This document shows positions 1 through 64,000 of a DNA stretch of 64,000 nucleotides, piece after piece (positions within the stretch are counted from its first letter, which is position 1; each line of letters starts with the position of its first letter). The notes under the pieces are model-generated. The model searched no databases. It was not told the DNA's origin and saw only the letters and a program-made list of their open reading frames with translations. Location: the sequence record PZ445432.1; one strand, 5' to 3'. The stretch comes from a phage. Both the position numbers and the translations under genes were made by a program.

Positions 1-39
1 TTCTTGGCAACGTTTAATAAAGTCTTTTACATTAGTCAT

Positions 40-312
40 TTATTCTGCCTCATAGTACGTGGGTTGTCTGGTAGATCCGTGCCACGTATAATTTTTGCAA
101 AGATGCAAATATGTAGTTTTTACTAGCCTATCCGATAATGGAGAGTATATTTCAGCTATTAATACTTCTTTTTCGTAATAAAGTGAAATCAGTTTATACC
201 CAGCTCTAGTTTTAGTATACTTTTCCCCATTAATCTTTTCCTCCCACATGAGTATGAGAGGCTGTCCGATATATGGAAAAGGTTTAAGTGTACTTATATG
301 TATCTTTTTCAC
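40..312 (-). CDS. hypothetical protein
   Basis: ORF from track; conserved early promoter copy immediately upstream on minus strand (340-376). Confidence 0.5.
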   Translation of the reverse strand: MKKIHISTLKPFPYIGQPLILMWEEKINGEKYTKTRAGYKLISLYYEKEVLIAEIYSPLSDRLVKTTYLHLCKNYTWHGSTRQPTYYEAE

Positions 313-339
313 TTTGCAACCCTCTCATTAATTTATATA

Positions 340-376
340 AATATTATATAACAAAACTGAGTTGAAAGCAAATACA
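340..376 (-). promoter_or_regulatory. conserved early sigma70 promoter (TTGCTT -35 / TATAAT -10 family)
   Basis: minus-strand reading gives tatttgctttc ... tatataat upstream of ORF 40-312. Confidence 0.5.
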
Positions 377-398
377 TTTATAAAGAAAAAGCCAAGAA

Positions 399-707
399 CT
401 AGGCATTCTTGGCTTTGAGTTCTTCAGCTCGTTTCTGTACTTCATGTAAAACCTCAGATTCGCTAAGAATCTGTGTAAACGCATAGAAAAGCTGTGATGT
501 TGTTTCTAGGGTGTAAGGAAAAGAGAAGCCAGATTTCGTTGGAAACCATTCATCATTAATATCAAGAAGCCAGTAACGAATACCCATGTATAGATTCCCA
601 CGAAATTCAGATACTGTTAATCTTACTTGTTCCCCCTCCCTCTCCCAAAGTATGATGGACTGGTCATCAACGTGTCCTTCATAGTTTTGATTTACCTGTT
701 CGCTCAT
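399..707 (-). CDS. hypothetical protein
   Basis: ORF from track, same orientation as neighbours. Confidence 0.5.
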   Translation of the reverse strand: MSEQVNQNYEGHVDDQSIILWEREGEQVRLTVSEFRGNLYMGIRYWLLDINDEWFPTKSGFSFPYTLETTSQLFYAFTQILSESEVLHEVQKRAEELKAKNA

Positions 708-757
708 TTACATATCCCAAATACACAAAAAGCCCCATATAGGGGCTAATTGTTTTC

Positions 758-1054
758 TTATCGGCCTACTGGAGAAGCACGATCTAACTCTGATTGGAGG
801 CTAGTCACACGACGAACTTTCTCAACAGGAATAAAACGGAAGCTATCATTAGTACGAGAGAAGACAAGGATTTCGTCATCTTTTGGTTGACGGATACGTT
901 CGCGTTTAATACGCTCCGCCAGATATTTATCTTGGGCCGGATCAAATTCCATTGTACCCTGAAGATATGTGGTTCCTTTCTGACGAAGTTTCTCGTAATG
1001 AAGATAAAACTCACCAAATTTTTCACACTGTGCAATAATTTCAGCTTTAGTCAT
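758..1054 (-). CDS. hypothetical protein
   Basis: ORF from track; overlapping plus-strand ORFs judged spurious. Confidence 0.5.
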   Translation of the reverse strand: MTKAEIIAQCEKFGEFYLHYEKLRQKGTTYLQGTMEFDPAQDKYLAERIKRERIRQPKDDEILVFSRTNDSFRFIPVEKVRRVTSLQSELDRASPVGR

Positions 1055-1090
1055 AGCTATAGTTCCTTTTGTTGGTGGATTTATCTAAAA

Positions 1091-1501
1091 TTATTTAGTG
1101 ATGGCTCGAATTGCTTCTGCCAGATGAGCAGCCGCTTTACCGGTCAGTTTGTCGATAATTGCATCATCCAGAAAATCTGGTGCTAAGCCAGCGTCAGAGA
1201 ATGCTGAGCGAAGGTCAGCATGAGCTTGGGCTTTGGAGGTACGAGAACCACCAGAGGCTTTTTCTGCAGTAGATGCGCTAGATTTAGAAGCAGAGCCAGC
1301 AGCTTTCTTGATATACACACCTGCTTTAGTCAGCTTCATACGAAAACCGTTCGGAGTTACACCATTTTCCTGGGCAATTTCGCTAACAATTTCCATGCTA
1401 ACATTCGGACGTTCATCCTCTGGGAATTGCTCCATACGAGCAACGTATTCGGAAGACATTTTTTCGAACAGTTCATCAGTCCACTGAGTTGGAGTAGTCA
1501 T
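1091..1501 (-). CDS. hypothetical protein (Ser/Ala-rich linker)
   Basis: ORF from track. Confidence 0.5.
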   Translation of the reverse strand: MTTPTQWTDELFEKMSSEYVARMEQFPEDERPNVSMEIVSEIAQENGVTPNGFRMKLTKAGVYIKKAAGSASKSSASTAEKASGGSRTSKAQAHADLRSAFSDAGLAPDFLDDAIIDKLTGKAAAHLAEAIRAITK

Positions 1502-1604
1502 ATTTTATATTTCCTTAATTAAGAATTAAACAGAATAGTTCTTTCAAACTATGAGAATATTATATCAAGAATTATAGGATTAAGCAACTGAAATTTTTAA
1601 GTAG

Positions 1605-1880
1605 TTACTCCACCAGGCCAACAGCGAGCATATCATCAATGCTGGCAACCTCCCAATCGTCCGCAATAGCTTCGCATACTGTTAATGAAACAACCTCGCT
1701 ATATGGATAGTTACCGGCTACCCAGGTATGCTGAGTAGCTACATCTGAGTCAGCATCTAAAGTTAATAACACTAAGCCGTTATTATCGTTATCCCAGCTT
1801 CTACGATATAGCGTTTTTACTTCCCCATCTTTAAGTAAATCAGTTAGTCTACTCACTACGTTTTCCTTTTTCTTTATCAA
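1605..1880 (-). CDS. hypothetical protein
   Basis: ORF from track. Confidence 0.45.
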   Translation of the reverse strand: MIKKKENVVSRLTDLLKDGEVKTLYRRSWDNDNNGLVLLTLDADSDVATQHTWVAGNYPYSEVVSLTVCEAIADDWEVASIDDMLAVGLVE

Positions 1881-2553
1881 GTTTCAAGGCAGCCTTAACA
1901 GCTTCGTTAATCAGTGTGATAACTTCTTCCCGGGACCATTTATACCCCAGAGATTTTACGTCTACCCCCAGCTTTTCCAGATGCTTTACAGAAGCCAATT
2001 CATAATTCATATAATGAACGTTCTGTTGTTTGCCTTCTGATAGAAGCCATACACGGTAGCAACCAACAGGATTATCCATTGCTTTTTTGATTTCACCGAT
2101 ACACTGGTATCCAGGAACCCAAACAAGCTCACCTACCTCAAATTCTTCTGCTACAGCATCATCAGGAATAATTGGTGGATTCAATGGATCTACAATATCA
2201 TTCAAACGAAGCAGAGCACCATATCGTTCCAGAACAGATTTAACCATTGCTACAGAGCGGTAATTACGATCGGCAATCTCTTCAAAAGAATCGCCAGATA
2301 GATACTGTTCAATAACGTTGGCTAACTCAATACCTTCAATGAGTGTACCACGTTTCTTTTTCTTCATTTCGGCAACTTGAATCTGGCGGTCTTGCCACTC
2401 TTCAATCATCCTTTCCATAGTTGGATTGGATGATACACCGAGCATTTCACATGCTGCTTTCTTAGTACCACCGTTCTCCAGATGCTCTATAACTTTTTTA
2501 AAGACTTCATCCGGGATTTCATGGATGTGTTTCTTTCTGCGAGAACCAGCCAT
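1849..2553 (-). CDS. putative helix-turn-helix DNA-binding protein
   Basis: N-terminal HTH-like segment GGTKKAACEMLGVS; sits directly downstream of the PN25-like promoter. Confidence 0.55.
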   Translation of the reverse strand: MAGSRRKKHIHEIPDEVFKKVIEHLENGGTKKAACEMLGVSSNPTMERMIEEWQDRQIQVAEMKKKKRGTLIEGIELANVIEQYLSGDSFEEIADRNYRSVAMVKSVLERYGALLRLNDIVDPLNPPIIPDDAVAEEFEVGELVWVPGYQCIGEIKKAMDNPVGCYRVWLLSEGKQQNVHYMNYELASVKHLEKLGVDVKSLGYKWSREEVITLINEAVKAALKLDKEKGKRSE

Positions 2554-2577
2554 ATTTAAACTCCTCTCTCAAATTTA

Positions 2578-2625
2578 TGAATCTATTATACAGAAAAATT
2601 TTCCTGAAAGCAAATAAATTTTTTA
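2578..2625 (-). promoter_or_regulatory. strong early promoter, matches T5 PN25 as recalled
   Basis: minus strand reads aaaaatttatttgctttcaggaaaatttttctgtataatagattcataaatttgagagaggag. Confidence 0.7.
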
Positions 2626-2865
2626 TGATTCTTTGAGCAAAGAAGAAAGTTCAGCATATACTTTATCTAACTCAAACCCTATGCGAAGAGATACGTTAGT
2701 CCTCCGTTGTTTAAGTAACCACTCGGATATGTTAGGGATGCCAGCTAGTCTAGCAGGAACCACCCTACATAGCTTCTCCGAAGTATCATAAACAGGGACT
2801 TTACGTTCTTTTACTGGAAACTTCCTTGTTTCCCATTTTTTATTCTTCACTGTCATTTCTAGCAC
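2623..2865 (-). CDS. hypothetical protein
   Basis: ORF from track. Confidence 0.4.
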   Translation of the reverse strand: MLEMTVKNKKWETRKFPVKERKVPVYDTSEKLCRVVPARLAGIPNISEWLLKQRRTNVSLRIGFELDKVYAELSSLLKES

Positions 2866-5827
2866 CTAGCTCTGACATTGCTTCTTCTGCCATAGCCTTC
2901 TCTTCCTCTGTCATGAATTTGAAAGGAATTGGCATACACTCGATTTTACAATAGGTTCTGTACCAGTCTACGATATTCTCCGTGTTCATATCTTTACCAA
3001 TACCCATCATACCAAGATACATTCTAGCATATTTTGGGTTAGCACTCTGGCCTGTTTTAAGGAAGAAATCCTTTTTCTTACCTTTTAGAGCTTCTATGAA
3101 TGGTTTAATGGTTACATTTGAACACTTCTTAATGTCTTCCCAGAACATCTCGTGCATCTTATGAAAGAATGCAGCTCGATCATTTGGTTTATCTTTGATA
3201 TATTGTTCAACATGCTCAACTGTTACATCTTTAATAGACTCAAGATGATAATAGCGAACAATAAGTAGTTTAGCTTCATACGCATCAGCATGACGTGGAG
3301 CACAATAATCCGGAGTTGAATGTAGAATAGCTTTGATTCGCTCTTCTGTGTACTCTTTACCAGCACCTTCAATAGTTCCCCAGCTTTCACTGAAAATATC
3401 AATAGTTGCACCCTGATCAAGCAAGTAATAACGTAAAGTACTAGTATAGTTCCTAGATTCCAGCTCCCTGCGACGTGCGTATAATTGCTGTGCTAACTCC
3501 AGCCAACCCTCATCAATGTTATACTGTTCAGAACCTGCGGAGAATCCACTCGTAGATTTATCAATAAAATAATAAATGTTCTGAGCGCCACGGTCGCGCC
3601 TGATTGCTTGGAAACGCATGTTTGGCGCTTGATTACTGGTTCTAGTAATAACAAATACGTTATCAAAATAGTTGAAGTCAACTCCACTCGTTACGGATGG
3701 ACTACATAATAAGCAATCAATTTGTTGATCAATTAGCTCATTAGTTGTGTAATCCAGAATACGTCTAATATCCACATCTGATGTGGAGTTTGAGTGGATT
3801 TCCTTAACTAACGCACCAGTATTACGACGTAGTGCCATGCCCTTCTCATTCAGCTCATCAGGGCCACAATCAGATACTAGAATAGATTTCTCACCCATCT
3901 CTAGAGAAGTCTGAAGTGCAACCCAAATACTGGATTCATCGGGGAACTCATAAGCGTGAGCTTTTGACAGCATTTTACGGTGATGATTATAAAATGCTAC
4001 TGGTTTATCGAACTCAATCAAAGAACCATATGCTTCAATTGTTTCAGCACTAATATCACCATCGGATAGTATAATGATTTTTGCAGTTGCAAGAATATCA
4101 CGAAGAACCTGAATACACTCGCGACGTTGCTTAACAACTGGGGCGAATAATAGGTCATTCATTACTGCATCACATTCATCGATAAAGATTGCATCAATTT
4201 GACCAATAAAACTCTTAAACTTATGTAAAGAGTGGATAGTTGTGGACATACGGTCAATAGCACCACGCTTAAAATTAAGCATATCTACAGACTTATCATA
4301 TTGTCCTGCACTAAATTTCTTGGCATTTGAAGACACCAGTGCCCTAGTATTGGTAATTGCTAAGAAATTACCTTTAATAACTCCTGAATCTAACCAACGC
4401 ACAACTGCCGTGGTTTTACCTGTACCTAGACTTGCTTTTACAAAAGTCATATAACCTTCTGGTGGTACAGTGTTTAATTTCAAGAAGTTATCAGTTTCTA
4501 GAGAATTAGTTTCTAATTTTTTAAGTGGAACACCTTTTAATACTTCTGGGATCTCACGCTTAGAGTTATTAACAAAGGCTTTTAATGCCTGTTTTCGACC
4601 GTTATTAAAATAATCTTGAATATTACGACTATTATCTTTAGTTGCAATATACTCAGATAAAGCTGGGCGGATCTCCTTCTCTAGCCAACCAAAATCTACA
4701 CCATCCTCTAACGCTCGGTGATATAGCTTTGGAATAATACGTAGATATACACCATCCTCAGCCTCTTCTAACTCGCTAATGGTTTCTTCTACTTTATCAG
4801 AAGCAATCTTTTTGCCTTTAATTTGATCGAGTAAAGAGTAGAATTCCTCTTTAAACTCCCCTCTAGTTGTTTCATAGTCAACCAGATTATTAGGTAAATT
4901 TACTTTAGAACCCTTAACAAATACCAGACGTGAAGCACCCTCCGCTTTAAACGGATCAACTATACCATCAGTAAATAAAGGATCTGCAAAGTAATGGAGC
5001 TGTACGGAAGAGTAATAAGCTAAGTCGGCAATATCAAAGCCATACTTTTGTCTACTACTTTCATTGATAGATGTAAATAAGAACTTGATCTGACCCTGTG
5101 TAACTTTAACATTAGATTCTAGTATTAAGTGCATTCGGATACCTGGTTTTAGTCCAGCCGAAGACGATGCATGAGCAATAAACCCTGCATCAAGAGGAAA
5201 CATATCCTCACTAATACTATTCAACATTCTAATAATATGACGCGCCATGCCAACAAGATCAAACTTGTTACAACCTCCTGTATCTACAATACCATCCACG
5301 TCCATTGCAATTATATGACTTGGGTTAGATACATTAAAGTTGTCCTTCTTACGCCGCACATTATTTTTAGGTGCAAGACATCGACCTCGTACCGCAACGA
5401 TATGGGGGTCAGACGTTAAACGTCTCATAAGAGGGAGCATTTCTACTAGGGTTTGAGGATCAACTTCATCAATTACATCAAACTTGAAGGGCATTGAAGC
5501 TGGTTTACCTTCAGGATGCTTTGAGGAAAATCTTTTAGCAAAAAGATAATCTTCTGCTTTAACTTCTCGCCAATTGCCCGTGGCTAAATCGCGATGAAAT
5601 CCTGCATGACCTTGTAGGATTGAGAACACAACAATACTCCTGTGTTGGAAATGAAATAAGTTTTCTTTAGGACTATTCAGAAAGAATAGAACAACTGTTA
5701 CTGTCAATTTCTCAACAATTAATCGCAAATACTGAAGTGGGGTGGCAACTTCCACTTTCACGCTGCGCTGCTGCCTCATTATACCGCACAAATCCTTGAG
5801 GATGGCCGCTAAGCCGGATTTGCTCAC
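2840..5827 (-). CDS. putative SF2 helicase / replication origin-binding-like ATPase
   Basis: Walker A LGTGKTT, DExD-like IFIDECD, motif VI-like QAIRRDRG; N-terminal ~110 aa look non-protein-like, true start may be the internal ATG at 5494. Confidence 0.65.
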   Translation of the reverse strand: MSKSGLAAILKDLCGIMRQQRSVKVEVATPLQYLRLIVEKLTVTVVLFFLNSPKENLFHFQHRSIVVFSILQGHAGFHRDLATGNWREVKAEDYLFAKRFSSKHPEGKPASMPFKFDVIDEVDPQTLVEMLPLMRRLTSDPHIVAVRGRCLAPKNNVRRKKDNFNVSNPSHIIAMDVDGIVDTGGCNKFDLVGMARHIIRMLNSISEDMFPLDAGFIAHASSSAGLKPGIRMHLILESNVKVTQGQIKFLFTSINESSRQKYGFDIADLAYYSSVQLHYFADPLFTDGIVDPFKAEGASRLVFVKGSKVNLPNNLVDYETTRGEFKEEFYSLLDQIKGKKIASDKVEETISELEEAEDGVYLRIIPKLYHRALEDGVDFGWLEKEIRPALSEYIATKDNSRNIQDYFNNGRKQALKAFVNNSKREIPEVLKGVPLKKLETNSLETDNFLKLNTVPPEGYMTFVKASLGTGKTTAVVRWLDSGVIKGNFLAITNTRALVSSNAKKFSAGQYDKSVDMLNFKRGAIDRMSTTIHSLHKFKSFIGQIDAIFIDECDAVMNDLLFAPVVKQRRECIQVLRDILATAKIIILSDGDISAETIEAYGSLIEFDKPVAFYNHHRKMLSKAHAYEFPDESSIWVALQTSLEMGEKSILVSDCGPDELNEKGMALRRNTGALVKEIHSNSTSDVDIRRILDYTTNELIDQQIDCLLCSPSVTSGVDFNYFDNVFVITRTSNQAPNMRFQAIRRDRGAQNIYYFIDKSTSGFSAGSEQYNIDEGWLELAQQLYARRRELESRNYTSTLRYYLLDQGATIDIFSESWGTIEGAGKEYTEERIKAILHSTPDYCAPRHADAYEAKLLIVRYYHLESIKDVTVEHVEQYIKDKPNDRAAFFHKMHEMFWEDIKKCSNVTIKPFIEALKGKKKDFFLKTGQSANPKYARMYLGMMGIGKDMNTENIVDWYRTYCKIECMPIPFKFMTEEEKAMAEEAMSELGARNDSEE

Positions 5828-6330
5828 CTAATGCTTCATATACTAGCTCATACTAGATGCAATATAACTTACAGAATCACGTCTCGGTAGTTTTTCACTC
5901 CTCCCATCTCACTTCACAACCACCTCATACTAGGTTGCTTCGAGGCCTTACCAGGGTTCCTATGGGACGCAGATCGCTAAGTATTCTATTAACTATTTGT
6001 TTAAAAACTAACACGTAACAGTTAAAACAACCCTTAATGGGGCAGCCTAACTGTTCCGTATCGCGGATTGTAAACAAGAAAAAACTTTTTCGTAAAGCTC
6101 TAGCAACGTACCTTATGCAGCTATTTACGGGTCATCGATTCCTCTCGCCGTAAATCCATTGTCAGCTTCACTAAGAAAAATTAGCAAAATCAATTTTTAC
6201 TAATGTCTCTCAATTCAATATAAATATTATAGCAAGATTTTGAGCATCATGCAAGTAAATTTTTAAGGAGAATGCTATCAGTGTCTTTGAGCACAGTGAA
6301 AACCGAGCCAAAATGACTCGGTTATGTGGA

Positions 6331-6525
6331 TTAGACACTTAAAATACTTCTAATCTCTTCTATATACTTATCTACTTTTTTAGCATCTATTTTACTTAGT
6401 TTTCCTATATCAAAATCAGGATCAGTCAAATATCTTGCCATAAATTTTACTTGTTTAGCTGAAAGTTGACCCTTATTCCACTTTTTAATTTTACCATAAC
6501 ATACCCAATATTCTTTATTCATCAT
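6331..6525 (-). CDS. hypothetical protein
   Basis: ORF from track. Confidence 0.4.
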   Translation of the reverse strand: MMNKEYWVCYGKIKKWNKGQLSAKQVKFMARYLTDPDFDIGKLSKIDAKKVDKYIEEIRSILSV

Positions 6526-6907
6526 TTAGTCCCGAAACATAAATCCCAACACGGTTTAATTGTTCTTTGGCTTCTTTGAGAATATCTGGAGTGTACTCCC
6601 AAATATCATCTTCCACCTGTAAAAGATGGGGCGAACAACCGTCATCGGGCACACGACATATGGCCAAACCACGTGGATGGAACAAAGAGAAATTTAGTGC
6701 AACAATTAAACCCATAGCAGACAACTCATTCCAATCCAATTCCCATTCCCTAGCGTAGCCTGATAGGAAAACACCAATACAGGGATCGTCTATTTGCTGC
6801 TCCGGAAAAGTAAAGGAGGCTTGTCTTACCCCCAACCAACGTTGTAGCAGCTTCTCCGCACGCTTCACCAAACTAGGATCAATCTGACGCCAATATACTT
6901 GTTCCAT
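6515..6907 (-). CDS. hypothetical protein (paralog of 6917-7345)
   Basis: shares CIGVFL...W.EL.AMGL..ALN..LF.P block with the adjacent ORF. Confidence 0.5.
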   Translation of the reverse strand: MEQVYWRQIDPSLVKRAEKLLQRWLGVRQASFTFPEQQIDDPCIGVFLSGYAREWELDWNELSAMGLIVALNFSLFHPRGLAICRVPDDGCSPHLLQVEDDIWEYTPDILKEAKEQLNRVGIYVSGLNDE

Positions 6908-6916
6908 TGTGCCACC

Positions 6917-7345
6917 TTAGGCAGTTAAACCAGGAATTTGATAACCAAAACGACGAAGTTTCTGGATACCATCATTTACTTCTTCCGGTGAGTAAGACCA
7001 ACCGTAATGTTCATCAACTTGAAAGCCAGGAGATTCACTGGTTTTATAGTTAACAACAATACGGTGTTTATTGGGCATAAATAGCTTATAGTTTAATGCA
7101 AAAACCAACCCCATTTCATCCAGCTCTTTCCAGCCGACAATCTCTTCCAGACCATCCTCTACCTGCACAACTAGACCAATACACGGGGCCTCATCAATAT
7201 CATCTTTAAAAGCAAAGGAGATTTCATTATTTTCACACCATATTTTCAAGGAGTTAATAGTCTCATTATACAGGCTAGCTGGGAGAGTACGCCAGAAGTT
7301 AACCAAAATTGGATTAGCTTCTTTAGAGAATACATTATTGAACAT
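6917..7345 (-). CDS. hypothetical protein (paralog of 6515-6907)
   Basis: CIGLVVQ...WKELDEMGLVFALNYKLFMP similar to neighbour. Confidence 0.5.
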   Translation of the reverse strand: MFNNVFSKEANPILVNFWRTLPASLYNETINSLKIWCENNEISFAFKDDIDEAPCIGLVVQVEDGLEEIVGWKELDEMGLVFALNYKLFMPNKHRIVVNYKTSESPGFQVDEHYGWSYSPEEVNDGIQKLRRFGYQIPGLTA

Positions 7346-7347
7346 AT

Positions 7348-7854
7348 TTACACCTTAAGTTGTTGTAGGGCTTTACACATTTCAAGATCTGGACTAAATT
7401 CTAGCATATAGCTAACAGCCATTAAATCTTGAAGGTTTATTCCAGTTCTACCGTTGACTATAACCGTTGGATACTGGTACATCATAGCACCAGCGTCATC
7501 CAGCACACACCAATGTTTGAGCTTATGCTTTTCAACGAAGCGAAGAACAGAATTACCCCTAGATAGCCCACCACCAGTAAAATCCGTTGTACCAAGAAAA
7601 CGATCAATAAGATCTAATCTGGTCATAATCTGAACGTTCTCCATCTCATTCCTGACAGAGAACCATGAAGATACCCCAACAATCATTATTGGAGAAGGAC
7701 GAATAAAGTCCTGAAAAGCCTTGAGAAGCGGCTTAAAAACCCAGTCACTTCCAAAGAAAATCTTTTCATCATCAGGTGCATGATGGTGGGAGATGCTCGA
7801 ATTAAGCACCCCATCGATGTCTAGAAAAATAATTGGAGTATTACTTATTTCCAT
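7348..7854 (-). CDS. HAD-superfamily phosphatase-like protein
   Basis: N-terminal FLDIDGVL motif (DxDG nucleophile motif of HAD hydrolases). Confidence 0.55.
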   Translation of the reverse strand: MEISNTPIIFLDIDGVLNSSISHHHAPDDEKIFFGSDWVFKPLLKAFQDFIRPSPIMIVGVSSWFSVRNEMENVQIMTRLDLIDRFLGTTDFTGGGLSRGNSVLRFVEKHKLKHWCVLDDAGAMMYQYPTVIVNGRTGINLQDLMAVSYMLEFSPDLEMCKALQQLKV

Positions 7855-8023
7855 TTCTGTTCCTTTCTAAGAACGTATCATACTCAACCGTATCAACATA
7901 TATGACACCATAGTCATCGGATTTATAGTCCATTTCCCATAGCTCACATCGATAGCACCAACTACCATCCGCCCATACAAATATATCATCGGGATGTGTA
8001 TACACAGATTTAACTATGGACAT
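7841..8023 (-). CDS. hypothetical protein
   Basis: ORF from track. Confidence 0.35.
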   Translation of the reverse strand: MSIVKSVYTHPDDIFVWADGSWCYRCELWEMDYKSDDYGVIYVDTVEYDTFLERNRNGNK

Positions 8024-8838
8024 ATTTGTTTTCCCGGCATATAAGGTCTACCCTCTAGATGAGCTTCTACACGAGCAATAAAACCAGGATCACTGAAAGC
8101 ATCTACTGCACCTTTACTCCAGTAAGGAATACCACGATCTTCCAGTTGGTACATATCACTACGAGTCATACCTTGATAGCCTGGTTTCGACGCTAGGGCA
8201 CTATCATAGTAGTTAACTACCATAAGTTTCGCAGCAGTCCGATTAAGAACAGGGAATAGTTCCCAGTAGAAGTTAATTACTTGGTTAGAGCAACCAACTA
8301 CAACGATCATATCTTGACTGGTAATACCATCAAAAATATTGTACATTTCTGCGTACGCTGGAGCATGCTCACCAAAAAAGATTACATTAGGTTTAACCCA
8401 TTTATAATCATCTGGGTCAATAGAGTTATACCCAACATCAATAACCCGTTTATTACTACTATTGTAGCTATCAGCTACAACAACCTCTTTTAAATATCCG
8501 TGAATGTGCAGAATATCACTATGTGGAACGCCAGCACGCTCAATAAGGTCATCAACGTTGGTAGTCAAGTTTACTACTTGACCCGGATATTTCTTATACC
8601 ATTCACCAATACGCAAGTGTGCAAGATTAGGTTCAACAGTTTCTAACTCTTCACGCCGCTTGTTGTAAAACATATGGGTTTTATGATAAAAGTTACCACG
8701 AAAGGCGTGAATATTACATACTTCTTCTAGATCATAATCATCCCACAGTGCTTTACCACTAGCAGTATCGGTACGAAAAGCTCGTACACCACTTTCAACG
8801 CTCAAACCTGCACCGCTAATAATAATTAATCTACGCAC
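8014..8838 (-). CDS. Sir2-family NAD-dependent deacetylase-like protein
   Basis: GAGLSVESGVRAFR and TTNVDDL motifs characteristic of sirtuins. Confidence 0.7.
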   Translation of the reverse strand: MRRLIIISGAGLSVESGVRAFRTDTASGKALWDDYDLEEVCNIHAFRGNFYHKTHMFYNKRREELETVEPNLAHLRIGEWYKKYPGQVVNLTTNVDDLIERAGVPHSDILHIHGYLKEVVVADSYNSSNKRVIDVGYNSIDPDDYKWVKPNVIFFGEHAPAYAEMYNIFDGITSQDMIVVVGCSNQVINFYWELFPVLNRTAAKLMVVNYYDSALASKPGYQGMTRSDMYQLEDRGIPYWSKGAVDAFSDPGFIARVEAHLEGRPYMPGKQICP

Positions 8839-9032
8839 TATACGATTCCTCGCTTAAATCCTTCGATAATATTTCGGAGTAAAATTGCTTCCTCCGGGCG
8901 TACCTTCTCTTGCTTAATAAGCATATCCAATCCAGCAATACAACTAGTTACACCAGCATTATAACCAGAGTTCCATTGCTCAATGAGCATGTTTTCTAGA
9001 TTACTTTTTAGATTCTGATTCAAGAAGTCCAT
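8838..9032 (-). CDS. hypothetical protein
   Basis: ORF from track. Confidence 0.4.
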   Translation of the reverse strand: MDFLNQNLKSNLENMLIEQWNSGYNAGVTSCIAGLDMLIKQEKVRPEEAILLRNIIEGFKRGIV

Positions 9033-9225
9033 AAAGTTTCTCCTCTAGTCCCATAATACGATTTTCATAAGAAGCACGCAACTTTTCAATTGCCAGCGCA
9101 CGCACTGTAACCTCATTAGAATTAATAGCTAACTGGGCCAGATCTTCTGTTTCCATACGTCCGTTGTAAATTAAGCGATATTTAAGGTGTTTCACATTCT
9201 TGGTCATTATTAAACTCCACTGCAA
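9001..9225 (-). CDS. hypothetical protein
   Basis: ORF from track. Confidence 0.4.
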   Translation of the reverse strand: MQWSLIMTKNVKHLKYRLIYNGRMETEDLAQLAINSNEVTVRALAIEKLRASYENRIMGLEEKLYGLLESESKK

Positions 9226-9580
9226 CTGTTTCTAGGTCTTCGTCAAAAAAACTAGAGTATGTATCTTTAAGATACTGTTTAATACTCCAAGTAATATCTT
9301 CGTATCCATCTGGACTACGTTGGTATACTTTTAACACTCTATTATACACAAATTCAAGATTACATTTTACTTCATCTCTGTCTTCATCAAACAAGCAATA
9401 TGGGTTATATGGCGATACATCTAGATTTGTTTCCACCCAATCACCAATAACGGTGGGGTATCCAGCACCATCTATATGAGAGTAATCACCTGTGGCAGCA
9501 AAGACAGCCTCAGCAATATCATCCACGCCCAGATGGAAATCACCACATGTAGATTCAACTATATAGGGCTTTAATTCCAT
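9182..9580 (-). CDS. hypothetical acidic protein
   Basis: ORF from track; conserved promoter copy upstream at 9603-9648. Confidence 0.5.
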   Translation of the reverse strand: MELKPYIVESTCGDFHLGVDDIAEAVFAATGDYSHIDGAGYPTVIGDWVETNLDVSPYNPYCLFDEDRDEVKCNLEFVYNRVLKVYQRSPDGYEDITWSIKQYLKDTYSSFFDEDLETVAVEFNNDQECETP

Positions 9581-9602
9581 ATCTTTCTCCTCTCAAATTT
9601 AT

Positions 9603-9648
9603 AAATCTATTATACATAAATTTTTAGCTGAAAGCAAATAAAATAAAA
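9603..9648 (-). promoter_or_regulatory. conserved early sigma70 promoter
   Basis: minus strand: tatttgctttcagc ... tatgtataatagat. Confidence 0.5.
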
Positions 9649-9679
9649 GCCAGGTCGACTAGCAACCCGGCTGATTAGC

Positions 9680-11506
9680 TTACTTAAGATTTAAGTGTTT
9701 TACTCTACCAAGAACTTCTTTTTGTTTCCCAGAATTGAAAGGCCTACTGCTAGGGGATCCCAAGTACCCGCAAACCCTACGTGTAACCTCTATTTCTTCA
9801 GACCCACAACTCGGACATACAAACCCACGTTCAGAGGCAACAGATTCACCCATATACCCACAGTTGAAGCACTCATCAATTGGTATATTAACACCAATAT
9901 AATGGCTACATTCTAGCCCCTTATCCACCACATACTCAAGAGCTTTGTGGAACTTTTTCATTTGAGGTAGTTCCACAAATGATATATTACCACCATTAGC
10001 TATTTTGGTAAAATGAGCCTCGTACTCAAATTTAGTATCTGGGGCTACCTTCTCTCTTACGTCCAAATGGTGACTATTAGTGAGATAGCCTTTATCTGTT
10101 AGCCAAGAATACTCTGGGAATCTACGTTCTAGTAATTTATTAAAACGATTACATAGAGACTCACTAGGAGTAGCGTATAAGCTAAATCCAAGATTAGTCT
10201 CATTAGCTTTAACTTCGCAACGATTTTTTAGGTGAGTAAGAACTTCTTCTGTAAATTCAATACAATCCCTATGGGTTTGTGGTAGACCAAACATTATTTG
10301 GCACATCTCATAGACCCCAATGTATCCAAGAGATACAGAAGATCTACCCTCAAAAATAGGCCATACATACTCTTCCCCATCTAAACGCACACCAAAACCA
10401 CCGTGCATATAAAGAATAGGGGCTTGTTTAGCCTTAACTTTCTTCAGTCTGTTTAAGAAGAAGTCATGCGCTTCAAAAGCCTCATCCACATATTTGTCTA
10501 GAATATCCCAGAAATCTTCAAAAACCCCATCTGCCTCAGCAGCAACCATAGGTAGATTAATAGACACTACACCTAAATTATTGCGCCCTGCAATTTCTCC
10601 GGAGGGGATAGCAGATAAAAAGCTACGACAACCCATAGGTGCTTTAAAATCACCAGTAACAGCTACAACTTTCTCATAGCTTAAATAGTCCGGGTACATA
10701 CGGGTAGCAGAACACTCAAGTGCTAGCTGTTTTATATCGTAGTTAGGATCGCCTGGATTTTTATTTAACCCTTCTTTAACTGAGAATACTAGTTTAGGGA
10801 AGATAGGGGTTGACTCAGCAGCACCTAAACCTTTAATACGGTTTTGGAGGATGGCTTTCTGAATCATCCTTTCCTCCCACTCCTGTCCTAGCCCAAAGCC
10901 AAGCGTAACAAAAGGAGTCTGTCCATTAGAGTTAAATAATGAATTAGTTTCATACTCTAGGGCTTGGAATGCGTCATAACACTCTTTTTCAGTGAGTTCA
11001 GTAGCATATACAGCAGCTTTCCTTTCATCCTTGAGCCAACGTAGACCACGACCCAGGTGCTTATCATAAGACTTTCTGACATAAGGGGCTAAAACCTCAT
11101 CGATACGATCAATAGAAGTGCCACCATACTGAGCACCAGATACTTGGGCAATAATCTGAGCAGTGATTGCACATGCAGTAGTTATGGATTTAGGAGTTTC
11201 AATATTTGCATTACCAATTTTAGTACCATTCTTCAGCATGCCACCAAGGTCTACTAAACAACAGTTAGTGTATCCCTGTGCCCTGTAATCCATATCATGG
11301 ATGTGTATTTTACCTAGATTATGGGAGTCTAATAGATGTTTAGGTAATTCTTGTGCTACTAAATACTTGTTGATTTCTCCAGCTAATAAGTCTCTTTGGG
11401 TATGGAACATCTCACTAGGCTTATTAGCATTATTATGTTGTAAGTCCTTATCAGCAGTTAGAGTGAGCAGGCCTTTGCAATTCTCAATTAATTCATTCTC
11501 TGTCAT
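9680..11506 (-). CDS. nrdD: anaerobic ribonucleoside-triphosphate reductase
   Basis: C-terminal glycyl-radical motif RRVCGYLG and CxxC...CPSC zinc site; 608 aa. Confidence 0.9.
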   Translation of the reverse strand: MTENELIENCKGLLTLTADKDLQHNNANKPSEMFHTQRDLLAGEINKYLVAQELPKHLLDSHNLGKIHIHDMDYRAQGYTNCCLVDLGGMLKNGTKIGNANIETPKSITTACAITAQIIAQVSGAQYGGTSIDRIDEVLAPYVRKSYDKHLGRGLRWLKDERKAAVYATELTEKECYDAFQALEYETNSLFNSNGQTPFVTLGFGLGQEWEERMIQKAILQNRIKGLGAAESTPIFPKLVFSVKEGLNKNPGDPNYDIKQLALECSATRMYPDYLSYEKVVAVTGDFKAPMGCRSFLSAIPSGEIAGRNNLGVVSINLPMVAAEADGVFEDFWDILDKYVDEAFEAHDFFLNRLKKVKAKQAPILYMHGGFGVRLDGEEYVWPIFEGRSSVSLGYIGVYEMCQIMFGLPQTHRDCIEFTEEVLTHLKNRCEVKANETNLGFSLYATPSESLCNRFNKLLERRFPEYSWLTDKGYLTNSHHLDVREKVAPDTKFEYEAHFTKIANGGNISFVELPQMKKFHKALEYVVDKGLECSHYIGVNIPIDECFNCGYMGESVASERGFVCPSCGSEEIEVTRRVCGYLGSPSSRPFNSGKQKEVLGRVKHLNLK

Positions 11507-11696
11507 TGATTATTTCCTCAATAAACTTTATAGCTACTTTTGGTTCAATATTGAAGAATTCCGTAGCGCCGTCAAAATCTTTGTACTGGCAATTCTGCTC
11601 TTTAAAGTAGTTATGGGCTAATTTTTCTATTCGAACTGCACTACTATATTCTCCAATTTCAAATACTTTAATTTTTTCGGCATTACTCTTCTCCAC
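11493..11696 (-). CDS. hypothetical protein
   Basis: ORF from track, translationally coupled to nrdD; no radical-SAM Cys motif, so not NrdG. Confidence 0.45.
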   Translation of the reverse strand: MEKSNAEKIKVFEIGEYSSAVRIEKLAHNYFKEQNCQYKDFDGATEFFNIEPKVAIKFIEEIINDRE

Positions 11697-11869
11697 AGAA
11701 TTTTCACACCTATTATACTAAACATTATCCACTATGTCAATTAAAATTTTCTTTCGCCACCTAATACTGTAATATTCCGCGTATAAATAAATGATTATCT
11801 AATACCATACATTTCCCGTTAAAAGCAAGCAAATTTTTTATTTAAATGCAATATCATAGGCTTATTTAA

Positions 11870-11910
11870 AATTGTAGTTGCTTTTTACTGCATATACTGG
11901 TATAATATAT
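11870..11910 (+). promoter_or_regulatory. sigma70 promoter (TTGCTT, 17-bp spacer, extended TGgTATAAT)
   Basis: agttgctttttactgcatatactggtataat upstream of phoH. Confidence 0.5.
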
Positions 11911-11973
11911 TTGTAAGTTGATAAACAAGATCTCTTTGTTGATCCTCTGTTAGAAGCGAAGTACACTATAGGA

Positions 11974-12735
11974 GTGTTATGTATGGGAAAAGCACGTCAA
12001 AAAAGAGAGAACCGCAATGGTTCAAGAAAGCGTGGCAACAAATATGAGAATAACGTAATTCAGGCTGATTTTTCTAATGATTACGCTAACCCAGTTGCTA
12101 AATCCCTAGTAGGTAAAAACCGAGAGCAAAAATCATATATCAATATGATCAAGAACAACACAGTGACTGTGGGTATCGGTGAGCCAGGTACAGGTAAAAC
12201 CTTTATCCCGTCTGTTCTTGCAGCTCAGGAACTCGTAGACATTCACTCAGATATTGAGCAAGTGATCCTCGTACGTCCTAATGAACCTCTAGGTAAGTCT
12301 CTTGGTATGCTTCCTGGTGATCTAGCAGAAAAGCTAGAGCCTTGGTTGGAGCCAATAGCTGATGGTATGAAATGGGCCATCGGTGATCATGCCTATAGGG
12401 GATACGTCGAACGTCAGAAAATTAAATTTTTGGCTATCGAACATGCTCGTGGCAGAACTTTCAACAACTCCTATGTAATTGTCGATGAAGCTCAGAATAT
12501 TTCCGTTGAGGCAATGATTTGTCTCCTAACTCGTGTAGGACAAGACTGCCGTTTAATTATCTGCGGAGATATAGCTCAGAAAGACATTAAAGGTGACTCA
12601 GGTCTAGCACTCCTTATGGAAGTCTATGAGAAATACGAAAATGCCCCCTTCTCAATGATCGAATTGATTGATAACGTTCGTTCTGCTGAGTCTAAAGCAT
12701 TCTACGATATTTTTAAAGACATGGGGAAGGTGTAA
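11974..12735 (+). CDS. phoH: PhoH-like ATPase
   Basis: Walker A GEPGTGKT and PhoH-like length and pattern. Confidence 0.85.
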   Translation: MLCMGKARQKRENRNGSRKRGNKYENNVIQADFSNDYANPVAKSLVGKNREQKSYINMIKNNTVTVGIGEPGTGKTFIPSVLAAQELVDIHSDIEQVILVRPNEPLGKSLGMLPGDLAEKLEPWLEPIADGMKWAIGDHAYRGYVERQKIKFLAIEHARGRTFNNSYVIVDEAQNISVEAMICLLTRVGQDCRLIICGDIAQKDIKGDSGLALLMEVYEKYENAPFSMIELIDNVRSAESKAFYDIFKDMGKV

Positions 12736-12736
12736 T

Positions 12737-12934
12737 ATGGGAGACGTTGTACATCTACACCGAAAAACTAAAATACATCGTACTTCACTGAGTGCTGCTA
12801 ATATGATTACACGTAAGGAAGGGGAAGAAAGTCCTAAGACTACCCTAGCGTGGAAAATTGTAACCTCAAATCCAAATCGGCCCTTCAATTATAACGAACT
12901 AAGTACCTCAATAGATATTCTGCTGAGAACTTAA
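12737..12934 (+). CDS. hypothetical protein
   Basis: ATG one nt after phoH stop; the track ORF starting at 12668 overlaps phoH and is trimmed. Confidence 0.35.
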   Translation: MGDVVHLHRKTKIHRTSLSAANMITRKEGEESPKTTLAWKIVTSNPNRPFNYNELSTSIDILLRT

Positions 12935-13078
12935 GTGGCCAAAAACTAGACTGACAACACAGAAGGCCTGGGTATGAAAGTACTCGGGCCTTTTCTATCA
13001 GAAAATTTTATTTGCCAAATGACTGAGAATAAAGTAAACTATTTCCTAAATCCTGATAACTATAAAAAGGAAAGCCAA

Positions 13079-15412
13079 ATGAGCCATCGCATTGAAAAGG
13101 TAATTAAACGTGACGGTACTGTAGAAGACTTTGCTCCTGAAAAACTCAATGGTTGGGCAGAGTATGGTTGCAAAACAGTTGATGTAAGTTGGTCTGCCAT
13201 TACTATGGCTGCTCAAAAAACTCTGCCTAAAGGGGTTGTAGATTCCGACACTCTGATGGATGCGTTAATTAAAGCTGCTGAAAGTCTTATCAAAGATAAT
13301 CCAGCATACGACGTGCCAGCAAAGGAATTACGTCTTGCGCAGATGCGTAAACGCCTTTATGATTCCTTTGAACCACCTTCTCTACGCTTCTTCCACGATC
13401 ATATGGTTAGTGTAGGTGCATGGGAAGACATGAGTGCATGGATTACCGATGAGCAATTTGAAGCTCTGAATCAGGTTATCGACCATGATCGTGACCGTCT
13501 TTTCACTAGTGGAGGACTGAAACAATTCTTTGATAAGTATTCCCGTCGTAACATAGCCACCGGTGAAATTTATGAAACCCCGCAGTTTGCCTACATGGGT
13601 ATGGCAATGGCGATGCTATCTCAACCTAACTGGACAATTCTCGATGCAATCGACCTATACAACGCAATGTCACTCCACAAAATCAACGTTCCTACGCCGC
13701 CACTGGTTGGTCTGCGCTCTAGTGATCGTGGATTTGCTAGTTGTTGCCTCGTTGATTCCACTGACACATTGGATTCAATCGACACAGCCGAGCACATCGT
13801 TTTTAAAATGGTCGCAGCCAGAGCGGGAATCGGGTATCATCTTGAAAGCAGATCAATTGCTGATCCGGTGCGAAATGGGGCATTCCCGCATTCCGGAAAA
13901 CTGCCATATTATCGACACATTGACCGCTCAGTAAAGGCCAACACTCAGCAAACTCGTGGTGGTTCTGCTACAGTGTCTTATCCATACTTTGATCCTGAAA
14001 TCATTCAGTTGATGCAGGTTAAGCAACAACGTGCTACAGACGAGAATAAAATCGATAAGATGGATTATTCTCTGAGCTTCAACAATCTTTTGTTAAAACG
14101 TTATCTTAAAAATGAAGATATTACGCTAATGTCATACTTCTATGCTCCGGAAGTTCATGAAGCGTTTTATAGTGATGACGAGGCTAAATTTGAAGAAATC
14201 TATGTGGCAGCGGAGAAACGTGTGGCATCTCTTACAAAGATCGACCACGAAGGAAAAACAGTTCCAGCAGCTCCTAAAGTCTCTGCAAAAGAAATCCTAG
14301 ATACTTGGCTGCGTATCCGAATGGAAACAGGACGTATGTATGCCCACCACATTGGGGAATCTAATCGTCACGGTAACTTCCTTGATCCGATCCGTATGAC
14401 AAACCTTTGTGTTGAAATTACTCAGCCTACACGCCCGTTCCATCATATCACGGAACTGTATAAAACGAAAGAGCAGCTTGACCAAATGAAGCCGGAGGAT
14501 ATTGGGGAAGTATCTCTATGTAACTTAGGTGGTGTTGTACTAGGACGCATGGAATCTCTAGCTGAGTGGGAAAAAACTTGCTACATCCTCCTGAAATTCG
14601 TTGATACAATTATTGAAATTCAGGATTATCCGTTCCCAACTATGGAATATACGGCTAAGAAACGTCGTAATGTTGGTATTGGCCTGATGAACGCAGCAGG
14701 TGCAATGGCAGCAGAAGGTCTGGCTTATGAAGGTATTGAAGCCCGTAACTGGATTCACCGTGAGGCTGAAAAACTGTCTTACTTCCTGCATAAAGCCTCT
14801 GTACGCCTAGCTAAAGAACAGGGTGCATGTGAGTGGTTTGATCGTACTAAACCATCTAAAGGAATTCTGGTAATCGACACATACAAGAAAACTGTTGATG
14901 AGCTGGTATCCGTAGGTCTAGAAATGGATTGGGAATCTCTGCGTGCAGATATTCTGAAATACGGTATGCGTAACTCTGTTCTGACTGCGCAGATGCCTGG
15001 AGAAAGTTCCTCTGTACTATTGGGTGTTACCAACTCAATTGAGCCACCTCGTAGGATTGTATCTATCAAGGGTAGTGCAGTGAATAAAGTAATTGCAATT
15101 GCTCCGGGTGCAACTGATTGGGATACTCTCATGAGCTATAAACTGGCCTATGATATTGATCGCACTGAGTGGATCAAATGGAACGCCGTTTACCAAAAAT
15201 TCTTGAGCCAGTCATCAAGTTTCCAGATGTATTATGATTACTCTAAATTCGAGAATGAAATCATTCCTGGCCCAGTAGTAGTTCGTGACTTTATGACTGC
15301 GGTTAAGTATGGTATAAAGACCTGGTATTATGCTAACTTTAACACTGCGAATGGTGGAGGAGCTGGTGAAGAGGCGGCAACAGGTTGTGCATCAGGCGGT
15401 TGTCAGTTATAA
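13079..15412 (+). CDS. nrdA: ribonucleoside-diphosphate reductase large subunit (class Ia)
   Basis: ATP-cone start MSHRIEKVIKRDG preceded by AAGGAAAG RBS; catalytic-core motifs; track start 12974 judged too early. Confidence 0.9.
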   Translation: MSHRIEKVIKRDGTVEDFAPEKLNGWAEYGCKTVDVSWSAITMAAQKTLPKGVVDSDTLMDALIKAAESLIKDNPAYDVPAKELRLAQMRKRLYDSFEPPSLRFFHDHMVSVGAWEDMSAWITDEQFEALNQVIDHDRDRLFTSGGLKQFFDKYSRRNIATGEIYETPQFAYMGMAMAMLSQPNWTILDAIDLYNAMSLHKINVPTPPLVGLRSSDRGFASCCLVDSTDTLDSIDTAEHIVFKMVAARAGIGYHLESRSIADPVRNGAFPHSGKLPYYRHIDRSVKANTQQTRGGSATVSYPYFDPEIIQLMQVKQQRATDENKIDKMDYSLSFNNLLLKRYLKNEDITLMSYFYAPEVHEAFYSDDEAKFEEIYVAAEKRVASLTKIDHEGKTVPAAPKVSAKEILDTWLRIRMETGRMYAHHIGESNRHGNFLDPIRMTNLCVEITQPTRPFHHITELYKTKEQLDQMKPEDIGEVSLCNLGGVVLGRMESLAEWEKTCYILLKFVDTIIEIQDYPFPTMEYTAKKRRNVGIGLMNAAGAMAAEGLAYEGIEARNWIHREAEKLSYFLHKASVRLAKEQGACEWFDRTKPSKGILVIDTYKKTVDELVSVGLEMDWESLRADILKYGMRNSVLTAQMPGESSSVLLGVTNSIEPPRRIVSIKGSAVNKVIAIAPGATDWDTLMSYKLAYDIDRTEWIKWNAVYQKFLSQSSSFQMYYDYSKFENEIIPGPVVVRDFMTAVKYGIKTWYYANFNTANGGGAGEEAATGCASGGCQL

Positions 15413-15419
15413 TAAAAAC

Positions 15420-15448
15420 AAGGAGATCTTCGGGTCTCCTTTTTCTTT
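15420..15448 (+). terminator. rho-independent terminator
   Basis: ggagatcttcgggtctcc hairpin followed by tttttcttt. Confidence 0.6.
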
Positions 15449-15513
15449 GAAATTTTACTTGCTAATCGCTACCAGATTTGCTATAATATCTCCATTAGTT
15501 AAGGAGATTAGTT

Positions 15514-16029
15514 TTGATAACACAAGATGAATTAAAAAGGATTCTGGAGTATAATCCAGATGAAGGAACATTTACTTGGTTAAATAACCAGGAAGTACAC
15601 AATAAAGTAAGGGGACTACCTGCTGGCTGTTTAAAACCCCACTCAGTAGATCCTAACCGAAAAGACTTAGTAATACAAATCAAGGGTAAGAAGTATCCCG
15701 CACAAAATATTGCTTTCCTGTACATGACAGGAAACTTACCTAAAGTTATGGTTGACCATATAGATGGAGATTCACTAAACTATAAGTGGGCTAATCTAAG
15801 AGAAGCAGACTGGCAGTTAAATAGTCAAAATAGAAAAACTAGTAAAAACAATATATTGGGTACTAAGAATATTCGGAAGAAAGGGTCTGGATTTCAAGTT
15901 AGAAAATCCATTAACGGAAAAGAATATGTGAAAACTCTCCCAACTCTAGAAGAGGCGATAGAGTATCGAGATTCTTTAATCCTCTCTATAACCAAAGATC
16001 CAACACTACTTAGAAACACAGATAAATAG
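15514..16029 (+). CDS. HNH homing endonuclease
   Basis: HIDGDSLNYKWANLREA HNH signature; inserted between nrdA and nrdB. Confidence 0.75.
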   Translation: MITQDELKRILEYNPDEGTFTWLNNQEVHNKVRGLPAGCLKPHSVDPNRKDLVIQIKGKKYPAQNIAFLYMTGNLPKVMVDHIDGDSLNYKWANLREADWQLNSQNRKTSKNNILGTKNIRKKGSGFQVRKSINGKEYVKTLPTLEEAIEYRDSLILSITKDPTLLRNTDK

Positions 16030-16037
16030 GAGAACTA

Positions 16038-17183
16038 ATGACAACTTTACTTAACTTAAACTGGGATCATACCAATAAAGATCTATTTCTCGGTGATTCT
16101 CTTGGTATTGCAGATTATGTACGAGTAGCCCATCCAGAGCTGGAAAGGCTGGCGTTATTAGCTCGCTCTCAATTCTGGACTGAAACTGAAATCAGTCTGG
16201 AAGCAGATAAGAAACAATGGCCTAATCTCCCACGAGAAATTCAGGAAATTACCCTCCTGAATTTAGCATGGCAGACTCAAACTGATTCCTTTATCAGTCG
16301 AGCGCCTGAAGCAGCTATTATGCCACTTGTAAGTCGTCCAGAATTGGAAGGTATGCTAAAGCAGTGGAGCTACTTCGAAGACCTGCATAGTCGCGCCTAT
16401 AGCAATATTATTCGTAATGTGCTGACTGATCCAGCAGAATTTATTGATTCTGTAACCAAAAACCAGGAAGCATTCGCACGCATCGCTGATTCTGTTGAAC
16501 TGTTCGATGAACTGTATCAGTTAGGTCAGTATTTCCTCGCAGTACGCGATCATCGTGGTGACAATACATATCCAGAAACTGAGTTCCCTGAAGTTAAACG
16601 TGAAACTCAGGCTAAACTATTAGACGCTTACTTTGCGATCTATGGTCTGGAAGCAATGCAGTTTTACGCATCCTTTGCATGTACTTTTGCTCTAGCAGAG
16701 AACGATATTCTGCAAGGTATTGCTAAGAACCTGCAATTAATCGCTAAAGATGAGGCTCTGCACACCCAGATGTCTAAAGCAATCATCCAGATTATGTTCC
16801 AGCAGTTTGACAAAGATCTGGTAGATGAAGCAGTGGCTAAAGCACCAGCACAGCTCCTGAAAACTCTGAAAACTGAAATTGAATGGGGTCATTTCATTTT
16901 CAAAGGTCGTAGTCTGATTGGCTTGAATGCAGAACTTCTAGAAGAATATCTGTACTTTGTGGGGCGTAATGCATTTATGCACATCGGTGTAGAATGGCCT
17001 AGTCATTTACCAGTAATCACTAAGAACCCCATTCCGTGGATCATGAACTGGCTGGATACCACTTCTTTACAGCCTGCTCCACAAGAAATCCAGATTGGTG
17101 CAGCCTACCGTGTAGGTCAGGTAACTGAGACCTCTACTGATACTCTGAAAGATCTGGGTAATGAATTTGGAGATTTCTTATGA
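16038..17183 (+). CDS. nrdB: ribonucleoside-diphosphate reductase small subunit
   Basis: di-iron/tyrosyl-radical R2 fold motifs; 381 aa. Confidence 0.9.
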   Translation: MTTLLNLNWDHTNKDLFLGDSLGIADYVRVAHPELERLALLARSQFWTETEISLEADKKQWPNLPREIQEITLLNLAWQTQTDSFISRAPEAAIMPLVSRPELEGMLKQWSYFEDLHSRAYSNIIRNVLTDPAEFIDSVTKNQEAFARIADSVELFDELYQLGQYFLAVRDHRGDNTYPETEFPEVKRETQAKLLDAYFAIYGLEAMQFYASFACTFALAENDILQGIAKNLQLIAKDEALHTQMSKAIIQIMFQQFDKDLVDEAVAKAPAQLLKTLKTEIEWGHFIFKGRSLIGLNAELLEEYLYFVGRNAFMHIGVEWPSHLPVITKNPIPWIMNWLDTTSLQPAPQEIQIGAAYRVGQVTETSTDTLKDLGNEFGDFL

Positions 17184-17710
17184 TTACAGCAATGTATGCA
17201 GTTGGGCCGAATGGAGAGTTCGGCCTCCGAGGTAAACTTCCCTGGGGTTCCTTCAAAGAAGAGTTAGATGCTTTCTATTCTCAACTGGACGTGTTGAATC
17301 CAGATAACATCATCATTGGTGCGGGTACTTATTTAGCACTTCCAGAAGTTGTTAGGCAACGTATGATTGGAGAATCCGACCTCTTTATTCGTGCTGACCG
17401 ACCTCTGGCTGATAGCATCAAAGAAACTTACACTGCCATATCAAGGATAGGTGATACACTACCTACTTTCCTAAAAGATCAGCAAACAGTAGTTCTAGGC
17501 GGAGCTAATCTTCTCCTAGAAATGTATCAGCATGGGCATATAGAAAGTGCTTTTGTATCTACAATCTTTAGTGAGCAGAAGCTAGAGGCAGATACATACC
17601 TAGATAGTATGATACTGGATTATAACTATGAATCCACTCGATTAGTCTATGCAGTTGGCGCAAACAGTGATAACAGCCTGCGATTTGTACAGGAATTGGT
17701 TACTTATTAA
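17180..17710 (+). CDS. frd: dihydrofolate reductase
   Basis: MITAMYAVGPNGEFG...LPW DHFR N-terminus; overlaps nrdB stop. Confidence 0.85.
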   Translation: MITAMYAVGPNGEFGLRGKLPWGSFKEELDAFYSQLDVLNPDNIIIGAGTYLALPEVVRQRMIGESDLFIRADRPLADSIKETYTAISRIGDTLPTFLKDQQTVVLGGANLLLEMYQHGHIESAFVSTIFSEQKLEADTYLDSMILDYNYESTRLVYAVGANSDNSLRFVQELVTY

Positions 17711-18549
17711 TGCAACAATACTTAAAAATTTTGACAGATGTAATTTTACTAGGTGAACCCCGTAATGACCGTACAGGAACAGGCACAGTTTCAATTTTTG
17801 ATTCCTATGCTAAGTTCGATCTACGTGAGGGATTCCCTGCCGTAACCACTAAACGTCTAGCCTGGAAATCAGTAGTAGGAGAACTTTTATGGTTCTTGTC
17901 TGGTTCCACAAATCTTCATGATCTACGTGTATTCACATTTGGGCGTGACGAAGGACAGTGGACCATCTGGACTCCAAATTATGAAGACCAAGCTATAAGT
18001 ATGGGGTATGATAAGGGTAATCTAGGACCGGTATATGGTAAACAGTGGCGTAACTTTGGTGGGCGAGATCAGATTCTAGAACTTATTGAAGGACTCAAGA
18101 ATAATCCTCATGGCCGCAGACATCTAGTTTCTGCATGGAACGTAGCTGAACTTGATAAAATGGCATTACCGCCCTGCCACTACGGCTTCCAGTGCTATGT
18201 AAGTAACGATGGATACCTAGATCTTAAATGGACACAACGTTCTGTAGATTGTTTCCTCGGTTTACCCTTCAATATTGCTAGTTATGCTTTATTAACGCAT
18301 ATATTAGCAAAACTGACAGGATTAAAACCTCGTTATCTCATCTTTAGTGGTGGAGATACTCATATCTATAATGACCACATGGAACAGGTAGAAGAACAGG
18401 TAAAACGCAAGCCACGCCCTCTACCAACTCTAGTAATGCCAGAGTTTGTAGATCTTTACGATTTATTAGAAAATAATACGGCAGCTTGGTCCTTCCAGCT
18501 TGAAGGATATGATCCGCATCCGGCTCTTAAAGCTAAAATGTCTTCCTAA
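17710..18549 (+). CDS. thyA: thymidylate synthase
   Basis: RNDRTGTGT, ELLWFL and PPCH active-site region. Confidence 0.9.
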   Translation: MQQYLKILTDVILLGEPRNDRTGTGTVSIFDSYAKFDLREGFPAVTTKRLAWKSVVGELLWFLSGSTNLHDLRVFTFGRDEGQWTIWTPNYEDQAISMGYDKGNLGPVYGKQWRNFGGRDQILELIEGLKNNPHGRRHLVSAWNVAELDKMALPPCHYGFQCYVSNDGYLDLKWTQRSVDCFLGLPFNIASYALLTHILAKLTGLKPRYLIFSGGDTHIYNDHMEQVEEQVKRKPRPLPTLVMPEFVDLYDLLENNTAAWSFQLEGYDPHPALKAKMSS

Positions 18550-18553
18550 CTCA

Positions 18554-18585
18554 AATAGCCCTTCGGGGCTATTATATTTAAATTT
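18554..18585 (+). terminator. rho-independent terminator
   Basis: aatagcccttcggggctatt hairpin with T-rich tail. Confidence 0.55.
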
Positions 18586-18620
18586 CATTTGCTTATTTAG
18601 TGAAATTTAAATATAATATA
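18580..18620 (+). promoter_or_regulatory. conserved early sigma70 promoter
   Basis: catttgctta ...17 bp... tataat. Confidence 0.55.
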
Positions 18621-18642
18621 TTTTATAAATTGGAGGTATATA

Positions 18643-18924
18643 ATGATTTCAGCCAAAGAAGCTCAAGAACTTGCAGGATTAACAGAAGTACCCGCATTCC
18701 TAAAGTTTATAGAAGAAAAGATTGTAGAAGCTGCTAAGTCTGGAAATACAGAAGTAATTATTCGAGATAATCCTTACGCTAGGTGGCTATATAATCCTAG
18801 AGAAATGCCAGGAGCAGCTAAATCGGTACTAAAAACCTTATCGGATAAGGGGTATCACCTCTCACAATACTACCGAGAAGCCGCCTTTGTAGACATGGGT
18901 CTTAAAATTAGTTGGGAGGTATAA
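18643..18924 (+). CDS. hypothetical protein
   Basis: ORF with GGAGG RBS. Confidence 0.5.
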   Translation: MISAKEAQELAGLTEVPAFLKFIEEKIVEAAKSGNTEVIIRDNPYARWLYNPREMPGAAKSVLKTLSDKGYHLSQYYREAAFVDMGLKISWEV

Positions 18925-19400
18925 TGTCGGTTTTCCACATTTACACAGATGGTGCTTGTAAGTCTAACCCAGGTCCAGGTGCTTGGGGTTTTATTGTCTA
19001 TAATGATAACGACGATCGTTTAGGTTCTAAATCTGGTTATAATCCTAAAACTACAAATAATGAGATGGAACTCACAGCTATTGTAGAAGCTCTACGTTGG
19101 TCTGTTAAAAAAGATAATAGACCAATTGCTATCTATACTGATTCTGCTTATTGCAAAAATGGCATGGAAAGTTGGATGTTTTCTTGGCAAAGGAAAGGCT
19201 GGAAGAAAGCAGATGGTGAAGTTCCCCTTAATCTAGAACTTTGGCAGGAAGCATTTAAATTAACACAGCAGTATATCAACTTTCATAATATTAACCCTAC
19301 TTTTATTAAGGTTAAAGGACATTCTGGTATTAGTGGTAATGAAGCTGTAGACGCCTTATGTAACACAGTTATTACTGAGCAAGAACTTGCCGAGATGTGA
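18912..19400 (+). CDS. rnhA: ribonuclease HI
   Basis: YTDGAC, TDS and HSG...NE.D catalytic motifs. Confidence 0.85.
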   Translation: MGGIMSVFHIYTDGACKSNPGPGAWGFIVYNDNDDRLGSKSGYNPKTTNNEMELTAIVEALRWSVKKDNRPIAIYTDSAYCKNGMESWMFSWQRKGWKKADGEVPLNLELWQEAFKLTQQYINFHNINPTFIKVKGHSGISGNEAVDALCNTVITEQELAEM

Positions 19401-19409
19401 TAAGTAAAT

Positions 19410-19452
19410 TAAAAATTCAATTGCTTAAAGCCCTCTAATTTAGTATAATATT
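19410..19452 (+). promoter_or_regulatory. conserved early sigma70 promoter
   Basis: aaaaattcaattgcttaaag...tagtataat. Confidence 0.55.
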
Positions 19453-19476
19453 CGTATTGAAAGTGAGGAGGGCTTT

Positions 19477-19761
19477 ATGAGAATTTATAACTCAAATTCA
19501 TTAGGATTTAAACCATTGAGAAAACGTGCACAATCACCTCGTCAAATAAGAAAGGCTAATATTGGTGAACCAGAAACACGTCTTCCACCTCCTCCAGAAC
19601 AACGTTTAGTTTATCTGGACGAAGAATTAGCGGAACGCGAAAGAAAAGCTCAAGAAGAGATTAAGCATAAGAAAATGTGTACTGCTCCAGCCTACTCCAA
19701 AGGGGCTTATCAATATATCTATACAGCCGAGGAGGCTAAAGATGCGGGGCGTAAAAAATGA
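19477..19761 (+). CDS. hypothetical protein
   Basis: ORF from track. Confidence 0.5.
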   Translation: MRIYNSNSLGFKPLRKRAQSPRQIRKANIGEPETRLPPPPEQRLVYLDEELAERERKAQEEIKHKKMCTAPAYSKGAYQYIYTAEEAKDAGRKK

Positions 19762-20207
19762 AGATTACTGAATTTAAAGGTACTTATAGTTTTTTATCTA
19801 ACTTTTATTTATCACCAATTACTTTCGAATATCTAAATGAGATATGGCATGCTGATACTGTAGAACATGCTTTTCAGGCTATGAAATCCGACCAAAAAGA
19901 TGATGTAGCTCATGTGCTGCGCTCCCTAAATGCAGGAGTTGCCAAACGTAGAGGACGTAAATTAACTCTGCGCTCTGACTGGGATAAGGTAAAAGATGAT
20001 GTAATGTTAGAGCTTTTACGGTTAAAGTTTGCAATCCCTGATTTGAGGGACAAACTGTTAGCAACAAAAAATGCAACTTTGATCGAAGGAAATACCTGGG
20101 GAGATACATACTGGGGTGTTTGCCGAGGCATCGGGGATAATACTTTAGGAGTTCTTTTGATGCAGGTAAGGTCTGAAATTAAAAGAAGTTTACAGTTAAT
20201 AAATTAA
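19758..20207 (+). CDS. NADAR/YbiA-like (DUF1768) domain protein
   Basis: GTYSFLSNFY ... HAFQAMK ... GDTYWG pattern typical of the YbiA/NADAR family. Confidence 0.6.
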   Translation: MKITEFKGTYSFLSNFYLSPITFEYLNEIWHADTVEHAFQAMKSDQKDDVAHVLRSLNAGVAKRRGRKLTLRSDWDKVKDDVMLELLRLKFAIPDLRDKLLATKNATLIEGNTWGDTYWGVCRGIGDNTLGVLLMQVRSEIKRSLQLIN

Positions 20208-20246
20208 AAATTCATTTGCTAAACGCTTCAAATTCTAGTATAATAT
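20205..20246 (+). promoter_or_regulatory. conserved early sigma70 promoter
   Basis: aaaaattcatttgctaaacg...tagtataat. Confidence 0.55.
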
Positions 20247-20282
20247 ACTTCATAAATTGATAAACAAAAAGGAAAATAAATA

Positions 20283-20798
20283 ATGGCTAAGCAGAAAAAC
20301 GCAAAAACTCAAGCAGCAACTACAGTTAAAACTTTCCCTCAGACTGAGGCTAACCGCAAAGCTCGTCTGGAACGCCACCTGCGCAAGCATCCTACTGATG
20401 CTCAAGCTGCACAGGCACTGAATCGTCCGGCTCCGATTCGTCAAAAGCCGAAGGCTAAGAATGCTACTCGTTCTGTAACCCGCCTTGTGACCTATGTACA
20501 GGGTTATGGCCACAAATCTGTTCCAGTAACACTGAGTTTCAATGCTGGAGCTGAATTGTTCCCTCGTAATGGCATGGCCATGAAAGATTACGAGAAAGCA
20601 GTTAACCAGAAACGCAAGCCAACGGCAGATGTGCTTCGTGACACTCATGGACAGTTTGGCTCTGTTAAGCCAAATATCTTTGGCGTAGAGTATAGTAAAG
20701 ATAGTGTTCGTGCTCTGTGTTACGGTGTAGGCATTAAGTTCACTGGTGATTCTGCTCGTAAATCTGCTAAACCAGCTCGTAAACGTAAAGCGAAGTAA
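20283..20798 (+). CDS. hypothetical basic protein
   Basis: good RBS; plus strand consistent with operon; antisense ORF 20250-20825 rejected. Confidence 0.55.
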   Translation: MAKQKNAKTQAATTVKTFPQTEANRKARLERHLRKHPTDAQAAQALNRPAPIRQKPKAKNATRSVTRLVTYVQGYGHKSVPVTLSFNAGAELFPRNGMAMKDYEKAVNQKRKPTADVLRDTHGQFGSVKPNIFGVEYSKDSVRALCYGVGIKFTGDSARKSAKPARKRKAK

Positions 20799-20806
20799 TA
20801 GATAGG

Positions 20807-20830
20807 AGGGGCGAAAGCCCCTCATATTTT
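20807..20830 (+). terminator. hairpin terminator/attenuator
   Basis: aggggcgaaagcccct followed by catatttt. Confidence 0.45.
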
Positions 20831-20839
20831 GGAGAAACT

Positions 20840-21076
20840 ATGCGTAATTTTGTAGTAAAGAATGATTTTAACCGTGCTAGCACCCATAAGTCCGCTAGAG
20901 ATTATACACGACTTTCTAGTCATGAGGTAATGGATACCTGTTATGAAGAGCTGGAAGATAACTGGAATGAATGGCCAGACTTTTCTATGGAAGAAAACTG
21001 GGATGTTAGTGAAGATATGCTTCCTGGTTTTAAAGACCCCAAGAAGTGGGAGTCTATTAAAGAGACAGCTCTTTAA
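20840..21076 (+). CDS. hypothetical acidic protein
   Basis: ORF from track with GGAG RBS. Confidence 0.5.
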   Translation: MRNFVVKNDFNRASTHKSARDYTRLSSHEVMDTCYEELEDNWNEWPDFSMEENWDVSEDMLPGFKDPKKWESIKETAL

Positions 21077-21104
21077 TAGTTTTCTACACAATAAAGGATA
21101 AGTT

Positions 21105-21806
21105 ATGAAAGTAAAACCATTTGGTATGCTAGATATTGAATCTCTAGGAACTCCGGGGGATTGTGGTACTACTCATATCGCAATGCCTTCTTTCGCTTTT
21201 GTGGCTATGCATGGGATTGATAAAGACCCTGACTTAGTATTTGCTACTTTGGATGTGCAGGATCAGCTTAATTCTGGTGCCAAAGTTACAGCATCTACTC
21301 TAGCATTCTGGATGGATCAAGCTAAAAATAGCCCGTCTGCTATTCACATTATGGAAGCTATGAAGGAACGTAATCCAAAACTGATTGCCTTCCAAAATGG
21401 TAAACATCATTGCACTACTAAATTAGGCTCAAACTATGCTGCCTTCTCTATGGCTCAAAATATTATGGAGTTGGCTCTAGGCGAAAATGCTTTGTATTAT
21501 GGCAATGGCCCAGAGTTTGATATGACTATCTACTCTGCAAACACGTTCCATGCTGGAACCAATGAAGAGGTAGTTCCGTGGAAATTCTGGAATTTAGGCA
21601 ATGTTCGATCTCTTCGTAATCTCTGGATGCAAGCGGGTTATAGTTACAAAGATCTAGAGGCTGAAGGTATTAGCTGGGCAAAAGCTAAAATGGAGAAGAT
21701 GGACACCATTCGTTATGGGATCTATCCGGTTAAGCACGACCCAGCATTCGATGCCCTAGTTGAGGGCTATTGTGTTGCAGCTATGATCGAAAAAATGAAA
21801 ATTTGA
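21105..21806 (+). CDS. hypothetical protein (possible DEDD-type exonuclease, weak)
   Basis: N-terminal LDIESLG resembles exonuclease motif I; weak. Confidence 0.45.
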   Translation: MKVKPFGMLDIESLGTPGDCGTTHIAMPSFAFVAMHGIDKDPDLVFATLDVQDQLNSGAKVTASTLAFWMDQAKNSPSAIHIMEAMKERNPKLIAFQNGKHHCTTKLGSNYAAFSMAQNIMELALGENALYYGNGPEFDMTIYSANTFHAGTNEEVVPWKFWNLGNVRSLRNLWMQAGYSYKDLEAEGISWAKAKMEKMDTIRYGIYPVKHDPAFDALVEGYCVAAMIEKMKI

Positions 21807-21840
21807 TTTGCTTCCGGCTCCAAAATTCTGTATAATATAT
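21798..21840 (+). promoter_or_regulatory. conserved early sigma70 promoter
   Basis: atttgatttgcttccgg...ctgtataat. Confidence 0.55.
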
Positions 21841-21877
21841 TTATAAATTTGAGAAAACAATAAAAGGAAAAACAAAT

Positions 21878-22060
21878 ATGCCAGTATCTAAAAATGTTCG
21901 TAAAAATGGTAAGAAAGCTACTCGTAATCTGGGTATCCGTCGTATGGCCGAACGTCAATCAGGTGTCCAGAAAATCTTTGATCTGTTAAATCGTGCTAAT
22001 CCTAAAATTGATAACAGTAATGATACTGTTCTGCGCACTCTGCTGGCAATTGGTCTGTAA
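21878..22060 (+). CDS. hypothetical basic protein
   Basis: ORF from track. Confidence 0.45.
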   Translation: MPVSKNVRKNGKKATRNLGIRRMAERQSGVQKIFDLLNRANPKIDNSNDTVLRTLLAIGL

Positions 22061-22113
22061 TAGATCAAATTTAAACAAATTCAAATCTCAAACTTCATAT
22101 AAGGAAGCAAATA

Positions 22114-22752
22114 ATGACTACTCGTATTTCTAAAACTCGCGCTCTGGCAACTATCAAATCTCTGGAAGCTAAAATCCGTAAAGCTGCTGAACAGCAGGTT
22201 CTGATCGCTGTTGGTGAAGGTAAGGATAAAAATAAGGTTGTAGTTGGCGCTGCAATCGAAGTAGACGATCTGTCCGCCCGTATTAAGGCAGATTTCCAAT
22301 CTCTCCTGGATATGATGTCCCAGCGTGATCGTATCAAAGCTGCTCTGATTAAGAGCAATGCGGAAACAATCGTTGAGATTGGCTCTCGTAAGATGACTGT
22401 TGCGGAAGCAATTGAAGCTAAGCGTTCTATGGAACTTAAAGCCCAACTGCTGGCTAACATGCGTAAGCAGTTCCAAGCCGCTACGGCTAAGTTTAATACG
22501 CAGAAAGCACAGTTTGATGCTAAATATGAGCGTTTGCAGGATAGCATGGCTACCCGCGATAAGAAAACTTCCGAAGATGAAGTTAAAATGCAGCTCAACC
22601 TGCTGGAACTCAAGAATACTCCATTCTTGATTGATCCGCTGGAACTGGAGAAGCTGATTAAGCAGCATGACGAGGAATACCAGGACTTTGCAACAAATGT
22701 TGACTTTGTTCTGTCCGAGTCTAACGCCTCTACCTTCATTGAAGTAGAGTAA
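22114..22752 (+). CDS. hypothetical coiled-coil protein
   Basis: AAGGAAG RBS before the ATG; antisense ORFs rejected. Confidence 0.55.
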   Translation: MTTRISKTRALATIKSLEAKIRKAAEQQVLIAVGEGKDKNKVVVGAAIEVDDLSARIKADFQSLLDMMSQRDRIKAALIKSNAETIVEIGSRKMTVAEAIEAKRSMELKAQLLANMRKQFQAATAKFNTQKAQFDAKYERLQDSMATRDKKTSEDEVKMQLNLLELKNTPFLIDPLELEKLIKQHDEEYQDFATNVDFVLSESNASTFIEVE

Positions 22753-23124
22753 TAATTTAAAAGCTAGTAAATCGGTAGACGAAAGCCCAAGCATCTTACC
22801 TCGCAGCAGCGGTTGAAATACGAGGTTAAATAAGACCGCTGACCATACTATAAAGTATAATCTATTGGAGATTATGTTTATTACATCAGACATTTAATCT
22901 GACACGTAAAAACAAAGCGTCGTTGATATTACCGACACAACTTCAAAGATCAACATTTAAGTATGAAAGCTGAAAAGTTTAAAGAACTCAAACTTCTAAA
23001 CTTCTAAAGCTAAAAGATGCAAAGTATTCGTTGATGATTCAAACCCTAGATCAAAGGTACATGGCTCATAAGATATGGCCTGTGGCGCCTCTAGGCTGTT
23101 TATCGGTTTACTAGTTTCACAATT

Positions 23125-23166
23125 TAAAAATGTATTTGCTAATTTATTAAGTTATCTGTATAATAT
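23125..23166 (+). promoter_or_regulatory. conserved early sigma70 promoter
   Basis: aaaaatgtatttgctaattt...ctgtataat. Confidence 0.55.
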
Positions 23167-23194
23167 ATTTTTAAATTGATGAAACGAGGCTATT

Positions 23195-24016
23195 ATGGGT
23201 AAATTACAAAAACAAATACTACCATATATAGATTATATCCGAGAAATTATAGAGTATAATCCCTATACTGGTAAATTATTCTATAAGCCTAATAAATATA
23301 AGAATAAAACTTGGCATACTTTATATGCTGGGAGAGAAATATGTAGTAAGAACTCTGATGGGTACATCAGAGTTAGTTTGCTCTTAGATAATAAACCCAC
23401 AATTATTTATGGACACCGAATAGCGTGGCTCCTTCACTATGGGGAGGAACCACCTGCTATGATTGATCATATAAATACTATACCGTGGGATAATAGAATT
23501 ATTAACCTAAGAGAGACAAATTTTAAGTTAAACAGACTTAATACTAACAAAACGGTAGGTGTAGAGCTGCTGCCAGAAGGATTTGTGTACAGCATTACAT
23601 TAGGTGAAAAGTTTTTTGTATCCCCCGGCTTCCCCACTTTCGAACAAGCTAAAGTGGAAAGAGAAAAACTAGTAAATGGTTTATGTAATGCAGAAATTGG
23701 GAAGCAGACCAATATTCTAATAGACGATGTTAGAGATTTACCTGAAATGTCCATTATTTGTCGTACAGTTATAGGTGCGCTGGAACTATCAGATGTGTTT
23801 AGTTTCACAGGATCCTATTTATTTATGGACTCAGATTTAGGAGATTCAGAGGTACAAGGAAAAGATTTATTAGATCATATACTATTATTAGGTCAAAGAC
23901 CCCTAAAAGTGATTCTAGTAACATCTAATCCTGTTGACGCAGAGTACATGAGAGGTACTCTTACGTCTTATGGATACCGAGAAAATCCCAATAGATTAGA
24001 ATATGATCTATTTTAA
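23195..24016 (+). CDS. HNH homing endonuclease-like protein
   Basis: IDHINTIPWDNRIINLRE HNH signature; N-terminus paralogous to the other HNH ORFs. Confidence 0.65.
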   Translation: MGKLQKQILPYIDYIREIIEYNPYTGKLFYKPNKYKNKTWHTLYAGREICSKNSDGYIRVSLLLDNKPTIIYGHRIAWLLHYGEEPPAMIDHINTIPWDNRIINLRETNFKLNRLNTNKTVGVELLPEGFVYSITLGEKFFVSPGFPTFEQAKVEREKLVNGLCNAEIGKQTNILIDDVRDLPEMSIICRTVIGALELSDVFSFTGSYLFMDSDLGDSEVQGKDLLDHILLLGQRPLKVILVTSNPVDAEYMRGTLTSYGYRENPNRLEYDLF

Positions 24017-24028
24017 GGAGTAAAAAGA

Positions 24029-24478
24029 ATGAAGGCAGCTTTGCTTTTAGTAGCTGCCCTTACCTTCAGCTTCAATAGTCATGCGACCTACGACTCAAAG
24101 CAGATTGATTGCATTGCAAAAAATATCTACTTCGAAGCACGAGGTGAGGGCATAAAGGGAATGACGGCGATTGCACACGTTACTAAAAACCGTGTTAACT
24201 CTGGTACTTTTCCTGATTCTTACTGTAAAGTAGTATATCAGTCTAACCAGTTCTCTTGGGTATCTAAGAGACCAAAAGTTGATAAAACTGATGAGGCTTG
24301 GAAAACCGCCAAGAATTTAGCTAGAGTGATATACTACGTTGATTCACCACAAGATCCTACACATGGAGCGTTATACTTCCATAGTGGTAAAGATAAACCG
24401 CGCTGGACAAAGAAGTTTAAGAAAACAACTAAGATTGAGGGACATACATTTTATAAGCCTGTTGTCACTAAAACTTAA
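24029..24478 (+). CDS. secreted SleB/CwlJ-type cell-wall hydrolase
   Basis: signal peptide plus NIYFEARGE motif typical of the Hydrolase_2 family. Confidence 0.65.
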   Translation: MKAALLLVAALTFSFNSHATYDSKQIDCIAKNIYFEARGEGIKGMTAIAHVTKNRVNSGTFPDSYCKVVYQSNQFSWVSKRPKVDKTDEAWKTAKNLARVIYYVDSPQDPTHGALYFHSGKDKPRWTKKFKKTTKIEGHTFYKPVVTKT

Positions 24479-24517
24479 AAATTTATTTGCTTAAATACTT
24501 AAACTTCTGTATAATAC
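24478..24517 (+). promoter_or_regulatory. conserved early sigma70 promoter
   Basis: aaaatttatttgcttaaat...ctgtataat. Confidence 0.55.
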
Positions 24518-24546
24518 TTTCATAAATTAATGAGAGGAAGCGAAAT

Positions 24547-24717
24547 ATGAAAAACTTGATCGTCATTGGTGTTAACACTCGCGGTATTCGTACTACGAAA
24601 ACTGTTAAAACTTCTAACGTTGCTGAGATCACTACGAACCCTAAAAAGTTTGATTTCGCCAAAGTCTCAGCAGTTATGACAGAACAATCTTTTAACCAAG
24701 CGTTAGGAATGAAATAA
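24547..24717 (+). CDS. small hypothetical protein (56 aa)
   Basis: hand-translated MKNLIVIGVNTRGIRTTKTV...; stop overlaps next start (TAATG); absent from the >=60 aa track. Confidence 0.35.
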   Translation: MKNLIVIGVNTRGIRTTKTVKTSNVAEITTNPKKFDFAKVSAVMTEQSFNQALGMK

Positions 24718-25160
24718 TGGGAGAGAATATTTTAGATGTTTTGCGTAGAGCTTTGCAGGATTCTAAGTTTAATGGTTCTGATAAAGAAGTCGCTAAAAGC
24801 TATCAGACCATAATCGGGGATCTTCAGCGTATTGATAAAGATTTCATCACTTCTGAACAATTTGTGTCTTATCTCAAAGCTCAACTAAAAAGCATTAACC
24901 AGATGAAAGCTAAACTTCATGGTCAAGATCTTGATAGTTATAGCTTGCAGTCCGCTCAGTATGAATACATTCTAAATAAGTGGTTGCAGGAGTATCTGCC
25001 TCCTCAGTTATCTGATACTGAGATTCGTAAATACTTTGCAGAATTAGTTAAGCTAAACCCTGGAATTACAAAAGGTATGCTGATGAAAGCGATTAAGGAA
25101 GAATTTCCTGGGCGTTATGATGGTGGTACTGCTGCTCAGATTGCTGGCGAATTTAATTAA
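24717..25160 (+). CDS. hypothetical protein
   Basis: ORF from track. Confidence 0.5.
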   Translation: MGENILDVLRRALQDSKFNGSDKEVAKSYQTIIGDLQRIDKDFITSEQFVSYLKAQLKSINQMKAKLHGQDLDSYSLQSAQYEYILNKWLQEYLPPQLSDTEIRKYFAELVKLNPGITKGMLMKAIKEEFPGRYDGGTAAQIAGEFN

Positions 25161-25200
25161 AAATTTATTTGCTAAATGCCTATAAATTCTGTATAATATA
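25160..25200 (+). promoter_or_regulatory. conserved early sigma70 promoter driving an ORF-free region
   Basis: aaaatttatttgctaaatgcctataaattctgtataat. Confidence 0.55.
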
Positions 25201-25201
25201 T

Positions 25202-25993
25202 TAATAAATTAGAGAACAGCGGGCCGATTACGCTGAGTGCAGAATCCAAACCGGAGTGCATTGAATAGAGTCGGTGGGTTAGTTGTAAAACTAGTACACA
25301 GTGGGCGGCAATCCCGGTTAGTGGCTAGAACGTGTAAAATGGGGCGTCTGAAACCTCTCCCCTAAACTCTTCTCTAGTTTATAAATAGTGGGGTGTGGAA
25401 ATCACTTATGTAGTAACACTGCCGATCTAGTATAAACGGTATTATCAAGCCGTAACTGGTGGAAGATGTAGGTTCGAATCCTACGATCGGTAAGAACTGG
25501 ATAACTGGTGCTTTTAACGTAAAAGCTTCCGAGGTTAGTTGCGCACTGCCTAAACCACGCGGTAGTTGGTTCCAGACTAACCAACCAGTCTGCTGAATAG
25601 TTTTATTACGATTTAACTATGTCCAGGCTAAAGAAGAACTTTAGAAGGTATTCTAGGTGGTGAAGTTTTTCCTCCATATCGGAGTAGTTTTTCAAGCTAC
25701 CAACAAAGTGGGAAATGCTGACATGAGAGATGTCACTAATGGTGCACAATAGCACAGGTAATTCGCGATAACTCCTGTTGAGTAGCAGCAAAAGGCGGGA
25801 AGTCATGACCCCAAGCCTAACCGAGTCCTCAATATACCGCAGGACATAACCACTAAGTCACCCTGACTTAAACTGGAAAATAATAGACGTTACTGTATTT
25901 TGTCTTGAAATACTTAATGAGTGAGACTTATGACTCTCCCGGTATCGTCTGTATTTTTAAGAGTTTTTACGAGAGTTCTTAAAAATACTTAAA
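25202..25993 (+). ncRNA. candidate non-coding RNA region (ORF-free, promoter-driven)
   Basis: ~800 nt downstream of a consensus promoter with no plausible plus-strand ORF; contains hairpins and one tRNA-like element. Confidence 0.3.
25421..25492 (+). other. tRNA-like element (canonical T-arm and acceptor pairing, other arms unresolved)
   Basis: gtaggttcgaatcctac T-arm; gccgatc/gatcggt acceptor; D and anticodon arms did not fold canonically by hand. Confidence 0.35.
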
Positions 25994-26068
25994 CGGGGTG
26001 TAGTCTAAGGGAGAGGCAGGAGTCTTCTAAATTCCTTTATGCAGGTTCGAATCCTGTCACCTCGGCCA
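25994..26068 (+). tRNA. tRNA-Arg (anticodon UCU)
   Basis: hand-folded cloverleaf: acceptor cggggtg/cacctcg, D stem gtct/aggc, anticodon loop cTTCTaa, T-arm gcaggttcgaatcctgt, encoded CCA. Confidence 0.8.
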
Positions 26069-26102
26069 ATTTTATTAACTGTAACTAAAACAAAGGAAAT
26101 AT

Positions 26103-27050
26103 ATGTTTAATACTAAAAATATGAAAGAACTGACTTCTGAGCAAAAAGTAATTCGCACTATTAAACGTTGGGGTATTGGTTCTGTAGTTGGTTTAGCAGG
26201 TTTAATCCTAGCTTTTAATTCATATACTATTGTTTCTGATGGTACAGTTAAAACCCAAACATTTCTGGGTAAAGTAGATCCTAACCCAGTATTACCTGGT
26301 TTCCATCTTGTAAACCCATTTGCATCTTTCGATACTTTTAGTACAAAAGATATTGCTGTAAAATTAGATAAACTTCAGGTTCCTAGCCAGGATAAGTTTA
26401 AATCCACTGTTGACCTGACTGTTATGTTGCAGTTTGATGGTTCTAAGGCACCGATCAACCGTATTAATGCAGGTACTCAGGATCAGGCGTTAGACAAATA
26501 TGTTACTGAAAAATTACTGTCTACCATCCGTGAGTTTGGTAAGTCTGTACCTAAAGCACAAGATTTGTTTGATGCTAAAATTCAAGCACAATTACAAACT
26601 GCAATTCAACAGGAAGTTGAAGAGTATGCACGCCCTTATGGTTACACAGTTAAGCAAGTGTTCCTTCAGGATATTACATTGCCACCGGTAATTATGGAAC
26701 AGGTACAGAATACCAAAGTTCGTGAAGAACAAGTTAATGCTGCGAAAGCTGAATTGGCTCGTGTTGAACAAGAAGCACAGCAGAAGGTTAAACAAGCAGA
26801 AGCAGATCGTGAAGCTCGTAACAACCAAGCTATTGCAAACGAACGTGATGCAGATGCTAAACTGTATGCAGCTAAGAAAGAAGCCGAAGCTAACGCCGCT
26901 CTGCAACGTACTATTACTCCTGAGATGATTCGCTGGAAACAACTAGAAGTTGAAATGACTCGTGCTCAGAAGTATCAAGGTGGTGTGCCTCAGACTGTAG
27001 TAGGTACTGGTTACGATGGTCAAATGATCATGGATATGCGTAACAAGTAA
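26103..27050 (+). CDS. SPFH (band-7 / HflK/C-like) domain membrane protein
   Basis: N-terminal TM segment, SPFH-like core, C-terminal coiled-coil QEAQQKVKQAEADREARN. Confidence 0.65.
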   Translation: MFNTKNMKELTSEQKVIRTIKRWGIGSVVGLAGLILAFNSYTIVSDGTVKTQTFLGKVDPNPVLPGFHLVNPFASFDTFSTKDIAVKLDKLQVPSQDKFKSTVDLTVMLQFDGSKAPINRINAGTQDQALDKYVTEKLLSTIREFGKSVPKAQDLFDAKIQAQLQTAIQQEVEEYARPYGYTVKQVFLQDITLPPVIMEQVQNTKVREEQVNAAKAELARVEQEAQQKVKQAEADREARNNQAIANERDADAKLYAAKKEAEANAALQRTITPEMIRWKQLEVEMTRAQKYQGGVPQTVVGTGYDGQMIMDMRNK

Positions 27051-27073
27051 TAGTTACACGTAATCTTCGAAGT

Positions 27074-27114
27074 AAGCCCTGTGTTCCCTGGAGAGCGCAG
27101 GGCTTTTCTGTTTT
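27074..27114 (+). terminator. rho-independent terminator
   Basis: aagccctg...cagggctt hairpin followed by ttctgtttt. Confidence 0.65.
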
Positions 27115-27264
27115 AAGGTAGAGGATAAGTGTGTCTCTTTGGTCACTCAGCTATGACAAATACTTTACACTATATCACATTGAAAATCAAGTGGGGATAA
27201 CAATTTTGGGGTCTATCCACTTACCTGCTACCCTTAAGCATCCTGTTATTTTCCTCTAAAAAGT

Positions 27265-27308
27265 TAAAAAATTCAATTGCTTGAATGCTAAATTCTCTGT
27301 ATAATATA
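27265..27308 (+). promoter_or_regulatory. conserved early sigma70 promoter
   Basis: aaaaaattcaattgcttgaatg...ctgtataat. Confidence 0.55.
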
Positions 27309-27337
27309 CTTATAAATTTGAGAGAGAGGAATCTAGT

Positions 27338-27856
27338 ATGACTGTTGATGAACTAACAGAACATCTCTTATCTAGAGGGTTTGATACAGATAAGTATCAT
27401 TGCTGGTTAAGTCCGGAAGGATGGCTAACAGTCCCGTTGTATGACTTCTCTGGGATGTTGAGAGGCTATCAGACTTATAATCCTTCTGCTCCAAAAGGTC
27501 ATGGTAAGTGCCCCTTTGAAGCTAAATATTTTACTTATTCAACTACACAGTGTGTATGGGGATTAGAAACTCTCAATGGAGATGAAAAAGTAGTATTGAT
27601 TGCTGAATCTGTATTTAAGGCAGTTGCGTTACATAACGCTGGTTATCCAGCCCTGGCAATGTTGGGTTCTTCCCCCGGAAAAGCATTGTTAAAGCAATTG
27701 AAATTATTACCTTTTAAATTGGTAGCTGTCGGAGATAATGATCCTGCGGGTGAAAAATTTGCTAGAAAATTAAACGGCTTTGTTTCTCCTGTAGATGTAG
27801 ATGAGATGTCTACCGAAAACTTGAAAAATTTTCTTGCTATGAAGCTAAATTTCTAA
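27338..27856 (+). CDS. hypothetical protein
   Basis: ORF from track. Confidence 0.5.
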   Translation: MTVDELTEHLLSRGFDTDKYHCWLSPEGWLTVPLYDFSGMLRGYQTYNPSAPKGHGKCPFEAKYFTYSTTQCVWGLETLNGDEKVVLIAESVFKAVALHNAGYPALAMLGSSPGKALLKQLKLLPFKLVAVGDNDPAGEKFARKLNGFVSPVDVDEMSTENLKNFLAMKLNF

Positions 27857-27864
27857 TATAATAT
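27830..27864 (+). promoter_or_regulatory. sigma70 promoter for the tRNA cluster
   Basis: ttgcta, 17-bp spacer, tataat, embedded in the 3' end of the preceding ORF. Confidence 0.45.
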
Positions 27865-27876
27865 ATTTATAAATTC

Positions 27877-27965
27877 GGAAGAATAGCATAACGGTATTGC
27901 AGCAGATTGCTAATCTGTCGGTTTGAAATATAGCCTTGTGGGTTCGATTCCCACTTCTTCCGCCA
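27877..27965 (+). tRNA. tRNA-Ser (anticodon GCU), type II
   Basis: acceptor ggaagaa/ttcttcc, anticodon arm gcaga-ttGCTaa-tctgt, long variable arm, T-arm gtgggttcgattcccac, CCA. Confidence 0.8.
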
Positions 27966-27971
27966 AATTCT

Positions 27972-28049
27972 GGTTCTCAAGCTCATATGGTATGAGCACC
28001 CAGCTCATAACTGGAAGGTACGTAGGTTCGAATCCTCGGGGAGCCACCA
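27972..28049 (+). tRNA. tRNA with CAU anticodon (Met or Ile2)
   Basis: anticodon loop ctCATaa; D stem gctc/gagc; acceptor ggttctc/gggagcc with G-U pairs; T stem imperfect; CCA. Confidence 0.6.
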
Positions 28050-28068
28050 AATTAAATAAGGACAACTA

Positions 28069-28257
28069 ATGGAATTATTCATAGTTTCTGTTAAATTTGC
28101 ACAAGATAGAGAACGTTCGGATGAGTTTAAACAAGGGTACAGACTAGTAAAGGCTACATCTGAACTCCATGCTATGGACAAAGTAGTAGACTATATGTAT
28201 AATGTAGAAGATGTTTACTACGTCAATGCTTTAGAAGCCTCAAAAGTAATTGACTAA
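28069..28257 (+). CDS. hypothetical protein
   Basis: ORF from track. Confidence 0.45.
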   Translation: MELFIVSVKFAQDRERSDEFKQGYRLVKATSELHAMDKVVDYMYNVEDVYYVNALEASKVID

Positions 28258-28266
28258 GGAGACTAT

Positions 28267-28452
28267 ATGTCTAAGTTTCAAGAACTCAAGCAAGAGCTAG
28301 AAGAATGTGCCTGCCCTGAGTGTAGAGGAATTGGTGAAAGTTCTGATGCAGAAGCAGTGGATACTTTTTGCAATATCTGGGTTTGCCCAAATTGCAAGGG
28401 TACAGGTATTAATCCTAACTGTGGTATTTCTCTAGATATTGAAAGAGGATAA
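28267..28452 (+). CDS. small Cys-rich zinc-ribbon-like protein
   Basis: CACPEC...CNIWVCPNC paired Cys motifs. Confidence 0.45.
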   Translation: MSKFQELKQELEECACPECRGIGESSDAEAVDTFCNIWVCPNCKGTGINPNCGISLDIERG

Positions 28453-28552
28453 TACCTGTGAAACTAAAAGATTATTATATTGGTTGGTTTGTGGGACTAG
28501 TAGTAGGATTTTCACTAGGCTATAATATGTATCAACTAATAAACTGATTACA

Positions 28553-28627
28553 TGGGGGTGTAATCGAATTGGCATAGGTACTGTACTTAAAATTCAGGTT
28601 TTGTGGGTTCGAATCCCAGCGAGGCGT
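28553..28627 (+). other. tRNA-like element (unresolved fold)
   Basis: gtgggttcgaatcccag T-arm; no canonical acceptor partner found by hand. Confidence 0.3.
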
Positions 28628-28675
28628 AACTGCCTGGTGTGATAGAGGCATCATTCCACTAATATTGGAAAACTA

Positions 28676-28906
28676 ATGAAACGAAAATTAAAAAAATCTT
28701 ATATAATTAAGATAAATAAGCTAAGAAGTAGGGCAAAAGGATGGCCACTTCGGATATTAATTGCGGATAACCATATTAGATACCATGCGGAACAACGTCA
28801 TTATAAACAGTGGGAGTCATACTGCCGCTCAAAAGCAGGTCGTTTAGATGGATCTTATGAGTTTCTATTTGGTAAGAAGCCTACTAGAGTAGCTTTAGGT
28901 AATTAA
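28676..28906 (+). CDS. hypothetical basic protein
   Basis: ORF from track. Confidence 0.4.
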   Translation: MKRKLKKSYIIKINKLRSRAKGWPLRILIADNHIRYHAEQRHYKQWESYCRSKAGRLDGSYEFLFGKKPTRVALGN

Positions 28907-28992
28907 TACTTGGAAGAGCAAATCGAATTGGCGACGAAAACCGCTTGGAAAGTGGCTGACCGGTAAAACGGCTTGAGAGTTCAAATCTCTCC
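28902..28992 (+). tRNA. tRNA-Ser (anticodon GGA), type II
   Basis: acceptor ggaagag/ctcttcc, anticodon loop ttGGAaa, long variable arm, T-arm gagagttcaaatctctc, CCA. Confidence 0.8.
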
Positions 28993-29004
28993 TCTTCCGC
29001 CAAA

Positions 29005-29099
29005 CAATTTATATGGTAGGTCAATCCAACGGCTGGCGCTGGACTCCGACTTGAAATCGGTTGATCGTAGTGATACGGTGTAAGGGTTCGATCCCCTTA
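29005..29099 (+). tRNA. tRNA-Ser (anticodon UGA), type II
   Basis: acceptor ggtaggt/acctacc, anticodon loop cTTGAaa, long variable arm, T-arm aagggttcgatcccctt, CCA. Confidence 0.75.
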
Positions 29100-29465
29100 C
29101 CTACCTCCAAATCTTGAAGTATGCCGGAATCGGTAGACGGGGCTGCCTAAAAGGTTTATAGGGAACATCCACTCCCTGCAACATACCTCATAAAGCGGCT
29201 GAGATAAATGGTCTATCTCGTGAAGGTTCAAGTCCTTCTGCTTCTTGATACATCTATGGCTCAAAGTGTAACGGTGCTATTTGATGCTCTTGGTAAGACT
29301 TCCCCGACATGCGTTCGGGAGTAAGCTGCTAAGACTAGAGTAGAAGAGTTTCTGAGAGCCGCCACAATTGAAAATTCGTACTCGTCTTGAGCTGCGTGCA
29401 ATAGGAGATAACTTGATTAGTATTCTAGAACATGCTAATTGAGGATGGTTTCGCTAACCCTGCGA
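29100..29465 (+). ncRNA. candidate structured RNA region including a tRNA-like T-arm (29212-29228)
   Basis: ORF-free 365 nt between tRNAs; gaaggttcaagtccttc T-arm-like hairpin; 13-bp inverted repeat ccacaattgaaaa/ttttcaattgtgg (29353-29365 and 29457-29469). Confidence 0.3.
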
Positions 29466-29542
29466 GTTTTCAATTGTGGCTATATCATAATTGGTTAATG
29501 ATCCTGATTGTGAATCAGGCCTATGTGGATTCGAATTCCACT
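29466..29542 (+). tRNA. tRNA-His (anticodon GUG)
   Basis: acceptor gtggcta/tagccac, D stem tcat/atga, anticodon arm cctga-ttGTGaa-tcagg, T-arm gtggattcgaattccac, CCA. Confidence 0.8.
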
Positions 29543-29577
29543 AGCCACCCCAAATTAACTTAAATAGGAAATAAAAT

Positions 29578-29775
29578 ATGGCTGATTTCTGCAAACAATG
29601 CTCCATTGATATGTGGGGCAGAGATACTGGTGATCTTTCTGGTTTGATTACAGAAGCCGAAGTCAAAGAAGGTTATGGTGCAGTTGTGGTTTGCGAAGGA
29701 TGCGGAGTTATTCGAGTAGATCATGAAGGCAAACGTTTAGAAGAACCGGAAAATTTAGGAGAAACAAATGAGTAA
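29578..29775 (+). CDS. small zinc-ribbon-like protein
   Basis: CKQC ... CEGC paired Cys motifs. Confidence 0.45.
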   Translation: MADFCKQCSIDMWGRDTGDLSGLITEAEVKEGYGAVVVCEGCGVIRVDHEGKRLEEPENLGETNE

Positions 29776-30004
29776 TGCTTTAATTAGTGAAATTATGTTA
29801 ACACGTCTTGCAGAACTGCAAACTCTTCGAGATGAATCTCAGAATAACTTATCCTACCATAAACAGATGGTAGATACTCTTACTACTCGTATTGAAACTT
29901 ACGAGCGTGATATTGCAGCATTACAAGCTCTTTTCTCCGTATCAGCACCAGATACGTTAGAACAGCCTGCTGTATCTCAGCCAGTAGAGACAGCATCTAG
30001 TTAA
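29768..30004 (+). CDS. hypothetical coiled-coil protein
   Basis: ORF from track. Confidence 0.45.
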   Translation: MSNALISEIMLTRLAELQTLRDESQNNLSYHKQMVDTLTTRIETYERDIAALQALFSVSAPDTLEQPAVSQPVETASS

Positions 30005-30013
30005 TAGCATTTT

Positions 30014-30089
30014 TGGAGTGTAGATCAATTGGCAGATCGTCGGCCTCTGACTCCGAAGGTTCCTGGTTCGATCCCAGGCACTCCAGCCA
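30014..30089 (+). tRNA. tRNA-Gln (anticodon CUG)
   Basis: U1-A72 acceptor tggagtg/cactcca, D stem gatc/gatc, anticodon loop cTCTGac, T-arm cctggttcgatcccagg, CCA. Confidence 0.75.
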
Positions 30090-30095
30090 AATAAT

Positions 30096-30171
30096 TGGAG
30101 AGTAGTGTAACGGTTAGCACAACGGCCTTTGACTCCGTTAATGGTAGGTTCGATTCCTCCTTCTCCAGCCA
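30096..30171 (+). tRNA. tRNA-Gln (anticodon UUG)
   Basis: U1-A72 acceptor tggagag/ttctcca, anticodon loop cTTTGac, T-arm gtaggttcgattcctcc, CCA. Confidence 0.75.
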
Positions 30172-30178
30172 AAATAAT

Positions 30179-30253
30179 GCGTGATTAGTTCAGTGGCTAG
30201 AACAACTGGCTTCCAACCAGTAGACACGAGTTCGACTCTCGTATCCCGCACCA
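30179..30253 (+). tRNA. tRNA-Gly (anticodon UCC)
   Basis: anticodon arm actgg-cTTCCaa-ccagt, D stem gttc/gaac, T-arm acgagttcgactctcgt, CCA; one U-C mismatch in acceptor. Confidence 0.75.
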
Positions 30254-30267
30254 AATAAGGAATCTCT

Positions 30268-30519
30268 ATGCACGTTTTTGAGTTTCGTAATAAAAGTACC
30301 AATAAACGAGTTATTGTTATTGGGGAAACATATCGAGCATATGAACAAACTGACGGCTCTGTTATCTTGAATGATGAGAAAGGGGGTTTTAGCTTTTATC
30401 CAGAAGAACCTTATGAAGAGTTTCGAAAACAATTTAACCTAGACTGGAGAAAGCATTTAAACACTGTTGCTTCATCTGTAGTACTGCCAACTACCAGTAC
30501 TGTACTATCTAATGGCTGA
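30268..30519 (+). CDS. hypothetical protein
   Basis: ORF from track. Confidence 0.45.
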   Translation: MHVFEFRNKSTNKRVIVIGETYRAYEQTDGSVILNDEKGGFSFYPEEPYEEFRKQFNLDWRKHLNTVASSVVLPTTSTVLSNG

Positions 30520-30676
30520 TAACCTAAAAGTCAAGATCGACAAACAAAAGAAACGTGTAGAAGTAGAGATTGGTGAAGAACGTGTAGCCTTCACCTTTGA
30601 ATTTCTACAACAAATGGCAATGACAGTTATGACTGATAAGTCTCCTGTTATTGAAAAAGAAATCCCGTTGAAATAA
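30512..30676 (+). CDS. small hypothetical protein (54 aa)
   Basis: hand-translated MADNLKVKIDKQKKRVEVEIGEER...; followed by cccgttgaaataacggg hairpin. Confidence 0.3.
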   Translation: MADNLKVKIDKQKKRVEVEIGEERVAFTFEFLQQMAMTVMTDKSPVIEKEIPLK

Positions 30677-30684
30677 CGGGTTCT

Positions 30685-30771
30685 GCTGGGTTGGCAGAAT
30701 GGTTGAATGCACCTGATTTGTAATCAGGAGGAGTAATCCCGTTGCAGGTTCGAATCCTGTGCCCAGCACCA
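30685..30771 (+). tRNA. type II tRNA, anticodon read as UGU (identity uncertain)
   Basis: acceptor gctgggt/gcccagc, anticodon arm cctga-ttTGTaa-tcagg, 15-nt variable arm, T-arm gcaggttcgaatcctgt, CCA. Confidence 0.55.
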
Positions 30772-30785
30772 ATTTAAGGACTATT

Positions 30786-30953
30786 ATGTTTAAACTGTTA
30801 GTAGTTATCTGGTATAGTCAATCAAATAGAGCGAATACCTCCCACGTTATAGACTTTACTACTAAAAATGAAGCTGAAAAAGCATATGCTAATTTAATAG
30901 AACGCAATAAAGAATCTCGTAGTATAGTTTATGAAGTGACTAAACTTTATTAA
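30786..30953 (+). CDS. hypothetical protein
   Basis: internal ATG with AAGGA RBS; track ORF start 30759 overlaps the tRNA and is trimmed. Confidence 0.4.
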   Translation: MFKLLVVIWYSQSNRANTSHVIDFTTKNEAEKAYANLIERNKESRSIVYEVTKLY

Positions 30954-30992
30954 AAATTCATTTGCTTTCCCTCTTATTTATTGTTATAATAT
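30952..30992 (+). promoter_or_regulatory. conserved early sigma70 promoter
   Basis: aaaaattcatttgctttccc...ttgttataat. Confidence 0.55.
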
Positions 30993-31020
30993 TTATATAA
31001 ATTAATGAGAGGGAAACCAA

Positions 31021-31311
31021 ATGAAACGTTATCTTTCTGTTATGTTCCAAACCGGCGGCCAAAGATACACCTATGAATTTCCACCTTCCTGGAAAATCAG
31101 GGAAGGTGATCAAATAGTTGTGTTGACACCGCGTGAAGAATATAAAGTAGTGACGGTTAAACAAGTATTTCCAAAAGATCATGAACCAGCTATAGGCATC
31201 CGATATAAGATGATTCATGGCGTGGTTCGTCAAGTACCACGAACTGAGGTAGAAGTAGATAATACTGGAGAAACTAAATTCCATTATACTTCTTACTTAG
31301 ACAGTGTGTGA
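31021..31311 (+). CDS. hypothetical protein
   Basis: ORF from track. Confidence 0.5.
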   Translation: MKRYLSVMFQTGGQRYTYEFPPSWKIREGDQIVVLTPREEYKVVTVKQVFPKDHEPAIGIRYKMIHGVVRQVPRTEVEVDNTGETKFHYTSYLDSV

Positions 31312-31326
31312 TGTAAATATTTTAAT

Positions 31327-31403
31327 GCTTCGGTAGCTTAGCGATCTAAAGCACTCGGCTGATAACCGAGAGATCAGGGGTTTAAATCCCTCCCGGAGTA
31401 CCA
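31327..31403 (+). tRNA. tRNA-Ile (anticodon GAU)
   Basis: acceptor gcttcgg/ccggagt with G-U pairs, D stem gctt/aagc, anticodon arm ctcgg-ctGATaa-ccgag, T-loop tttaaat, CCA. Confidence 0.75.
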
Positions 31404-31499
31404 AATCTAGGAATTAAGACTATGCGTCCAGGAAAGTTTAAAAAAGCTAGTTGGTCTAAAGAGTACAAAGAATACTTACTTAGCCTAGTAAAACGTAAT

Positions 31500-31575
31500 A
31501 GTTAGTTGGCAGAGTGGTTATGCGCCTCCTTCATACGGAGCGACTACAGTGGTTCAAATCCACTACTAACTACCA
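31500..31575 (+). tRNA. tRNA with CAU anticodon (Met or Ile2)
   Basis: acceptor agttagt/actaact, anticodon loop ttCATac, T-arm agtggttcaaatccact, CCA. Confidence 0.7.
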
Positions 31576-31588
31576 AACAGGAGATCTA

Positions 31589-31957
31589 ATGAAAGCGTAT
31601 CAAAATCTTAAATCTGGCGTAATTAATATTGTTCATAATAATCAGATTATTCAACTGTACTCTAAAGATGGTGAACTTAAACAAAAGGTTCTAGTTGAAG
31701 ATCTAGATGGTATCACACCTCATTTTGACCCAGAATCCTTTCGTGAAGTCAAAGTGGAAGTCGCCCCTCAAATTGAAGGTGGTCAACACCTAAATGTCAA
31801 TGTGTTAAGTCGTGATCAGCTTTTGGATGCGCAGAAACATCCTGAAAAATACCCTCAATTAACTATCCGTGTTTCAGGGTACGCTGTGCGTTTTAACGCA
31901 CTGACGCGTGAACAGCAGAACGACGTTATTAGTCGTACATTTACTCAGGCGATGTAA
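31589..31957 (+). CDS. grcA: autonomous glycyl radical cofactor GrcA(YfiD)-like protein
   Basis: C-terminus [10 protein letters not shown]...[34 protein letters not shown] closely matches E. coli GrcA as recalled; AGGAG RBS; track start 31514 overlaps the tRNA. Confidence 0.8.
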
Positions 31958-32038
31958 TGGGGCTTGGATACGGTTTCTACGAACTACGTAAGGTAGTCGA
32001 GCAAACTCCATTTATCTCCCAAGTTTTAGGAGAAATGT

Positions 32039-32353
32039 GTGGATCGAGCATTAAGACGTCATCACCGGCAACGTGTAAAGAACAACCGCAAGAAGTATTG
32101 GACAGTCTTCCCACATGAAGAAAGCCCTAAACGGTTAGGTATTATCACTACTACTCCTTGTATCTGTTCTTGTTGGATGTGCGGGAACCCTCGCAAACAC
32201 TTTAAGAATAGTAAAGCAGGGATGAAAACCTCGGAGATTAGGAAAATGGAAGCAATGATTACGGATATTTCAAATGATGAATTTGATGGCTTCGTAGGAT
32301 TCGGGGAAGATATTAGCTCGGACTGTTTCGAAGATGAGCTCCCAGGTCTATGA
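32039..32353 (+). CDS. hypothetical basic Cys-rich protein
   Basis: GTG start with AGGAG RBS; CICSCWMCGNP cluster. Confidence 0.5.
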   Translation: MDRALRRHHRQRVKNNRKKYWTVFPHEESPKRLGIITTTPCICSCWMCGNPRKHFKNSKAGMKTSEIRKMEAMITDISNDEFDGFVGFGEDISSDCFEDELPGL

Positions 32354-32362
32354 TTAATAACA

Positions 32363-32398
32363 AACCCCAGCTATTGAATAAGTAGTCTGGGGTTTTTC
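32363..32398 (+). terminator. rho-independent terminator
   Basis: aaccccag...ctggggtt hairpin followed by tttt. Confidence 0.65.
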
Positions 32399-32474
32399 TG
32401 TATACAGGTAGATAATTTATGTATAATAAAATTCATCCACATTAGGTTAATTCAAAAGACTTAATGGAGGTAAT

Positions 32475-32822
32475 ATGAGCCGTACTTATCGTAGACAAAC
32501 TGGTGATCAGTGGTGGAAGTCTAAAGCTAATTACACCCAGGGATATACTTTCCTCAAAGCAAGTGACTACTACATTCGTGTTACTTATGCTAAATCCTGG
32601 GATGAGGTAGAACAGGAAATGGAAGAAGCAACCATTCGTAATGAGAAAAAGGATGGTTATAGCTGGAATTCTGTTAGTAAGAATGTTAAGTGGCATTCTA
32701 ATAAAATGGTTCGTCAAGGAAATCGTCAAGAACTCCACCGCGTGATGAAAGACCCAGAAAATTACGACTATAATCGCGATCATGACATGCGTAAGCGTGG
32801 GTTACGGTGGTGCTATGACTAA
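32475..32822 (+). CDS. hypothetical protein
   Basis: GGAGG RBS. Confidence 0.5.
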   Translation: MSRTYRRQTGDQWWKSKANYTQGYTFLKASDYYIRVTYAKSWDEVEQEMEEATIRNEKKDGYSWNSVSKNVKWHSNKMVRQGNRQELHRVMKDPENYDYNRDHDMRKRGLRWCYD

Positions 32823-32829
32823 ATTCTGA

Positions 32830-32870
32830 AATAATTCATTTGCTAAACCTCTCTTTTCTTGCTATAATAT
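32830..32870 (+). promoter_or_regulatory. conserved early sigma70 promoter
   Basis: aattcatttgctaaacc...gctataat. Confidence 0.55.
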
Positions 32871-32898
32871 ATTTATAAATTGATGAGAGAGGTTTGAA

Positions 32899-33180
32899 AT
32901 GAAAACTCGTCTAGACTGTGCTGTTCATGTTCTTGAACATGATGTTGTGGGAACCTGTATGTCTTATCACGAAGCAGGTCGTTTAATTAAAGAACGTGTG
33001 GCAGATGTATGTGGGTTGAAGATTACTGCTGAGGAAGCTGATGATCTTCTAGACCAGGCACTGGGGAAAACAGAAATATTCCTCTGCGATTCCTGCTCCT
33101 GGTGGTGTGAAGCTCACGAACATTCCTTCAACGATTATGATGTATGCCGTGACTGTAATGAGGGGGACCATGATGAATAA
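32899..33180 (+). CDS. hypothetical Cys-rich protein
   Basis: ORF from track; C...CDSCSWWC...CRDC. Confidence 0.5.
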   Translation: MKTRLDCAVHVLEHDVVGTCMSYHEAGRLIKERVADVCGLKITAEEADDLLDQALGKTEIFLCDSCSWWCEAHEHSFNDYDVCRDCNEGDHDE

Positions 33181-33472
33181 GTTTATTGTTGCACTGATGG
33201 TTTCAGCAGTTAGTTTCGGTTCTCTAGCATCTACCAAAGTTTTTATGAAAAACGGTAATGTTAGGGTACAACAGAATGGTATTATTACCGAGTATGGTAA
33301 AGTGCGTGATATTAAAGAACGTAATGGCAAAGTAGAAATATATACTAATAAAAACTTCTCTACTCCAGCCGTTACTGTTAGCAAACGCGGTGAAATAACC
33401 ACTCAACGTACTAATAGCTCTAGTTCTTTTACTTGTCGTTATGATTGCGACTTTGAAGGTGAAGATGAATAA
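33170..33472 (+). CDS. secreted hypothetical protein
   Basis: signal-peptide-like MMNKFIVALMVSAVSFGSLAS; track start 33107 trimmed to the internal ATG. Confidence 0.5.
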   Translation: MMNKFIVALMVSAVSFGSLASTKVFMKNGNVRVQQNGIITEYGKVRDIKERNGKVEIYTNKNFSTPAVTVSKRGEITTQRTNSSSSFTCRYDCDFEGEDE

Positions 33473-33815
33473 TTTAGATCCTAGAATTAAATTTGCAATT
33501 ACAGAAATCCAAGATCAAATTGATGAAGACTTCACTGTTTGGTCAAGGTCCGGTAACGGGGAATACTGCCAGCTTTATAGCATGAAAATGGGTATCTCAA
33601 TTGAGCTTAATATCAACTCTGAAGGTAGAGTAGAAGCCCAACCCATGTTCAGTGTTCCAGGCTTCTCTGGATTTGTTGCAGGTATGAAATTGTGTCTACC
33701 AAATAACCATCTTCATCGAGTTATTTGTCAACTAGAGACTATTAAACACTTCTTGCCAGAAGGTAATATTAATGACTACTACCATGAAGTTGTAGCAGCT
33801 CATATGATGAAATAA
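33465..33815 (+). CDS. hypothetical protein
   Basis: internal ATG with GAAGG RBS. Confidence 0.5.
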   Translation: MNNLDPRIKFAITEIQDQIDEDFTVWSRSGNGEYCQLYSMKMGISIELNINSEGRVEAQPMFSVPGFSGFVAGMKLCLPNNHLHRVICQLETIKHFLPEGNINDYYHEVVAAHMMK

Positions 33816-33837
33816 TGCAAACGTCGGAGAGAAGAAC

Positions 33838-34134
33838 GTGAAAAGACTAAACATCAACAGCACAGTGCAGATTCCAGCAACTAAGGATATTTTAACCTTC
33901 CTACGGAGTGAAAACGCTCAGTTTTGGCATGATCATGTTGTAAAGAACGGTAGTACTCCAGATGTAGTTGCCTTTGCTAAAAAACGTATCGAGGAGTACA
34001 AAGATCCAGAGATTAAAGATGGTATGATTACTATGCAGTTGTGGGTAGCTATGCAAACCTTTGGCCCCACCATGTGTTTAGGAAATACTCCATTATTTAC
34101 AAATATTTTAATTAATGAAAAGGATTTGAAATGA
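33838..34134 (+). CDS. hypothetical protein
   Basis: ORF from track. Confidence 0.5.
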   Translation: MKRLNINSTVQIPATKDILTFLRSENAQFWHDHVVKNGSTPDVVAFAKKRIEEYKDPEIKDGMITMQLWVAMQTFGPTMCLGNTPLFTNILINEKDLK

Positions 34135-34415
34135 TTGTTTCTCCATTTGCTCTTTGGTTCGTCATTGGGTCTATAGTTGCTATTTATAGTCTAATAGATG
34201 ATTTATTCATCTCCAAGAATAAAGATGTGTTCTTATATGTTGCACACAAAACACGCCCATCAGACCTAGCACCTCTTGATGATAAAACGCTACTAAGATG
34301 TGCTAGAGCTGCAATATTTATTATGGATATTCTGCTAGGACCAGCATCTGTATTTTTCTATTACCGAAAAACTCGTAATATGAAAAAATTTAAAGCAGAA
34401 ATGCAGAATAACTAA
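34131..34415 (+). CDS. small membrane protein
   Basis: hydrophobic N-terminal helix. Confidence 0.5.
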   Translation: MIVSPFALWFVIGSIVAIYSLIDDLFISKNKDVFLYVAHKTRPSDLAPLDDKTLLRCARAAIFIMDILLGPASVFFYYRKTRNMKKFKAEMQNN

Positions 34416-34489
34416 AGAACTCGCGTAGGACCGAGTTGCGTCACCTGCAACTGTTACGGATAAGGGAGTCGTGCCCCTTAGTGCGGTAA

Positions 34490-34870
34490 GTGGTGAGTTG
34501 GTCGCTGACCCTAACTGGAGATGATATGACTATATTACTAATTCTTGTTACTACCTGGTTTTTAATCGGTGCTGGATATGCAATAGCTATTATTAGACAT
34601 TTGGATGAACATTCTGCTGAATGGTTTGTTAAATATCTACGTATAGACAACAAGGATCACGAGTTTAAAGATGAAAAGCAGAAAAAAGCAGTTGAAGAAA
34701 TGACAGGCGAAGAATGTTTATTCTATATGCGTGCAATAGGATTCTTAGGATTATTTAGTGCTGGCCCACTAGGTTTTACCATAGCTCCTTATAAAGAAAC
34801 AGTAGACGATATTAAGTTATGGAGAAATGCAGGGGTACTACGCAAAGCTAGAGAAACTAATATTACATAA
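34490..34870 (+). CDS. membrane protein
   Basis: two hydrophobic segments. Confidence 0.5.
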   Translation: MVSWSLTLTGDDMTILLILVTTWFLIGAGYAIAIIRHLDEHSAEWFVKYLRIDNKDHEFKDEKQKKAVEEMTGEECLFYMRAIGFLGLFSAGPLGFTIAPYKETVDDIKLWRNAGVLRKARETNIT

Positions 34871-34913
34871 GATTGACACTAAGTCAGCTTACTAGCAAAA
34901 GCAAATAATGACA

Positions 34914-34950
34914 AAGCCCAGCCTGCACTTTTGCAACTGGGCTATTTTTA
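34914..34950 (+). terminator. rho-independent terminator
   Basis: aagcccag...ctgggct hairpin followed by attttta. Confidence 0.6.
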
Positions 34951-34954
34951 TAAT

Positions 34955-34995
34955 AAAATTTTAGTTGCTTAGATGCCCAAACTTTTGTATAATAT
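34955..34995 (+). promoter_or_regulatory. conserved early sigma70 promoter
   Basis: aaaattttagttgcttagatg...tgtataat. Confidence 0.55.
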
Positions 34996-35024
34996 GTTTA
35001 TAGATTGAGGCAAGAGGATTAAAT

Positions 35025-35705
35025 ATGAGGATTATTTCTAAGTTCGCCGATGTGTATGATCTGCAGAACAGTTTGTTTGACCCAGATCGTGTGTGGGAAC
35101 GTAAAACTGAAGAGCTAACAATAAAAGCCCCAGATGATGACAACTATACGATCATGCAAGAACGTAGGATTGCTCGTATTGAGGGAAAGATTGGTTACTT
35201 TAAAATTTTGCCTTTCTTCCTAGCTGGGGAGATTTACTGGTTATACCACATTGATGTACTGGATACCCAAGTAAAAACCTTCAGTTTGGACGAGGCGTTA
35301 GAAATTTTGGAGGAGAAGGGATGGTCAACAGGGTTTTCTTTGCTAGACATAAATAGGGGGAAGCCAAAAGAGTCTATCTTAGCATGGCAAGAAGAAGTTA
35401 CCCCCAAAGCTAAAGAAGCCTTAACTGAGTTAAGAGTACCCTTAGCAATTCTAGACTCAGTAGTTCCAAATGATAAAGATAACAATAAATACTTCAAGGT
35501 TATAACTAATCCACGCCTACACCTATCAGGAATACCGTGGCAGAGTGTGGAACCTAACTTATATCGACTGCACCAAAGAATCGAGCAGTATATTTGGGGT
35601 GTACTAGGAACTGGTGAGCCTGATATGATTACTGTGTCAGATAAAGACCGCCTAGCAGCACATGGATTTGATACGGTTACGTCATTCAGGAATATGAAAA
35701 GATGA
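35025..35705 (+). CDS. hypothetical protein
   Basis: ORF from track. Confidence 0.55.
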   Translation: MRIISKFADVYDLQNSLFDPDRVWERKTEELTIKAPDDDNYTIMQERRIARIEGKIGYFKILPFFLAGEIYWLYHIDVLDTQVKTFSLDEALEILEEKGWSTGFSLLDINRGKPKESILAWQEEVTPKAKEALTELRVPLAILDSVVPNDKDNNKYFKVITNPRLHLSGIPWQSVEPNLYRLHQRIEQYIWGVLGTGEPDMITVSDKDRLAAHGFDTVTSFRNMKR

Positions 35706-36145
35706 TAAAAAACTTTATTAGTTCTCTATGGCAAGGTAAATGGTATATCCTGGGAGCAGGTCTAGCGATAGGCATCGGATTCGGTGCTTATCACTTAGTA
35801 GATAAAGTGGAGACTTTAGCAGGAGATCTTGCGGTAGCTACTAAAAAGATTTCTTCCCTAGAAACTTCCCTCAATAAGGTGAAAGCTGAAAGCGAACTTC
35901 GTGAGACTAGAATGAATCAGTATTTCACAATGAATAATATTTCGCAAGCAGATCTAGACAAAAAGATTAAGCAGTTAGATAAAGCTCTTAGTCGCCAAGA
36001 TATTATAGCTGCAAAGCCTGGATTGGTAACATTAATTGCTAAAAAGCAGAGTAAAGAATTTGAGGAGAGATTAGCATGTCTTTCTGGAAGTGTGGAATAC
36101 TGCTCGCAGCCGCAATCACAATCACAGGCTGTGCACAAGAAATAA
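35702..36145 (+). CDS. membrane-anchored coiled-coil protein
   Basis: N-terminal TM helix then heptad-like region. Confidence 0.5.
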   Translation: MIKNFISSLWQGKWYILGAGLAIGIGFGAYHLVDKVETLAGDLAVATKKISSLETSLNKVKAESELRETRMNQYFTMNNISQADLDKKIKQLDKALSRQDIIAAKPGLVTLIAKKQSKEFEERLACLSGSVEYCSQPQSQSQAVHKK

Positions 36146-36429
36146 AGCCAGAGCCCTCTCATGAGCTACCAACAGCTCACGTAGATTGGCCTAAAGGACT
36201 TCAACCTTGTAGCTTTGACTTTAAGTTTGAAAAGAAAGTAGCTACAAATGGAGAAGAGGGCGTAGTAGTTGTTGTACCATATAAAGATTGGAATATGTTG
36301 GCAAAATGCCGTGAGGCAGAATATTCCTTTATTTCACGACTGACTAGTATGGTTTGCTTCTATCGCCAAGATTTACAAGAAAAACGTTGCTTAATTTACT
36401 ATCCACCCATTAACAGTAGGAAAGATTAA
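36076..36429 (+). CDS. putative lipoprotein
   Basis: signal peptide with lipobox-like ITGC; overlaps the preceding ORF in another frame. Confidence 0.45.
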   Translation: MSFWKCGILLAAAITITGCAQEIKPEPSHELPTAHVDWPKGLQPCSFDFKFEKKVATNGEEGVVVVVPYKDWNMLAKCREAEYSFISRLTSMVCFYRQDLQEKRCLIYYPPINSRKD

Positions 36430-37181
36430 TGTCAGTATTAGTAGGTTTACATGGCGAGGCAGGTGCAGGAAAAGATACCGTTGCAAAATTAATTATCGAT
36501 TGGTGTAATGACACGTATCCAACGTGTTTACCACGTCGTTACAGTTTTGCTAAACCAGTTTATGAGCTTGCATCCGTAATCCTCGGGGTAACTCCAGAGT
36601 TTCTAGGAGAGCGCAGGGGAAAAGAAATTGACCAATGGTTTACGGTCACACAATCTCAATTGGAGCGAGCTAGAGACGTATGGTTTAAATATGGTATCGA
36701 TAAGTTTGAAGACTTCTCGTACGTTTGGCCGATTTTTGAGGAAAAATATCTTAATCCTCAACAACTTATCTCAGAGAATAAAGAAGACGGACTTTATAGT
36801 TTATTTATTTCTCCGAGAAAAATGTTACAGCTCGTAGGAACAGAGCTAGGAAGGCAGCTGGTACATGAACGCATTTGGCTCATAATTCTGGAGCAATCCA
36901 TCGCTAAAGACGACCCAGATGTCGCCGTAATAACAGATGTGAGATTCCCCAATGAAGGAGAGTTACTCAGAGAAACGAACCATTTAGATATGGATTCTTT
37001 ACTAATAAATGTAGTGCCCGCTGAGCAGAAGTTCACTATTAAATCAGATCATCCATCTGAAAGTGGTATTCCTACAAAATATATCACTCACGAATTAGTT
37101 AATAAATTCGATGGTATCAATAACCTTAAACTAGAAGTGTATAACTTCTGTGACTTAGAGCTAGAACCACTAGTTGGATAA
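36429..37181 (+). CDS. dnk: deoxynucleoside monophosphate kinase
   Basis: P-loop GEAGAGKDT; size and position consistent with T5 dNMP kinase. Confidence 0.7.
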   Translation: MSVLVGLHGEAGAGKDTVAKLIIDWCNDTYPTCLPRRYSFAKPVYELASVILGVTPEFLGERRGKEIDQWFTVTQSQLERARDVWFKYGIDKFEDFSYVWPIFEEKYLNPQQLISENKEDGLYSLFISPRKMLQLVGTELGRQLVHERIWLIILEQSIAKDDPDVAVITDVRFPNEGELLRETNHLDMDSLLINVVPAEQKFTIKSDHPSESGIPTKYITHELVNKFDGINNLKLEVYNFCDLELEPLVG

Positions 37182-37193
37182 TCAAGGATTGCT

Positions 37194-37787
37194 ATGGCTA
37201 ATAAAAAAGAAGAAAAGACTAACCTGTTTCACTCCATTCGCCAATCTAACGAGTATACCTTTTTCTTTGATGAAGAACTTGGTCCGCCTGATGAATACCG
37301 TGATTTATCAATGGTACTTATGCAGGCAAATGAGGACGACGAAATTAATCTGATGATTAATGGCCCTGGTGGCTATGTTGATACCGCTGCACAGTTATCT
37401 AACTTAATTGCCAATTGCCGTGGAACAGTTATAGGACATCTGATTGGTCCTAGTGCTTCTGCTTATTGCACAATTTTCCTATCCTGTCATAGATGGGTAG
37501 TACATCCACATGCTACGCTAATGGGACACACGTTCTCTGGCGGATTCTGTGAGAAAGGTCAAGAAATCAAGAAAGCCTATGAATCTTACAACAAGTTTGT
37601 AGAAGATATGATGCTAGATGTCTACTATCCGTTCTTCTCAATAGATGAAATCGACGAGATGGTAAAAGACAACAAAAATATCTATCTAGATAGCAAGGAA
37701 ATTCATAAGCGTATTGAAATCTTGGCAAAATATCGATCTGAGCAATATAATAAAGCCCAGTTACCTCAATCCTGGGGGCACAACTAA
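37194..37787 (+). CDS. ClpP-like serine protease
   Basis: INGPGGYVDTAAQ and GPSASAY...H.H...MGH resemble ClpP catalytic-core motifs. Confidence 0.55.
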   Translation: MANKKEEKTNLFHSIRQSNEYTFFFDEELGPPDEYRDLSMVLMQANEDDEINLMINGPGGYVDTAAQLSNLIANCRGTVIGHLIGPSASAYCTIFLSCHRWVVHPHATLMGHTFSGGFCEKGQEIKKAYESYNKFVEDMMLDVYYPFFSIDEIDEMVKDNKNIYLDSKEIHKRIEILAKYRSEQYNKAQLPQSWGHN

Positions 37788-37803
37788 GAGTAAGTAGTTT
37801 TAA

Positions 37804-37835
37804 GCCAGGGTTTAACGACCCTGGCCTTTCTTTTA
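37804..37835 (+). terminator. rho-independent terminator
   Basis: gccagggtttaacgaccctggc followed by ctttctttt. Confidence 0.65.
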
Positions 37836-37905
37836 TCTAAAATTCTTCTTGACAACGACATAATTTTGTGCTCCAAGTGTAACGTTTAAAAACCAATTGA
37901 AATTT

Positions 37906-37936
37906 TCCTCCAAAATTAGTATAATGGTACTGGTTA
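37906..37936 (+). promoter_or_regulatory. sigma70 promoter (TTGAAA, 17-bp spacer, TATAAT)
   Basis: ttgaaattttcctccaaaattagtataat. Confidence 0.5.
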
Positions 37937-37950
37937 GAGGAGGTTACAAA

Positions 37951-38607
37951 TTGGAAAAGTTCTTACAATTATTAACAGTACTGCTCCAAGAAGCGAAAGA
38001 CCCAGCATCGCTTCTTAAACGTCTGCTAACTATCTTAGTTGCTGTCATTATTTTCTTATTTGTTAGTAATACTAGTGAGGTGATGTCATTCTTAAAGACT
38101 TTCTCCACGTCTGCGGTTCTACAGGATGTTCAAACTCAAAGGATAAGTAATTTTCCTAACGTAGCTAGAGAAAAGAGCATGGTGCTTTTTTCCCAAACGG
38201 GTGCGGATGCTGTTTTTGTAGTCAAGTATAAACCCGATGCCATTAATGATTATTCTAACATTATTGCATGGGAAAGCAATGCGCAATTAGATAGGGCTGA
38301 CTTGGCTGATAAAGCGGTAAATAAGACGTCTGAGCTATATAGACGTCACTTAGACGGCTTTAACTACGCATCGGATTTAAGTGTAAAAGTAAATAAATAC
38401 ATGGGGTTAAATATACCTGCGTTTAAGAACGTTACTTTTAATTACATATACACTTGTCCGTATTTCAATCTAAACAATATCTATGCTGGATATATTGGTA
38501 TTGCTTGGAAAGATAATCCTGTAGATACAGCTGATTCTGAACAGTTCAAGGAATATTTAGCAAAGCTCTGTTCCCCACAACAGAGATCTTTAGGTAGGTC
38601 AATATGA
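37951..38607 (+). CDS. holin-like membrane protein
   Basis: TTG start 7 nt after GAGGAGG; TM helix LLTILVAVIIFLFV; immediately upstream of and overlapping the endolysin gene. Confidence 0.5.
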   Translation: MEKFLQLLTVLLQEAKDPASLLKRLLTILVAVIIFLFVSNTSEVMSFLKTFSTSAVLQDVQTQRISNFPNVAREKSMVLFSQTGADAVFVVKYKPDAINDYSNIIAWESNAQLDRADLADKAVNKTSELYRRHLDGFNYASDLSVKVNKYMGLNIPAFKNVTFNYIYTCPYFNLNNIYAGYIGIAWKDNPVDTADSEQFKEYLAKLCSPQQRSLGRSI

Positions 38608-39017
38608 GTTTTAAATTTAGTAAAAGAAGTTTAGATAGATTAAAGGGTGTTCATCCAGATTTAGTAAAAGTAACTCATAGAGCTTTAGAATTAAGCCCAT
38701 ATGATTTTACTATTACAGAAGGATTACGTTCCTTAGAACAAAGCGCCCAAAATATTAAGAATGGAACCTCGTTTTTAAAAGACCCGAGCAAGTCAAAACA
38801 CGTACAAGGGCTGGCTGTTGACTTTGCTCCTCTTAAAAATGGGGAGATTGATTGGAATGATTTAGAATCATTCAAATTAGTGGCAGATGCCTTCTTTAAG
38901 GCAGCAGAAGAGCTAGGAGTAAAGATTAGATGGGGTGGTGATTGGAACCAGAACGGAAGTTATAAGGATGAAATCCAACGTGGTACTTTTGATGGCCCAC
39001 ATATAGAATTGATTTAA
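38604..39017 (+). CDS. lys: endolysin, L-alanyl-D-glutamate peptidase (M15-like)
   Basis: 137 aa; H..GLAVDF and DGPHIEL zinc-peptidase motifs; matches T5 endolysin size and family. Confidence 0.8.
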   Translation: MSFKFSKRSLDRLKGVHPDLVKVTHRALELSPYDFTITEGLRSLEQSAQNIKNGTSFLKDPSKSKHVQGLAVDFAPLKNGEIDWNDLESFKLVADAFFKAAEELGVKIRWGGDWNQNGSYKDEIQRGTFDGPHIELI

Positions 39018-39026
39018 GTAAAATAC

Positions 39027-39051
39027 GGCGGGAATACTCCCGCCTTTTTAG
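39027..39051 (+). terminator. rho-independent terminator
   Basis: ggcgggaatactcccgcc followed by ttttt. Confidence 0.7.
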
Positions 39052-39092
39052 GCAAAGGGGGCTTTAATAACTTTTGAAGATAGGAGAAAGCC

Positions 39093-39509
39093 ATGTTTGC
39101 AGAACTATTCACTACGATGCTGCTAGGTATCTGGAAAATAAGTCTAGTAGTATTCGTTTTAATAATAGTCTTTACTATCCTTGCACTAACTACCAGAAAT
39201 ATCTTATTAATAAAGATTACTCATGGACTAGAGTATATAATTATGGGTTCATTCGGCGTTTGTAAATGCAATTGCCATAGAGATACGAAATATTGTTGGT
39301 TATGGATGGAACTAGAGAATCCTATATCCATAGCTTTGGCTGTTTCATTCGGTATGATTCTTATGGCCCTTACTCTAGCATTAATACCTTTGATGTTAGC
39401 TGGGGGAGTTACAGCGTATTTCACCCTTTTATCCCCGATACTTATGTACTCAATTTACCCAATAACTATGTATCTAGTTAGGAAAAGATTTATACATGCA
39501 GTAGATTAA
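39093..39509 (+). CDS. multi-pass membrane protein
   Basis: several hydrophobic helices; AGGAG RBS. Confidence 0.5.
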   Translation: MFAELFTTMLLGIWKISLVVFVLIIVFTILALTTRNILLIKITHGLEYIIMGSFGVCKCNCHRDTKYCWLWMELENPISIALAVSFGMILMALTLALIPLMLAGGVTAYFTLLSPILMYSIYPITMYLVRKRFIHAVD

Positions 39510-39514
39510 GATAA

Positions 39515-39553
39515 AAAAGTAGTTGACTTTTAGCCCTAGTTATTATATAATAT
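39515..39553 (+). promoter_or_regulatory. sigma70 promoter (TTGACT, TATAAT)
   Basis: agttgacttttagccctagttattatataat. Confidence 0.5.
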
Positions 39554-39584
39554 ATACATAAATTAGTTAAGAGAGGTATATATT

Positions 39585-39992
39585 ATGTCTGATCGTTTCT
39601 ATACTCAAATGGCGGAACATTATAACATGGCTCCATATGAGTTGAACATCGCATTACGTGACCTCGATTCACCAGAGCGTAAAAAACTTGAGAAGAAGGC
39701 AGGAACTACTATGTCTAAAGGCAAAAAGTTAACTCGTCTTGATCTTAATAAAATTTTAACTGAACTTTTGGGTACTGATATTGAAGGTGCTAAATTACCG
39801 CTTCTTGTACTAGAGACTATGATTAAAAAGGTCAAAAATAAAGAATATAAGAAGGTAGAAGTCCCAGAAGGCAGATTAAAGGCTCCTTATCAGGAAGCAT
39901 TAACCGAGTGTTTGGGTGTAAATCTTGATCTGAGCACCGCAACCGTAAAAACTATGAAAAACTTCTTAGAGGCCATTAATAACTATGAGTAA
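39585..39992 (+). CDS. hypothetical protein
   Basis: ORF from track. Confidence 0.5.
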   Translation: MSDRFYTQMAEHYNMAPYELNIALRDLDSPERKKLEKKAGTTMSKGKKLTRLDLNKILTELLGTDIEGAKLPLLVLETMIKKVKNKEYKKVEVPEGRLKAPYQEALTECLGVNLDLSTATVKTMKNFLEAINNYE

Positions 39993-40275
39993 ATTAGTAT
40001 ATCTATTAAAAGGTTCCACGTGTCGTCCTTGTGCTCTTTTCGAGCCAGTATTTGATAAAGTAGTCAATGAGTATAATTTGGAAGTCCATAAAGAGACTGA
40101 TAATACAGAATTAATGCAGAAATTTGGCGTACGCCAAGTTCCTGTAGTAGTTCTGGCGGATCGCTTACCTAATGGTCGAGTAGAAGCTAATCATATTTTG
40201 ATTGGACGTCAGCTTCGTAAAGAAACTATGCACGAAGCTATTAAAAATTTCCTGGATGATAATCCAGAAGGTTAA
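39985..40275 (+). CDS. thioredoxin/glutaredoxin-like (NrdH-like) protein
   Basis: CRPC redox motif near the N-terminus, ~96 aa. Confidence 0.55.
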   Translation: MSKLVYLLKGSTCRPCALFEPVFDKVVNEYNLEVHKETDNTELMQKFGVRQVPVVVLADRLPNGRVEANHILIGRQLRKETMHEAIKNFLDDNPEG

Positions 40276-40281
40276 TAAACC

Positions 40282-40315
40282 AAGCCTGATCTTAGCGGAT
40301 CAGGCTTTTATTTTA
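40282..40315 (+). terminator. rho-independent terminator
   Basis: aagcctgatc...gatcaggctt hairpin followed by ttatttt. Confidence 0.65.
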
Positions 40316-40347
40316 CTTGCTTTTTGCTAAAAATTTTGGTATAATAC
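40310..40347 (+). promoter_or_regulatory. conserved early sigma70 promoter
   Basis: acttgctttttgctaaaaattttggtataat. Confidence 0.5.
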
Positions 40348-40402
40348 TTATATAAATTGATAAGAAGGCTATCTACGCACTACAAAAAATAGGAGTATTC
40401 CA

Positions 40403-40780
40403 ATGAACTATGCATATCTAATTATTAATAATAACGTAGTTTGTGGTACTCGCGCTGTTGAGATGGGTATTACAGAAGAAGAGTATAAGTCACTTCCAGA
40501 AAAGGAACAACAATATTATGTTGAAGAAGCTGCTTGGGAGTATGCTGAGGTTTATCCCGAACAACGTGAAGATCGCGTTACTATTGTTGTTTCTTTGGGG
40601 CTGGTTGGCTGTGATACCGAAGTTGATACAGACCTAGAGACTTTAGAGGAGTGGGAAGAGTTAGATATTTCAGCTAAAAACTCCTTAATCCGTGAAGCCT
40701 TTTGGGAAGCTGTAGATTGCCACGTAGTATTTGAGCCTAATGATGAAGAGGCTGAAAAACATACTAACCATTGGAGATAA
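40403..40780 (+). CDS. hypothetical acidic protein
   Basis: ORF from track. Confidence 0.5.
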   Translation: MNYAYLIINNNVVCGTRAVEMGITEEEYKSLPEKEQQYYVEEAAWEYAEVYPEQREDRVTIVVSLGLVGCDTEVDTDLETLEEWEELDISAKNSLIREAFWEAVDCHVVFEPNDEEAEKHTNHWR

Positions 40781-40784
40781 TTAA

Positions 40785-41030
40785 ATGTTAGCAGAGCGAG
40801 CAAAACGTTTAGCTAGGGTTAATAGAGCTGCTCTTCTCAAGAGCAGGAAGAAATCATATAAGTATGTTAAAAGACGGATTATAGCTTCTGTAGAGGCTGG
40901 AGGTTCTTATGTGCAGTTTAACCGTGACGAAATTAGTTATGAAGCTATAAAAGCCCTCAATAAAGATGGTTATACTCTCAAACTATCTAATGAGTATGGC
41001 ACAACTATTTTAACTGTTATTTGGGAATAA
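40785..41030 (+). CDS. hypothetical protein
   Basis: ORF from track. Confidence 0.45.
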   Translation: MLAERAKRLARVNRAALLKSRKKSYKYVKRRIIASVEAGGSYVQFNRDEISYEAIKALNKDGYTLKLSNEYGTTILTVIWE

Positions 41031-41032
41031 TT

Positions 41033-41884
41033 ATGAAAAAAGAATTTAATGTACATAAAACTCTAGTAGTGCCAGATGATGCCAACTTGTTTTTCGTTGG
41101 TGATATTCATGGGTGCAACGATTTGCTAGAAGATGCACTACAATTAGCTGGCTATAACGGCAAGAAAGATTGCGTTGTATGCGTAGGGGATTTAATTGAC
41201 CGAGGCACGCAGAACCTACAAGTTTTAGCCAAATTCCTGTATAATCCACGCTTTATCAGTGTCCGTGGTAATCATGACCAATTTATGATTGTGGGAGATT
41301 GGGCTAACTGGATGTATAACGGTGGTATGTGGGCTATGAATGAACTAGATGCAGATACCATTAAAAATATTGCCGAAGACATGGCTGAAAAAATGCCAGT
41401 ATTCCTAACTGTTAAACATCGTGGCAAGAAGTATGGTGTTGTTCACGGTGCGGTTCCCTACAGGCATAAAGGGGATAATAACATATCTAAAATCCCAAAT
41501 TGGGACACTCTTATTCTGGAGGCAGAGCAGGCCAAAGGGCTTGATTTAGCAGATATTATAGACGATGCTCTATGGGATAGGGATGTGATCCAAGATGTAT
41601 TTTCCCATATGTCTGAGGATGCTGACCACCCGTATTTTCAAAGATATGCTGGACTTCCAGAAAACTTAATTAATCACATTCCTAAGGTAGAAGGAGTAGA
41701 ATTCGTATTTCACGGGCATACTGGAGTTCCTTACCCAATATTATATAAGAACCGTGTCTATCTTGATACTGGCGGTGTTTTCAACGGGCAGTTGACGGTT
41801 GCGCAGGTTAATGATGAAACTGGCAAAATCACCACATTTACCACAGACAAAAATGATAGCTGCGGTGTACAGAGGGTTCTTTAA
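41033..41884 (+). CDS. Ser/Thr protein phosphatase (calcineurin-like metallophosphoesterase)
   Basis: GDIHG, GDLIDRG and GNHD motifs. Confidence 0.75.
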   Translation: MKKEFNVHKTLVVPDDANLFFVGDIHGCNDLLEDALQLAGYNGKKDCVVCVGDLIDRGTQNLQVLAKFLYNPRFISVRGNHDQFMIVGDWANWMYNGGMWAMNELDADTIKNIAEDMAEKMPVFLTVKHRGKKYGVVHGAVPYRHKGDNNISKIPNWDTLILEAEQAKGLDLADIIDDALWDRDVIQDVFSHMSEDADHPYFQRYAGLPENLINHIPKVEGVEFVFHGHTGVPYPILYKNRVYLDTGGVFNGQLTVAQVNDETGKITTFTTDKNDSCGVQRVL

Positions 41885-42171
41885 TGAATGATAGAATGAA
41901 AGAAGTACAAGAAGAGTTACGAGCAATGCGTATTGATGCCCTTCGTTGGAGGGCATTAGTTAATGCTTTCGTAAAAGGAGATACCGGAGTAATATATTCT
42001 GGAATAGCAGTCAATTTTTGTTTTAATTCTCCTGCTGAAATAGAGATAGAAACAAGGCTTACTACCTTCCTTAATGAGGTAGACCTTAAGGAAGGAGAGA
42101 CTCCCGAGGAGTTTAAAACTAGAGTATTAACTACCTGGGTTGATAATTTAATACAAAAAAGGAGTAAGTGA
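41884..42171 (+). CDS. hypothetical protein
   Basis: ORF from track. Confidence 0.45.
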   Translation: MNDRMKEVQEELRAMRIDALRWRALVNAFVKGDTGVIYSGIAVNFCFNSPAEIEIETRLTTFLNEVDLKEGETPEEFKTRVLTTWVDNLIQKRSK

Positions 42172-42761
42172 TGAGGGTTAAATTCTGGTCAGACTTGCAC
42201 TTAGACCACCCTGGAGCACTACGTTTCCGTCCGTGGTTTAAGAACATGAAAGAGCACGATGAGTATATTCTAGATACTTTGTCCAAGCATATTGGTAAAC
42301 GAACAAAACTTATTTTGCTAGGAGATATTGCAGTAGGTCGTGAAGGTCTGGCCAAATTAAAGTCGGTTATCCACAATGTCCCTAATCAACTCATTATGGG
42401 TAATCATGATGCGGAGCGTCAAGGACTGAGTATTAGGGACTTAGCGGAAGTTTATGACGATATTCAAGCTCTAGGCAAACAGACTGGAGGTGGCAAAAAG
42501 TTTTGGCTATCTCATTGCCCTTTGCACCCCAATGAGCTTCGGGGCAAATTAAATATTCACGGACACGTACATGCTACTTCTATACGTGACCCTCGTTACA
42601 TCAATGTCTCATTTGAAATGAGCAAAACTCCTATTCCTCTAGAAGATATTGTATCAGGTAAGTTTACTAGCTATGATAGAGTAGTTAATTGTACTACTGG
42701 CGAAGTATTACAAATAGGGGAAGATGTAGCTGCTGTATTACGTGGCGATATAAATGTCTAA
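42168..42761 (+). CDS. calcineurin-like metallophosphoesterase
   Basis: SDLHLD, GDIA and GNHD motifs. Confidence 0.65.
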   Translation: MMRVKFWSDLHLDHPGALRFRPWFKNMKEHDEYILDTLSKHIGKRTKLILLGDIAVGREGLAKLKSVIHNVPNQLIMGNHDAERQGLSIRDLAEVYDDIQALGKQTGGGKKFWLSHCPLHPNELRGKLNIHGHVHATSIRDPRYINVSFEMSKTPIPLEDIVSGKFTSYDRVVNCTTGEVLQIGEDVAAVLRGDINV

Positions 42762-42849
42762 GTATATAGCTGGGGCTATAATTAAACGAGTCATACAAGC
42801 AGTAGCAATACTTATAATCATTTGTATTGCTATTGGTACAGGACTAGGC

Positions 42850-42890
42850 ATTTTAATTAAAAGTTTTATTTGCTAAAATGCCTAAGTTTC
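42850..42890 (+). promoter_or_regulatory. conserved early sigma70 promoter
   Basis: aaaagttttatttgctaaaatg...ctgtataat. Confidence 0.55.
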
Positions 42891-42928
42891 TGTATAATTA
42901 CTTTATAAATTGATGAGAGGGAAACAAA

Positions 42929-43360
42929 ATGAACAAAGTAGATAAAGCTCTAGTTTTTGCAGCAGCAGATAAGTTTGAACAAGTTAAAGCTACTTTCCGA
43001 ACCCTGTTCCAGTCTTACGTTCAGGATAAGTCTAATCCTATTTCTGAACGCTTGATGGTTTGGGAGTGTCATGCTTGCAATGCCTTGCTAATTGCTGATT
43101 ACCGTAGTGATATAGATAAAGATCTTTGTGAAATCCTTATCCCCGAGGAAGCAGAACGTTATCAGTTAATCTCTTTTCAAGATTTAGCAGAACAGATCAT
43201 CCCTGATGATCTTTGGGACAAGTATTATGGTGATCCTGAAGACGAAGGAATGACTCCAGAAGCATGTATTGAACTGATCTGCAAAGATCATCCTGAAATT
43301 GCAGAAAAATTTGAGAAAGTTTTTGTTTCTGAGTTCTCCGGTGTTGTTAACGATTGGTAA
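42929..43360 (+). CDS. hypothetical protein
   Basis: ORF from track. Confidence 0.5.
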   Translation: MNKVDKALVFAAADKFEQVKATFRTLFQSYVQDKSNPISERLMVWECHACNALLIADYRSDIDKDLCEILIPEEAERYQLISFQDLAEQIIPDDLWDKYYGDPEDEGMTPEACIELICKDHPEIAEKFEKVFVSEFSGVVNDW

Positions 43361-43367
43361 GTAATTA

Positions 43368-43408
43368 AAAAATTCAGTTGCTTCAAGCCTTAAAATTCTG
43401 TATAATAA
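43368..43408 (+). promoter_or_regulatory. conserved early sigma70 promoter
   Basis: aaaaaattcagttgcttcaag...ctgtataat. Confidence 0.55.
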
Positions 43409-43438
43409 GTTCATAAATTAATGAGAGAGGAAATTCTA

Positions 43439-43717
43439 ATGGAAAACATGACTAAAGACTTCGACGCCTCTAACCTTACCAAGACTGAAATGGCCAATGT
43501 ATTAGCAATTCTCCTCGACATGCAAGGATTTGAGGGGCAACTGATGAAAATGTCTATTCCGGCGATGAAGAAGATGTATGATTCTCTTAACAAGAACGCC
43601 ATGGCCTTTAACTTAGCAAAACAAGAGGCACGCTTTGCTAAGGAGCACCAAGCAGTGGCAGAACGCCGAGCAGCTAGCTTTGAGCGTGAAGTTAAGCAAT
43701 TAAAGAAAAAATGCTAA
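43439..43717 (+). CDS. hypothetical protein
   Basis: second ATG directly after GAGAGAGG RBS. Confidence 0.5.
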   Translation: MENMTKDFDASNLTKTEMANVLAILLDMQGFEGQLMKMSIPAMKKMYDSLNKNAMAFNLAKQEARFAKEHQAVAERRAASFEREVKQLKKKC

Positions 43718-44247
43718 CACAAGAAAGATTAAAAGAGCTATTTGAATACCGCCCGGAAACGGGCGAGTTTATTAGATTAGTAAGTATAGGTAATCAAAAA
43801 GCTGGTAGTACTGCTGGCTGTCTAAGAAAGACTGGGTATATAGAAATAAGAGTAGATAAAGTAGGCTACAAAGCACATCGACTAGCCTTCCTCTATATGG
43901 AAGGTTATATTCCCGAAGTAATAGACCACGTAAATCGTATACGGAGTGATAATAGGTGGGCTAACCTTAGAGAATCTAATAACCAAGAAAATTCTAGAAA
44001 TAGAACAGCAAGGAGCAAATCATGGTATTTGGGAATCTTTTGGCATAAACAAAAGCAAAAATGGGAAGTAAGGGTTGTAGATTCGTACAAAAAGTTAGTG
44101 CATGGTGGGTATTTTGATTTTCTAGATCTAGAATTAGCGGTTCAAAGAGCTAATGAACTACGTTTAGAACTACATGGGCCTAACGCTGTTATAGAAACTT
44201 TTGATCATACAAAACCCTTACCTACTTTAGAGGAATTAAATAAATGA
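43711..44247 (+). CDS. HNH homing endonuclease
   Basis: IDHVNRIRSDNRWANLRE HNH signature; N-terminus paralogous to ORFs at 15514, 23195 and 59791. Confidence 0.7.
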   Translation: MLTQERLKELFEYRPETGEFIRLVSIGNQKAGSTAGCLRKTGYIEIRVDKVGYKAHRLAFLYMEGYIPEVIDHVNRIRSDNRWANLRESNNQENSRNRTARSKSWYLGIFWHKQKQKWEVRVVDSYKKLVHGGYFDFLDLELAVQRANELRLELHGPNAVIETFDHTKPLPTLEELNK

Positions 44248-44525
44248 TTACAGAAATTCTTATTGGGTTACTAGTTCTTACTACACTAGTAGCGATTGGC
44301 GGAGTTATTGGGATTGTGAATGCACGAAAAAACATGGAAAATATGCTCATTACTAATGATGGGCTACACCACCGCTTGCTAGAGCAAGAGCAGGATATTG
44401 AACTAGCACAGAGACGCTCAGATATTCTTAAAGAAAAATTAAATAATATAGAAGCAATAGTTGGGAATAATAAATTACCTGCTAAAGTAATGCGTACACA
44501 GATAATTACGGAGATTAAAAAATGA
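44244..44525 (+). CDS. membrane-anchored hypothetical protein
   Basis: N-terminal TM helix. Confidence 0.45.
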   Translation: MITEILIGLLVLTTLVAIGGVIGIVNARKNMENMLITNDGLHHRLLEQEQDIELAQRRSDILKEKLNNIEAIVGNNKLPAKVMRTQIITEIKK

Positions 44526-44764
44526 TGTTTATTCTAGCGTTTTATTTGATTGTGGTAGGAGTTCTGGTTACTAAGTACCATACATGGGCACCAAAGAATG
44601 TAGCTAAGGTAGCACTATTTGTTATCCCAGTTCCACTTATTATACTTTCTATGTTACTGGTGATGTTAATCGGTAAAGTGACGAAGACCGATATTAAGCG
44701 CATTGCTGACGAATTGCAACAGTCCTGTGATATGATTGAGGATATTATTAAAGATGAAACTTAA
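44522..44764 (+). CDS. small membrane protein
   Basis: two hydrophobic segments. Confidence 0.45.
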   Translation: MMFILAFYLIVVGVLVTKYHTWAPKNVAKVALFVIPVPLIILSMLLVMLIGKVTKTDIKRIADELQQSCDMIEDIIKDET

Positions 44765-45080
44765 TTTCAATGAGTTAAATACCTTGCATGAGCTGTTACA
44801 GTTTGTAAATAATAATATTAGTATTCCAGCTGACACACTAGAAGTTCTCACGGTAATCGAGAAAAAGGTAGGAATTGAAATTGAGGACTCTTGGAAACCA
44901 CTTTCTGTATTAACGCCACTCAATATGAAAGTGATTGTTAAAAATATCAATACCGGAGAAGAACGTGAGATGGTTCGTACAGAACTGGCTGATAGTTACT
45001 CTCCAACGTCTGTAGTGATGCAACATGATGGTGTTTCTGAAGTTCTACAGACAGCTAATTACGTATGGCGTCTCCCATGA
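44754..45080 (+). CDS. hypothetical protein
   Basis: internal ATG chosen. Confidence 0.45.
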   Translation: MKLNFNELNTLHELLQFVNNNISIPADTLEVLTVIEKKVGIEIEDSWKPLSVLTPLNMKVIVKNINTGEEREMVRTELADSYSPTSVVMQHDGVSEVLQTANYVWRLP

Positions 45081-45179
45081 TTGATCTAGTACCAATTACT
45101 GCGGGACTAATAGCACTATTAGTGCTCGCAGTTTTCATTATTGTGGAGCAGGCCAAAGTAATAAGGAGACTTAAAAACA

Positions 45180-45380
45180 ATGATAAAACGTCTTGTTTAT
45201 CAGACACCAAAGATTGTAACTGAGTATTTTGTATTACTGCCTCAAATTGTATTTCTAACAGCATTATTTAATATACTTTTTCGACATCTAGGAATAACAG
45301 AAAATATATTCTATACTTCTGGGTTACTTCCTTTTATGTACGAAGGCATCATTATGGCGATTAACGGGGTTCGTAAATGA
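45180..45380 (+). CDS. small membrane protein
   Basis: ORF from track. Confidence 0.35.
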   Translation: MIKRLVYQTPKIVTEYFVLLPQIVFLTALFNILFRHLGITENIFYTSGLLPFMYEGIIMAINGVRK

Positions 45381-45844
45381 CAGCGCTACAACAACTACAG
45401 AATTACTGGTTTGATAACCAATTTAACGATCTTTTCATCCAGTTGTTTGTCGAAACGAACGGACGCTTCAACTACCGATTCTTTAATAAGTTTCATGAAA
45501 CAAAATTCTCACATACAGAAATTAATGCAGCGATCCAAGACCTAACTGGTTCTAAAGTAATTCAATATCGCGAAGTAGACTTTACACCAGATTGTTTTGG
45601 GTTTGAATTGTTTAAGAAAGCATATAAGTTTGGTAAGTTTGAAGATGCTCGTCAATGGGTTCACGATTTTTGGTATAACACCGATATTGTTCCTAGTCGC
45701 GTGCTGATTCTTAACTGGATTGCTAAGCAACATCCACCTAAAATGCAATCATCCTTCTTACCGACTGCCACAGGAAACCTCTACCATGACAGAAAAGAAG
45801 AATCCATTATTGGAGCAGATGAAGGAGTGGGAGAGCAATATTGA
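45377..45844 (+). CDS. hypothetical protein
   Basis: ORF from track. Confidence 0.5.
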   Translation: MTALQQLQNYWFDNQFNDLFIQLFVETNGRFNYRFFNKFHETKFSHTEINAAIQDLTGSKVIQYREVDFTPDCFGFELFKKAYKFGKFEDARQWVHDFWYNTDIVPSRVLILNWIAKQHPPKMQSSFLPTATGNLYHDRKEESIIGADEGVGEQY

Positions 45845-46157
45845 ATCTGGTCTAATAGACGGTGAAGATATTGTTAATTCCATGTTAGAAGTAACAGTAG
45901 ATAATATTAATCCTATTTTGGAGGGAGAAACCTCAGATCTTATAGGACTCTCTAGCACATTTGATTCTTTGGCTAAATTAGCTTTAGACGATGAAGAGAT
46001 AACCAAAGAAGATCTCGCTACAGCTATGAATATGGCTATTAATGCTTACATCGGTAAACGTACTGATGAACTTGGTAAACAGATCAAAAAGCGTGATGCT
46101 ACGCTAGGTCTTATGGAAACGGCCACTATGTTACGAAGTGGTAAACAACTTCATTAA
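45786..46157 (+). CDS. hypothetical acidic protein
   Basis: internal ATG chosen; overlaps upstream ORF end. Confidence 0.5.
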   Translation: MTEKKNPLLEQMKEWESNIESGLIDGEDIVNSMLEVTVDNINPILEGETSDLIGLSSTFDSLAKLALDDEEITKEDLATAMNMAINAYIGKRTDELGKQIKKRDATLGLMETATMLRSGKQLH

Positions 46158-46164
46158 TTTTAGG

Positions 46165-46200
46165 GGGCCAGGGCTTAACTGTTCTGGCCTTTTATGTTTT
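46165..46200 (+). terminator. rho-independent terminator
   Basis: ggccagggcttaactgttctggcc followed by ttttatgtttt. Confidence 0.65.
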
Positions 46201-46213
46201 CAAGGAAATTCAA

Positions 46214-46417
46214 ATGCAAGTATATGTCCTTACTAGAGATATAAATGAGTATAATCAGGATGGTGAGTATTTTGTAAAAGTATTCGCTGAAAAGCCAAGT
46301 AAACAACAATTATTAGATGTTGGAGTACCGGAAGACCAGGCTAAGTGTTTATTACAGGATAAAGAGTTTACTGGAGATGCTTACGAATGTTTCCACCTTA
46401 GCTGTGAGACTATTTAG
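46214..46417 (+). CDS. hypothetical protein
   Basis: ORF from track. Confidence 0.45.
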   Translation: MQVYVLTRDINEYNQDGEYFVKVFAEKPSKQQLLDVGVPEDQAKCLLQDKEFTGDAYECFHLSCETI

Positions 46418-46418
46418 T

Positions 46419-46865
46419 ATGAGAGAAAAAGTAAATGAATTATTAATCGAGGAAGCTAACAACTTTCCAATAAATAGGTTCGTCAAATCAGATGGGTCTA
46501 TTAATAGAACTAAGATTAAGCAGCTACACCCCGACTTCCAGCAAGAAGCGCTAAACCTTATCTTTATCAAGAAAGCCATTGCAGCTCACGGGGCTTTCTT
46601 TGGGTATGAGCGTGTAAATTATAAAACAATGCAGCAGCAAGTCGAGATCTATTGTCCAGACCATGATGGTTATTACTGGCAAACTGCTAGATCTCATTTA
46701 GAAGGGCATGGATGTCGACTGTGCGCACACAAGGTTGTGCAGCGTGTCACGGATTATGGAACTTATACCGTACCAGCATGTTACCATAAATTTGTAATTG
46801 ACGATAATCACATAGTTTGGTATAATAAGTTTTCAAAGTTAAGAATGGAGATAAGTAGTGAGTAG
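46419..46865 (+). CDS. hypothetical Cys/His-rich protein (possible nuclease-associated domain)
   Basis: CPDHDGYYW...HLEGHGCRLC cluster; start at ATG overlapping upstream stop. Confidence 0.45.
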   Translation: MREKVNELLIEEANNFPINRFVKSDGSINRTKIKQLHPDFQQEALNLIFIKKAIAAHGAFFGYERVNYKTMQQQVEIYCPDHDGYYWQTARSHLEGHGCRLCAHKVVQRVTDYGTYTVPACYHKFVIDDNHIVWYNKFSKLRMEISSE

Positions 46866-47148
46866 CTATATTGTATGGTCAAACCCACTAGCAGCACTTA
46901 GTAACAAACTATTTAAAACAACGTGGGGGTATAATGAAATAGACTTAGGTAGTCACCCAATACCAAACAAACATCCCTTAGTTCCAGAGCTGTATAGGGT
47001 AGTGATAAATGGCGCGGAGTATTTGGTTGATAAATTTGACAGAAAACGTTTACTAGAGGGTATCTACGATAATTCTACATCAATAAATGAATTAGTAGAA
47101 CATGCCCAAATATATGATAAAAGCTGGATGTTAATATGGAGATCATAG
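46858..47148 (+). CDS. hypothetical protein
   Basis: ORF from track. Confidence 0.45.
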   Translation: MSSYIVWSNPLAALSNKLFKTTWGYNEIDLGSHPIPNKHPLVPELYRVVINGAEYLVDKFDRKRLLEGIYDNSTSINELVEHAQIYDKSWMLIWRS

Positions 47149-47360
47149 TAATTATTTTAGCAGTTATGTTGTTTATTGTAACATTTGTATCATTTGCTAT
47201 TATGCGCAGAGCTAGAGAACTAGCGGAAGATATAACAAAATTACGTGGTGAGTTGGCTGCCCTTAAACTACAGCGCGAGGCTTTAAAGTTATTTGTGGTT
47301 CAAGTAGCGTGGAGCATACAACAGAAGACTTCATCACGTATCTCAAACATTACATGGTAA
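47136..47360 (+). CDS. small membrane protein
   Basis: N-terminal TM helix. Confidence 0.4.
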   Translation: MEIIVIILAVMLFIVTFVSFAIMRRARELAEDITKLRGELAALKLQREALKLFVVQVAWSIQQKTSSRISNITW

Positions 47361-47367
47361 TTAAATA

Positions 47368-47553
47368 ATGGAAACTCTTTTTCTTTTAATGCTTGTAGGT
47401 TCCCTGCTAGTCATATTAGCACTTCTACTAATCTGCAATATTCTTAATAATAAGAATTTAGAGTTAAAGTGTGAGAACCAAATCCTTAATCGTGAACTTA
47501 AACAATATAATCTAGCAGCTCATAAACTGCTAGACAAACTGGAGAATAAATAA
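47368..47553 (+). CDS. small membrane protein
   Basis: N-terminal TM helix. Confidence 0.4.
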   Translation: METLFLLMLVGSLLVILALLLICNILNNKNLELKCENQILNRELKQYNLAAHKLLDKLENK

Positions 47554-48161
47554 TGTTTACACAACAACCTATTCAAGTAGTACCAGATCATGAACTGAAT
47601 ACATGGGATTATAGCTTTAAAGATTTAACTGCTACTGTACAATTCAAATCTATGAAGCTAACCTTTGCACACACTAATATTAAAGCATGTAAAGATTTTG
47701 AAGGTAGGCTCAACAACGCTCGTAAGATTTTTGGTACGGCTCGGATTCCAGCTGATAACCTTATTAACGCATTAATAGATGCGGGCTATAAACTCGTGAA
47801 GGCTGAGGTGAACCGCCCTAGTACTCCAGTAACTGTTAGTGATCCGTGGCAGTCAGGGCCAATTATAAGGTGGAACAGTCCTAAAATAACGTCGGATTTG
47901 CACAATGTTCCATGCGGTGGTGCGCTGTCGTCTAATCAGTCCTATCGAGTTGGGGAAGATTATGGGCCTTCTGCACAGTTGAAACATACTCAAGAAGCTT
48001 TTGAATCTGACATGAAAAGCGTAGCACCTGCAGATGCTGGAGTTTCTAGGAGTTCTGTTTGTACTATTCATTTTAATAATCCTAGTAAACATGGAAGTCT
48101 AGAAGATGCTATTATGGGGGCGTTGGGAGCTGCTCTTAATGAAGATAAGAGAGGTAATTAA
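47553..48161 (+). CDS. hypothetical protein
   Basis: ORF from track. Confidence 0.5.
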   Translation: MFTQQPIQVVPDHELNTWDYSFKDLTATVQFKSMKLTFAHTNIKACKDFEGRLNNARKIFGTARIPADNLINALIDAGYKLVKAEVNRPSTPVTVSDPWQSGPIIRWNSPKITSDLHNVPCGGALSSNQSYRVGEDYGPSAQLKHTQEAFESDMKSVAPADAGVSRSSVCTIHFNNPSKHGSLEDAIMGALGAALNEDKRGN

Positions 48162-48886
48162 TGAGTATTAAAAAGAATTTAGCAGAGATTATTAAATTAG
48201 CTAGAGCTTGTAATGGAAAATGTGTTTCTCAACTTAATGAACTAGAGGCACATGCAGTAGCGTTTTGTGCAGAGTTTTATCCTGCATATATTAACGCTAG
48301 TGGACAGCCGAAATATAATAAAGATGCAGAAGAAGTTACGTTAGCTCCTTCGTATATTAGTATACGTCGTCTGATTCAAACTGTTGACCCTAATATTAAA
48401 GGATTTTCAGCAGATTCATTCCATGTTTTTGCGGATAAAGAACTCCCACATTTTAAAGAAGGAAGTGCAAAGACAGCCCTAGAATGTTATCCTAATATTT
48501 TGATGATTCCACCTAAGCAATGTAAGTATGATCATCTTCCTAGACTTACAAAGAAAGTAGAACCACCTTATTCTTCTCTATCTGAATTAAAGCTAGGAAT
48601 TGTATCTACACTTGCGCAGGTTCATCTAAGTATAGTTGACGACTCAACAACATCTAATCCAGTCTTAGATGCTGCACATTATGAAATTTTACGTGACCCT
48701 GAACAGGCTAGAAAAGTTGCGAAGTCTGTTAAGTTTGACATCTCAACAATTCTTGATACGATGCAAGATACGAGACCTAGAGGAAGTGTAGATTATTCTG
48801 CGCTAAATTCCGAGTCATCTTACCTAGCAACATTCCTTTTCATGGCATCGAAGGGAATCATACTCAAAGTCAATCACGATGTATAA
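48161..48886 (+). CDS. hypothetical protein
   Basis: ORF from track. Confidence 0.5.
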   Translation: MSIKKNLAEIIKLARACNGKCVSQLNELEAHAVAFCAEFYPAYINASGQPKYNKDAEEVTLAPSYISIRRLIQTVDPNIKGFSADSFHVFADKELPHFKEGSAKTALECYPNILMIPPKQCKYDHLPRLTKKVEPPYSSLSELKLGIVSTLAQVHLSIVDDSTTSNPVLDAAHYEILRDPEQARKVAKSVKFDISTILDTMQDTRPRGSVDYSALNSESSYLATFLFMASKGIILKVNHDV

Positions 48887-48902
48887 ACGTTAACAAAATC
48901 TT

Positions 48903-48931
48903 CTTGACATTATTTGAGCTGTATGTTATAA
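48903..48931 (+). promoter_or_regulatory. perfect-consensus sigma70 promoter (TTGACA, 17 bp, TATAAT)
   Basis: ttgacattatttgagctgtatgttataat; no ORF for ~1.7 kb downstream. Confidence 0.6.
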
Positions 48932-49225
48932 TAATCTCATAGATTAAAAACATCAACTTGTTTTTACCTCTAGGCCGTAGATTTACATCATTCCTCGTAG
49001 GAAAACACTTGATGACGGTTCTGTTCGCAGGTTCTCGTCAATTGTTCTTCCTCCCCGAGACTCAGGAGGATGTATCAAATCGCACGCGCCTAGAGGGGCT
49101 AACTCTCATGAAATGGGGGTATATTAACTTTTAAATAACTGATAAATATTTAAAGGCAATATCTGTGTTCAAGATGATACACCTGTTGCCGCTCATCTGC
49201 TAGGATGGCACAACACTTTCTTCTA

Positions 49226-50065
49226 GACTCCTAAGTTTCTAGGAAATTGATAAGCACAAATTCTAGAGATCGCACAAAAATATTCATCGGATTTGCACAT
49301 ATTCTAGGAAATTGATAAGTACAAAAATATTCATCGGATTTGCACATATTCTAGGGCAGTTTCTCTCAAACGTTACACATACTAGGCGGTTAATATAGGG
49401 CGGTTATAGGGAGGGCGGTTATTTCTAGGAGACATTTTTTGAAAACACATTTCTGGATTTTACTGTCGGATTTGCACACTGCATTTCTAGAAATTTATGG
49501 TCGGATTTGCACAAACGCCTAAGTTTTTAGGAACATATAATCTCTTGAAAATGGCAGCATTATTTCGGGCCGAAGGCCCATGATTGCCTGAGTTTTTAGA
49601 GCCACAGGAATTTTCACTTGTCAAGCTATTTTGCCCCATTTTGCTAATAAAATTTTACTTTTTCTGCACCTATCTCAAATTTCCCCAAATTATCTCAACT
49701 CTTCCCCAAAACCCCGCAAATCAGGTGCTCCGCACCAATCCTGCGCCCACACCATTCTAGCCTCCCAAATTTCTCTCGCTCTCTCATCTTCTCCTCAAAC
49801 CTATACAATCACACACCCTCTCATCGAAGTCACAAAAATTTCATCGGATTCGCACAAATAAACCCATGTCGGATTTGCACATATTCTAGCTAATTCCACA
49901 GGATTGATGCGCAGCATCGGATTGCTGGAGTTTTTGGGAAAATTCGTCGTCGGATTCGCACATCACAAAAGTTTTTAGGGTCGGATTTGCACACTACCAA
50001 AAATTGTCGGATTCGCACATACACGCCCGCACGTAACACCCGTGGAGCAATGTCGGATTTGCACA
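49226..50065 (+). repeat. array of ~12 direct copies of core tcggat(t/c)(t/c)gcaca, some inside longer ~50-bp repeat units
   Basis: repeated atcggatttgcacatattctag, gtcggatttgcacactgc, gtcggattcgcacat and similar, all on one strand. Confidence 0.7.
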
Positions 50066-50071
50066 AAAGCG

Positions 50072-50089
50072 CAGGGCAATTGCCCTGCG
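50072..50089. repeat. 18-bp perfect palindrome gcagggcaattgccctgc
   Basis: read directly. Confidence 0.7.
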
Positions 50090-50094
50090 ACTTT

Positions 50095-50335
50095 GAATGA
50101 GAATCATTATCATTTAAGAAGTGGAATGCAAATGATAATTATTCTCATTTAAGAAGTGGAATGATTCTCATTTAATAAGTGGAATGCAAATGATAATTAT
50201 TCTCATTTAAGAAGTGGAATGAGAACTATTCAAGAAGTGAAACGATTCTCATTAAAGAAGCGAAACGATTCTCATCCTAGAAAGGGAATGCAAATGATAA
50301 TGATTCTCATTTAAAAACGGAAGTGAGAAACACTG
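50095..50335 (+). repeat. tandem degenerate repeats of (g)attctcatttaagaagtggaatg
   Basis: about 8 copies with variants aagaagtgaaacg / aagaagcgaaacg / aaaaacggaagtg. Confidence 0.7.
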
Positions 50336-50344
50336 TTATTTAAG

Positions 50345-50452
50345 TTATCCACAGACTTATTAACAGCACGATTTGACTTGACAGAATCCTAGCCATTTTG
50401 AGGCGTTATCCACAGACTTATCCACAGCTTATTCTACTGTATAAATATACAG
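50345..50452. repeat. left inverted module with three DnaA-box 9-mers (TTATCCACA) and 16-bp palindrome ctgtataaatatacag
   Basis: ttatccaca at ~50345, ~50406 and ~50418; palindrome at 50437-50452. Confidence 0.7.
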
Positions 50453-50648
50453 TATTCCTACGCAGTGAATAATTCTAATATAGGCCTAAAACGTCCTGAA
50501 TCGCATTCTAGCGCGTTTTATTTTGGCGGGGATACTAAAACAAGGGCAAAACTGGAGGAGGCTTAGAAATTAGTTAGCTCGCTAACGATCACACAAGGCG
50601 ACACGTAACACCCTAATCATTAGCAGGCTAACCATCGCGGGCGCGGTC

Positions 50649-50669
50649 AAATGAGAATCATTCTCATTT
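50649..50669. repeat. 21-bp palindrome aaatgagaatcattctcattt
   Basis: read directly; related to the gattctcattt repeat unit. Confidence 0.6.
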
Positions 50670-50709
50670 GAGGATTGGGGGCACTTCCTGATAATTGCCC
50701 CCGTGATTA

Positions 50710-50904
50710 TTAGTCCGGTAATTGATGCGTGATCTTCTCCTCTTCCCCGTAGGAATCGACTAAATGCTGATAATAACCATCATGATCATAAATGACTTTA
50801 TCATATTCGCCCAGCTCGACCGCTTGCCGGTTTTCCGGAGTATCGGGCACATAAAAAACGTCAACCATTGTGGTAGTTTTGGTCACAATAATTTTATCGC
50901 TCAT
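50710..50904 (-). CDS. hypothetical protein
   Basis: ORF from track. Confidence 0.45.
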   Translation of the reverse strand: MSDKIIVTKTTTMVDVFYVPDTPENRQAVELGEYDKVIYDHDGYYQHLVDSYGEEEKITHQLPD

Positions 50905-50919
50905 AATAACGCCCCGTTA

Positions 50920-51114
50920 TTAGTTGACTATCTCAAAGATAGCGTTCTCAAGTGTCGCCCTTAGGATCCCATCGCGCCCTACTACGGAATACTTGAGATC
51001 AGGTATTTTGTAACGCTCAATTGCTTTGAGTAATTGATCTTTTTGGGCTTTATATTTTTGCCCTTCTCGCGCTATCGTGTCGCCTTCGGCTTTAATGCAA
51101 ATCAGTGTAACCAT
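50920..51114 (-). CDS. hypothetical protein
   Basis: internal ATG preceded by AGGGGG RBS; track ORF extends to 51201. Confidence 0.45.
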   Translation of the reverse strand: MVTLICIKAEGDTIAREGQKYKAQKDQLLKAIERYKIPDLKYSVVGRDGILRATLENAIFEIVN

Positions 51115-51396
51115 AATAATCCCCCTAGTAAATATATTTTTGCCAATAGCGGCGAACGTTATCGCCACCAGCGGAATCATTAGCTGCCTTACTATTACCA
51201 ACGAAAATATATAATCTCATTAGTATTATTTTCCCCGCATTAATTTATACATAACTAACATCCCGCAAAACTGACCTAAGATAGTGCAGACAACAAGGGA
51301 TAACACAATATTGCCTATGGTGTTATAAGTAACCACACCAACAATAAGGGATAATGCATACCCTAGCAGGGCAATATAAACAGCCATATTATTTAC

Positions 51397-51732
51397 CTAT
51401 TTTCGAAACGCTGTTTCAATACTATCAGCCGTGGATTGAATATACGCGCCTTTCATTATCAGGCGCTCGGTGCATACTTTGCGAAAAATATTAATAAAAT
51501 CATCTTCATTTTCTGCGATTAACGCCTCCCCCATGACCTGAATATCACACGATGCAAAGGTCAAAAATTGAAACGCTAGTTCACGGGCGACGACCGCATT
51601 AATTTTATAATGCGCCTTTCCATCGTAAATATTAACAACGCCCTTATATTCAGGCGAAAGCTGATTTAAGTAGTTTGCTAATAATCCCGGGCGGCAATTA
51701 GTAACAAAGCGATTCCCTTCATAAATTACCAT
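51397..51732 (-). CDS. hypothetical protein
   Basis: ATG preceded by GGGAGG RBS. Confidence 0.5.
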   Translation of the reverse strand: MVIYEGNRFVTNCRPGLLANYLNQLSPEYKGVVNIYDGKAHYKINAVVARELAFQFLTFASCDIQVMGEALIAENEDDFINIFRKVCTERLIMKGAYIQSTADSIETAFRK

Positions 51733-51855
51733 TTTATAACCTCCCAATCAGATAGCCAGATAAAAGCATAAAAATCCCCAGCGAACTAGGGTCATTCTTA
51801 AACAAGGTGGCGGTAAAACCGCCAACCATTGCAAGGATAACAACAATAACGCTTT

Positions 51856-52068
51856 TCATAGTACCCCACGAAACGCAGCGTAAAAGGTGGCAAAGTGTCT
51901 AACCGTTTCAGCTATCACGTTGCCGCGCTTATCGAATTTTTTCTCGGTAACACGAAAGGCGTTTTTATTCCGTGCTACATATTCGATTTTACAATCTTCC
52001 CGCTCGAACGTGTTAACGTCCACCAGCTTAAAGCCTTTGGAACGAGCAAGGGAAACATTACGAATCAT
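51856..52068 (-). CDS. hypothetical protein
   Basis: ORF from track. Confidence 0.45.
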   Translation of the reverse strand: MIRNVSLARSKGFKLVDVNTFEREDCKIEYVARNKNAFRVTEKKFDKRGNVIAETVRHFATFYAAFRGVL

Positions 52069-52070
52069 TT

Positions 52071-52259
52071 TTATTCTCCTTTACTATTCATGCAGCCCAG
52101 CAGATAAGAAAATACAGCGACACCCGCGCCAATAATAACCATAGGTTTAGTATTTGCTAAACTGCAATAAGAATCCTGAATACCATAAGCGGTGGCGAAA
52201 AGAGTCAAAATAGCGCCCAAGATACCTGCTAAAAAAGCCCGAAAAATAACCATTTTCAT
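52071..52259 (-). CDS. small membrane protein
   Basis: two hydrophobic helices. Confidence 0.4.
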   Translation of the reverse strand: MKMVIFRAFLAGILGAILTLFATAYGIQDSYCSLANTKPMVIIGAGVAVFSYLLGCMNSKGE

Positions 52260-52299
52260 TCTCCTAGTTAGTGGGGCGAAAGTAGCGCCCCGTTATTAC

Positions 52300-52530
52300 T
52301 TACATTAAAACGATTTTGGCGGCTTGTTTTTTGGTGCAATGTTCTGCTTTCAGGGTATCCAGCAAAAAGCCCGCCGTTTGCTGATCGATTTGATCATTAT
52401 CATAAAGCGCCTGAATGGTAGTGTAAGTTTTAGCAATGCCGTATTCTTGCACCATTTCTTGAATGATCCAGCGATTTGATACCCAGCCTTTTCCAGTGAA
52501 AAGATGACTAGCAGAAGAATAAGCAACCAT
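52300..52530 (-). CDS. hypothetical protein
   Basis: ORF from track. Confidence 0.45.
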   Translation of the reverse strand: MVAYSSASHLFTGKGWVSNRWIIQEMVQEYGIAKTYTTIQALYDNDQIDQQTAGFLLDTLKAEHCTKKQAAKIVLM

Positions 52531-52648
52531 TATAAGCCTCCAAAATTTTTTGGGAAATTTTCAACCGTCCTCAAACGGTGTAAGGGCATTATAACAAAAA
52601 GGCCGCCATAATCGGCGACCTTTACAAAACTTTACATTAGATTATTTA

Positions 52649-53641
52649 TTACTCGTTTTCGGTGTTAGTGGTAAAAGTAGAAATATCGATACCTTTTACC
52701 ATTTCATCAATCATCTCAGCGATGTTAAAACTTTGCACCATTTCCAACATTGCCGCTTCCATAGCCGCTCCTGCTACCGCTTTCGCTTTCTGGTTATTCG
52801 GGGCGTACTGGTCAACCGCTACACTCAGCAGGTTAGCGATCACTACTCGACCGATCGGCGTATCAATATAGCCTTTAATCATAAATGGCGCTTTTTTAGC
52901 CGCTACTTTCGTGATTTGAGTTAGTGCAATTTTACCCGCTTCCAGTTTTGCAGCATTTACAACAGCGGATTTATTAGCGGCAACGATGTTAGCGATCTTA
53001 GTCATGGTATTTTTTCCTTTGTTTTCAGTGGTTTGAGTGTTAACGCTTTGAGTGTTAGAATTTACAGCATGTTTTTCTATATTGTCAATAGGCTGATCTT
53101 CATCTTTCCAGAAAGAAAAGCCCGCGCTTTCTATATCCCCATCGTATACGTATGGGTATACTTCCGACGGTAGCAAAAAATTGCCATCATCATCAAAGGC
53201 CATTACAGCCGCCAGACGATACCCGTCACCGATTGACCGATTCCAGCCAACTGATAAATAACGCCAAAATGAATCAAGAAAGTTTTCAACGTCATAAAGA
53301 TCCTTATCATAAGGCTCATAATTTTCTATTGAAAAAACTTCTAAGCCCGCCCCAGCATCATAGGCTTTTACTGTGCTACCTTTTACGATTATGAAATCAG
53401 TGTCCGGCCCCCTACTAGTAAGCAGGTGATTATCCCTATTATATAAGATAATAGTTGCCCCTTGCTTATATAATGGTAGAAAACTACTCATATCATAGGC
53501 GTCGAAATCATCAAAAAAATTCTGGTGAATATCTTCGGCCTTGTTAACAAAGTGCTTAATGCTGGTTGTTCTGCTACCGTCCAGCAGGTTGCGCAGCGCA
53601 CCTTTTAAGACGGTTGCGTTATCTGGTTTATATAGCCTCAT
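52649..53641 (-). CDS. hypothetical protein (330 aa)
   Basis: ORF from track; largest gene in the inverted-repeat-bracketed block. Confidence 0.55.
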   Translation of the reverse strand: MRLYKPDNATVLKGALRNLLDGSRTTSIKHFVNKAEDIHQNFFDDFDAYDMSSFLPLYKQGATIILYNRDNHLLTSRGPDTDFIIVKGSTVKAYDAGAGLEVFSIENYEPYDKDLYDVENFLDSFWRYLSVGWNRSIGDGYRLAAVMAFDDDGNFLLPSEVYPYVYDGDIESAGFSFWKDEDQPIDNIEKHAVNSNTQSVNTQTTENKGKNTMTKIANIVAANKSAVVNAAKLEAGKIALTQITKVAAKKAPFMIKGYIDTPIGRVVIANLLSVAVDQYAPNNQKAKAVAGAAMEAAMLEMVQSFNIAEMIDEMVKGIDISTFTTNTENE

Positions 53642-53907
53642 TTGTTGGCCTCCCTCGTTAATCGGTGAGTGAATGATAAAGGCAATTTTCTAGCATAGGC
53701 AAATATTATTTTACCTTTTTATTTTCCTTGCCTAGCGCCTAGTTTTATGCTAACCGCGCAGCGGTACAGTAAAGAGCAAAACACGGTGAAGCCACCAGGC
53801 CGACGCGTTGAGGCTTTACTTTAATATTACCCCACTGCGTTTAGCTCGTTAGAAAGCGATTTAGGCCGCTTAAAATTGATTGCAGTTGTTAACACTACCT
53901 TTTTACC

Positions 53908-54015
53908 CTGTATATTTATACAGTAGGATAACCTGTGGATAAGTCTGTGGATAAGCCCTTATATCGCCGCCTATTGTGTCAAATCATTTTGTGCTGTGAT
54001 TAAGTCTGTGGATAA
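53908..54015. repeat. right inverted module with three DnaA-box 9-mers on the opposite strand and palindrome ctgtatatttatacag
   Basis: tgtggataa at 53934, 53946 and 54007; palindrome at 53908-53923; reverse complement matches the left module. Confidence 0.7.
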
Positions 54016-54039
54016 CTTAAATGATAGTTTTTCTCACTT

Positions 54040-54420
54040 AGGCCGATAGTTTCTTATAGTGATTATTTTTATAGTGATTATTTTTATAGTTATTATTTCT
54101 CATTAATTTATATGTATATTATATAATATGAAATAGTTAGTTGGCTAATGAGATTTTACGGGATTAGTAGTCTGCTAATGGTTCAGGCTGTTACAATCCA
54201 CCAGCACGATTATCATTCTAGTAATTATTAGTCTGCTATCTTTCTAATACACAACAACAAATAAAAGTCAATTAATTAATTTTATAAAATAACTCATTTA
54301 GTCTTGATTTTTAAAAGTCAATACCTTTTACAACTATTTTTCAATTTTGCTTTTATTAAATATTTGTTAAGTCGAAAATAAGCCGCCTAAAACGCCCTAG
54401 AAAGCGGTAAAATTTTCAGG
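54040..54420. repeat. AT-rich region with short direct repeats (ttatagtgattattttta copies; agtctgctaa copies)
   Basis: read directly; adjacent to the DnaA-box module. Confidence 0.55.
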
Positions 54421-54765
54421 TATCCCATCATAAGGGGATAGCCCGTTTATCGTCACCTGATGGATTCTAGAAAAATCAAGTAGGGCAAGGCAAATATAAG
54501 TGAAAAAATTACTTGCCTATCTGCTATGTTTTGTGGTATCCGCGCGCCCGTTTCCTTTAAACTTGGGCAATCGCCGGACACCTTGCTTTCTTTACATTTC
54601 TTTACAAAAATAAGGTTGCGCCATTTTTGGTATTTGCTATTATTTACCTCGTAGGGCGGCAATGACGAACTACACGGCGGGAAGTTTACCGCCGCGCTCT
54701 TTAAAAATTGGGTATATCTTAAAGTCTATCGGCGGCAAACTTATACATTATAAGGAATCGCAGAT

Positions 54766-54969
54766 ATGAAACAAACTTTATTGATCACTGGCAAGCCAGC
54801 TAAAAAACTGGATGGCAATACTAGAAAGCTGTTGACAGTAGCGCAAAGATCAGTAAAATATCGATTTAAGCAGTACAAGAAAGGCCGCCAGCAAGGTCTA
54901 GAAATGATCTGGCGAAATATTATGATCGACCTAAAGGAAAATCATAAAAAACTGCAAAAAATTGTTTGA
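54766..54969 (+). CDS. hypothetical basic protein
   Basis: AAGGA RBS. Confidence 0.45.
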   Translation: MKQTLLITGKPAKKLDGNTRKLLTVAQRSVKYRFKQYKKGRQQGLEMIWRNIMIDLKENHKKLQKIV

Positions 54970-55134
54970 CAACCTAGCCGATAGGCTTTAAGATGTACCC
55001 AGTTCGATAAGAGCGATAACTTGATACAATTTGACGGCCGGTACTTGCCATAATGTGCCCCGCCCCCTAACTGGGATATAGCGGCCCGCGTGGAGTTCTT
55101 TAAATTGATTATATTGGCAAGCGGATTTTTTCTT

Positions 55135-55160
55135 ATTACCTGCTAGAAAGTAGCAGGTAA
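55135..55160. promoter_or_regulatory. palindromic operator-like site ttacctgctagaaagtagcaggtaa
   Basis: perfect 11-bp arms around a 4-bp centre, ~40 bp upstream of ORF 55198. Confidence 0.4.
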
Positions 55161-55197
55161 TGCGGAACAATCCACTAAATAAACTGGAGTTTATACT

Positions 55198-55449
55198 ATG
55201 CAAAACATTACTAATGCGCCGAAAGTTGGTCAATCCGTTTTTATCCCTTTCGTTACTAAAACGGACGAGGCAACCGGAAAGGCCGAACGCATCAAAGGCG
55301 CGGCGCTTATGCCGTTTGATGTGATTGATGCGGTATACGCTGAAACGGAACAGAGTAACAACGGGAAAACCGTTTTTAGCGTTCGCGTTAAATCCGGCGA
55401 CGTTGTAAAGGTTGCCCAGCGTAACGAAAAATGGGAAGCTGTAGCGTAA
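55198..55449 (+). CDS. hypothetical protein
   Basis: GGAG RBS. Confidence 0.5.
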   Translation: MQNITNAPKVGQSVFIPFVTKTDEATGKAERIKGAALMPFDVIDAVYAETEQSNNGKTVFSVRVKSGDVVKVAQRNEKWEAVA

Positions 55450-55552
55450 TATAGTGTTAACTTTATATTCCCCCAGTAGTTCGGGGGGAATATAACGATT
55501 AACATTATGTTAATCATTTAATCCCTTAAATTAAATCGATAGGAGCTATATC

Positions 55553-55969
55553 ATGACTAACGTTAAAGCCGAAAAATCCGCAAAATTTGCTTGGAATGAA
55601 GAAAACACCCAGCAGGCGGTTACTATGTATCAGCAGTTAATTAATGAAAACGGATTAGATTTTGCAAATAGCGACGGTTTAAAAGAGATTGCGAAAGCAG
55701 TTGGCGCGGCTTCTCCCGTGTCCGTTCGGTCAAAATTGACCAGCGCGAAAGCCTATCAAAAAAGCGATAAGCCGCGCAAAGTTGGCGGCGGCAGTTCAAT
55801 CCGCAAAGCGCATTACGTGCGCGTTATTGCAAAACATGCCATCGATTCCGGCATTATCAAGGACGCCGATGATCTGGCATCACTGGAAAGCGCAAAATTA
55901 GAAACGTTGGACGTCGTGGCGCAGATGTTAGGCGTTGCCGATGAAGTAAAACAAGCCGCAGGCGAATAA
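55553..55969 (+). CDS. hypothetical protein
   Basis: ORF from track. Confidence 0.5.
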   Translation: MTNVKAEKSAKFAWNEENTQQAVTMYQQLINENGLDFANSDGLKEIAKAVGAASPVSVRSKLTSAKAYQKSDKPRKVGGGSSIRKAHYVRVIAKHAIDSGIIKDADDLASLESAKLETLDVVAQMLGVADEVKQAAGE

Positions 55970-56058
55970 TAGTTATATCTTGCCCCTTCTAGCGAGGGGG
56001 CAATAATATAACTGTTTAGCGATAGTTATTTTCTTCCCCTAAATCAGGAGTTTTAAAA

Positions 56059-56256
56059 ATGATCTTTTACCCTACTGAATCGCTCATTCTAGGATTATTT
56101 ATTATGGCGGCCTCATTATTGTTTGCTTATTTCCAAAATGATCTGGATTCGTATTATTTTAAGCGCAAAGCTAAATTAGCAAAGCGGTTGGGCTTACTTT
56201 GCTTAATTGCCGCCGTTGCTTGTGGTGTTAGTTCTAGCCTGATGCCGATTAGTTAA
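56059..56256 (+). CDS. small membrane protein
   Basis: two hydrophobic helices. Confidence 0.4.
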   Translation: MIFYPTESLILGLFIMAASLLFAYFQNDLDSYYFKRKAKLAKRLGLLCLIAAVACGVSSSLMPIS

Positions 56257-56353
56257 ATATCGCAAGTTATAACGCCTATTATTTAAGGCGTTATATCTGG
56301 CAATATTGCCAATAACAAACGTTTTTTAATCCCTTTAATGGAGTTTTATTATT

Positions 56354-58024
56354 ATGGTTATTTCCGCAGAAAAACAAACCCAGATCCTCAACCTTGCCGC
56401 TGATTTCAATTTCTATGGTAAACGTCTGCGCGCTACTAAGCTGGAAGTTTGTGACGATATTTCAAAAGCTGTTTATGATACGCCGAAACATTCCACCGCT
56501 ATTTGTGACTGGTTGGAAGCAAATAAACCAGCGAAACCGAAAGCGGCGAAAGTAGCAAAAGCCATAAAAAACGATGACCGCCCTGAAGCCGCTGGAGTTA
56601 TTTCTAGCACGGTGGAGCAATGGGAAGTAAAACAAGGCAAACGCTTTATCATTACATCGATTCAGAATAATACTTTCCCGCATAAAAACTTTTTGGCCGC
56701 GCTTGAACAATATGCCCAATTTATTGGAGCTGATTTGCTGGTTAGCAAGTATATTTATAATAAAAACGGTTTTCAAAATGGGGAAGGGGCAGACGGAATC
56801 AAATATGATTCTGCATTTGACAAATATATTTGCAGCAAAAACGTGTTTTTAAATAACCGCCGCTTTGCTTTCATGGCTGAAATTAATGTTTTGCCAACCG
56901 CAGATTATCCGCTATCTGGATTTGCTGAAACTGCAACCGCGCTTAATCTGGAAGGTCTGGCAATTGGTCACGCTAAAATCACCGCCGAAAGCGTGCCAGC
57001 TTTAAAAGGTGAAGTAGTGCGCCGCATGTATTCAACCGGAACGGCAACGCTAAAAAATTACATTCAGCAGAAGGCAGGGCAAAAAGCGGAAGCGTTACAT
57101 AATTTTGGTGCGCTGATTGTCGAGTTCGACGAGGACGGAGAATTTTTTGTTCGCCAGCTTGAAACGATGGACGAAAGCGGCGTTTTTTACGATTTGAATA
57201 TTTGCGCCACTCCCACCGGATGCTATGAAACAACGGGGCACGTTTTAGGTTTACAGTATGGTGACATCCACGCTGAAAAATTAGATGAAGAGTGCGCCGC
57301 TGCATCATGGGGGCATGGTGATACCTATGGGCTTGTGGATATTCTCAAACCAAAATATCAATTCGTCCATGACGTGCATGATTTTACATCACGCAACCAT
57401 CACAACCGCGCCTCCGGTGTATTCCTAGCAAAACAGTACGCCGCCGGACGTGATAAGGTTCTGGATGATCTTATCGATACGGGGCGCGTACTGGAAGCAA
57501 TGGAGCGTGATTTCTCTCAAACAATCATTGTTGAATCGAATCACGATCTGGCGTTATCCCGCTGGCTTGATGATCGTAATGCTAACATTAAAGACGACCC
57601 AGCAAACGCGGAACTATATCACCGCCTGAATGCCGCGATTTACGGAGCTATCGCAGAAAAAGACGAAACCTTCAACGTGCTTGATTATGCGTTGCGCAAG
57701 GTTGCAGGTTGCGAGTTTAACGCCATTTTCCTAACGACTGACCAATCTTTCAAGATTGCAGGCATTGAATGCGGCGTACACGGTCACAATGGCATTAACG
57801 GGAGTCGTGGCAATCCTAAACAGTTTAAGAAATTGGGCAAATTAAACACGGGGCATACTCATACGGCAAGCATTTACGGCGGTGTATATACCGCTGGCGT
57901 TGCTGGTAGTCTGGACATGGGTTACAACGTTGGCGCGTCAAGCTGGACGCAAACGCATATTATTACCTATGTAAACGGTCAGCGCACTTTGATTGACTTT
58001 AAGAATGGTAAATTTTTCGCATAA
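56354..58024 (+). CDS. A1: pre-early protein A1-like (metallophosphatase-like motifs)
   Basis: 556 aa as recalled for T5 A1; GDIHAE and GHNG...GHTHTA motifs; synteny with A2-like and dmp-like genes. Confidence 0.7.
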   Translation: MVISAEKQTQILNLAADFNFYGKRLRATKLEVCDDISKAVYDTPKHSTAICDWLEANKPAKPKAAKVAKAIKNDDRPEAAGVISSTVEQWEVKQGKRFIITSIQNNTFPHKNFLAALEQYAQFIGADLLVSKYIYNKNGFQNGEGADGIKYDSAFDKYICSKNVFLNNRRFAFMAEINVLPTADYPLSGFAETATALNLEGLAIGHAKITAESVPALKGEVVRRMYSTGTATLKNYIQQKAGQKAEALHNFGALIVEFDEDGEFFVRQLETMDESGVFYDLNICATPTGCYETTGHVLGLQYGDIHAEKLDEECAAASWGHGDTYGLVDILKPKYQFVHDVHDFTSRNHHNRASGVFLAKQYAAGRDKVLDDLIDTGRVLEAMERDFSQTIIVESNHDLALSRWLDDRNANIKDDPANAELYHRLNAAIYGAIAEKDETFNVLDYALRKVAGCEFNAIFLTTDQSFKIAGIECGVHGHNGINGSRGNPKQFKKLGKLNTGHTHTASIYGGVYTAGVAGSLDMGYNVGASSWTQTHIITYVNGQRTLIDFKNGKFFA

Positions 58025-58079
58025 TTAAATTATTCCCTAGCGGCTTGAAATATAGCCGCTATTACAGGAGCCACAAAAA

Positions 58080-58370
58080 ATGAAAATTAATTTACCTAGC
58101 AATGAATTTTCCCCTAAAACTTCTTTACTAGATGATATTTCTTATCAAGATGCTTATATAAATGAGGAAGTATATCGCGCTTGTTCTGACCTCCTAGAAT
58201 ATCCCGATTATCCAATCTATAAAGGTGATTTCATTATACCCGTTTATAATGGTGTGCTAGTAGTAGGCAAAGCTGGGGTTATTGTTATAGATAGTTGTAC
58301 ATTGTCACAAGAAACGTTTAAAGTGCCACTAGAGTTAACTAATTATTCTCCTAGTATTACAGTACAATAA
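58080..58370 (+). CDS. hypothetical protein
   Basis: ORF from track. Confidence 0.45.
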   Translation: MKINLPSNEFSPKTSLLDDISYQDAYINEEVYRACSDLLEYPDYPIYKGDFIIPVYNGVLVVGKAGVIVIDSCTLSQETFKVPLELTNYSPSITVQ

Positions 58371-58407
58371 ATTAAGTCCCTTATTAAACTAATTGGAGTT
58401 TATAAAT

Positions 58408-58800
58408 ATGAAAAAGCAAAATATCCCATTCGATCGCGCTCAGTCTTCTATCGTTCTGGTTTATTCTAATGGTGCGCGGTATCACGTCGAGGCCGGTCAC
58501 GTTGTCGATGACTTAATCGAGTTTAATGACGTTTTGCAGGTTACTACTTTCGCCTATACCACGGGCAAGCTATCCAGCCGCATCAAGGCGAAAGGCGTTC
58601 ACATTGACACGATGAAACAAGAAACCATCATTATTGACGCGGTAAAATCCGGCCTAGCCTTTGCAGTTGTCGCGCCTTGCCCCGCTTGCCTTGATGATCA
58701 GCTAATGAGCGCAAAAGTATTTACTTGTGCGGGGATTCGTTCCGATGTATCAGGTGAAGATATTAGTTTTATCGCTGATGCGCTGGCTTATGGTCTTTGA
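58408..58800 (+). CDS. A2: pre-early protein A2-like
   Basis: ~130 aa between A1 and dmp; start at ATG after GGAG RBS. Confidence 0.5.
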   Translation: MKKQNIPFDRAQSSIVLVYSNGARYHVEAGHVVDDLIEFNDVLQVTTFAYTTGKLSSRIKAKGVHIDTMKQETIIIDAVKSGLAFAVVAPCPACLDDQLMSAKVFTCAGIRSDVSGEDISFIADALAYGL

Positions 58801-58880
58801 TAGTTGATTTATTATTGCCCGCTGATAAATAGCGGGCAATGCTGGATAAACTAAATCCCTTTAATGGAGAACGTAACAAA

Positions 58881-59615
58881 ATGAATCAAGTTAAAACGAA
58901 TATTACCCGTAATTTCCCGCATGTTTCCCGCGTCATGATCTGGGATCTGGATGGCACTATCGTTAACTCATTCCATCGCGTAGCGCCTTGCTTTGATAGT
59001 GATGGTAATCTAGATCTGAATAAGTATAAAAATGAAGCGTGCAAACATGATTTAATAATGCAAGATACTTTATTGCCGCTTGTTACATATATGCGCCAAT
59101 GCATGAATGACGCAAATACTTTAAACATTATTTGTACCGCTCGACTGATGAGCAAGTCGGACTATTATTATTTGCGCAAACAAGGCTTGCGAGGGCGTGG
59201 GAATAGCAATATCCGTGTATTTTCCCGCGATACACTGCATAAGTATTTTGAAGCTGATAAAGTTAGCGAAATATACCACAGTAAGGACGCAGTTTATAAA
59301 AGCCACTACTTTGAGTTATTTAAGCAGTTATATCCGAACGCTGATTTCACGATGATAGACGATCATAAAGGTGTGCTAGCAGCGGCGGCATCATACGGAT
59401 TTAAAACGTTGGACGCGCAAGCCGTTAACGATATTCTATCAATCGGTGTTACATTGATAGGCGAAACCTTTATCGACGAATCTCTTGAGGATGATAATGA
59501 TTATCAGTTCCTAGTCGATCGCTTGCAATTATGTTGGGAAAGTATGACCGAGGAAGAACGCGCAGAATATAGTTGCAGCCCGCAACAATATATCGAGAAA
59601 CTAAAAGTTGCATAG
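58881..59615 (+). CDS. dmp: 5'-deoxyribonucleotidase (HAD family)
   Basis: MIWDLDGTIVNS HAD motif I; 244 aa from the internal ATG with GGAG RBS. Confidence 0.7.
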   Translation: MNQVKTNITRNFPHVSRVMIWDLDGTIVNSFHRVAPCFDSDGNLDLNKYKNEACKHDLIMQDTLLPLVTYMRQCMNDANTLNIICTARLMSKSDYYYLRKQGLRGRGNSNIRVFSRDTLHKYFEADKVSEIYHSKDAVYKSHYFELFKQLYPNADFTMIDDHKGVLAAAASYGFKTLDAQAVNDILSIGVTLIGETFIDESLEDDNDYQFLVDRLQLCWESMTEEERAEYSCSPQQYIEKLKVA

Positions 59616-59630
59616 TAATTAAAGTTGATA

Positions 59631-59670
59631 TTGTTTCACCTTGCAATTAAAATGGTTGCAAGGTGAAACA
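59631..59670. terminator. 15-bp perfect inverted repeat hairpin between convergent genes
   Basis: tgtttcaccttgcaa ...10 nt... ttgcaaggtgaaaca; no T-tract. Confidence 0.45.
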
Positions 59671-59790
59671 GTTAGCATGATAATAGTAACGGGGGTGGCG
59701 GTTAGCAGACTAAGTATTTTCGCCCAGCCCACTGCACCCACCCACGCGTACGTAATCCAAAGAATTTGGCAAAAGTCATTTTAGCGCTAA

Positions 59791-60330
59791 TTACCTGTTT
59801 AATTGGGCAACGTCTGGTATACTTCCTTTGAACATCTCCTGTATTGCAAAGTCACCATGAAATGTCCTTCTTAGTAAATTTGCATAATTTACGGCATCTT
59901 CTAATTCGCTATAGGGAAAGTACTTAGTAGTGCCCCTTATCAGCCCCTGTTTATCGTGTAATCTTACCATCCACTTCTGAAGTTCTTTATGCCATGTAAC
60001 ATTTAGATAGCCTGATGATGCTCTTGAGATTCTGCCATTATGATTATTCTCTGTAATTGAAGCCTCTCTTAAATTTGACCATCTATTATTTAGTTTATTC
60101 CTATCTATGTGGTCTACACATTCCTCTGGCCATCTATTCTCCATAATAACAAAAGCTACTTGATGTGCATAAGCTTTAAACCCTCGATACTTGAGCTGCC
60201 TATATCCCCTATTTAAAGTACCTGCTTCTTTACCCTTACGATTGCCGCTTTTCCAGGTAAAAACTCCAGTTTCGGGGTCATAAGCAAATACTTCTTGTAT
60301 TTCCTGTATATTTAGATTATTCTTCACCAT
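59791..60330 (-). CDS. HNH homing endonuclease
   Basis: VDHIDRNKLNNRWSNLRE HNH signature; N-terminus paralogous to the other HNH ORFs. Confidence 0.7.
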   Translation of the reverse strand: MVKNNLNIQEIQEVFAYDPETGVFTWKSGNRKGKEAGTLNRGYRQLKYRGFKAYAHQVAFVIMENRWPEECVDHIDRNKLNNRWSNLREASITENNHNGRISRASSGYLNVTWHKELQKWMVRLHDKQGLIRGTTKYFPYSELEDAVNYANLLRRTFHGDFAIQEMFKGSIPDVAQLNR

Positions 60331-60372
60331 GAACCTCCATGTGTAATCTTATGAAATTTGGCAAAAGTCAAA

Positions 60373-60618
60373 TTAGTGCATAGAAGGGTCATCAAACCTG
60401 TGTTCTGGTCTAAACTCACGGAATCTCTTCCGCGACGCCCGAGAACCATCATTCCACTCCCGTTCAAACTCCGCACGTTTCTCATCGAACTTCCGCTCCC
60501 TTTCCGCAATCTCCCGCGATACTTCCGCAATATATTTACGATGCCTGTCGATAGCCGCAGTCATCCCGAAAACTCCCGCAAGTACCCCGATAATAAAAGC
60601 AATTATAATACTAAACAT
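60373..60618 (-). CDS. membrane-anchored hypothetical protein
   Basis: N-terminal TM helix then charged region. Confidence 0.4.
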   Translation of the reverse strand: MFSIIIAFIIGVLAGVFGMTAAIDRHRKYIAEVSREIAERERKFDEKRAEFEREWNDGSRASRKRFREFRPEHRFDDPSMH

Positions 60619-60805
60619 CTAATTCCCTCTCAATTTGCAGAATACGGGTGCTACCACAACGTTGCAGTAGTACTAGCTTTTCTAGAGCAACTTGTTGTTG
60701 TTTTACTTGAGCTTCTAGAGTTTTTAGGCGAACATACGCGTTATAAGAAACAATGAAAGTTGCCCAGACTAGTATTACTATTAGTGTAGCTACTATTTCC
60801 ATCAT
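60611..60805 (-). CDS. small TM/coiled-coil peptide (tandem paralog family)
   Basis: MEIVATLIVILVW... TM helix followed by LEAQVKQQQ coiled-coil. Confidence 0.4.
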   Translation of the reverse strand: MMEIVATLIVILVWATFIVSYNAYVRLKTLEAQVKQQQVALEKLVLLQRCGSTRILQIERELDV

Positions 60806-60908
60806 TTACGCTTCTCCGTTAATAAGGTTTCAATTCTAGCTAAGTGATTATCTAAAATACATTGCCCGATAATCACAATCCCTAGTAGTGCAATAATTAC
60901 CCATTCCA

Positions 60909-61094
60909 TTATTTACGCTCCTCTAATAAAGTTTCAATTCTAGATAATCTATTGCTCAACTGCATTAATTTAACCTCTACTTGGGTTACAGAGGTATCTA
61001 TTACACGTAAGCCTACAAAGAGAAGTATTAGTAAGACGAATATGCCAATAATTACCCATTCCATTAAATCCACCCCGCCATAGCTGCTAACCAA
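60909..61094 (-). CDS. small TM/coiled-coil peptide (tandem paralog family)
   Basis: MEWVIIGIFVLLILLFVG... then RLSRIETLLEERK; a third 35-aa copy lies at ~60808-60910. Confidence 0.4.
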   Translation of the reverse strand: MVSSYGGVDLMEWVIIGIFVLLILLFVGLRVIDTSVTQVEVKLMQLSNRLSRIETLLEERK

Positions 61095-61368
61095 AAACCT
61101 ACGAAAATAAAGAATAGAATAGTTCCGAATCCAAAGCTATTAATCCAGCTATCGTACACTTCCCCACGTCTACTTTTTCTTCTGTTTGACATATCTTTCA
61201 TGCTCCTATAAGTGCGGTATTTGAAATATTCTATAACTTGTGCACAACCAACCGTGCCTATGAACTCCTAGAAGGACTTCTACTTTTCCTACCTAGTGGT
61301 TTCTGCCAGTACACCATCCGAGAAATAAAAAATTTAGTTTACTTGGATGTCTTTTTGCTTTATACTAA

Positions 61369-61635
61369 TTACAGGTAGTTAGATTGCTCTAGTTTAAATT
61401 TACAATCACCGTATTTAAGATCAAACTGACTGAGATCCCACCACCCAAACTTAGTACGGAGCTGTACTACTGGAAAGCGATCTCCCTTAATACGAACTTT
61501 TTGAACCTTGAGGCCGTAATGCTCCTCCCCAGCACCGCCAAAAGATTTTACAAATCCCGTACAAAATGGTTTGGGAGCAGGTGCACAACCAGATAACATA
61601 GCTGCGGCAACTAGTGCAATTACAAACTTTTTCAT
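61369..61635 (-). CDS. llp: Llp-like lipoprotein (receptor-blocking superinfection exclusion candidate)
   Basis: lipoprotein signal with lipobox LSGC; divergent from and adjacent to the putative receptor-binding protein gene. Confidence 0.6.
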   Translation of the reverse strand: MKKFVIALVAAAMLSGCAPAPKPFCTGFVKSFGGAGEEHYGLKVQKVRIKGDRFPVVQLRTKFGWWDLSQFDLKYGDCKFKLEQSNYL

Positions 61636-61659
61636 ATTTATCTCTCCATTTCTAATTTA

Positions 61660-61702
61660 TGAATCTATTATAGCAAAATAGAGGGATGAAAGCAAATACA
61701 TT
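61660..61702 (-). promoter_or_regulatory. conserved early sigma70 promoter driving the llp-like gene
   Basis: minus strand: aaaaatgtatttgctttcatcc ... gctataat. Confidence 0.55.
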
Positions 61703-61720
61703 TTTATAATAGGAGATTAT

Positions 61721-63508
61721 ATGGGTTTTTTCGCTGGAAAATATAGTGATGGTAAAACTGTATTATCACTAAACAAGGTGAATGGGGGGGATATTAATGC
61801 TCACAAAACTCCTAACGCCAATACTATATTTCATTCTGACATGCCATTTGTTCTAGTTGAGAGTACGTATGAGAGTGCGTTAAGTAGTGCTGGTAATGGG
61901 TTCTTTGTATGTCAAATGCCTTCTGATATAGCTAATTTAAAGAGCAACGACCCTGGTAGAGTTATACTAACCGCTGTTGAGATAAACGGTACACATAGAG
62001 CTTTTCTTAATGGTACTCAATCCCAGGTTGGGCAGTTCTCAGCATTTTTCGAGGATTTTGCTAGTGGTAGGGCTGGTGCTGAATTATCTGTAACATCTGC
62101 TTTTGCGATCGGTGATAGTTTAGCACACGGTACTTATACTTATAACTCTGGTTTAGGCCATGAGGAATCTATTGCTCGACAAGGTTCTGGGGGCAGTTTA
62201 CTACAGGCCTCTGGGTTCCTGATCTATAGACCTGGTGGTGTTTCTGCTGGTGAAGCCATTTCCAGAGCCTGGAATCTTATGGGTTTTCCAGCGGGTGTCT
62301 CTACTGTTCCTTTAGATAGTAATCACGCAGATTATTGGGAGCCTAACTGGCAGGCACCTATTGGGTCTGCTGGTAGAGGTCACAATTGGTTTTATGTTTG
62401 TAACTCCAATATTCGTGGCTTTGCAGGTAAGAAAGGTGTATTACCAAATAACGTAAACGTTATTTATAAATCCCCCGCATACCCAGAAAAAATCTATGTT
62501 TGTAGAGGTTCTACCTCTAACTTAGCGAATCAAAGTGCTAAAAAAATGATTGTACAAGATAATTTTAATGTAACTCCAACTAAGGTTATTTGGTACGTAT
62601 TGAATCTTAAGTACTCTAATGGGGGTATGAGTGTTGCTAGTAATCCCTTTACTGGATCCGATATTCATATAAGTCCATCTAACTTTACTATAAAAGGTGT
62701 TAGTCTTCCAAACACTAGCTACAAATTCATTAATCAGAATGCTTTTGGTAATTTAGCGTCTAGACCTGATATGGAGTATGTTGGTAATAACGCTGCGTAT
62801 ACCGGAGTTTTTGGTGATAATACTGCAAGATGTGAAATTGTAGGTTCTAATAAAGGCTCTTTATGGTCTCCAGTAGATTATGGTGGTTCTAAGTCTCAGA
62901 TAAGTATTTACAAATTCTCTGCTGGTAAGCAATGGTATGTTAATTCCAACAATAATACTATAGGTAATGAGCATGGAGTTGTTTGGGGACCCTCTTCAGT
63001 ACCTTTACGATTACTACCAAATAACGTAGCCAGTACTTATATAGGTGATGACATAAACCCTTCTTACCCGGGTACAGGTAACAAGTATGTAGCCTTATCC
63101 ACAGTAAGTCTTGGACTACCAAATGCAAACTCTACAGTAATCCTAACTACTGAAGTAGTTGCTGGAAATCTTAATACTGCTGGAATGCCTGTGCGTACTT
63201 ACAGTGGTAGCGCTTGGCAGGTACAAGGTAGACGTAAACAAAGTTACACAGCTGGTGATGGCATATTCCATCAAATATTAACTTTACCACCCAACCATCT
63301 AGTACCATTCCATACTACAGCTTCCTATAGCTATGCACAAACTCAGGCTAGTAGGCCTGATGATTTAACATTTACTAGAAATGGGTTTATTTATACTATT
63401 AAAAATTTGGGTAACGGTAACGTTGAGTTGGGTGTAGTTATACATGCTGCGGAAGCGGCAGCTGTTTTCTTACCAAGACTACGTGTAACAGTTCAACGCC
63501 TTACCTAA
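61721..63508 (+). CDS. putative receptor-binding tail protein (pb5/Oad-like)
   Basis: 595 aa; placed divergently next to the llp-like gene as in T5; Gly/Ser/Asn-rich beta-type composition. Confidence 0.55.
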
Positions 63509-63518
63509 AGGAGGAAAT

Positions 63519-64000
63519 ATGGCAAATGATGTATTAGTACCAGATCTTATGTCCCCTGAAGGGATGGATGTAATTGAAGCATATTTACAGTGTGGCAGCG
63601 ATGTGCCTTCTGCCGCACGTAGTCTTGGAATGTCTGAAATTGCTTTCCGAGATATTATGAATCGTAGCGAAGTTAAAAACTACTTAAATGATATTTTTAT
63701 GGAGAGTGGTTTCCGTAATAGAGATCGTTTATTTGGTGTTCTAGATGAAGTTATTAAGCGTAAACTAGAGGAACTGGAAGAAACTGGCATGGGTTCTGAC
63801 CAAGATATTATGGATATTCTCTGGAAAGCACATAAAATGAAAATGGAAGAAATGAAAATGATGGTAGAACTGGAGAAAGTGAAGGCAGCAGCCCGCACTC
63901 CAGCTAACCAGACCAACATCCAGAATAATATTATTGCTGGAGCTGGGGATCAAAACTACATGGACTTAATTACTTCCCTAGCTACTGGAGGTAAGAAGTA
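63519..64000 (+). CDS. hypothetical protein, partial (runs off window end; HTH-like N-terminus)
   Basis: GGAGG RBS; [20 protein letters not shown]-like segment; 3' end truncated. Confidence 0.45.

What the first reader, a model, noticed from the sequence alone, without database searches (positions are those of the whole stretch)
9680..31957. Phage carries two glycyl-radical proteins (NrdD and a GrcA-like spare part) but no recognisable activase
nrdD at 9680-11506 ends with RRVCGYLG. A separate 122-aa ORF at 31589-31957, sitting inside the tRNA cluster, has a C-terminus nearly identical to E. coli GrcA/YfiD as I recall it ([10 protein letters not shown]...[21 protein letters not shown]...). 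No NrdG-like radical-SAM activase (CxxxCxxC) was seen. The phage therefore seems to rely on host activases, and may use the GrcA-like protein to repair oxygen-cleaved pyruvate formate-lyase, implying adaptation to anaerobic or microaerobic gut infection. The high similarity suggests recent acquisition from an enterobacterial host.
Basis: partly seen in the sequence, partly recalled or inferred. Interest (0 to 1): 0.6.

Follow-up and report, generated by a model that had tools for sequence, protein, structure and literature searches.

The report
T5-like phage NrdD and GrcA-like genes
This T5-like coliphage really does carry an anaerobic ribonucleotide reductase and a small GrcA/Y06I-type "spare-part" glycyl-radical protein without any activating enzyme of its own, but this gene set is already annotated and known in T5-like and T4-like phages, and the gene is an old, phage-adapted one rather than a recent capture from the host.

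Summary
The window is Escherichia phage HildyBeyeler (Bas33, genus Tequintavirus, T5-like). Both ORFs exist as described. nrdD (9680-11506, minus strand, 608 aa) passes the NrdD family cut-offs. The 122-aa ORF (31589-31957) has a PFL/GrcA-type glycyl-radical domain that is 74% identical to E. coli GrcA over its last 74 residues, with an identical RVSGYAV motif.

No glycyl-radical activase is encoded anywhere in the 111.6-kb genome. A motif scan, phmmer searches and an NrdG profile all came back negative, and the profile's positive control worked.

Dependence on host NrdG and PflA is therefore the best inference. There is biochemical precedent for the small protein only: T4 Y06I is activated by PflA.

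The "recent acquisition" claim fails:
- Nucleotide identity to E. coli grcA is only 70.6%.
- GC and GC3 match the phage, not the host.
- The gene is conserved across Markadamsvirinae under purifying selection (dS 0.64, dN/dS 0.08).
- Its nearest relatives are other phage proteins.

Related phages add context. In jumbo phages the GrcA-like gene sits between nrdD and nrdG. This suggests it keeps PFL working so that PFL supplies formate, the reductant of NrdD.

Overall this is a known kind of gene set that is already annotated, so interest is low to moderate.

The parts
9680..11506 (-). nrdD: class III (anaerobic) ribonucleoside-triphosphate reductase catalytic subunit, 608 aa, no ATP-cone. Key residues: Cys82 and Cys293 (aligned to E. 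coli C175 and C384), a Zn-ribbon CxxC...CxxC at residues 546-567, and the radical glycine Gly580 in RRVCGYLG (codon 9767-9769).
   Evidence: dN/dS is 0.017 against the phage VAH1 copy.
31589..31957 (+). GrcA/Y06I-type autonomous glycyl-radical protein (T5.056 homologue, bas33_0127), 122 aa. The N-terminal half (residues 1-55) is a predicted small beta-sheet. The C-terminal half (residues ~61-122) is a PFL-type glycyl-radical domain.
31868..31888 (+). Codons for RVSGYAV (residues 94-100), the glycyl-radical loop. It is identical to PflB 731-737 and GrcA 99-105. The predicted radical site is Gly97 (31877-31879).
   Evidence: Read directly from the sequence and from the alignments.
31579..31583 (+). 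Shine-Dalgarno AGGAG, 5 nt upstream of the ATG at 31589.
31500..31575 (+). tRNA-Met(CAU), the last tRNA gene found in the window, 13 nt upstream of the GrcA-like ORF. In the T5 annotation it is co-transcribed with that ORF from promoter P11.
32039..32353 (+). Context, not part of the system: a T5.055-like 104-aa ORF with a GTG start and its own AGGAG. It is the only real ORF in the genome with a CxxxCxxC string. I examined it as a possible activase and rejected it.
11493..11696 (-). Context: a 67-aa remnant of a T5orf172-type endonuclease gene abutting the 5' end of nrdD. There is no nrdG on either side of nrdD.

Best explanation
HildyBeyeler, like other T5-like phages, encodes two functional glycyl-radical proteins and leaves their activation to the host.

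(1) NrdD. This is an E. coli/T4-type class III ribonucleotide reductase, which I take to be formate-dependent. In anaerobic cells, host NrdG (radical-SAM) would install its radical at Gly580. It then makes dNTPs for phage DNA synthesis when the phage's own class Ia NrdAB cannot work.

(2) The 122-aa protein. This is a Y06I/vs.6-type autonomous glycyl-radical cofactor. Host PflA would install a radical on Gly97. The C-terminal domain then replaces the oxygen-cleaved C-terminus of host pyruvate formate-lyase and restores PFL activity. After T5 has degraded the host chromosome the cell can no longer make new PflB or GrcA, so a 122-aa phage-encoded spare part is a cheap way to keep PFL running.

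PFL yields acetyl-CoA (and hence ATP via acetate kinase) and formate, and formate is the reductant of this type of NrdD. The two phage genes therefore plausibly belong to one anaerobic/microaerobic dNTP-supply strategy.

What is shown here: gene identities, integrity, purifying selection, absence of any activase gene, and linkage of GrcA-like genes to RNR genes in other phages.

What is inferred: activation by host NrdG and PflA, PFL repair, and the coupling through formate.
For: Identity and integrity:
- NrdD exceeds the NCBIfam equivalog cut-offs and has the catalytic Cys residues, the Zn-ribbon and the Gly loop.
- The small protein has RVSGYAV and a C-terminal 60 aa that are 80% identical to both PflB and GrcA.
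- Its model superposes on the YfiD NMR structure 6OWR and on the PFL Gly-radical domain at rmsd 2.7-2.8 A over 51 residues.
- It shows full-length homology to T-even vs.6 (which I take to be T4 Y06I) and falls in the same PHROG, phrog_1209.
- Y06I is activated by PflA and rescues cleaved PFL (PMC8683613).

Both genes are selected:
- dN/dS is 0.08 for the GrcA-like gene (0.10 in the N half, 0.05 in the C half) and 0.017 for nrdD.
- The GrcA-like gene has a strong SD. The T5 annotation places it in a promoter-to-terminator unit.

No activase:
- Searches were all negative on the whole genome.
- The host K-12 carries nrdG and pflA.
- In a 40-row spread sample of the 2273 phage records with an NrdG match, I recognised none as T5-like.
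- PMC3653736 notes that many phages carry nrdD with nrdAB but no nrdG.

A host-like activase-docking tail:
- The 32 residues around the radical Gly are 26/32 (HildyBeyeler, VAH1) and 25/32 (Spc35) identical to E. coli NrdD in the NrdG-less T5-like phages.
- The figure is 18/32 for T4 and 20-21/32 for five jumbo-phage NrdDs that have their own NrdG.

Link to RNR in other phages:
- The GrcA-like gene lies directly between nrdD and nrdG in Munch-like jumbo phages, and with one further ORF in K64-1-like jumbo phages.
- It lies within the nrdD...nrdG cluster in Serratia phage BF and in a 330-kb contig.
- It lies next to nrdAB in Vibrio phage D479 and in one other contig.
- Formate as the NrdD hydrogen donor: Mulliez et al. 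1995, listed in the reference list of PMC13450708.
Against: - No experiment on the T5-like proteins is known to me.
- From memory, not verified here: T4 NrdD needed its own NrdG (gene 55.9) when expressed in E. coli. If so, cross-activation by host NrdG cannot be taken for granted.
- The small protein scores below the curated GrcA equivalog cut-off (TIGR04365, 121.5 against 170 bits), because its N-terminal half differs from bacterial GrcA.
- In T5-like and T4-like genomes the GrcA-like gene is not adjacent to nrdD (about 20 kb away in this window). The operon-type linkage comes from other phage lineages, several of which are related to one another.
- The tail-mimicry comparison rests on few lineages that are not independent.
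- The clade joining T5-like proteins with other phage GrcA-likes has under 50% bootstrap support.
Confidence: 0.7

Rival explanations
1. The small protein is not a repair part but a modulator. It would act as a competitive substrate or sink for PflA, or as a partner of intact PFL that redirects or throttles host fermentation, rather than rescuing cleaved enzyme.
For: - It carries the exact PflA recognition loop RVSGYAV, so it must compete with PflB for PflA.
[quoted passage not shown] GrcA function may therefore be broader than repair of the cleaved form.
- The N-terminal half is phage-specific and under selection (dN/dS 0.10). Its predicted beta-sheet has no PDB match.
Against: - The homologous T4 protein restores PFL activity in vitro.
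- Linkage to RNR genes in other phages fits a need for PFL output (formate) rather than PFL inhibition.
Confidence: 0.12
2. The phage does encode an activase, but a non-canonical one that sequence methods miss. Candidates would be the Cys-rich T5.055-like protein co-transcribed with the GrcA-like gene, or one of the many small ORFs of unknown function.
For: - The 104-aa ORF at 32039-32353 contains C-x3-C-x2-C and lies 81 nt downstream, in the same annotated T5 transcription unit.
- It is a conserved family, phrog_4499.
Against: - Across the family the first Cys of that string is not conserved. The invariant motif is CxCxxC plus RRHH in a basic N-terminus.
- At 104 aa it is too short for a radical-SAM core, and it has no Pfam or NCBIfam match even at E<=1.
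- It scores as noise against the NrdG profile (E 4.9).
- It occurs only in T5-like phages and not next to GrcA-like genes elsewhere.
- No other CxxxCxxC string exists in any frame of the genome.
Confidence: 0.04
3. One reading: the GrcA-like gene is a recent capture from an enterobacterial host.
For: - Identity to E. coli GrcA in the radical domain is 74-80% at the protein level.
- Such exchange does occur in phages: the last 185 nt of T-even (RB51) vs.6 are 181/185 identical to E. coli grcA.
Against: - Nucleotide identity is 70.6%, with heavy synonymous-codon divergence.
- GC and GC3 are those of the phage.
- The protein is equidistant from GrcA and PflB, at 48/60 each.
- The gene is present throughout Markadamsvirinae, with dS 0.64 between genera.
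- The best non-T5 matches are jumbo-phage proteins. No bacterial protein exceeds about 83% identity, and then only over about 57% of the query.
- The T5-like clade does not nest inside bacterial GrcA.
Confidence: 0.03
4. Without NrdG, the phage nrdD is an inactive relic, or has a role that does not depend on the radical.
For: - No activase gene lies beside nrdD, and a degraded endonuclease gene abuts it.
- The locus is mosaic: two nrdD lineages that are 60% identical occur among Tequintavirus phages.
Against: - The 608-codon ORF is intact, with all catalytic and radical-site residues.
- dN/dS is 0.017.
- Both divergent lineages keep VTRRVCGYLG and a host-like tail.
Confidence: 0.05

Closest known systems
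Bacteriophage T4 Y06I (gene vs.6), an autonomous glycyl-radical cofactor
   Same: - Similar size (120-122 aa) and the same N-terminus (MKAYQ).
- 53% identity over the full length (E 4e-41) and the same PHROG, phrog_1209.
- An identical glycyl loop.
- Both sit in a lytic coliphage that also carries nrdD.
- Y06I is activated by host PflA and rescues O2-cleaved PFL.
   Different: - The 3' half of the T-even gene is 97.8% nt-identical to E. coli grcA, and the last 60 encoded residues are identical. The T5-like gene is only 70.6% nt-identical, shows 12 substitutions in those 60 residues, and is equidistant from GrcA and PflB.
- T4 has its own NrdG; T5-like phages do not.
E. coli GrcA (YfiD), PDB 6OWR
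   Same: - A C-terminal glycyl-radical domain with 74% identity over 74 aa.
- RVSGYAV is identical.
- The model matches 6OWR.
   Different: - The N-terminal ~50 residues do not align by BLAST.
- The score is below the TIGR04365 cut-off.
- Phage-type signature residues (DAQ and DVISRTFT, against DAV and DVIARTFT) are shared with jumbo-phage homologues.
E. coli / T4 class III ribonucleotide reductase NrdD-NrdG
   Same: - NrdD is 52-53% identical to E. coli NrdD and 49-52% identical to T4 NrdD.
- It is ATP-cone-less like T4 NrdD, which has 605 aa and Gly580.
- It has the same Cys, Zn-ribbon and Gly motifs.
   Different: - There is no nrdG in the genome.
- The Gly-loop tail is closer to the host's than in phages that carry their own NrdG.
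The nrdD - grcA-like - nrdG clusters of jumbo enterobacterial phages (Munch/SE_PL-like, K64-1-like, Serratia phage BF)
   Same: - Homologous GrcA-like proteins (53-59% full-length identity in the alignment; 61-69% in the aligned local segment).
- Phage-type signature residues.
- Co-occurrence with NrdD.
   Different: There the three genes are contiguous and include an activase. In HildyBeyeler the two genes are about 20 kb apart and no activase is present.

Membership tests
Autonomous glycyl-radical cofactor (GrcA/YfiD/Y06I 'spare part') | A small stand-alone protein (~80-130 aa) whose C-terminus is a glycyl-radical domain (PF01228) | tested here: met
   122 aa. Gly_radical matches at 3.8e-18 over residues 62-103, scoring 66.4 bits against a cut-off of 22.2.
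Autonomous glycyl-radical cofactor (GrcA/YfiD/Y06I 'spare part') | A PFL-type radical loop RVSGYAV and high identity to the PflB C-terminus that it replaces | tested here: met
   RVSGYAV is identical. 48/60 residues are identical to PflB 701-760 and 48/60 to GrcA 68-127.
Autonomous glycyl-radical cofactor (GrcA/YfiD/Y06I 'spare part') | Reaches the curated NCBIfam equivalog score (TIGR04365 spare_glycyl, 170 bits) | tested here: not met
   121.5 bits, with only residues 50-122 matching. The N-terminal half is phage-specific. It is therefore not an equivalog of bacterial GrcA by that rule.
Autonomous glycyl-radical cofactor (GrcA/YfiD/Y06I 'spare part') | Full-length homology to the experimentally characterised phage member (T4 Y06I, gene vs.6) | tested here: met
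   53% identity over residues 1-122, E 4e-41. Both cover phrog_1209 end to end. The comparison used the RB51 vs.6 sequence; that vs.6 is Y06I is from my own knowledge.
Autonomous glycyl-radical cofactor (GrcA/YfiD/Y06I 'spare part') | Fold of the glycyl-radical domain | tested here: met
   The AlphaFold model has mean pLDDT 72.9. Foldseek gives 6OWR at E 1.4e-5 and PFL structures 1CM5/2PFL at rmsd 2.7-2.8 A over 51 residues. The N-terminal beta-sheet has no PDB match.
Autonomous glycyl-radical cofactor (GrcA/YfiD/Y06I 'spare part') | Radical installed by PflA, and restoration of activity to O2-cleaved PFL | not testable with these tools
   This needs biochemistry. Precedent exists only for YfiD and Y06I.
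Class III ribonucleotide reductase, catalytic subunit NrdD | Exceeds the curated family scores | tested here: met
   NF006732 794.9 bits (cut-off 657), TIGR02487 537.2 bits (cut-off 326), Pfam NRDD 5.9e-158.
Class III ribonucleotide reductase, catalytic subunit NrdD | Radical glycine motif, C-terminal Zn-ribbon, and the two active-site cysteines | tested here: met
   RRVCGYLG with Gly580; CFNC...CPSC at 546-567; NCC at 81-83 and MGCRSF at 291-296, aligned to E. coli C175 and C384.
Class III ribonucleotide reductase system (NrdD + NrdG) | A cognate radical-SAM activase NrdG encoded with NrdD | tested here: not met
   No NrdG or PflA homologue and no usable CX3CX2C motif exists in any frame of the 111.6-kb genome. 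The system is incomplete on the phage side.
Glycyl-radical-enzyme activase (radical SAM), tested for the T5.055-like ORF at 32039-32353 | A conserved CX3CX2C cluster motif within a radical-SAM core of about 150-250 aa | tested here: not met
   The first Cys is not conserved and the invariant motif is CxCxxC. The protein is 104 aa. No Pfam or NCBIfam hit appears, and the NrdG HMM gives E 4.9.

The most novel reading that the evidence does not exclude
Phage GrcA-like proteins are not a stray host-derived accessory. They are a component of phage anaerobic dNTP synthesis: they keep host PFL alive after oxygen pulses so that it goes on supplying formate, the reductant of phage NrdD.

T5-like phages represent the stripped-down version of this module. 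Both radical installations are outsourced to host NrdG and PflA, and the NrdD glycyl-loop tail is held close to the host's sequence so that host NrdG recognises it.
Probability: 0.35. Interest if true: 0.5.

Novelty: already known. Interest (0 to 1): 0.25.

Why it matters
As stated, the finding confirms existing annotation. T5-like phages carry nrdD and a PFL-related glycyl-radical gene, T4's homologue was characterised in 2001, and nrdD-only phages were catalogued in 2013.

Two points might be worth a specialist's attention.

First, nobody appears to have shown which enzyme activates NrdD in phages that lack NrdG. This is directly testable, and this phage belongs to the BASEL collection with an E. 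coli K-12 host.

Second, GrcA-like genes are repeatedly linked physically to nrdD/nrdG in jumbo phages. I found no paper in the searchable library that discusses this. The linkage gives a concrete hypothesis (PFL, then formate, then NrdD) for why lytic phages that destroy the host chromosome carry a PFL spare part. That bears on phage replication in the oxygen-fluctuating gut.

Tried and rejected
1. The T5.055-like ORF as a cryptic activase. It is the only ORF with CxxxCxxC. I rejected it because that string is not conserved in the family, the protein is too small, and it has no family match.

2. The 132-aa ORF downstream of nrdD (9182-9580) as an NrdG substitute. It has no Pfam or NCBIfam match, carries only scattered Cys residues, and belongs to a PHROG of unknown function.

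3. An activase in the 5 kb that the window lacks relative to the deposited genome, or in the rest of the genome. I scanned the whole record and found nothing.

4. Deciding whether the T5-like gene derives from grcA or from the 3' end of pflB. It is equidistant from both (48/60 each; at the 12 positions where they differ, 3 residues are GrcA-like, 3 PflB-like and 6 neither). A neighbour-joining tree gives no supported placement beyond a 100% T5-like clade lying outside the bacterial GrcA group.

5. Literature checks. Searches for T5 nrdD/nrdG, for T4 gene 55.9 cross-activation, and for phage GrcA together with NrdD found nothing relevant in the held library. My recollection that T4 NrdD needs its own NrdG therefore remains unverified.

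6. A full co-occurrence table of GrcA-like, NrdD and NrdG across the 50,697 phage records could not be built, because the search tool returns at most 60 rows.

Full report
SOURCE. A megablast of window 31000-33000 gives a 100% match to Escherichia phage HildyBeyeler (Bas33; MZ501074.1/NC_105119.1; Demerecviridae, Markadamsvirinae, Tequintavirus; host E. coli K-12). It is about 95.5% identical to phage T5. The window maps to the record as follows:
- Window 1-28618 equals record 43049-71666.
- Window 28598-63518 equals record 76686-111607.
- Window 63519-64000 equals record 1-482.
The window therefore lacks 5,040 bp of the tRNA region and runs through the record's end into its start. To judge "no activase" I rebuilt the whole 111,607-bp record from three annotated stretches.

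OBSERVATION: nrdD. nrdD is a 608-aa ORF on the minus strand at 9680-11506.
- It scores Pfam NRDD 5.9e-158 plus Gly_radical.
- It scores NCBIfam NF006732 794.9 bits (cut-off 657) and TIGR02487 537 bits (cut-off 326).
- It is 52% identical to E. coli NrdD from E. coli residue 98 onward, so it lacks the ATP-cone, as does T4 NrdD.
- It keeps NCC (81-83) and MGCRSF (291-296), aligned to E. coli C175 and C384. It also keeps the Zn-ribbon CFNC...CPSC (546-567) and VTRRVCGYLG with Gly580.

OBSERVATION: the GrcA-like ORF. This ORF (31589-31957, plus strand, 122 aa) starts at an ATG with AGGAG 5 nt upstream. It begins 13 nt after tRNA-Met, the last tRNA gene found in the window. The longer GTG-started reading (31514) would overlap the tRNA, so I discard it.
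- Pfam Gly_radical matches at 3.8e-18.
- BLASTP against E. coli GrcA gives 55/74 identities (74%), E 3e-39, over residues 51-122. Against the PflB C-terminus it gives E 2e-33.
- The loop RVSGYAV (Gly97) is identical in all three proteins.
- By sequence the best PDB matches are YfiD (6OWR, 2e-30) and PFL.
- An AlphaFold model (mean pLDDT 72.9) places the C-terminal half on 6OWR and on the PFL glycyl-radical domain at rmsd 2.7-2.8 A over 51 residues. The N-terminal half is a small beta-sheet with no PDB match.

NO ACTIVASE. Three independent tests on all six frames of the whole genome, and of the window, were negative.
1. A regular-expression scan for CxxxCxxC gave two hits: a 31-aa junk segment and the 104-aa ORF at window 32039-32353.
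2. phmmer --max with E. coli NrdG and PflA gave nothing better than E=2.1, while GrcA as a control query found the 122-aa ORF at 1.6e-31.
3. I built a profile from six NrdG sequences (E. coli, T4, Vibrio phage VMJ710, a Felixounavirus, an Enterococcus phage and a Clostridioides phage). It found E. coli PflA at 3.1e-17, so it reaches across activase families. Its best hit in the phage was E=2.2.

The 104-aa ORF is the T5.055 homologue, a real conserved family (phrog_4499, T5-like phages only). Across that family the first Cys of the string is replaced, and the invariant residues are RRHH...CxCxxC in a basic protein. It has no Pfam or NCBIfam match at E<=1. It is not a radical-SAM enzyme.

At the level of the phage collection, 2,273 records hold an NrdG-like gene. 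In an evenly spaced sample of 40 of them I recognised no T5-like phage, although T5-like phages make up more than 400 records. Dwivedi et al. [quoted passage not shown] That is the layout seen here.

IS THE SMALL GENE A RECENT HOST CAPTURE? No.
- The last 60 codons are 70.6% nt-identical to E. coli grcA and 73.3% to pflB. Of the 48 codons that encode the same amino acid as grcA, only 22 are the same codon.
- GC is 39.0% and GC3 29.3%. The window has GC 39.0% and phage nrdD has GC3 30.7%. E. coli grcA has 47.9% and 41.4%.
- The protein is equidistant from GrcA and PflB, at 48/60 each.
- Homologues of 88-98% identity fill the T5-like phages. The score then drops from 225-253 bits to about 130 bits, first to jumbo-phage proteins and only after that to Vibrio, Aeromonas and Photobacterium GrcA.
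- The alignment shows residues shared by T5-like and jumbo-phage proteins but not by bacterial GrcA: DAQ against DAV/DAI, and DVISRTFT against DVIARTFT.
- A neighbour-joining tree gives a 100% T5-like clade outside the bacterial GrcA group, though the deeper nodes are unsupported.
- Against an Epseptimavirus copy, dS is 0.64, dN is 0.049 and dN/dS is 0.08. The N half gives 0.10 and the C half 0.05. The gene predates the split of these genera, and the whole protein, including its phage-specific N half, is under selection.
- By contrast, the T-even homologue vs.6 (RB51) is 181/185 nt-identical to E. coli grcA over its 3' end, with an abrupt boundary. Recent exchange with the host does happen in that lineage, but not in this one.

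WHAT IT IS.
- The protein is full-length homologous to T-even vs.6 (53% identity, E 4e-41, same MKAYQ start) and shares phrog_1209 with it and with GrcA. I take vs.6 to be T4 Y06I.
- Y06I and YfiD are the only validated "spare parts". PflA installs the radical, and the small protein then complexes with oxygen-cleaved PFL and restores activity (Wagner et al. 2001, as summarised in PMC8683613).
- By NCBIfam's rule the phage protein is not an equivalog of bacterial GrcA (121.5 against 170 bits). I therefore file it as a Y06I-type phage member of the autonomous glycyl-radical cofactor kind rather than as GrcA itself.

HOW IT LIKELY WORKS.
- Host K-12 has nrdG and pflA.
- In anaerobic or microaerobic cells, host PflA would radicalise Gly97 of the phage protein, which then repairs oxygen-damaged host PFL. 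Host NrdG would radicalise Gly580 of phage NrdD.
- From general knowledge of T5 biology: T5 degrades host DNA early in infection, so the infected cell cannot re-synthesise PflB or induce grcA. This gives a rationale for carrying a 122-aa substitute.
- Formate, the PFL product, is the hydrogen donor of E. coli-type NrdD (Mulliez et al. 1995, listed in the reference list of PMC13450708).

Two further results bear on this model.

(i) Gene neighbourhoods. In every non-T4, non-T5 GrcA-like locus I sampled, the gene lies beside RNR genes:
- nrdD, GrcA-like, nrdG contiguous in Munch/SE_PL-like phages and related contigs.
- nrdD, GrcA-like, DUF4326, nrdG in K64-1-like phages.
- Inside the nrdD...nrdG cluster in Serratia phage BF.
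- About 2.6 kb downstream of nrdG in a 330-kb contig.
- Immediately after nrdA-nrdB in Vibrio phage D479, and divergent from nrdAB in another contig.
Several of these loci are related to one another, so they amount to perhaps five or six independent arrangements.

(ii) The tail around the radical glycine. I compared the 32 residues around that Gly with E. coli NrdD.
- The NrdG-less T5-like phages score 26/32 (HildyBeyeler, VAH1) and 25/32 (Spc35). Their overall identity to E. coli NrdD is only 53-54%, and the two T5-like lineages are only 60% identical to each other.
- T4 scores 18/32, and five jumbo-phage NrdDs with their own NrdG score 20-21/32.
- This pattern fits a constraint imposed by the host activase, but the sample is small.
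nrdD itself is under strong purifying selection (dN/dS 0.017 against VAH1), which argues against it being a relic.

CAVEATS.
- Activation by host enzymes, PFL repair and the formate link are inferences.
- I recall, but could not verify in the held library, that T4 NrdD required its own NrdG when expressed in E. coli. Cross-activation of a phage NrdD by host NrdG therefore needs a direct test.
- In this phage the two genes are about 20 kb apart and are not obviously co-regulated.

NOVELTY.
- Both genes are annotated in this very record ("anaerobic ribonucleoside-triphosphate reductase" and "putative formate acetyltransferase").
- Relatives are annotated as "autonomous glycyl radical cofactor", and T5.056 as PFL-related.
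- The kind was characterised biochemically in T4, and nrdD-only phages have been described.
The finding is therefore correct but already known, and one of its inferences (recent acquisition) is wrong. The RNR linkage and the host-like NrdD tail are modest new leads. I found no paper on them in the searchable library, which is limited evidence of absence.

Noticed in passing
window ~28554-28660 (junction at 28598-28618): The window lacks 5,040 bp that are present in the deposited HildyBeyeler genome (record 71667-76685), including 13 further annotated tRNA genes and small ORFs. The junction lies in the shared T-arm sequence GGGTTCGAATCCCA of tRNA-Leu(TTA) and a tRNA-like remnant. This looks like recombination between tRNA genes, either as a deletion variant or as an assembly collapse. 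The window also runs from the record's end (63518) straight into its start (63519).
   Followed up: partly
L007:1501-1863 (phage RB51 vs.6) compared with L005:1067-1450 (E. coli grcA): The last 185 nt of the T-even vs.6 gene are 181/185 identical to E. coli K-12 grcA, and identity falls abruptly to about 40% upstream. The gene is a chimera of a phage-specific 5' half and a 3' half recently exchanged with the host. This is the opposite of the T5-like gene.
   Followed up: partly
window 9680-11696; L025 (Spc35), L026 (VAH1): Tequintavirus phages carry two nrdD lineages at the same locus. HildyBeyeler/VAH1-type and Spc35-type NrdD are only 60% identical in protein, while the downstream genes are about 95% nt-identical. 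Only 40 of 425 matching records cover the HildyBeyeler nrdD query by megablast. The HildyBeyeler type is associated with a T5orf172 endonuclease gene, which is intact at 223 aa in VAH1 and reduced to a 67-aa remnant at window 11493-11696. This suggests allele replacement driven by a homing endonuclease.
   Followed up: partly
window 32039-32353 (+), overlapping ORF 31957-32118: The T5.055-like ORF (104 aa, GTG start with its own AGGAG) is annotated in HildyBeyeler only as a 58-aa protein from an internal Met, yet the full length matches phrog_4499. The family is restricted to T5-like phages, with invariant RRHH and CxCxxC in a basic N-terminal half, which may indicate a small metal-binding nucleic-acid-binding protein. 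In Yersinia phage phiR2-01 (P0077) the upstream 53-aa ORF's N-terminus is fused in frame to it.
   Followed up: partly
L015, L017, L023, L024 (6001-6363); L014:5442-5804; L021:4001-4366; L019:6001-6372: In jumbo enterobacterial phages the GrcA-like gene lies between or beside nrdD and nrdG. In Vibrio phage D479 it directly follows nrdA-nrdB. I found no paper in the held library that discusses this recurrent linkage to ribonucleotide reductase genes.
   Followed up: partly
window 25420-25493 (+): ARAGORN calls a tRNA-Ser with anticodon ACT here. The GenBank record annotates no tRNA at this place; it overlaps a small hypothetical CDS, bas33_0081. It is probably a false positive or a tRNA-like remnant.
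   Followed up: no
L028:1168-1689 (Providencia phage PSTCR5, Priunavirus): A more distant member of Demerecviridae has a GrcA-like C-terminal domain whose last 62 residues are 74% identical to the window protein. Its annotated CDS is 173 aa, with a different and longer N-terminal part. The N-terminal region of these proteins is therefore variable between lineages.
   Followed up: no

Follow-up and report, generated by a model that had tools for sequence, protein, structure and literature searches.

Four open reading frames in the analysed window, a stretch of 64,000 nucleotides from Escherichia phage HildyBeyeler (Bas33, Tequintavirus; a T5 relative, 100% match to MZ501074.1), are very probably selfish and mobile homing endonuclease genes of the I-HmuI type (Pfam HNH_3). 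It is equally probable that they were acquired independently by horizontal transfer, without duplication inside the HildyBeyeler genome. As such selfish genes are already well known in T5-like phages, finding four of them is a correct but ordinary observation: about nine homing endonucleases are predicted in T5 (PMC3326045), and T5-like genomes differ from one another mainly through such genes (PMC10644984; PMC8594841; PMC12639943). The sole unusual point is ORF2, which forms an in-frame fusion with the gene that it entered. Added here are a very clean natural footprint of what looks like recent homing-type conversion at nrdB, which predicts the location of the hegH/P-TflVIII target; three annotation corrections (ORF3, the "intein" of bas33_0076, and bas33_0147); and an HNH::receiver-domain fusion under long-term selection, possibly an example of a domesticated endonuclease or of intein-free life within a gene.

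The four ORFs were confirmed at 15514-16029 (ORF1, plus strand, 171 aa, TTG start), 23195-24016 (ORF2, plus, 273 aa), 43711-44247 (ORF3, plus, 178 aa), and 59791-60330 (ORF4, minus, 179 aa). A shared domain was found by HMM search in all of them: the Pfam scores for HNH_3 (PF13392) were 31.9, 42.4, 54.4, and 45.2 bits for ORF1 to ORF4, each above the gathering cut-off of 24.8 bits, and PHROG 99 "HNH endonuclease" was matched with E-values of 2e-45, 7e-34, 3e-61, and 9e-52, respectively. When heg proteins of T5 and Salten were used as independent queries, ORF1–ORF4 were the only matches among the 549 ORFs (40 aa or longer) in the window. All four proteins have the catalytic motif D-H-[IV]-[DN]-x8-12-N-L-R-E-x5-7-N-x-x-N, in which D, H, N, L, R, E, N, and N do not vary across the alignment. 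The motif aligns with VVDHKDGNKDNNLSTNLRWVTQKINVEN of I-HmuI, and the catalytic histidine (general base) and the Asp/Asn positions (metal and structural ligands) of the beta-beta-alpha (His-Me finger) core can be assigned in each protein from the alignment. I-HmuI (1U3E) was the closest solved structure to the four-protein profile (E = 2.5e-4) and the only one matched.

The preliminary description had called the four genes paralogous and had given them common signatures, which holds in part. They are related by BLASTP (pairwise E-values from 1e-7 to 3e-35, identity up to about 40%), but "paralogous" applies only loosely: genes at the same sites in other phages are far closer to them than they are to each other. 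The proposed N-terminal pattern is approximate: ORF3 fits it fully, but ORF1 reads PDEGTF and ORF2 PYTGKL, and two positions of ORF4 hold V and A. The HNH signature is found in all four, although ORF1 and ORF4 read VDH in place of its "IDH", and its "DNR" is replaced by NYK (ORF1) and NNR (ORF4). [quoted passage not shown] Our literature search on ORF1–ORF4, hegE, hegF, hegH, and their orthologs retrieved no biochemical or genetic tests. From the sequences and the population footprints described below we infer nuclease activity and homing for the four proteins; a nick or a double-strand break, the exact targets, and super-Mendelian inheritance are predicted on the same basis.

Three of the four genes are already flagged in GenBank. 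ORF3 is labeled "hypothetical protein" there and is corrected here to an HNH endonuclease on the basis of its domain; in bas33_0147 a nuclease domain was not seen, and its GenBank annotation should be corrected as well.

The insertions are far from identical in all relatives. Each of the four genes is a minority presence at an otherwise conserved site (about 440 T5-like genomes), being carried by 75 of 439 T5-like records (ORF1), 27 of 448 (ORF2), 62 of 461 (ORF3), and 14 of 447 (ORF4, about 14-30). Comparison with HNH-free relatives (T5, Salten, IrisVonRoten, VSe12) defined the empty sites to the base. Other phages have different, non-orthologous HNH genes at the same loci: in bastian, upstream of the cREC gene, and in phiLLS, phA11, and falkor, adjoining nrdB (see also PMC3326045). 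Flanking cassettes of the co-conversion type were found at sites 1, 2, and 3, while at site 4 a clear co-conversion tract was not evident. During co-infection with a T5-like phage lacking the gene, the enzyme would nick or cut the uninvaded allele near the point of insertion, and recombinational repair would then copy the endonuclease gene, plus a short stretch flanking it, from the donor; sequence differences in this stretch would protect the carrier genome. The recombinant patches prove that cassettes were exchanged; they do not prove that the encoded nuclease set the exchange off.

The footprint is clearest at site 1. ORF1, the ortholog of hegH (P-TflVIII), is preceded by a Shine-Dalgarno sequence (AAGGAG, 15501-15506) and lies, as first described, between the ribonucleotide reductase genes nrdA (12974/13019-15412) and nrdB (16038-17183). 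"Splitting" is accurate only in that it sits between the two; the coding sequences are intact, and ORF1 lies in the nrdB 5' leader, with the -10 box on one side and the RBS on the other. Its characterization as a classic homing site is well founded, nrdA-nrdB being a homing endonuclease hot spot analogous to that of T4 mobE, where P-TflVIII of T5 is also located (PMC3326045). Relative to genomes without ORF1, the insert proper spans 15490-16012. The early nrdB promoter (TTGCTA-17-TATAAT, TG-extended, plus strand, 15459-15487) and, upstream of it, the nrdA terminator (15420-15441) are kept in Salten and IrisVonRoten, both without ORF1. The insertion starts 2 nt past the -10 box, and ORF1 is therefore read from the nrdB promoter, on which it would ride.

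Compared with Salten, the closest relative without ORF1 and our reference for this site, a patch of ~770 bp (15404-16175) containing the endonuclease gene and the first ~140 bp of nrdB carries T5-like sequence in a backbone otherwise identical to Salten. Inside the patch, mismatches to Salten occur only at 15404-15409 and 16043-16175; outside it, there are three in 14900-15403 and none in 16176-16700. The comparison with T5 is the reverse, with 98-100% identity inside the patch and dense mismatches before 15403 and after 16223. The patch looks like a homing co-conversion tract and, being nearly without differences from T5, would stem from a very recent transfer. ORF1 itself differs from its T5 counterpart at five synonymous codons and one nonsynonymous codon, and from that of phiAPCEc03 at 14 synonymous and one nonsynonymous.

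In nrdB, the differences are concentrated at the 5' end. Against Salten, 22 synonymous differences fall in codons 1-60 and only five in the 321 codons 61-381; against alleles without ORF1 in general, codons 1-60 hold 22-25 synonymous and two nonsynonymous differences. This 5' haplotype is bimodal over 439 records (71 at ≥95% identity, 361 at ≤90%), and the number of records bearing it (71-78) matches the number bearing ORF1 (75). Together, these patterns point to a target of ORF1 in the 5' end of nrdB, probably within its first ~140 bp. The first ~46 codons (16038-16175, plus strand) are thus predicted to contain the target in gene-less alleles, and the endonuclease-linked haplotype found here would hold changes that block cutting.

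At site 3, ORF3 overlaps its neighbors with its start and stop (ATGCTAA, ATGA) and has replaced the 165-bp T5.031 gene; it would be expressed by translational coupling inside an early operon, the small gene having been displaced. The cassette (43457-44282) includes ORF3 and most of the upstream DUF7179 gene (43421-43717), and it is diverged from gene-less Salten and T5 and near-identical to gene-bearing IrisVonRoten. As a candidate for the flanking DNA-binding modules of an elongated I-HmuI-like architecture, a weak AP2 match (E = 0.012, below the cut-off) was obtained for ORF3 only.

ORF4 is the last gene of a minus-strand operon (T5.159-162 homologs), with a Shine-Dalgarno sequence (GGAGG) 5 nt upstream of its ATG. 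The statement that it adjoins the dmp gene (58881-59615) at the putative terminal-repeat edge agrees with our mapping: the annotated start of the right repeat of T5 maps to ~59738, and about 52 bp separate ORF4 from this predicted boundary, outside of which it lies, at what would be the junction of unique sequence and terminal repeat. The insert (59725-60332, 608 bp) replaces ~15 bp of T5, including the annotated RTR start. Its flanking repeats, about 47-50 bp long, are direct and imperfect (59741-59787 and 60333-60379) and share a 16-bp perfect core, AATTTGGCAAAAGTCA. Several GenBank records terminate at window positions 59725-59766. A packaging-associated HNH, considered because of the position at the genome end, was rejected since only about 14-30 of 447 relatives carry ORF4 and T5 lacks it.

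ORF2 is not free-standing. A gene of 105 aa in VSe12, T5, and Salten is here an ORF of 273 aa, with an in-frame insertion after codon 2; the product comprises an I-HmuI-like HNH part (about aa 1-171, nt 23195-23707) and a receiver-like cREC_REC part (aa 172-273, nt 23708-24013), the latter being the product of the invaded T5.084 homolog. The promoter (23136-23164), the RBS (23184-23189), and the ATG are those of the host gene, and so the start codon of the receiver-domain gene would have been taken over to yield an HNH::REC fusion protein. Separate expression of the cREC part from an internal start was rejected: the sole nearby in-frame ATG (aa 185) has no Shine-Dalgarno sequence, and its use would delete the conserved ILIDD strand. 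The cassette (23198-24075), consisting of the HNH segment and a diverged cREC allele, begins exactly after the shared ATG. In comparison with Salten, one mismatch was found in 22700-23197, DNA similarity is absent from 23198 to ~23966, and near-identity returns past ~24075 (100% in 24100-24199, with four more mismatches in 24262-24289). In the AF2 model (pLDDT 88) an I-HmuI-like module is joined by a short linker to a REC fold, and the top Foldseek match of the model was 1U3E, over its whole length (E = 2.7e-4, 170 columns, with a TM-score of only 0.45).

Both halves of ORF2 are under purifying selection. In window comparisons dN/dS was 0.04-0.07; between two close relatives it was 0.34, a value based on 14 differences; and against a relative with 67% identical flanks, pN was 0.13 and pS 0.69-0.75. 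An HMMER scan of 1.84 billion representative proteins returned 19,992 matches, one of them a full-length fusion cluster, that of ORF2, which alone among these proteins was seen with the HNH::REC architecture. T5-like lineages with flanks as far apart as 67% identity have retained the chimera at one locus, and it appears to have been inherited vertically over this deep divergence, which is not expected of a purely selfish, cycling element. A tentative explanation, to which we give a low probability, is that ORF2 is a domesticated or regulated nuclease in which the receiver domain controls or targets the HNH part or, alternatively, that it illustrates intein-free residence in an intact coding gene. 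If so, ORF2 would be more than an insertion accident: a homing endonuclease would have captured a promoter, an RBS, and a start codon and be expressed only as a chimera.

The stable inheritance of the fusion, together with the low nonsynonymous/synonymous ratios indicating purifying selection on all four genes, would also suit a reading in which they are kept mainly for a benefit to the phage, with mobility as a side effect. Such a benefit could lie in excluding co-infecting relatives, dampening host defence, or making nicks of the T5 type. The I-HmuI-like HNH endonuclease bas24_0090 of a BASEL phage and T7 gp3.8 reportedly attenuate the GAPS4 defence and mediate inter-phage competition (preprint 10.1101/2025.09.07.674715), and T5 DNA has specific nicks (T5 annotation). 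However, each gene is missing from most T5-like phages and therefore cannot provide them with a conserved function, such as the nicks common to T5 and BF23 (PMC10644984); a role of any of the four in making the T5 nicks is unsupported, given their patchy distribution. The sharp cassettes and the haplotype linkage are what homing predicts, and a benefit, if present, would be compatible with homing and not an alternative to it. We consider this reading unlikely.

It is also quite improbable that one or more of the four genes are inactive remnants of earlier invasions in which disabling mutations have still to accumulate. Homing endonuclease genes are expected to decay once fixed, and ORF1 has the lowest HNH_3 score of the four (31.9 bits), but reading frames and catalytic motifs are intact in all of them, the low nonsynonymous/synonymous ratios speak against decay, and the nearly T5-identical patch at site 1 implies a very recent transfer.

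Hardly credible, finally, is the GenBank annotation of aa 3-171 of ORF2 (bas33_0076) as a genuine intein, whose splicing would restore a receiver-domain protein of ~104 aa. The segment does follow codon 2, in frame, in a gene encoding 105 aa in relatives, and the residue following it, Thr172, is an allowed +1 nucleophile. However, this is the only junction residue that fits, as the annotated ends are Lys3 and Gln171 where Cys/Ser/Thr and His-Asn are required; Pfam gave no Hint or intein match to ORF2 at E ≤ 0.1; and the annotated 169 aa can be aligned over their full length with I-HmuI and with the three free-standing proteins (ORF1, ORF3, and ORF4), leaving no room for a splicing domain. In fold searches with the predicted structure, the matches were I-HmuI and receiver domains; the 50-60 best ones that each search listed include no Hint protein. 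With no Hint domain, the wrong junction residues, and a two-domain model, the intein reading was rejected in favor of an HNH::cREC fusion.

Among known systems, heg genes of T5, in particular hegH and hegE, belong to the same family as ORF1–ORF4 (HNH_3, about 165-180 aa). ORF1 shares 98.8% protein and 98.7% DNA identity with T5 hegH (P-TflVIII, T5.095) and its nrdA-nrdB site, and ORF3 shares 60.6% aa identity with hegE (F-TflV, T5.051), whereas the insertions of ORF2–ORF4 are absent from T5, where T5.084 stands alone, T5.031 is present, and T5.162 directly adjoins the RTR. With I-HmuI, the HNH nicking homing endonuclease of Bacillus phage SPO1 (PDB 1U3E), the four proteins have the DH…N…N motif in common at an identity of only about 19%; the I-HmuI gene lies within a group I intron, while none of ORF1–ORF4 has an intron, ORF2 being fused and the other three free-standing. 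That they would nick, and not cut both strands, is an extrapolation. Intein-encoded HNH endonucleases resemble ORF2 in their in-frame insertion into a protein-coding host gene, but inteins have a Hint splicing domain and canonical junction residues; ORF2 has neither, and its product is predicted to stay a two-domain fusion. T4 MobE, a free-standing HNH endonuclease of T-even phages, occupies the same niche as ORF1, between the genes for the class Ia RNR subunits. The MobE phages are Straboviridae and HildyBeyeler belongs to the Demerecviridae; the likeness considered here is one of genomic position, and the reported target of MobE lies in nrdB, as is predicted for ORF1.

Four open reading frames, ORF1 (15514-16029, +), ORF2 (23195-24016, +), ORF3 (43711-44247, +) and ORF4 (59791-60330, -), were found exactly where the preliminary description had placed four HNH homing endonuclease genes. 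All four products score above the Pfam gathering score for HNH_3 (PF13392) and match PHROG 99 ('HNH endonuclease') with E values from 7e-34 to 3e-61. When the 549 ORFs of the window were searched with an independent query set, the Heg proteins of the T5-like phages T5, Salten, bastian and SHSML-45, those queries that matched at all matched only these four. Pairwise BLASTP E values range from 1e-7 to 3e-35; ORF3 and ORF4 share 40% identity along their whole length, and ORF2 is the outlier. The motif D-H-[IV]-[DN]…N-L-R-E…N-x-x-N is kept in all four proteins; in an alignment it coincides with the catalytic core of I-HmuI (PDB 1U3E), which was the one solved structure that the four-protein profile retrieved. 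The predicted catalytic histidines are H82, H92, H73 and H74 in ORF1 to ORF4, respectively. The consensus strings first proposed for the family are satisfied approximately by each protein, not literally.

In GenBank, ORF1 and ORF4 are labelled 'putative homing endonuclease', ORF2 'intein-containing hypothetical protein' and ORF3 (bas33_0154) 'hypothetical protein'. Despite this label ORF3 gives the strongest HNH_3 match among the four (E 1e-14), and its orthologs in other phages are labelled HNH homing endonuclease. The label 'putative homing endonuclease' is also given to bas33_0147 (window 40403-40780, +, annotated from 40464), whose acidic product of 105-125 aa matches only DUF7167 and PHROG 6798, a group of unknown function. 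Because a nuclease domain was looked for in this product and none was found, the label looks unsupported.

By megablast, window 12900-24100 matches Escherichia phage HildyBeyeler (Bas33, MZ501074.1 / NC_105119.1; Demerecviridae, Tequintavirus) at 100%. Local alignment to that record gave three colinear blocks: window 1-28618 equals record 43049-71666, 28598-43911 equals 76686-92000, and 43912-63518 equals 92001-111607. The final 482 bases (63519-64000; terminase small subunit) are identical to record bases 1-482, and the window is therefore the HildyBeyeler genome running through the arbitrary start point of the record, which contains a single copy of the terminal repeat. About 5 kb of the tRNA-gene region (about 5,020 bp; MZ501074.1 71667-76685) is present in the GenBank record and absent from the window. 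Since the junction (28598-28618) lies in a 21-bp stretch (…GGGTTCGAATCCCA…) of a tRNA T-arm, common to tRNA-Leu(TTA) and a downstream tRNA-like element, this looks like a deletion via tRNA-repeat recombination, or an alternative assembly of this phage. Such a loss is reminiscent of the classical T5 deletion mutants.

Each endonuclease gene was searched with short flanks against 50,697 phage records. The flanks are present in about 440-460 T5-like records and the genes in a minority of them: ORF1 in 75 of 439 flank-bearing records, ORF2 in 27 of 448, ORF3 in 62 of 461, and ORF4 in 14 of 447, with about a dozen further records terminating within the query sequence. Different HNH genes were also seen at the same loci; phage bastian has a 170-aa HNH gene 80 bp upstream of its cREC gene, and phiLLS, phA11, falkor and AKFV33 have theirs beside nrdB (see also PMC3326045). 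Given this minority occurrence and the different occupants, the possibility raised in the preliminary description that identical insertions occur in all relatives is clearly not borne out. The closest relatives have HNH_3 genes of their own, in different sets and elsewhere in the genome (L010, 18137-18664, 24128-24625 and 38576-39058; L011, Salten, 10660-11199; L013, SHSML-45, 878-1387). These are found beside thioredoxin, close to llp and, within the terminal repeat, between A1 and dmp, so that closely related phages differ mainly in which sites are occupied. Homing endonuclease genes have been described as the principal variable part of T5-like genomes (PMC10644984) and, in the BASEL paper, as an alignment nuisance owing to gene conversion (PMC8594841); their content differs between HildyBeyeler and Salten, its closest known relative (PMC12639943). 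Segments of ~60-85 bp upstream of early genes (43362-43451 and 23111-23190) match many T5 loci at 73-83% identity; they are repeated T5 early promoter/leader regions and could be recombination substrates.

ORF1, between nrdA and nrdB, is the ortholog of T5 hegH / P-TflVIII (98.7% nucleotide and 98.8% amino acid identity). In Salten and IrisVonRoten the empty spacer consists of the nrdA terminator and a TTGCTA-17-TATAAT promoter, with the nrdB ATG 31 nt later. The 523-bp insert (15490-16012) lies 2 nt after the -10 box, leaves coding sequence uninterrupted, and supplies both an AAGGAG-N7-TTG endonuclease start and a new nrdB RBS. Compared with Salten, the window has only 3 mismatches in nrdA (14900-15403) and shows no difference in nrdB from 16176 through at least 16700; the differences in between are 15404-15409, the insert, and 32 positions in 16043-16175. 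Across this patch (15404-16175) the window is 98-100% identical to T5, as against 73-91% over the final 400 bp of nrdA and about 90-95% past 16223. Codons 1-60 of nrdB hold 22 synonymous and 2 nonsynonymous codon differences from Salten, the remaining 321 codons 5 and 0, respectively. T5 has the 5' version of nrdB seen in the window, and IrisVonRoten that of Salten. Over the 133-nt nrdB stretch the 439 records are bimodal (71 with at least 95% identity, 7 with 90-95%, 361 with at most 90%), and the count of the window-type haplotype agrees with the 75 gene-bearing records; phiAPCEc03, a record with 100% identity over the stretch, carried the ORF1 gene in a spot check of this one record.

Judged from these alignments, the patch is the footprint expected of homing with co-conversion. 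Patch and haplotype linkage together point to the first ~140 bp of nrdB in genomes lacking the gene as the predicted ORF1 target, and the linked synonymous nrdB changes would provide immunity. This parallels T4 MobE. An earlier paper discusses the homing endonuclease found between nrdA and nrdB and likens it to T4 mobE (PMC3326045).

At the locus of ORF2, T5 (T5.084), VSe12, Salten and IrisVonRoten have a 318-bp gene whose product matches Pfam cREC_REC. Upstream of ORF2, including promoter, RBS and ATG, there is 1 mismatch to Salten in 498 nt; DNA similarity is lost right behind the ATG, picks up again near 23967, and reaches near-identity from about 24075 on (100% at 24100-24199), with four further mismatches at 24262-24289. 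The 273-aa product consists of Met-Gly, a ~169-aa endonuclease part that aligns end to end with free-standing endonucleases, and a copy of the receiver domain, which has diverged (about 48% amino acid identity over 99 aligned residues). The intein annotated in GenBank was rejected: no Hint or intein profile matched ORF2 at E<=0.1, the annotated intein begins with Lys3 and ends with Gln171 where Cys/Ser/Thr and Asn would be expected, and the AlphaFold2 model (mean pLDDT 88) has two domains, an HNH module at residues about 11-167 and, after a short low-confidence linker, an alpha/beta domain at 173-273. No plausible internal start for separate expression of the receiver domain was found in ORF2.

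The fusion is intact in SHSML-45 and JLBYU43, and dN/dS of the HNH part is 0.04-0.07 for both against the window (0.34 between the two, on only 14 differences). It is also intact in a T5-like contig from a metagenome, where the 2.7-kb region has just 67% identity. In this contig the neighbouring genes are the same, the junction and catalytic motif are conserved, and saturation at synonymous sites (pS 0.69-0.75) contrasts with a pN of 0.13 in both halves. Conserved in this way, the fusion is no fresh accident. In an exhaustive HMMER scan of 1.84 billion representatives, the HNH part has 19,992 relatives, the full HNH+cREC architecture occurs in one cluster only, and the receiver half is otherwise matched by free-standing proteins of 105-107 aa.

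Around ORF3, window 43700-44252 stands in place of 190 bp of T5 (T5 15816-16005), and likewise of Salten, holding T5.031, a 165-bp ORF for a 54-aa membrane protein. The gene thus replaces T5.031, which T5 and Salten keep there, and is no simple insertion. It overlaps both neighbours, the ATG with the stop codon of the DUF7179 gene upstream (ATGCTAA) and the stop with the start codon of the following gene (ATGA). Between 43000 and ~43456 the window departs from Salten at only 3 positions; past this point it is diverged through the upstream gene and the insert, mismatches being clustered to ~44282 and scattered further on. In IrisVonRoten, where the gene is present, similarity to the window is high from ~43385 to ~44273 and lower outside. 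The ORF3 protein is 60.6% identical to T5 hegE (F-TflV).

At the ORF4 locus of T5 and Salten, the T5.162 homolog is followed directly by the dmp side. In the window, ~15 bp of T5 have given way to an additional 608 bp (59725-60332), and an imperfect direct repeat, about 47-50 bp long and including a perfect 16-mer, flanks this insert. IrisVonRoten (Bas32), which shares the ORF3 gene, has empty sites for ORF1, ORF2 and ORF4. The annotated right terminal repeat of T5 starts at T5 111532 and its base 15 corresponds to window 59724, so the boundary is predicted by colinearity at about 59738, 52 bp from the ORF4 stop codon; several GenBank genomes end at window 59725-59766. The earlier placement of ORF4 at a terminal-repeat edge is thus supported by homology. 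Identity to SHSML-45 is 97-100% within the gene and 85-95% in the flanks, and no clear flanking conversion tract is visible between the two. Inside the predicted terminal-repeat part, window 50095-50222 holds two ~70-bp copies (offset 58 bp, 93% mutual identity), which may be part of the repeat-rich injection-stop-signal region known from T5.

On sequence and population evidence, standard homing is the best explanation for the four genes. I-HmuI-like endonucleases would nick or cut empty alleles (loci without the gene) during mixed infection, recombinational repair would then copy the endonuclease genes into the cut alleles, and the gene-bearing genome would be protected by linked flank variants. 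For an I-HmuI-like endonuclease of another BASEL phage, phage-phage competition and blunted GAPS4 defence were reported (10.1101/2025.09.07.674715); secondary benefits to the phage are plausible, and unneeded to explain the data.

A search of the literature turned up no experimental work on hegE, hegF, hegH or their orthologs, and the characterised T5 enzymes F-TflI, II and IV have no detectable relationship to ORF1-ORF4. Worth keeping are the sharply delimited nrdB conversion patch, the corrected annotations of three genes, and the HNH::receiver fusion; of the features described, only the fusion has some novelty potential. The identification of homing endonuclease genes is correct and, since T5 is annotated with hegA-hegH and published accounts exist, already known.

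Follow-up and report, generated by a model that had tools for sequence, protein, structure and literature searches.

Does a NADAR-type open reading frame (ORF) in the early region of a T5-like phage encode an enzyme that counters ADP-ribosylating host defences, and if so, which ones? The window analysed here, a stretch of phage DNA of 64,000 nucleotides (sequence record PZ445432.1), carries such an ORF. The original prediction was that its GxYxFLSNFY, HAFQ and GxxxWG pattern marks a member of the YbiA/NADAR (DUF1768) family and that the gene plausibly serves counter-defence by reversing the ADP-ribosylation of DNA bases, such as that made by DarT-type toxins. The gene in question is:

19758–20207, plus strand: NADAR-domain ORF, bas33_0070 (QXV80081.1), the Bas33 allele of AdfN^Bas32

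The ORF is intact from ATG to TAA and encodes 149 amino acids, with GTYSFLSNFY at residues 8–17, HAFQ at 37–40, and GDTYWG at 115–120; translated in all six frames, the window contains the composite N-terminal motif a single time. The 1 kb of sequence surrounding the gene finds a 100% match in Escherichia phage HildyBeyeler (number Bas33 in the BASEL collection, MZ501074.1), a close T5 relative from the genus Tequintavirus. Window coordinates equal the coordinates of that record minus 43048, and the mechanically listed ORFs of the window agree with its CDS table. In MZ501074.1 the gene is labelled "hypothetical protein", while sister records call it "swarming motility protein YbiA", "DUF1768/NADAR domain-containing protein" or, wrongly, "GTP cyclohydrolase II". 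Two minus-strand ORFs within the gene (76 and 73 amino acids) were set aside as being without support.

The match of the product to the Pfam NADAR model (PF08719, DUF1768) is significant and far beyond chance (E = 6.3e-22; score 79 bits, gathering cut-off 35.1), and it spans protein residues 9–142 and positions 9–163 of the 163 in the model. A collection of 5.8 billion proteins yielded 1035 homologues, with PF08719 present in all among the matches listed. By sequence, E. coli YbiA (2B3W, E = 2.8e-15) is the closest solved structure, followed by the NADAR-ADP-ribose complex of Phytophthora nicotianae (8BAU, E = 6.8e-7). The same two structures were recovered when an AlphaFold2 model built with a homologue alignment (pLDDT 97.4, pTM 0.91) was compared with the PDB using Foldseek, at TM-scores of 0.82 (2b3w, E = 4e-9) and 0.78 (8bau, E = 2e-6); the DarT1-linked NADAR of G. 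lovleyi (8BAT) gave a poor match (TM 0.50, E = 1.2). The predicted structure has the alpha-helical core between two small beta-sheets, superposable on solved structures, by which we recognized the NADAR fold. Membership was rejected for the NCBIfam model DS32_2, 'NADAR family anti-phage protein' (45 bits, cut-off 240), and for the PADLOC model PDC-M42C (a weak match of 27.8 bits).

Residues were mapped by alignment to 8BAU onto the roles described by Schuller et al. 2023 (PMC11543638), with Pn standing for the P. nicotianae protein. The catalytic positions are encoded as follows:

19863–19865, plus strand: codon GAA for E36, equivalent to Pn E43 and to E88 of the E. coli C7 NADAR; the E-x6-K spacing aligns with YbiA and 8bau
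19884–19886, plus strand: codon AAA for K43, equivalent to Pn K50 and C7 K95
20085–20087, plus strand: codon GAA for E110, equivalent to Pn E125, the third catalytic position, by alignment to 8bau (...LYEasr-hDaiWG)

Pn E43 and C7 E88 coordinate the distal ribose, and Pn K50 and C7 K95 take part in phosphate coordination and are essential for hydrolysis (PMC11543638). The residue at the position of Pn E125 is Glu in the YbiA family, Asp in DarT1-linked (BC4488-type) proteins and His in phage NADARs, following a classification quoted in the same paper (PMC11543638). The catalytic Glu and Lys, plus an acidic residue at the Pn E125 position, are all present in the Bas33 protein. D116 and W119 (Pn D130 and W133) correspond to pyrophosphate contacts, and K63 (Pn K75, C7 K115) to the lysine required for rescue in vivo. 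In an alignment of 118 homologues, no variation is seen at E36, K43, E110, D116 or W119, and K63 is kept in at least 90% of the sequences. As judged from these alignments and from the structural model, the product is a true NADAR-family enzyme consisting of a minimal YbiA-like core. The motif pattern named in the original prediction is present exactly at 19758–20207, and its assignment of the ORF to the YbiA/NADAR family is borne out by the HMM search, the structure and the catalytic residues, which all agree.

An anti-DarTG1 function has already been published and experimentally characterized for the Bas32 version of this protein. According to Johannesman et al. (Nat Commun 2025, PMC11825919; preprint PMC11257639), DELTA-BLAST detected a NADAR protein in Bas32 and Bas33, which was named NADAR^Bas32 and later AdfN^Bas32, for anti-DarT factor NADAR. 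This protein neutralizes the DarT1 toxin in uninfected E. coli (PMC11825919, PMC11257639), and its expression from a plasmid brought RB69, T5 and Bas25 back to full titre on DarTG1 hosts but did not rescue T5 on DarTG2 hosts (PMC11825919). The authors conclude that AdfN^Bas32 targets guanosine ADP-ribosylation and that, in contrast to T4 AdfN, it works without further phage factors (PMC11825919), an activity deduced from neutralization in vivo (PMC11825919, PMC11257639). T5 itself is described there as sensitive to DarTG1 (PMC11825919); its restriction by DarTG1 and its lack of the gene are mutually consistent. Neither a deletion of the gene in Bas32 or Bas33 nor the DarTG1 sensitivity of the native phages was found in the main texts of the two papers (PMC11825919 and PMC11257639), and the HIDEN-SEQ preprint deals with T4 adfN only, with no mention of T5-like phages.

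The rescue assay on DarTG hosts proposed along with the original prediction is therefore on record for the Bas32 allele (PMC11825919), and the DarTG1 rescue supports the counter-defence reading. What stands of that reading is the part concerning DarTG1, with three phages rescued by the plasmid-expressed Bas32 allele; it does not extend to DarTG2 or to DarT toxins generally.

The allele used in those experiments differs slightly from the one in the window. The proteins of Bas33 and its sister phage Bas32 (NC_130053.1), called identical in the Nat Commun 2025 paper (PMC11825919), share 147 of 149 residues (98.7%), with T9 and K104 in Bas33 and A9 and E104 in Bas32; the primer published for cloning specifies the Bas32 allele (A9, E104). 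Positions 9 and 104 are variable columns in the 118-homologue alignment, neither conserved nor catalytic, and an effect of T9A/K104E on function seems unlikely. For the Bas33 locus, the family, fold, catalytic residues, orphan status, gene organization and distribution come from the present analysis, whose additions are minor: the two-residue allele difference, the YbiA-type core, the exact insertion point relative to T5, a prevalence of about 20%, and a second allele in Epseptimavirus.

A counter-defence role also raises the question of when the gene is expressed and with which partners. Upstream, the order is nrdA, a homing endonuclease gene, nrdB, dihydrofolate reductase, thymidylate synthase, a small ORF, and RNase H (rnh), followed by bas33_0069 and the NADAR gene, a region that in T5 is known as the early nucleotide-metabolism/replication block. 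T5 genes fall into three temporal classes (PMC7472727), and the NADAR gene is, by its position, probably expressed early. The elements that bear on its transcription are:

19421–19449, plus strand: probable sigma-70 promoter (TTGCTT, 17 nt, TATAAT) ahead of bas33_0069 and the NADAR gene, by T5 homology
19477–19761, plus strand: bas33_0069, 94 amino acids, homologue of T5.090 by DNA alignment, phrog_4593
20216–20244, plus strand: promoter (TTGCTA, 17 nt, TATAAT), homologue of T5 'promoter P-H 207' (P-H207), from the promoter scan and the T5 annotation

The stop codon of bas33_0069 overlaps the start of the NADAR gene (ATGA), so that the two genes probably share a transcription unit and have coupled translation. 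The stretch at 19421–19449 is nearly identical to an annotated T5 promoter (T5 record 46337–46411), and the P-H207 homologue lies where, by comparison with T5, the NADAR insertion ends on the right. Because a generic promoter scan was not enriched (7 sites against 7.9 in shuffled controls) and the consensus scan missed the upstream promoter, in which the -35 hexamer matches at only 3 of 6 positions, the promoter calls rest on homology to annotated T5 promoters. The scan revealed no terminator-like site between the two promoters; together with the flanking promoters and the ATGA overlap, this suggests that bas33_0069 and the NADAR gene form a single unit running from promoter to promoter. No ADP-ribosyltransferase (ART) gene is adjacent, the neighbours being RNase H, the T5.090 homologue and a DUF7022 protein; bas33_0070 is an orphan NADAR, with the cognate DarT absent next door.

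Several further features of the window were recorded alongside:

6515–6907 and 6917–7345, minus strand: adjacent paralogues with two DUF7415 repeats each (E = 1e-31 and 7e-34)
7348–7854, minus strand: bas33_0053, deposited as hypothetical, a HAD_SAK_2 protein (HAD of 'Swiss Army Knife' RNA-repair proteins, PF18143, E = 1.2e-20); its T5 counterpart, T5.105, carries the label 'Sir2'
8014–8838, minus strand: Sir2-family protein (PF02146, E = 1.5e-24), about 11 kb from the NADAR gene
15514–16029, plus strand: homing endonuclease gene between nrdA and nrdB
20283–20798, plus strand: the downstream neighbour, a full-length DUF7022 protein (E = 1.6e-75), kept in T5 (T5.089), with a P-H207-type promoter
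21105–21806, plus strand: bas33_0073, 'putative metallopeptidase', matching the Rv2179c-like 3'-5' exoribonuclease model PF16473 (E = 1.6e-8); its homologue T5.087 is labelled exonuclease in the T5 record
about 23195–24016, plus strand: bas33_0076, an ORF annotated as intein-containing

The homing endonuclease gene and the intein ORF are mobile elements in the early region, and the Sir2-family protein together with a split NAD-dependent ligase represents several NAD-linked functions in the phage.

The NADAR gene itself is accessory. It is absent from T5, where only T5.090 lies between rnh and T5.089 (the DUF7022 gene). In the DNA alignment of T5 and Bas33, near identity extends across the promoter and most of the T5.090-homologue ORF and gives way to divergence in its last dozen codons; the 447-nt NADAR ORF comes next in Bas33, and shared T5 sequence restarts right after the NADAR stop codon. 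This right-hand junction was set by eye from the shared sequence AAAAATTCATTTGCTAAACGC, as the MAFFT placement was wrong. Since 95 of the 431 records in the phage collection that match the 1-kb region cover at least 80% of it, and 96 records encode a protein at least 95% identical (tblastn), the gene is an accessory one found in about one fifth of T5-like records, and other T5-like phages carry the Bas33 allele unchanged (100% identity). At 36.7% GC (against 36.9% for rnh and 39% for the window), the ORF lies inside the range of its neighbours, and this comparison with neighbours and window gives no compositional sign of recent acquisition.

A second arrangement is found in the Epseptimavirus Salmonella phage vB_SenS_UTK0009 (OQ359889.1), in which a 60%-identical NADAR gene lies between rnh and the T5.090 homologue. 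The order in Bas33 is rnh, T5.090 homologue, NADAR; the insertion points differ, which means that NADAR genes have entered this short interval at two sites. Farther away, a 55%-identical homologue is encoded on the phage-like ENA contig k141_617669 (168 kb) beside genes for a KTI12/AAA_33 kinase, Thg1, a metallophosphatase and a dCMP deaminase, an RNA-repair-like neighbourhood unlike the Bas33 context.

The explanation that we favour, with a probability of roughly 85%, is that bas33_0070 encodes an orphan, antitoxin-like NADAR (AdfN) that hydrolyses DarT1-made guanine-ADP-ribose in phage DNA and is probably expressed early, together with bas33_0069. DarT1, the toxin of DarTG1, modifies phage DNA by adding ADP-ribose to guanine at N2, which blocks replication. 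AdfN would bind the ADP-ribosylated guanine, and E36, K43 and E110 would hydrolyse the N-glycosidic bond between the ribosyl group and N2 to give free ADP-ribose and unmodified guanine, which would make phage replication possible in DarTG1-carrying hosts. With its place in the early block and its probable co-transcription with bas33_0069 from the T5-type sigma-70 promoter, the enzyme would be made as phage DNA first meets the toxin. For the Bas33 protein we infer this chemistry, its early expression, and the sufficiency of the Bas33 allele at its native gene dose.

The natural substrate might instead be mainly something other than DarT1-modified DNA, such as RNA or cytosine ADP-ribosylated by other toxins or defences, or soluble ADP-ribose derivatives (immune signals or RNA-repair by-products), with the anti-DarTG1 effect as one facet of a broader specificity. 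The protein is of the YbiA-like type (E110, 40% identity with YbiA, core fold only), and cytidine-ADPr is stripped from both DNA and RNA by enzymes of the YbiA and NADAR types but not by DarG1 or the T4 NADAR (PMC12945103). Guanosine-ADPr in RNA is removed by all NADAR types tested (PMC11833690), and Iyer et al. suggested that phage NADARs act chiefly on soluble ADPr derivatives (PMC9503650). The settings of some relatives point in the same direction: besides the homologue on the 168-kb contig, with its KTI12/AAA_33 kinase, Thg1 and metallophosphatase genes, a Vibrio phage homologue adjoins a polynucleotide kinase/phosphatase gene, such homologues being about 50% identical to the Bas33 protein. 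In Bas33, however, no RNA-repair genes are adjacent to the gene, and the only direct functional data for this protein, in PMC11825919, are a strong rescue from DarTG1 with no effect on DarTG2. We consider a mainly different substrate unlikely.

Very improbable is a role as an auxiliary metabolic gene for a housekeeping YbiA N-glycosidase that destroys reactive intermediates of the riboflavin pathway, for although the best PDB match in both sequence and structure is E. coli YbiA, E110 is the YbiA-family marker at the Pn E125 position, several public records say 'GTP cyclohydrolase II' or 'YbiA', and NCBIfam TIGR02464 (riboflavin biosynthesis intermediates N-glycosidase) matches the protein (E = 2.6e-18) and 118 of the 118 homologues (best E = 3.2e-28), the score of 66.8 bits is under the curated cut-off of 73.7, which the homologues' scores straddle, the window has no annotated rib genes, T5 lives without the gene and so can dispense with it, and the Bas32 allele neutralizes DarT1 in vivo while YbiA does not.

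The favoured explanation, an orphan NADAR directed against DarT1, may be extended by a tentative proposal that we regard as possible but rather doubtful. AdfN of the T5 type, being minimal and YbiA-like with a catalytic Glu and no DNA-binding extension, might also clear cytosine- and RNA-guanine-ADP-ribose, unlike DarG1 and T4 AdfN, and might in this way protect T5-like phages from undescribed ADP-ribosylating defences; the interval of about 1 kb downstream of rnh might then be a hot spot for the capture of NADAR genes, with at least two captures in the Markadamsvirinae.

A reading of the letters alone thus recovered a real, experimentally validated counter-defence gene. Many sister records mislabel it with the motility or cyclohydrolase names given above; annotated correctly, it helps to predict which T5-like phages, whether therapeutic or model, can multiply on Escherichia and Salmonella that carry DarTG1.

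Among known systems, AdfN^Bas32 is the same gene, and in Bas32 too it is flanked by the T5.090 homologue on one side and the DUF7022 gene on the other. E. coli K-12 YbiA (2B3W) shares 40% identity with the Bas33 protein (BLASTP E = 5e-21), the same core fold and the same E/K/E positions of the catalytic triad; unlike the Bas33 protein, it has about 15 additional N-terminal residues, and its gene is chromosomal, with dinG, rhlE and ybiB as neighbours. YbiA hydrolyses guanosine-ADPr in vitro, yet it does not protect cells from DarT1 (PMC11125620), whereas AdfN^Bas32 does, and membership in the family alone therefore cannot predict protection. Net charge and pI (pI of 9.0 for Bas33, 7.9 for Bas32, 9.4 for YbiA and 9.0 for T4) do not separate the protecting from the non-protecting enzymes among these four.

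DarG1, as represented by the E. coli C7 and G. lovleyi (8BAT) proteins, neutralizes the same toxin, and the same hydrolysis of guanine-N2-ADP-ribose is proposed for both; the lysine of DarG1 needed for rescue in vivo (C7 K115) is K63 in the Bas33 protein. The two differ in that DarG1 is encoded beside DarT1 while the Bas33 gene is an orphan, in the third catalytic residue, which is Asp in DarG1 (C7 D171) and Glu in the Bas33 protein, and in the N-terminal beta1-beta2-alpha1 extension of DarG1, which the Bas33 protein, beginning at the core motif (residue 8), does not have. Schuller et al. proposed this extension as a ssDNA-binding element of DarG1-type antitoxins (PMC11543638).

T4 AdfN (gp30.3) is, like the Bas33 protein, a phage-encoded orphan NADAR; it counters DarTG1 and not DarTG2, and its E-x6-K occupies E36 and K43, the numbering seen in the Bas33 protein. 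It nevertheless has no detectable BLASTP similarity to the Bas33 protein (E = 1.2) and is without the WGDTYWG segment in a three-way alignment, and where the T4 type is marked by His at the third catalytic position, the Bas33 protein has Glu. According to PMC11825919, T4 AdfN is fully effective only in T-even infections and does not neutralize DarT1 alone, as AdfN^Bas32 does. The lack of BLASTP similarity, the missing WGDTYWG segment and the different dependence on T-even infection point to an independent acquisition of T4 AdfN and AdfN^Bas32.
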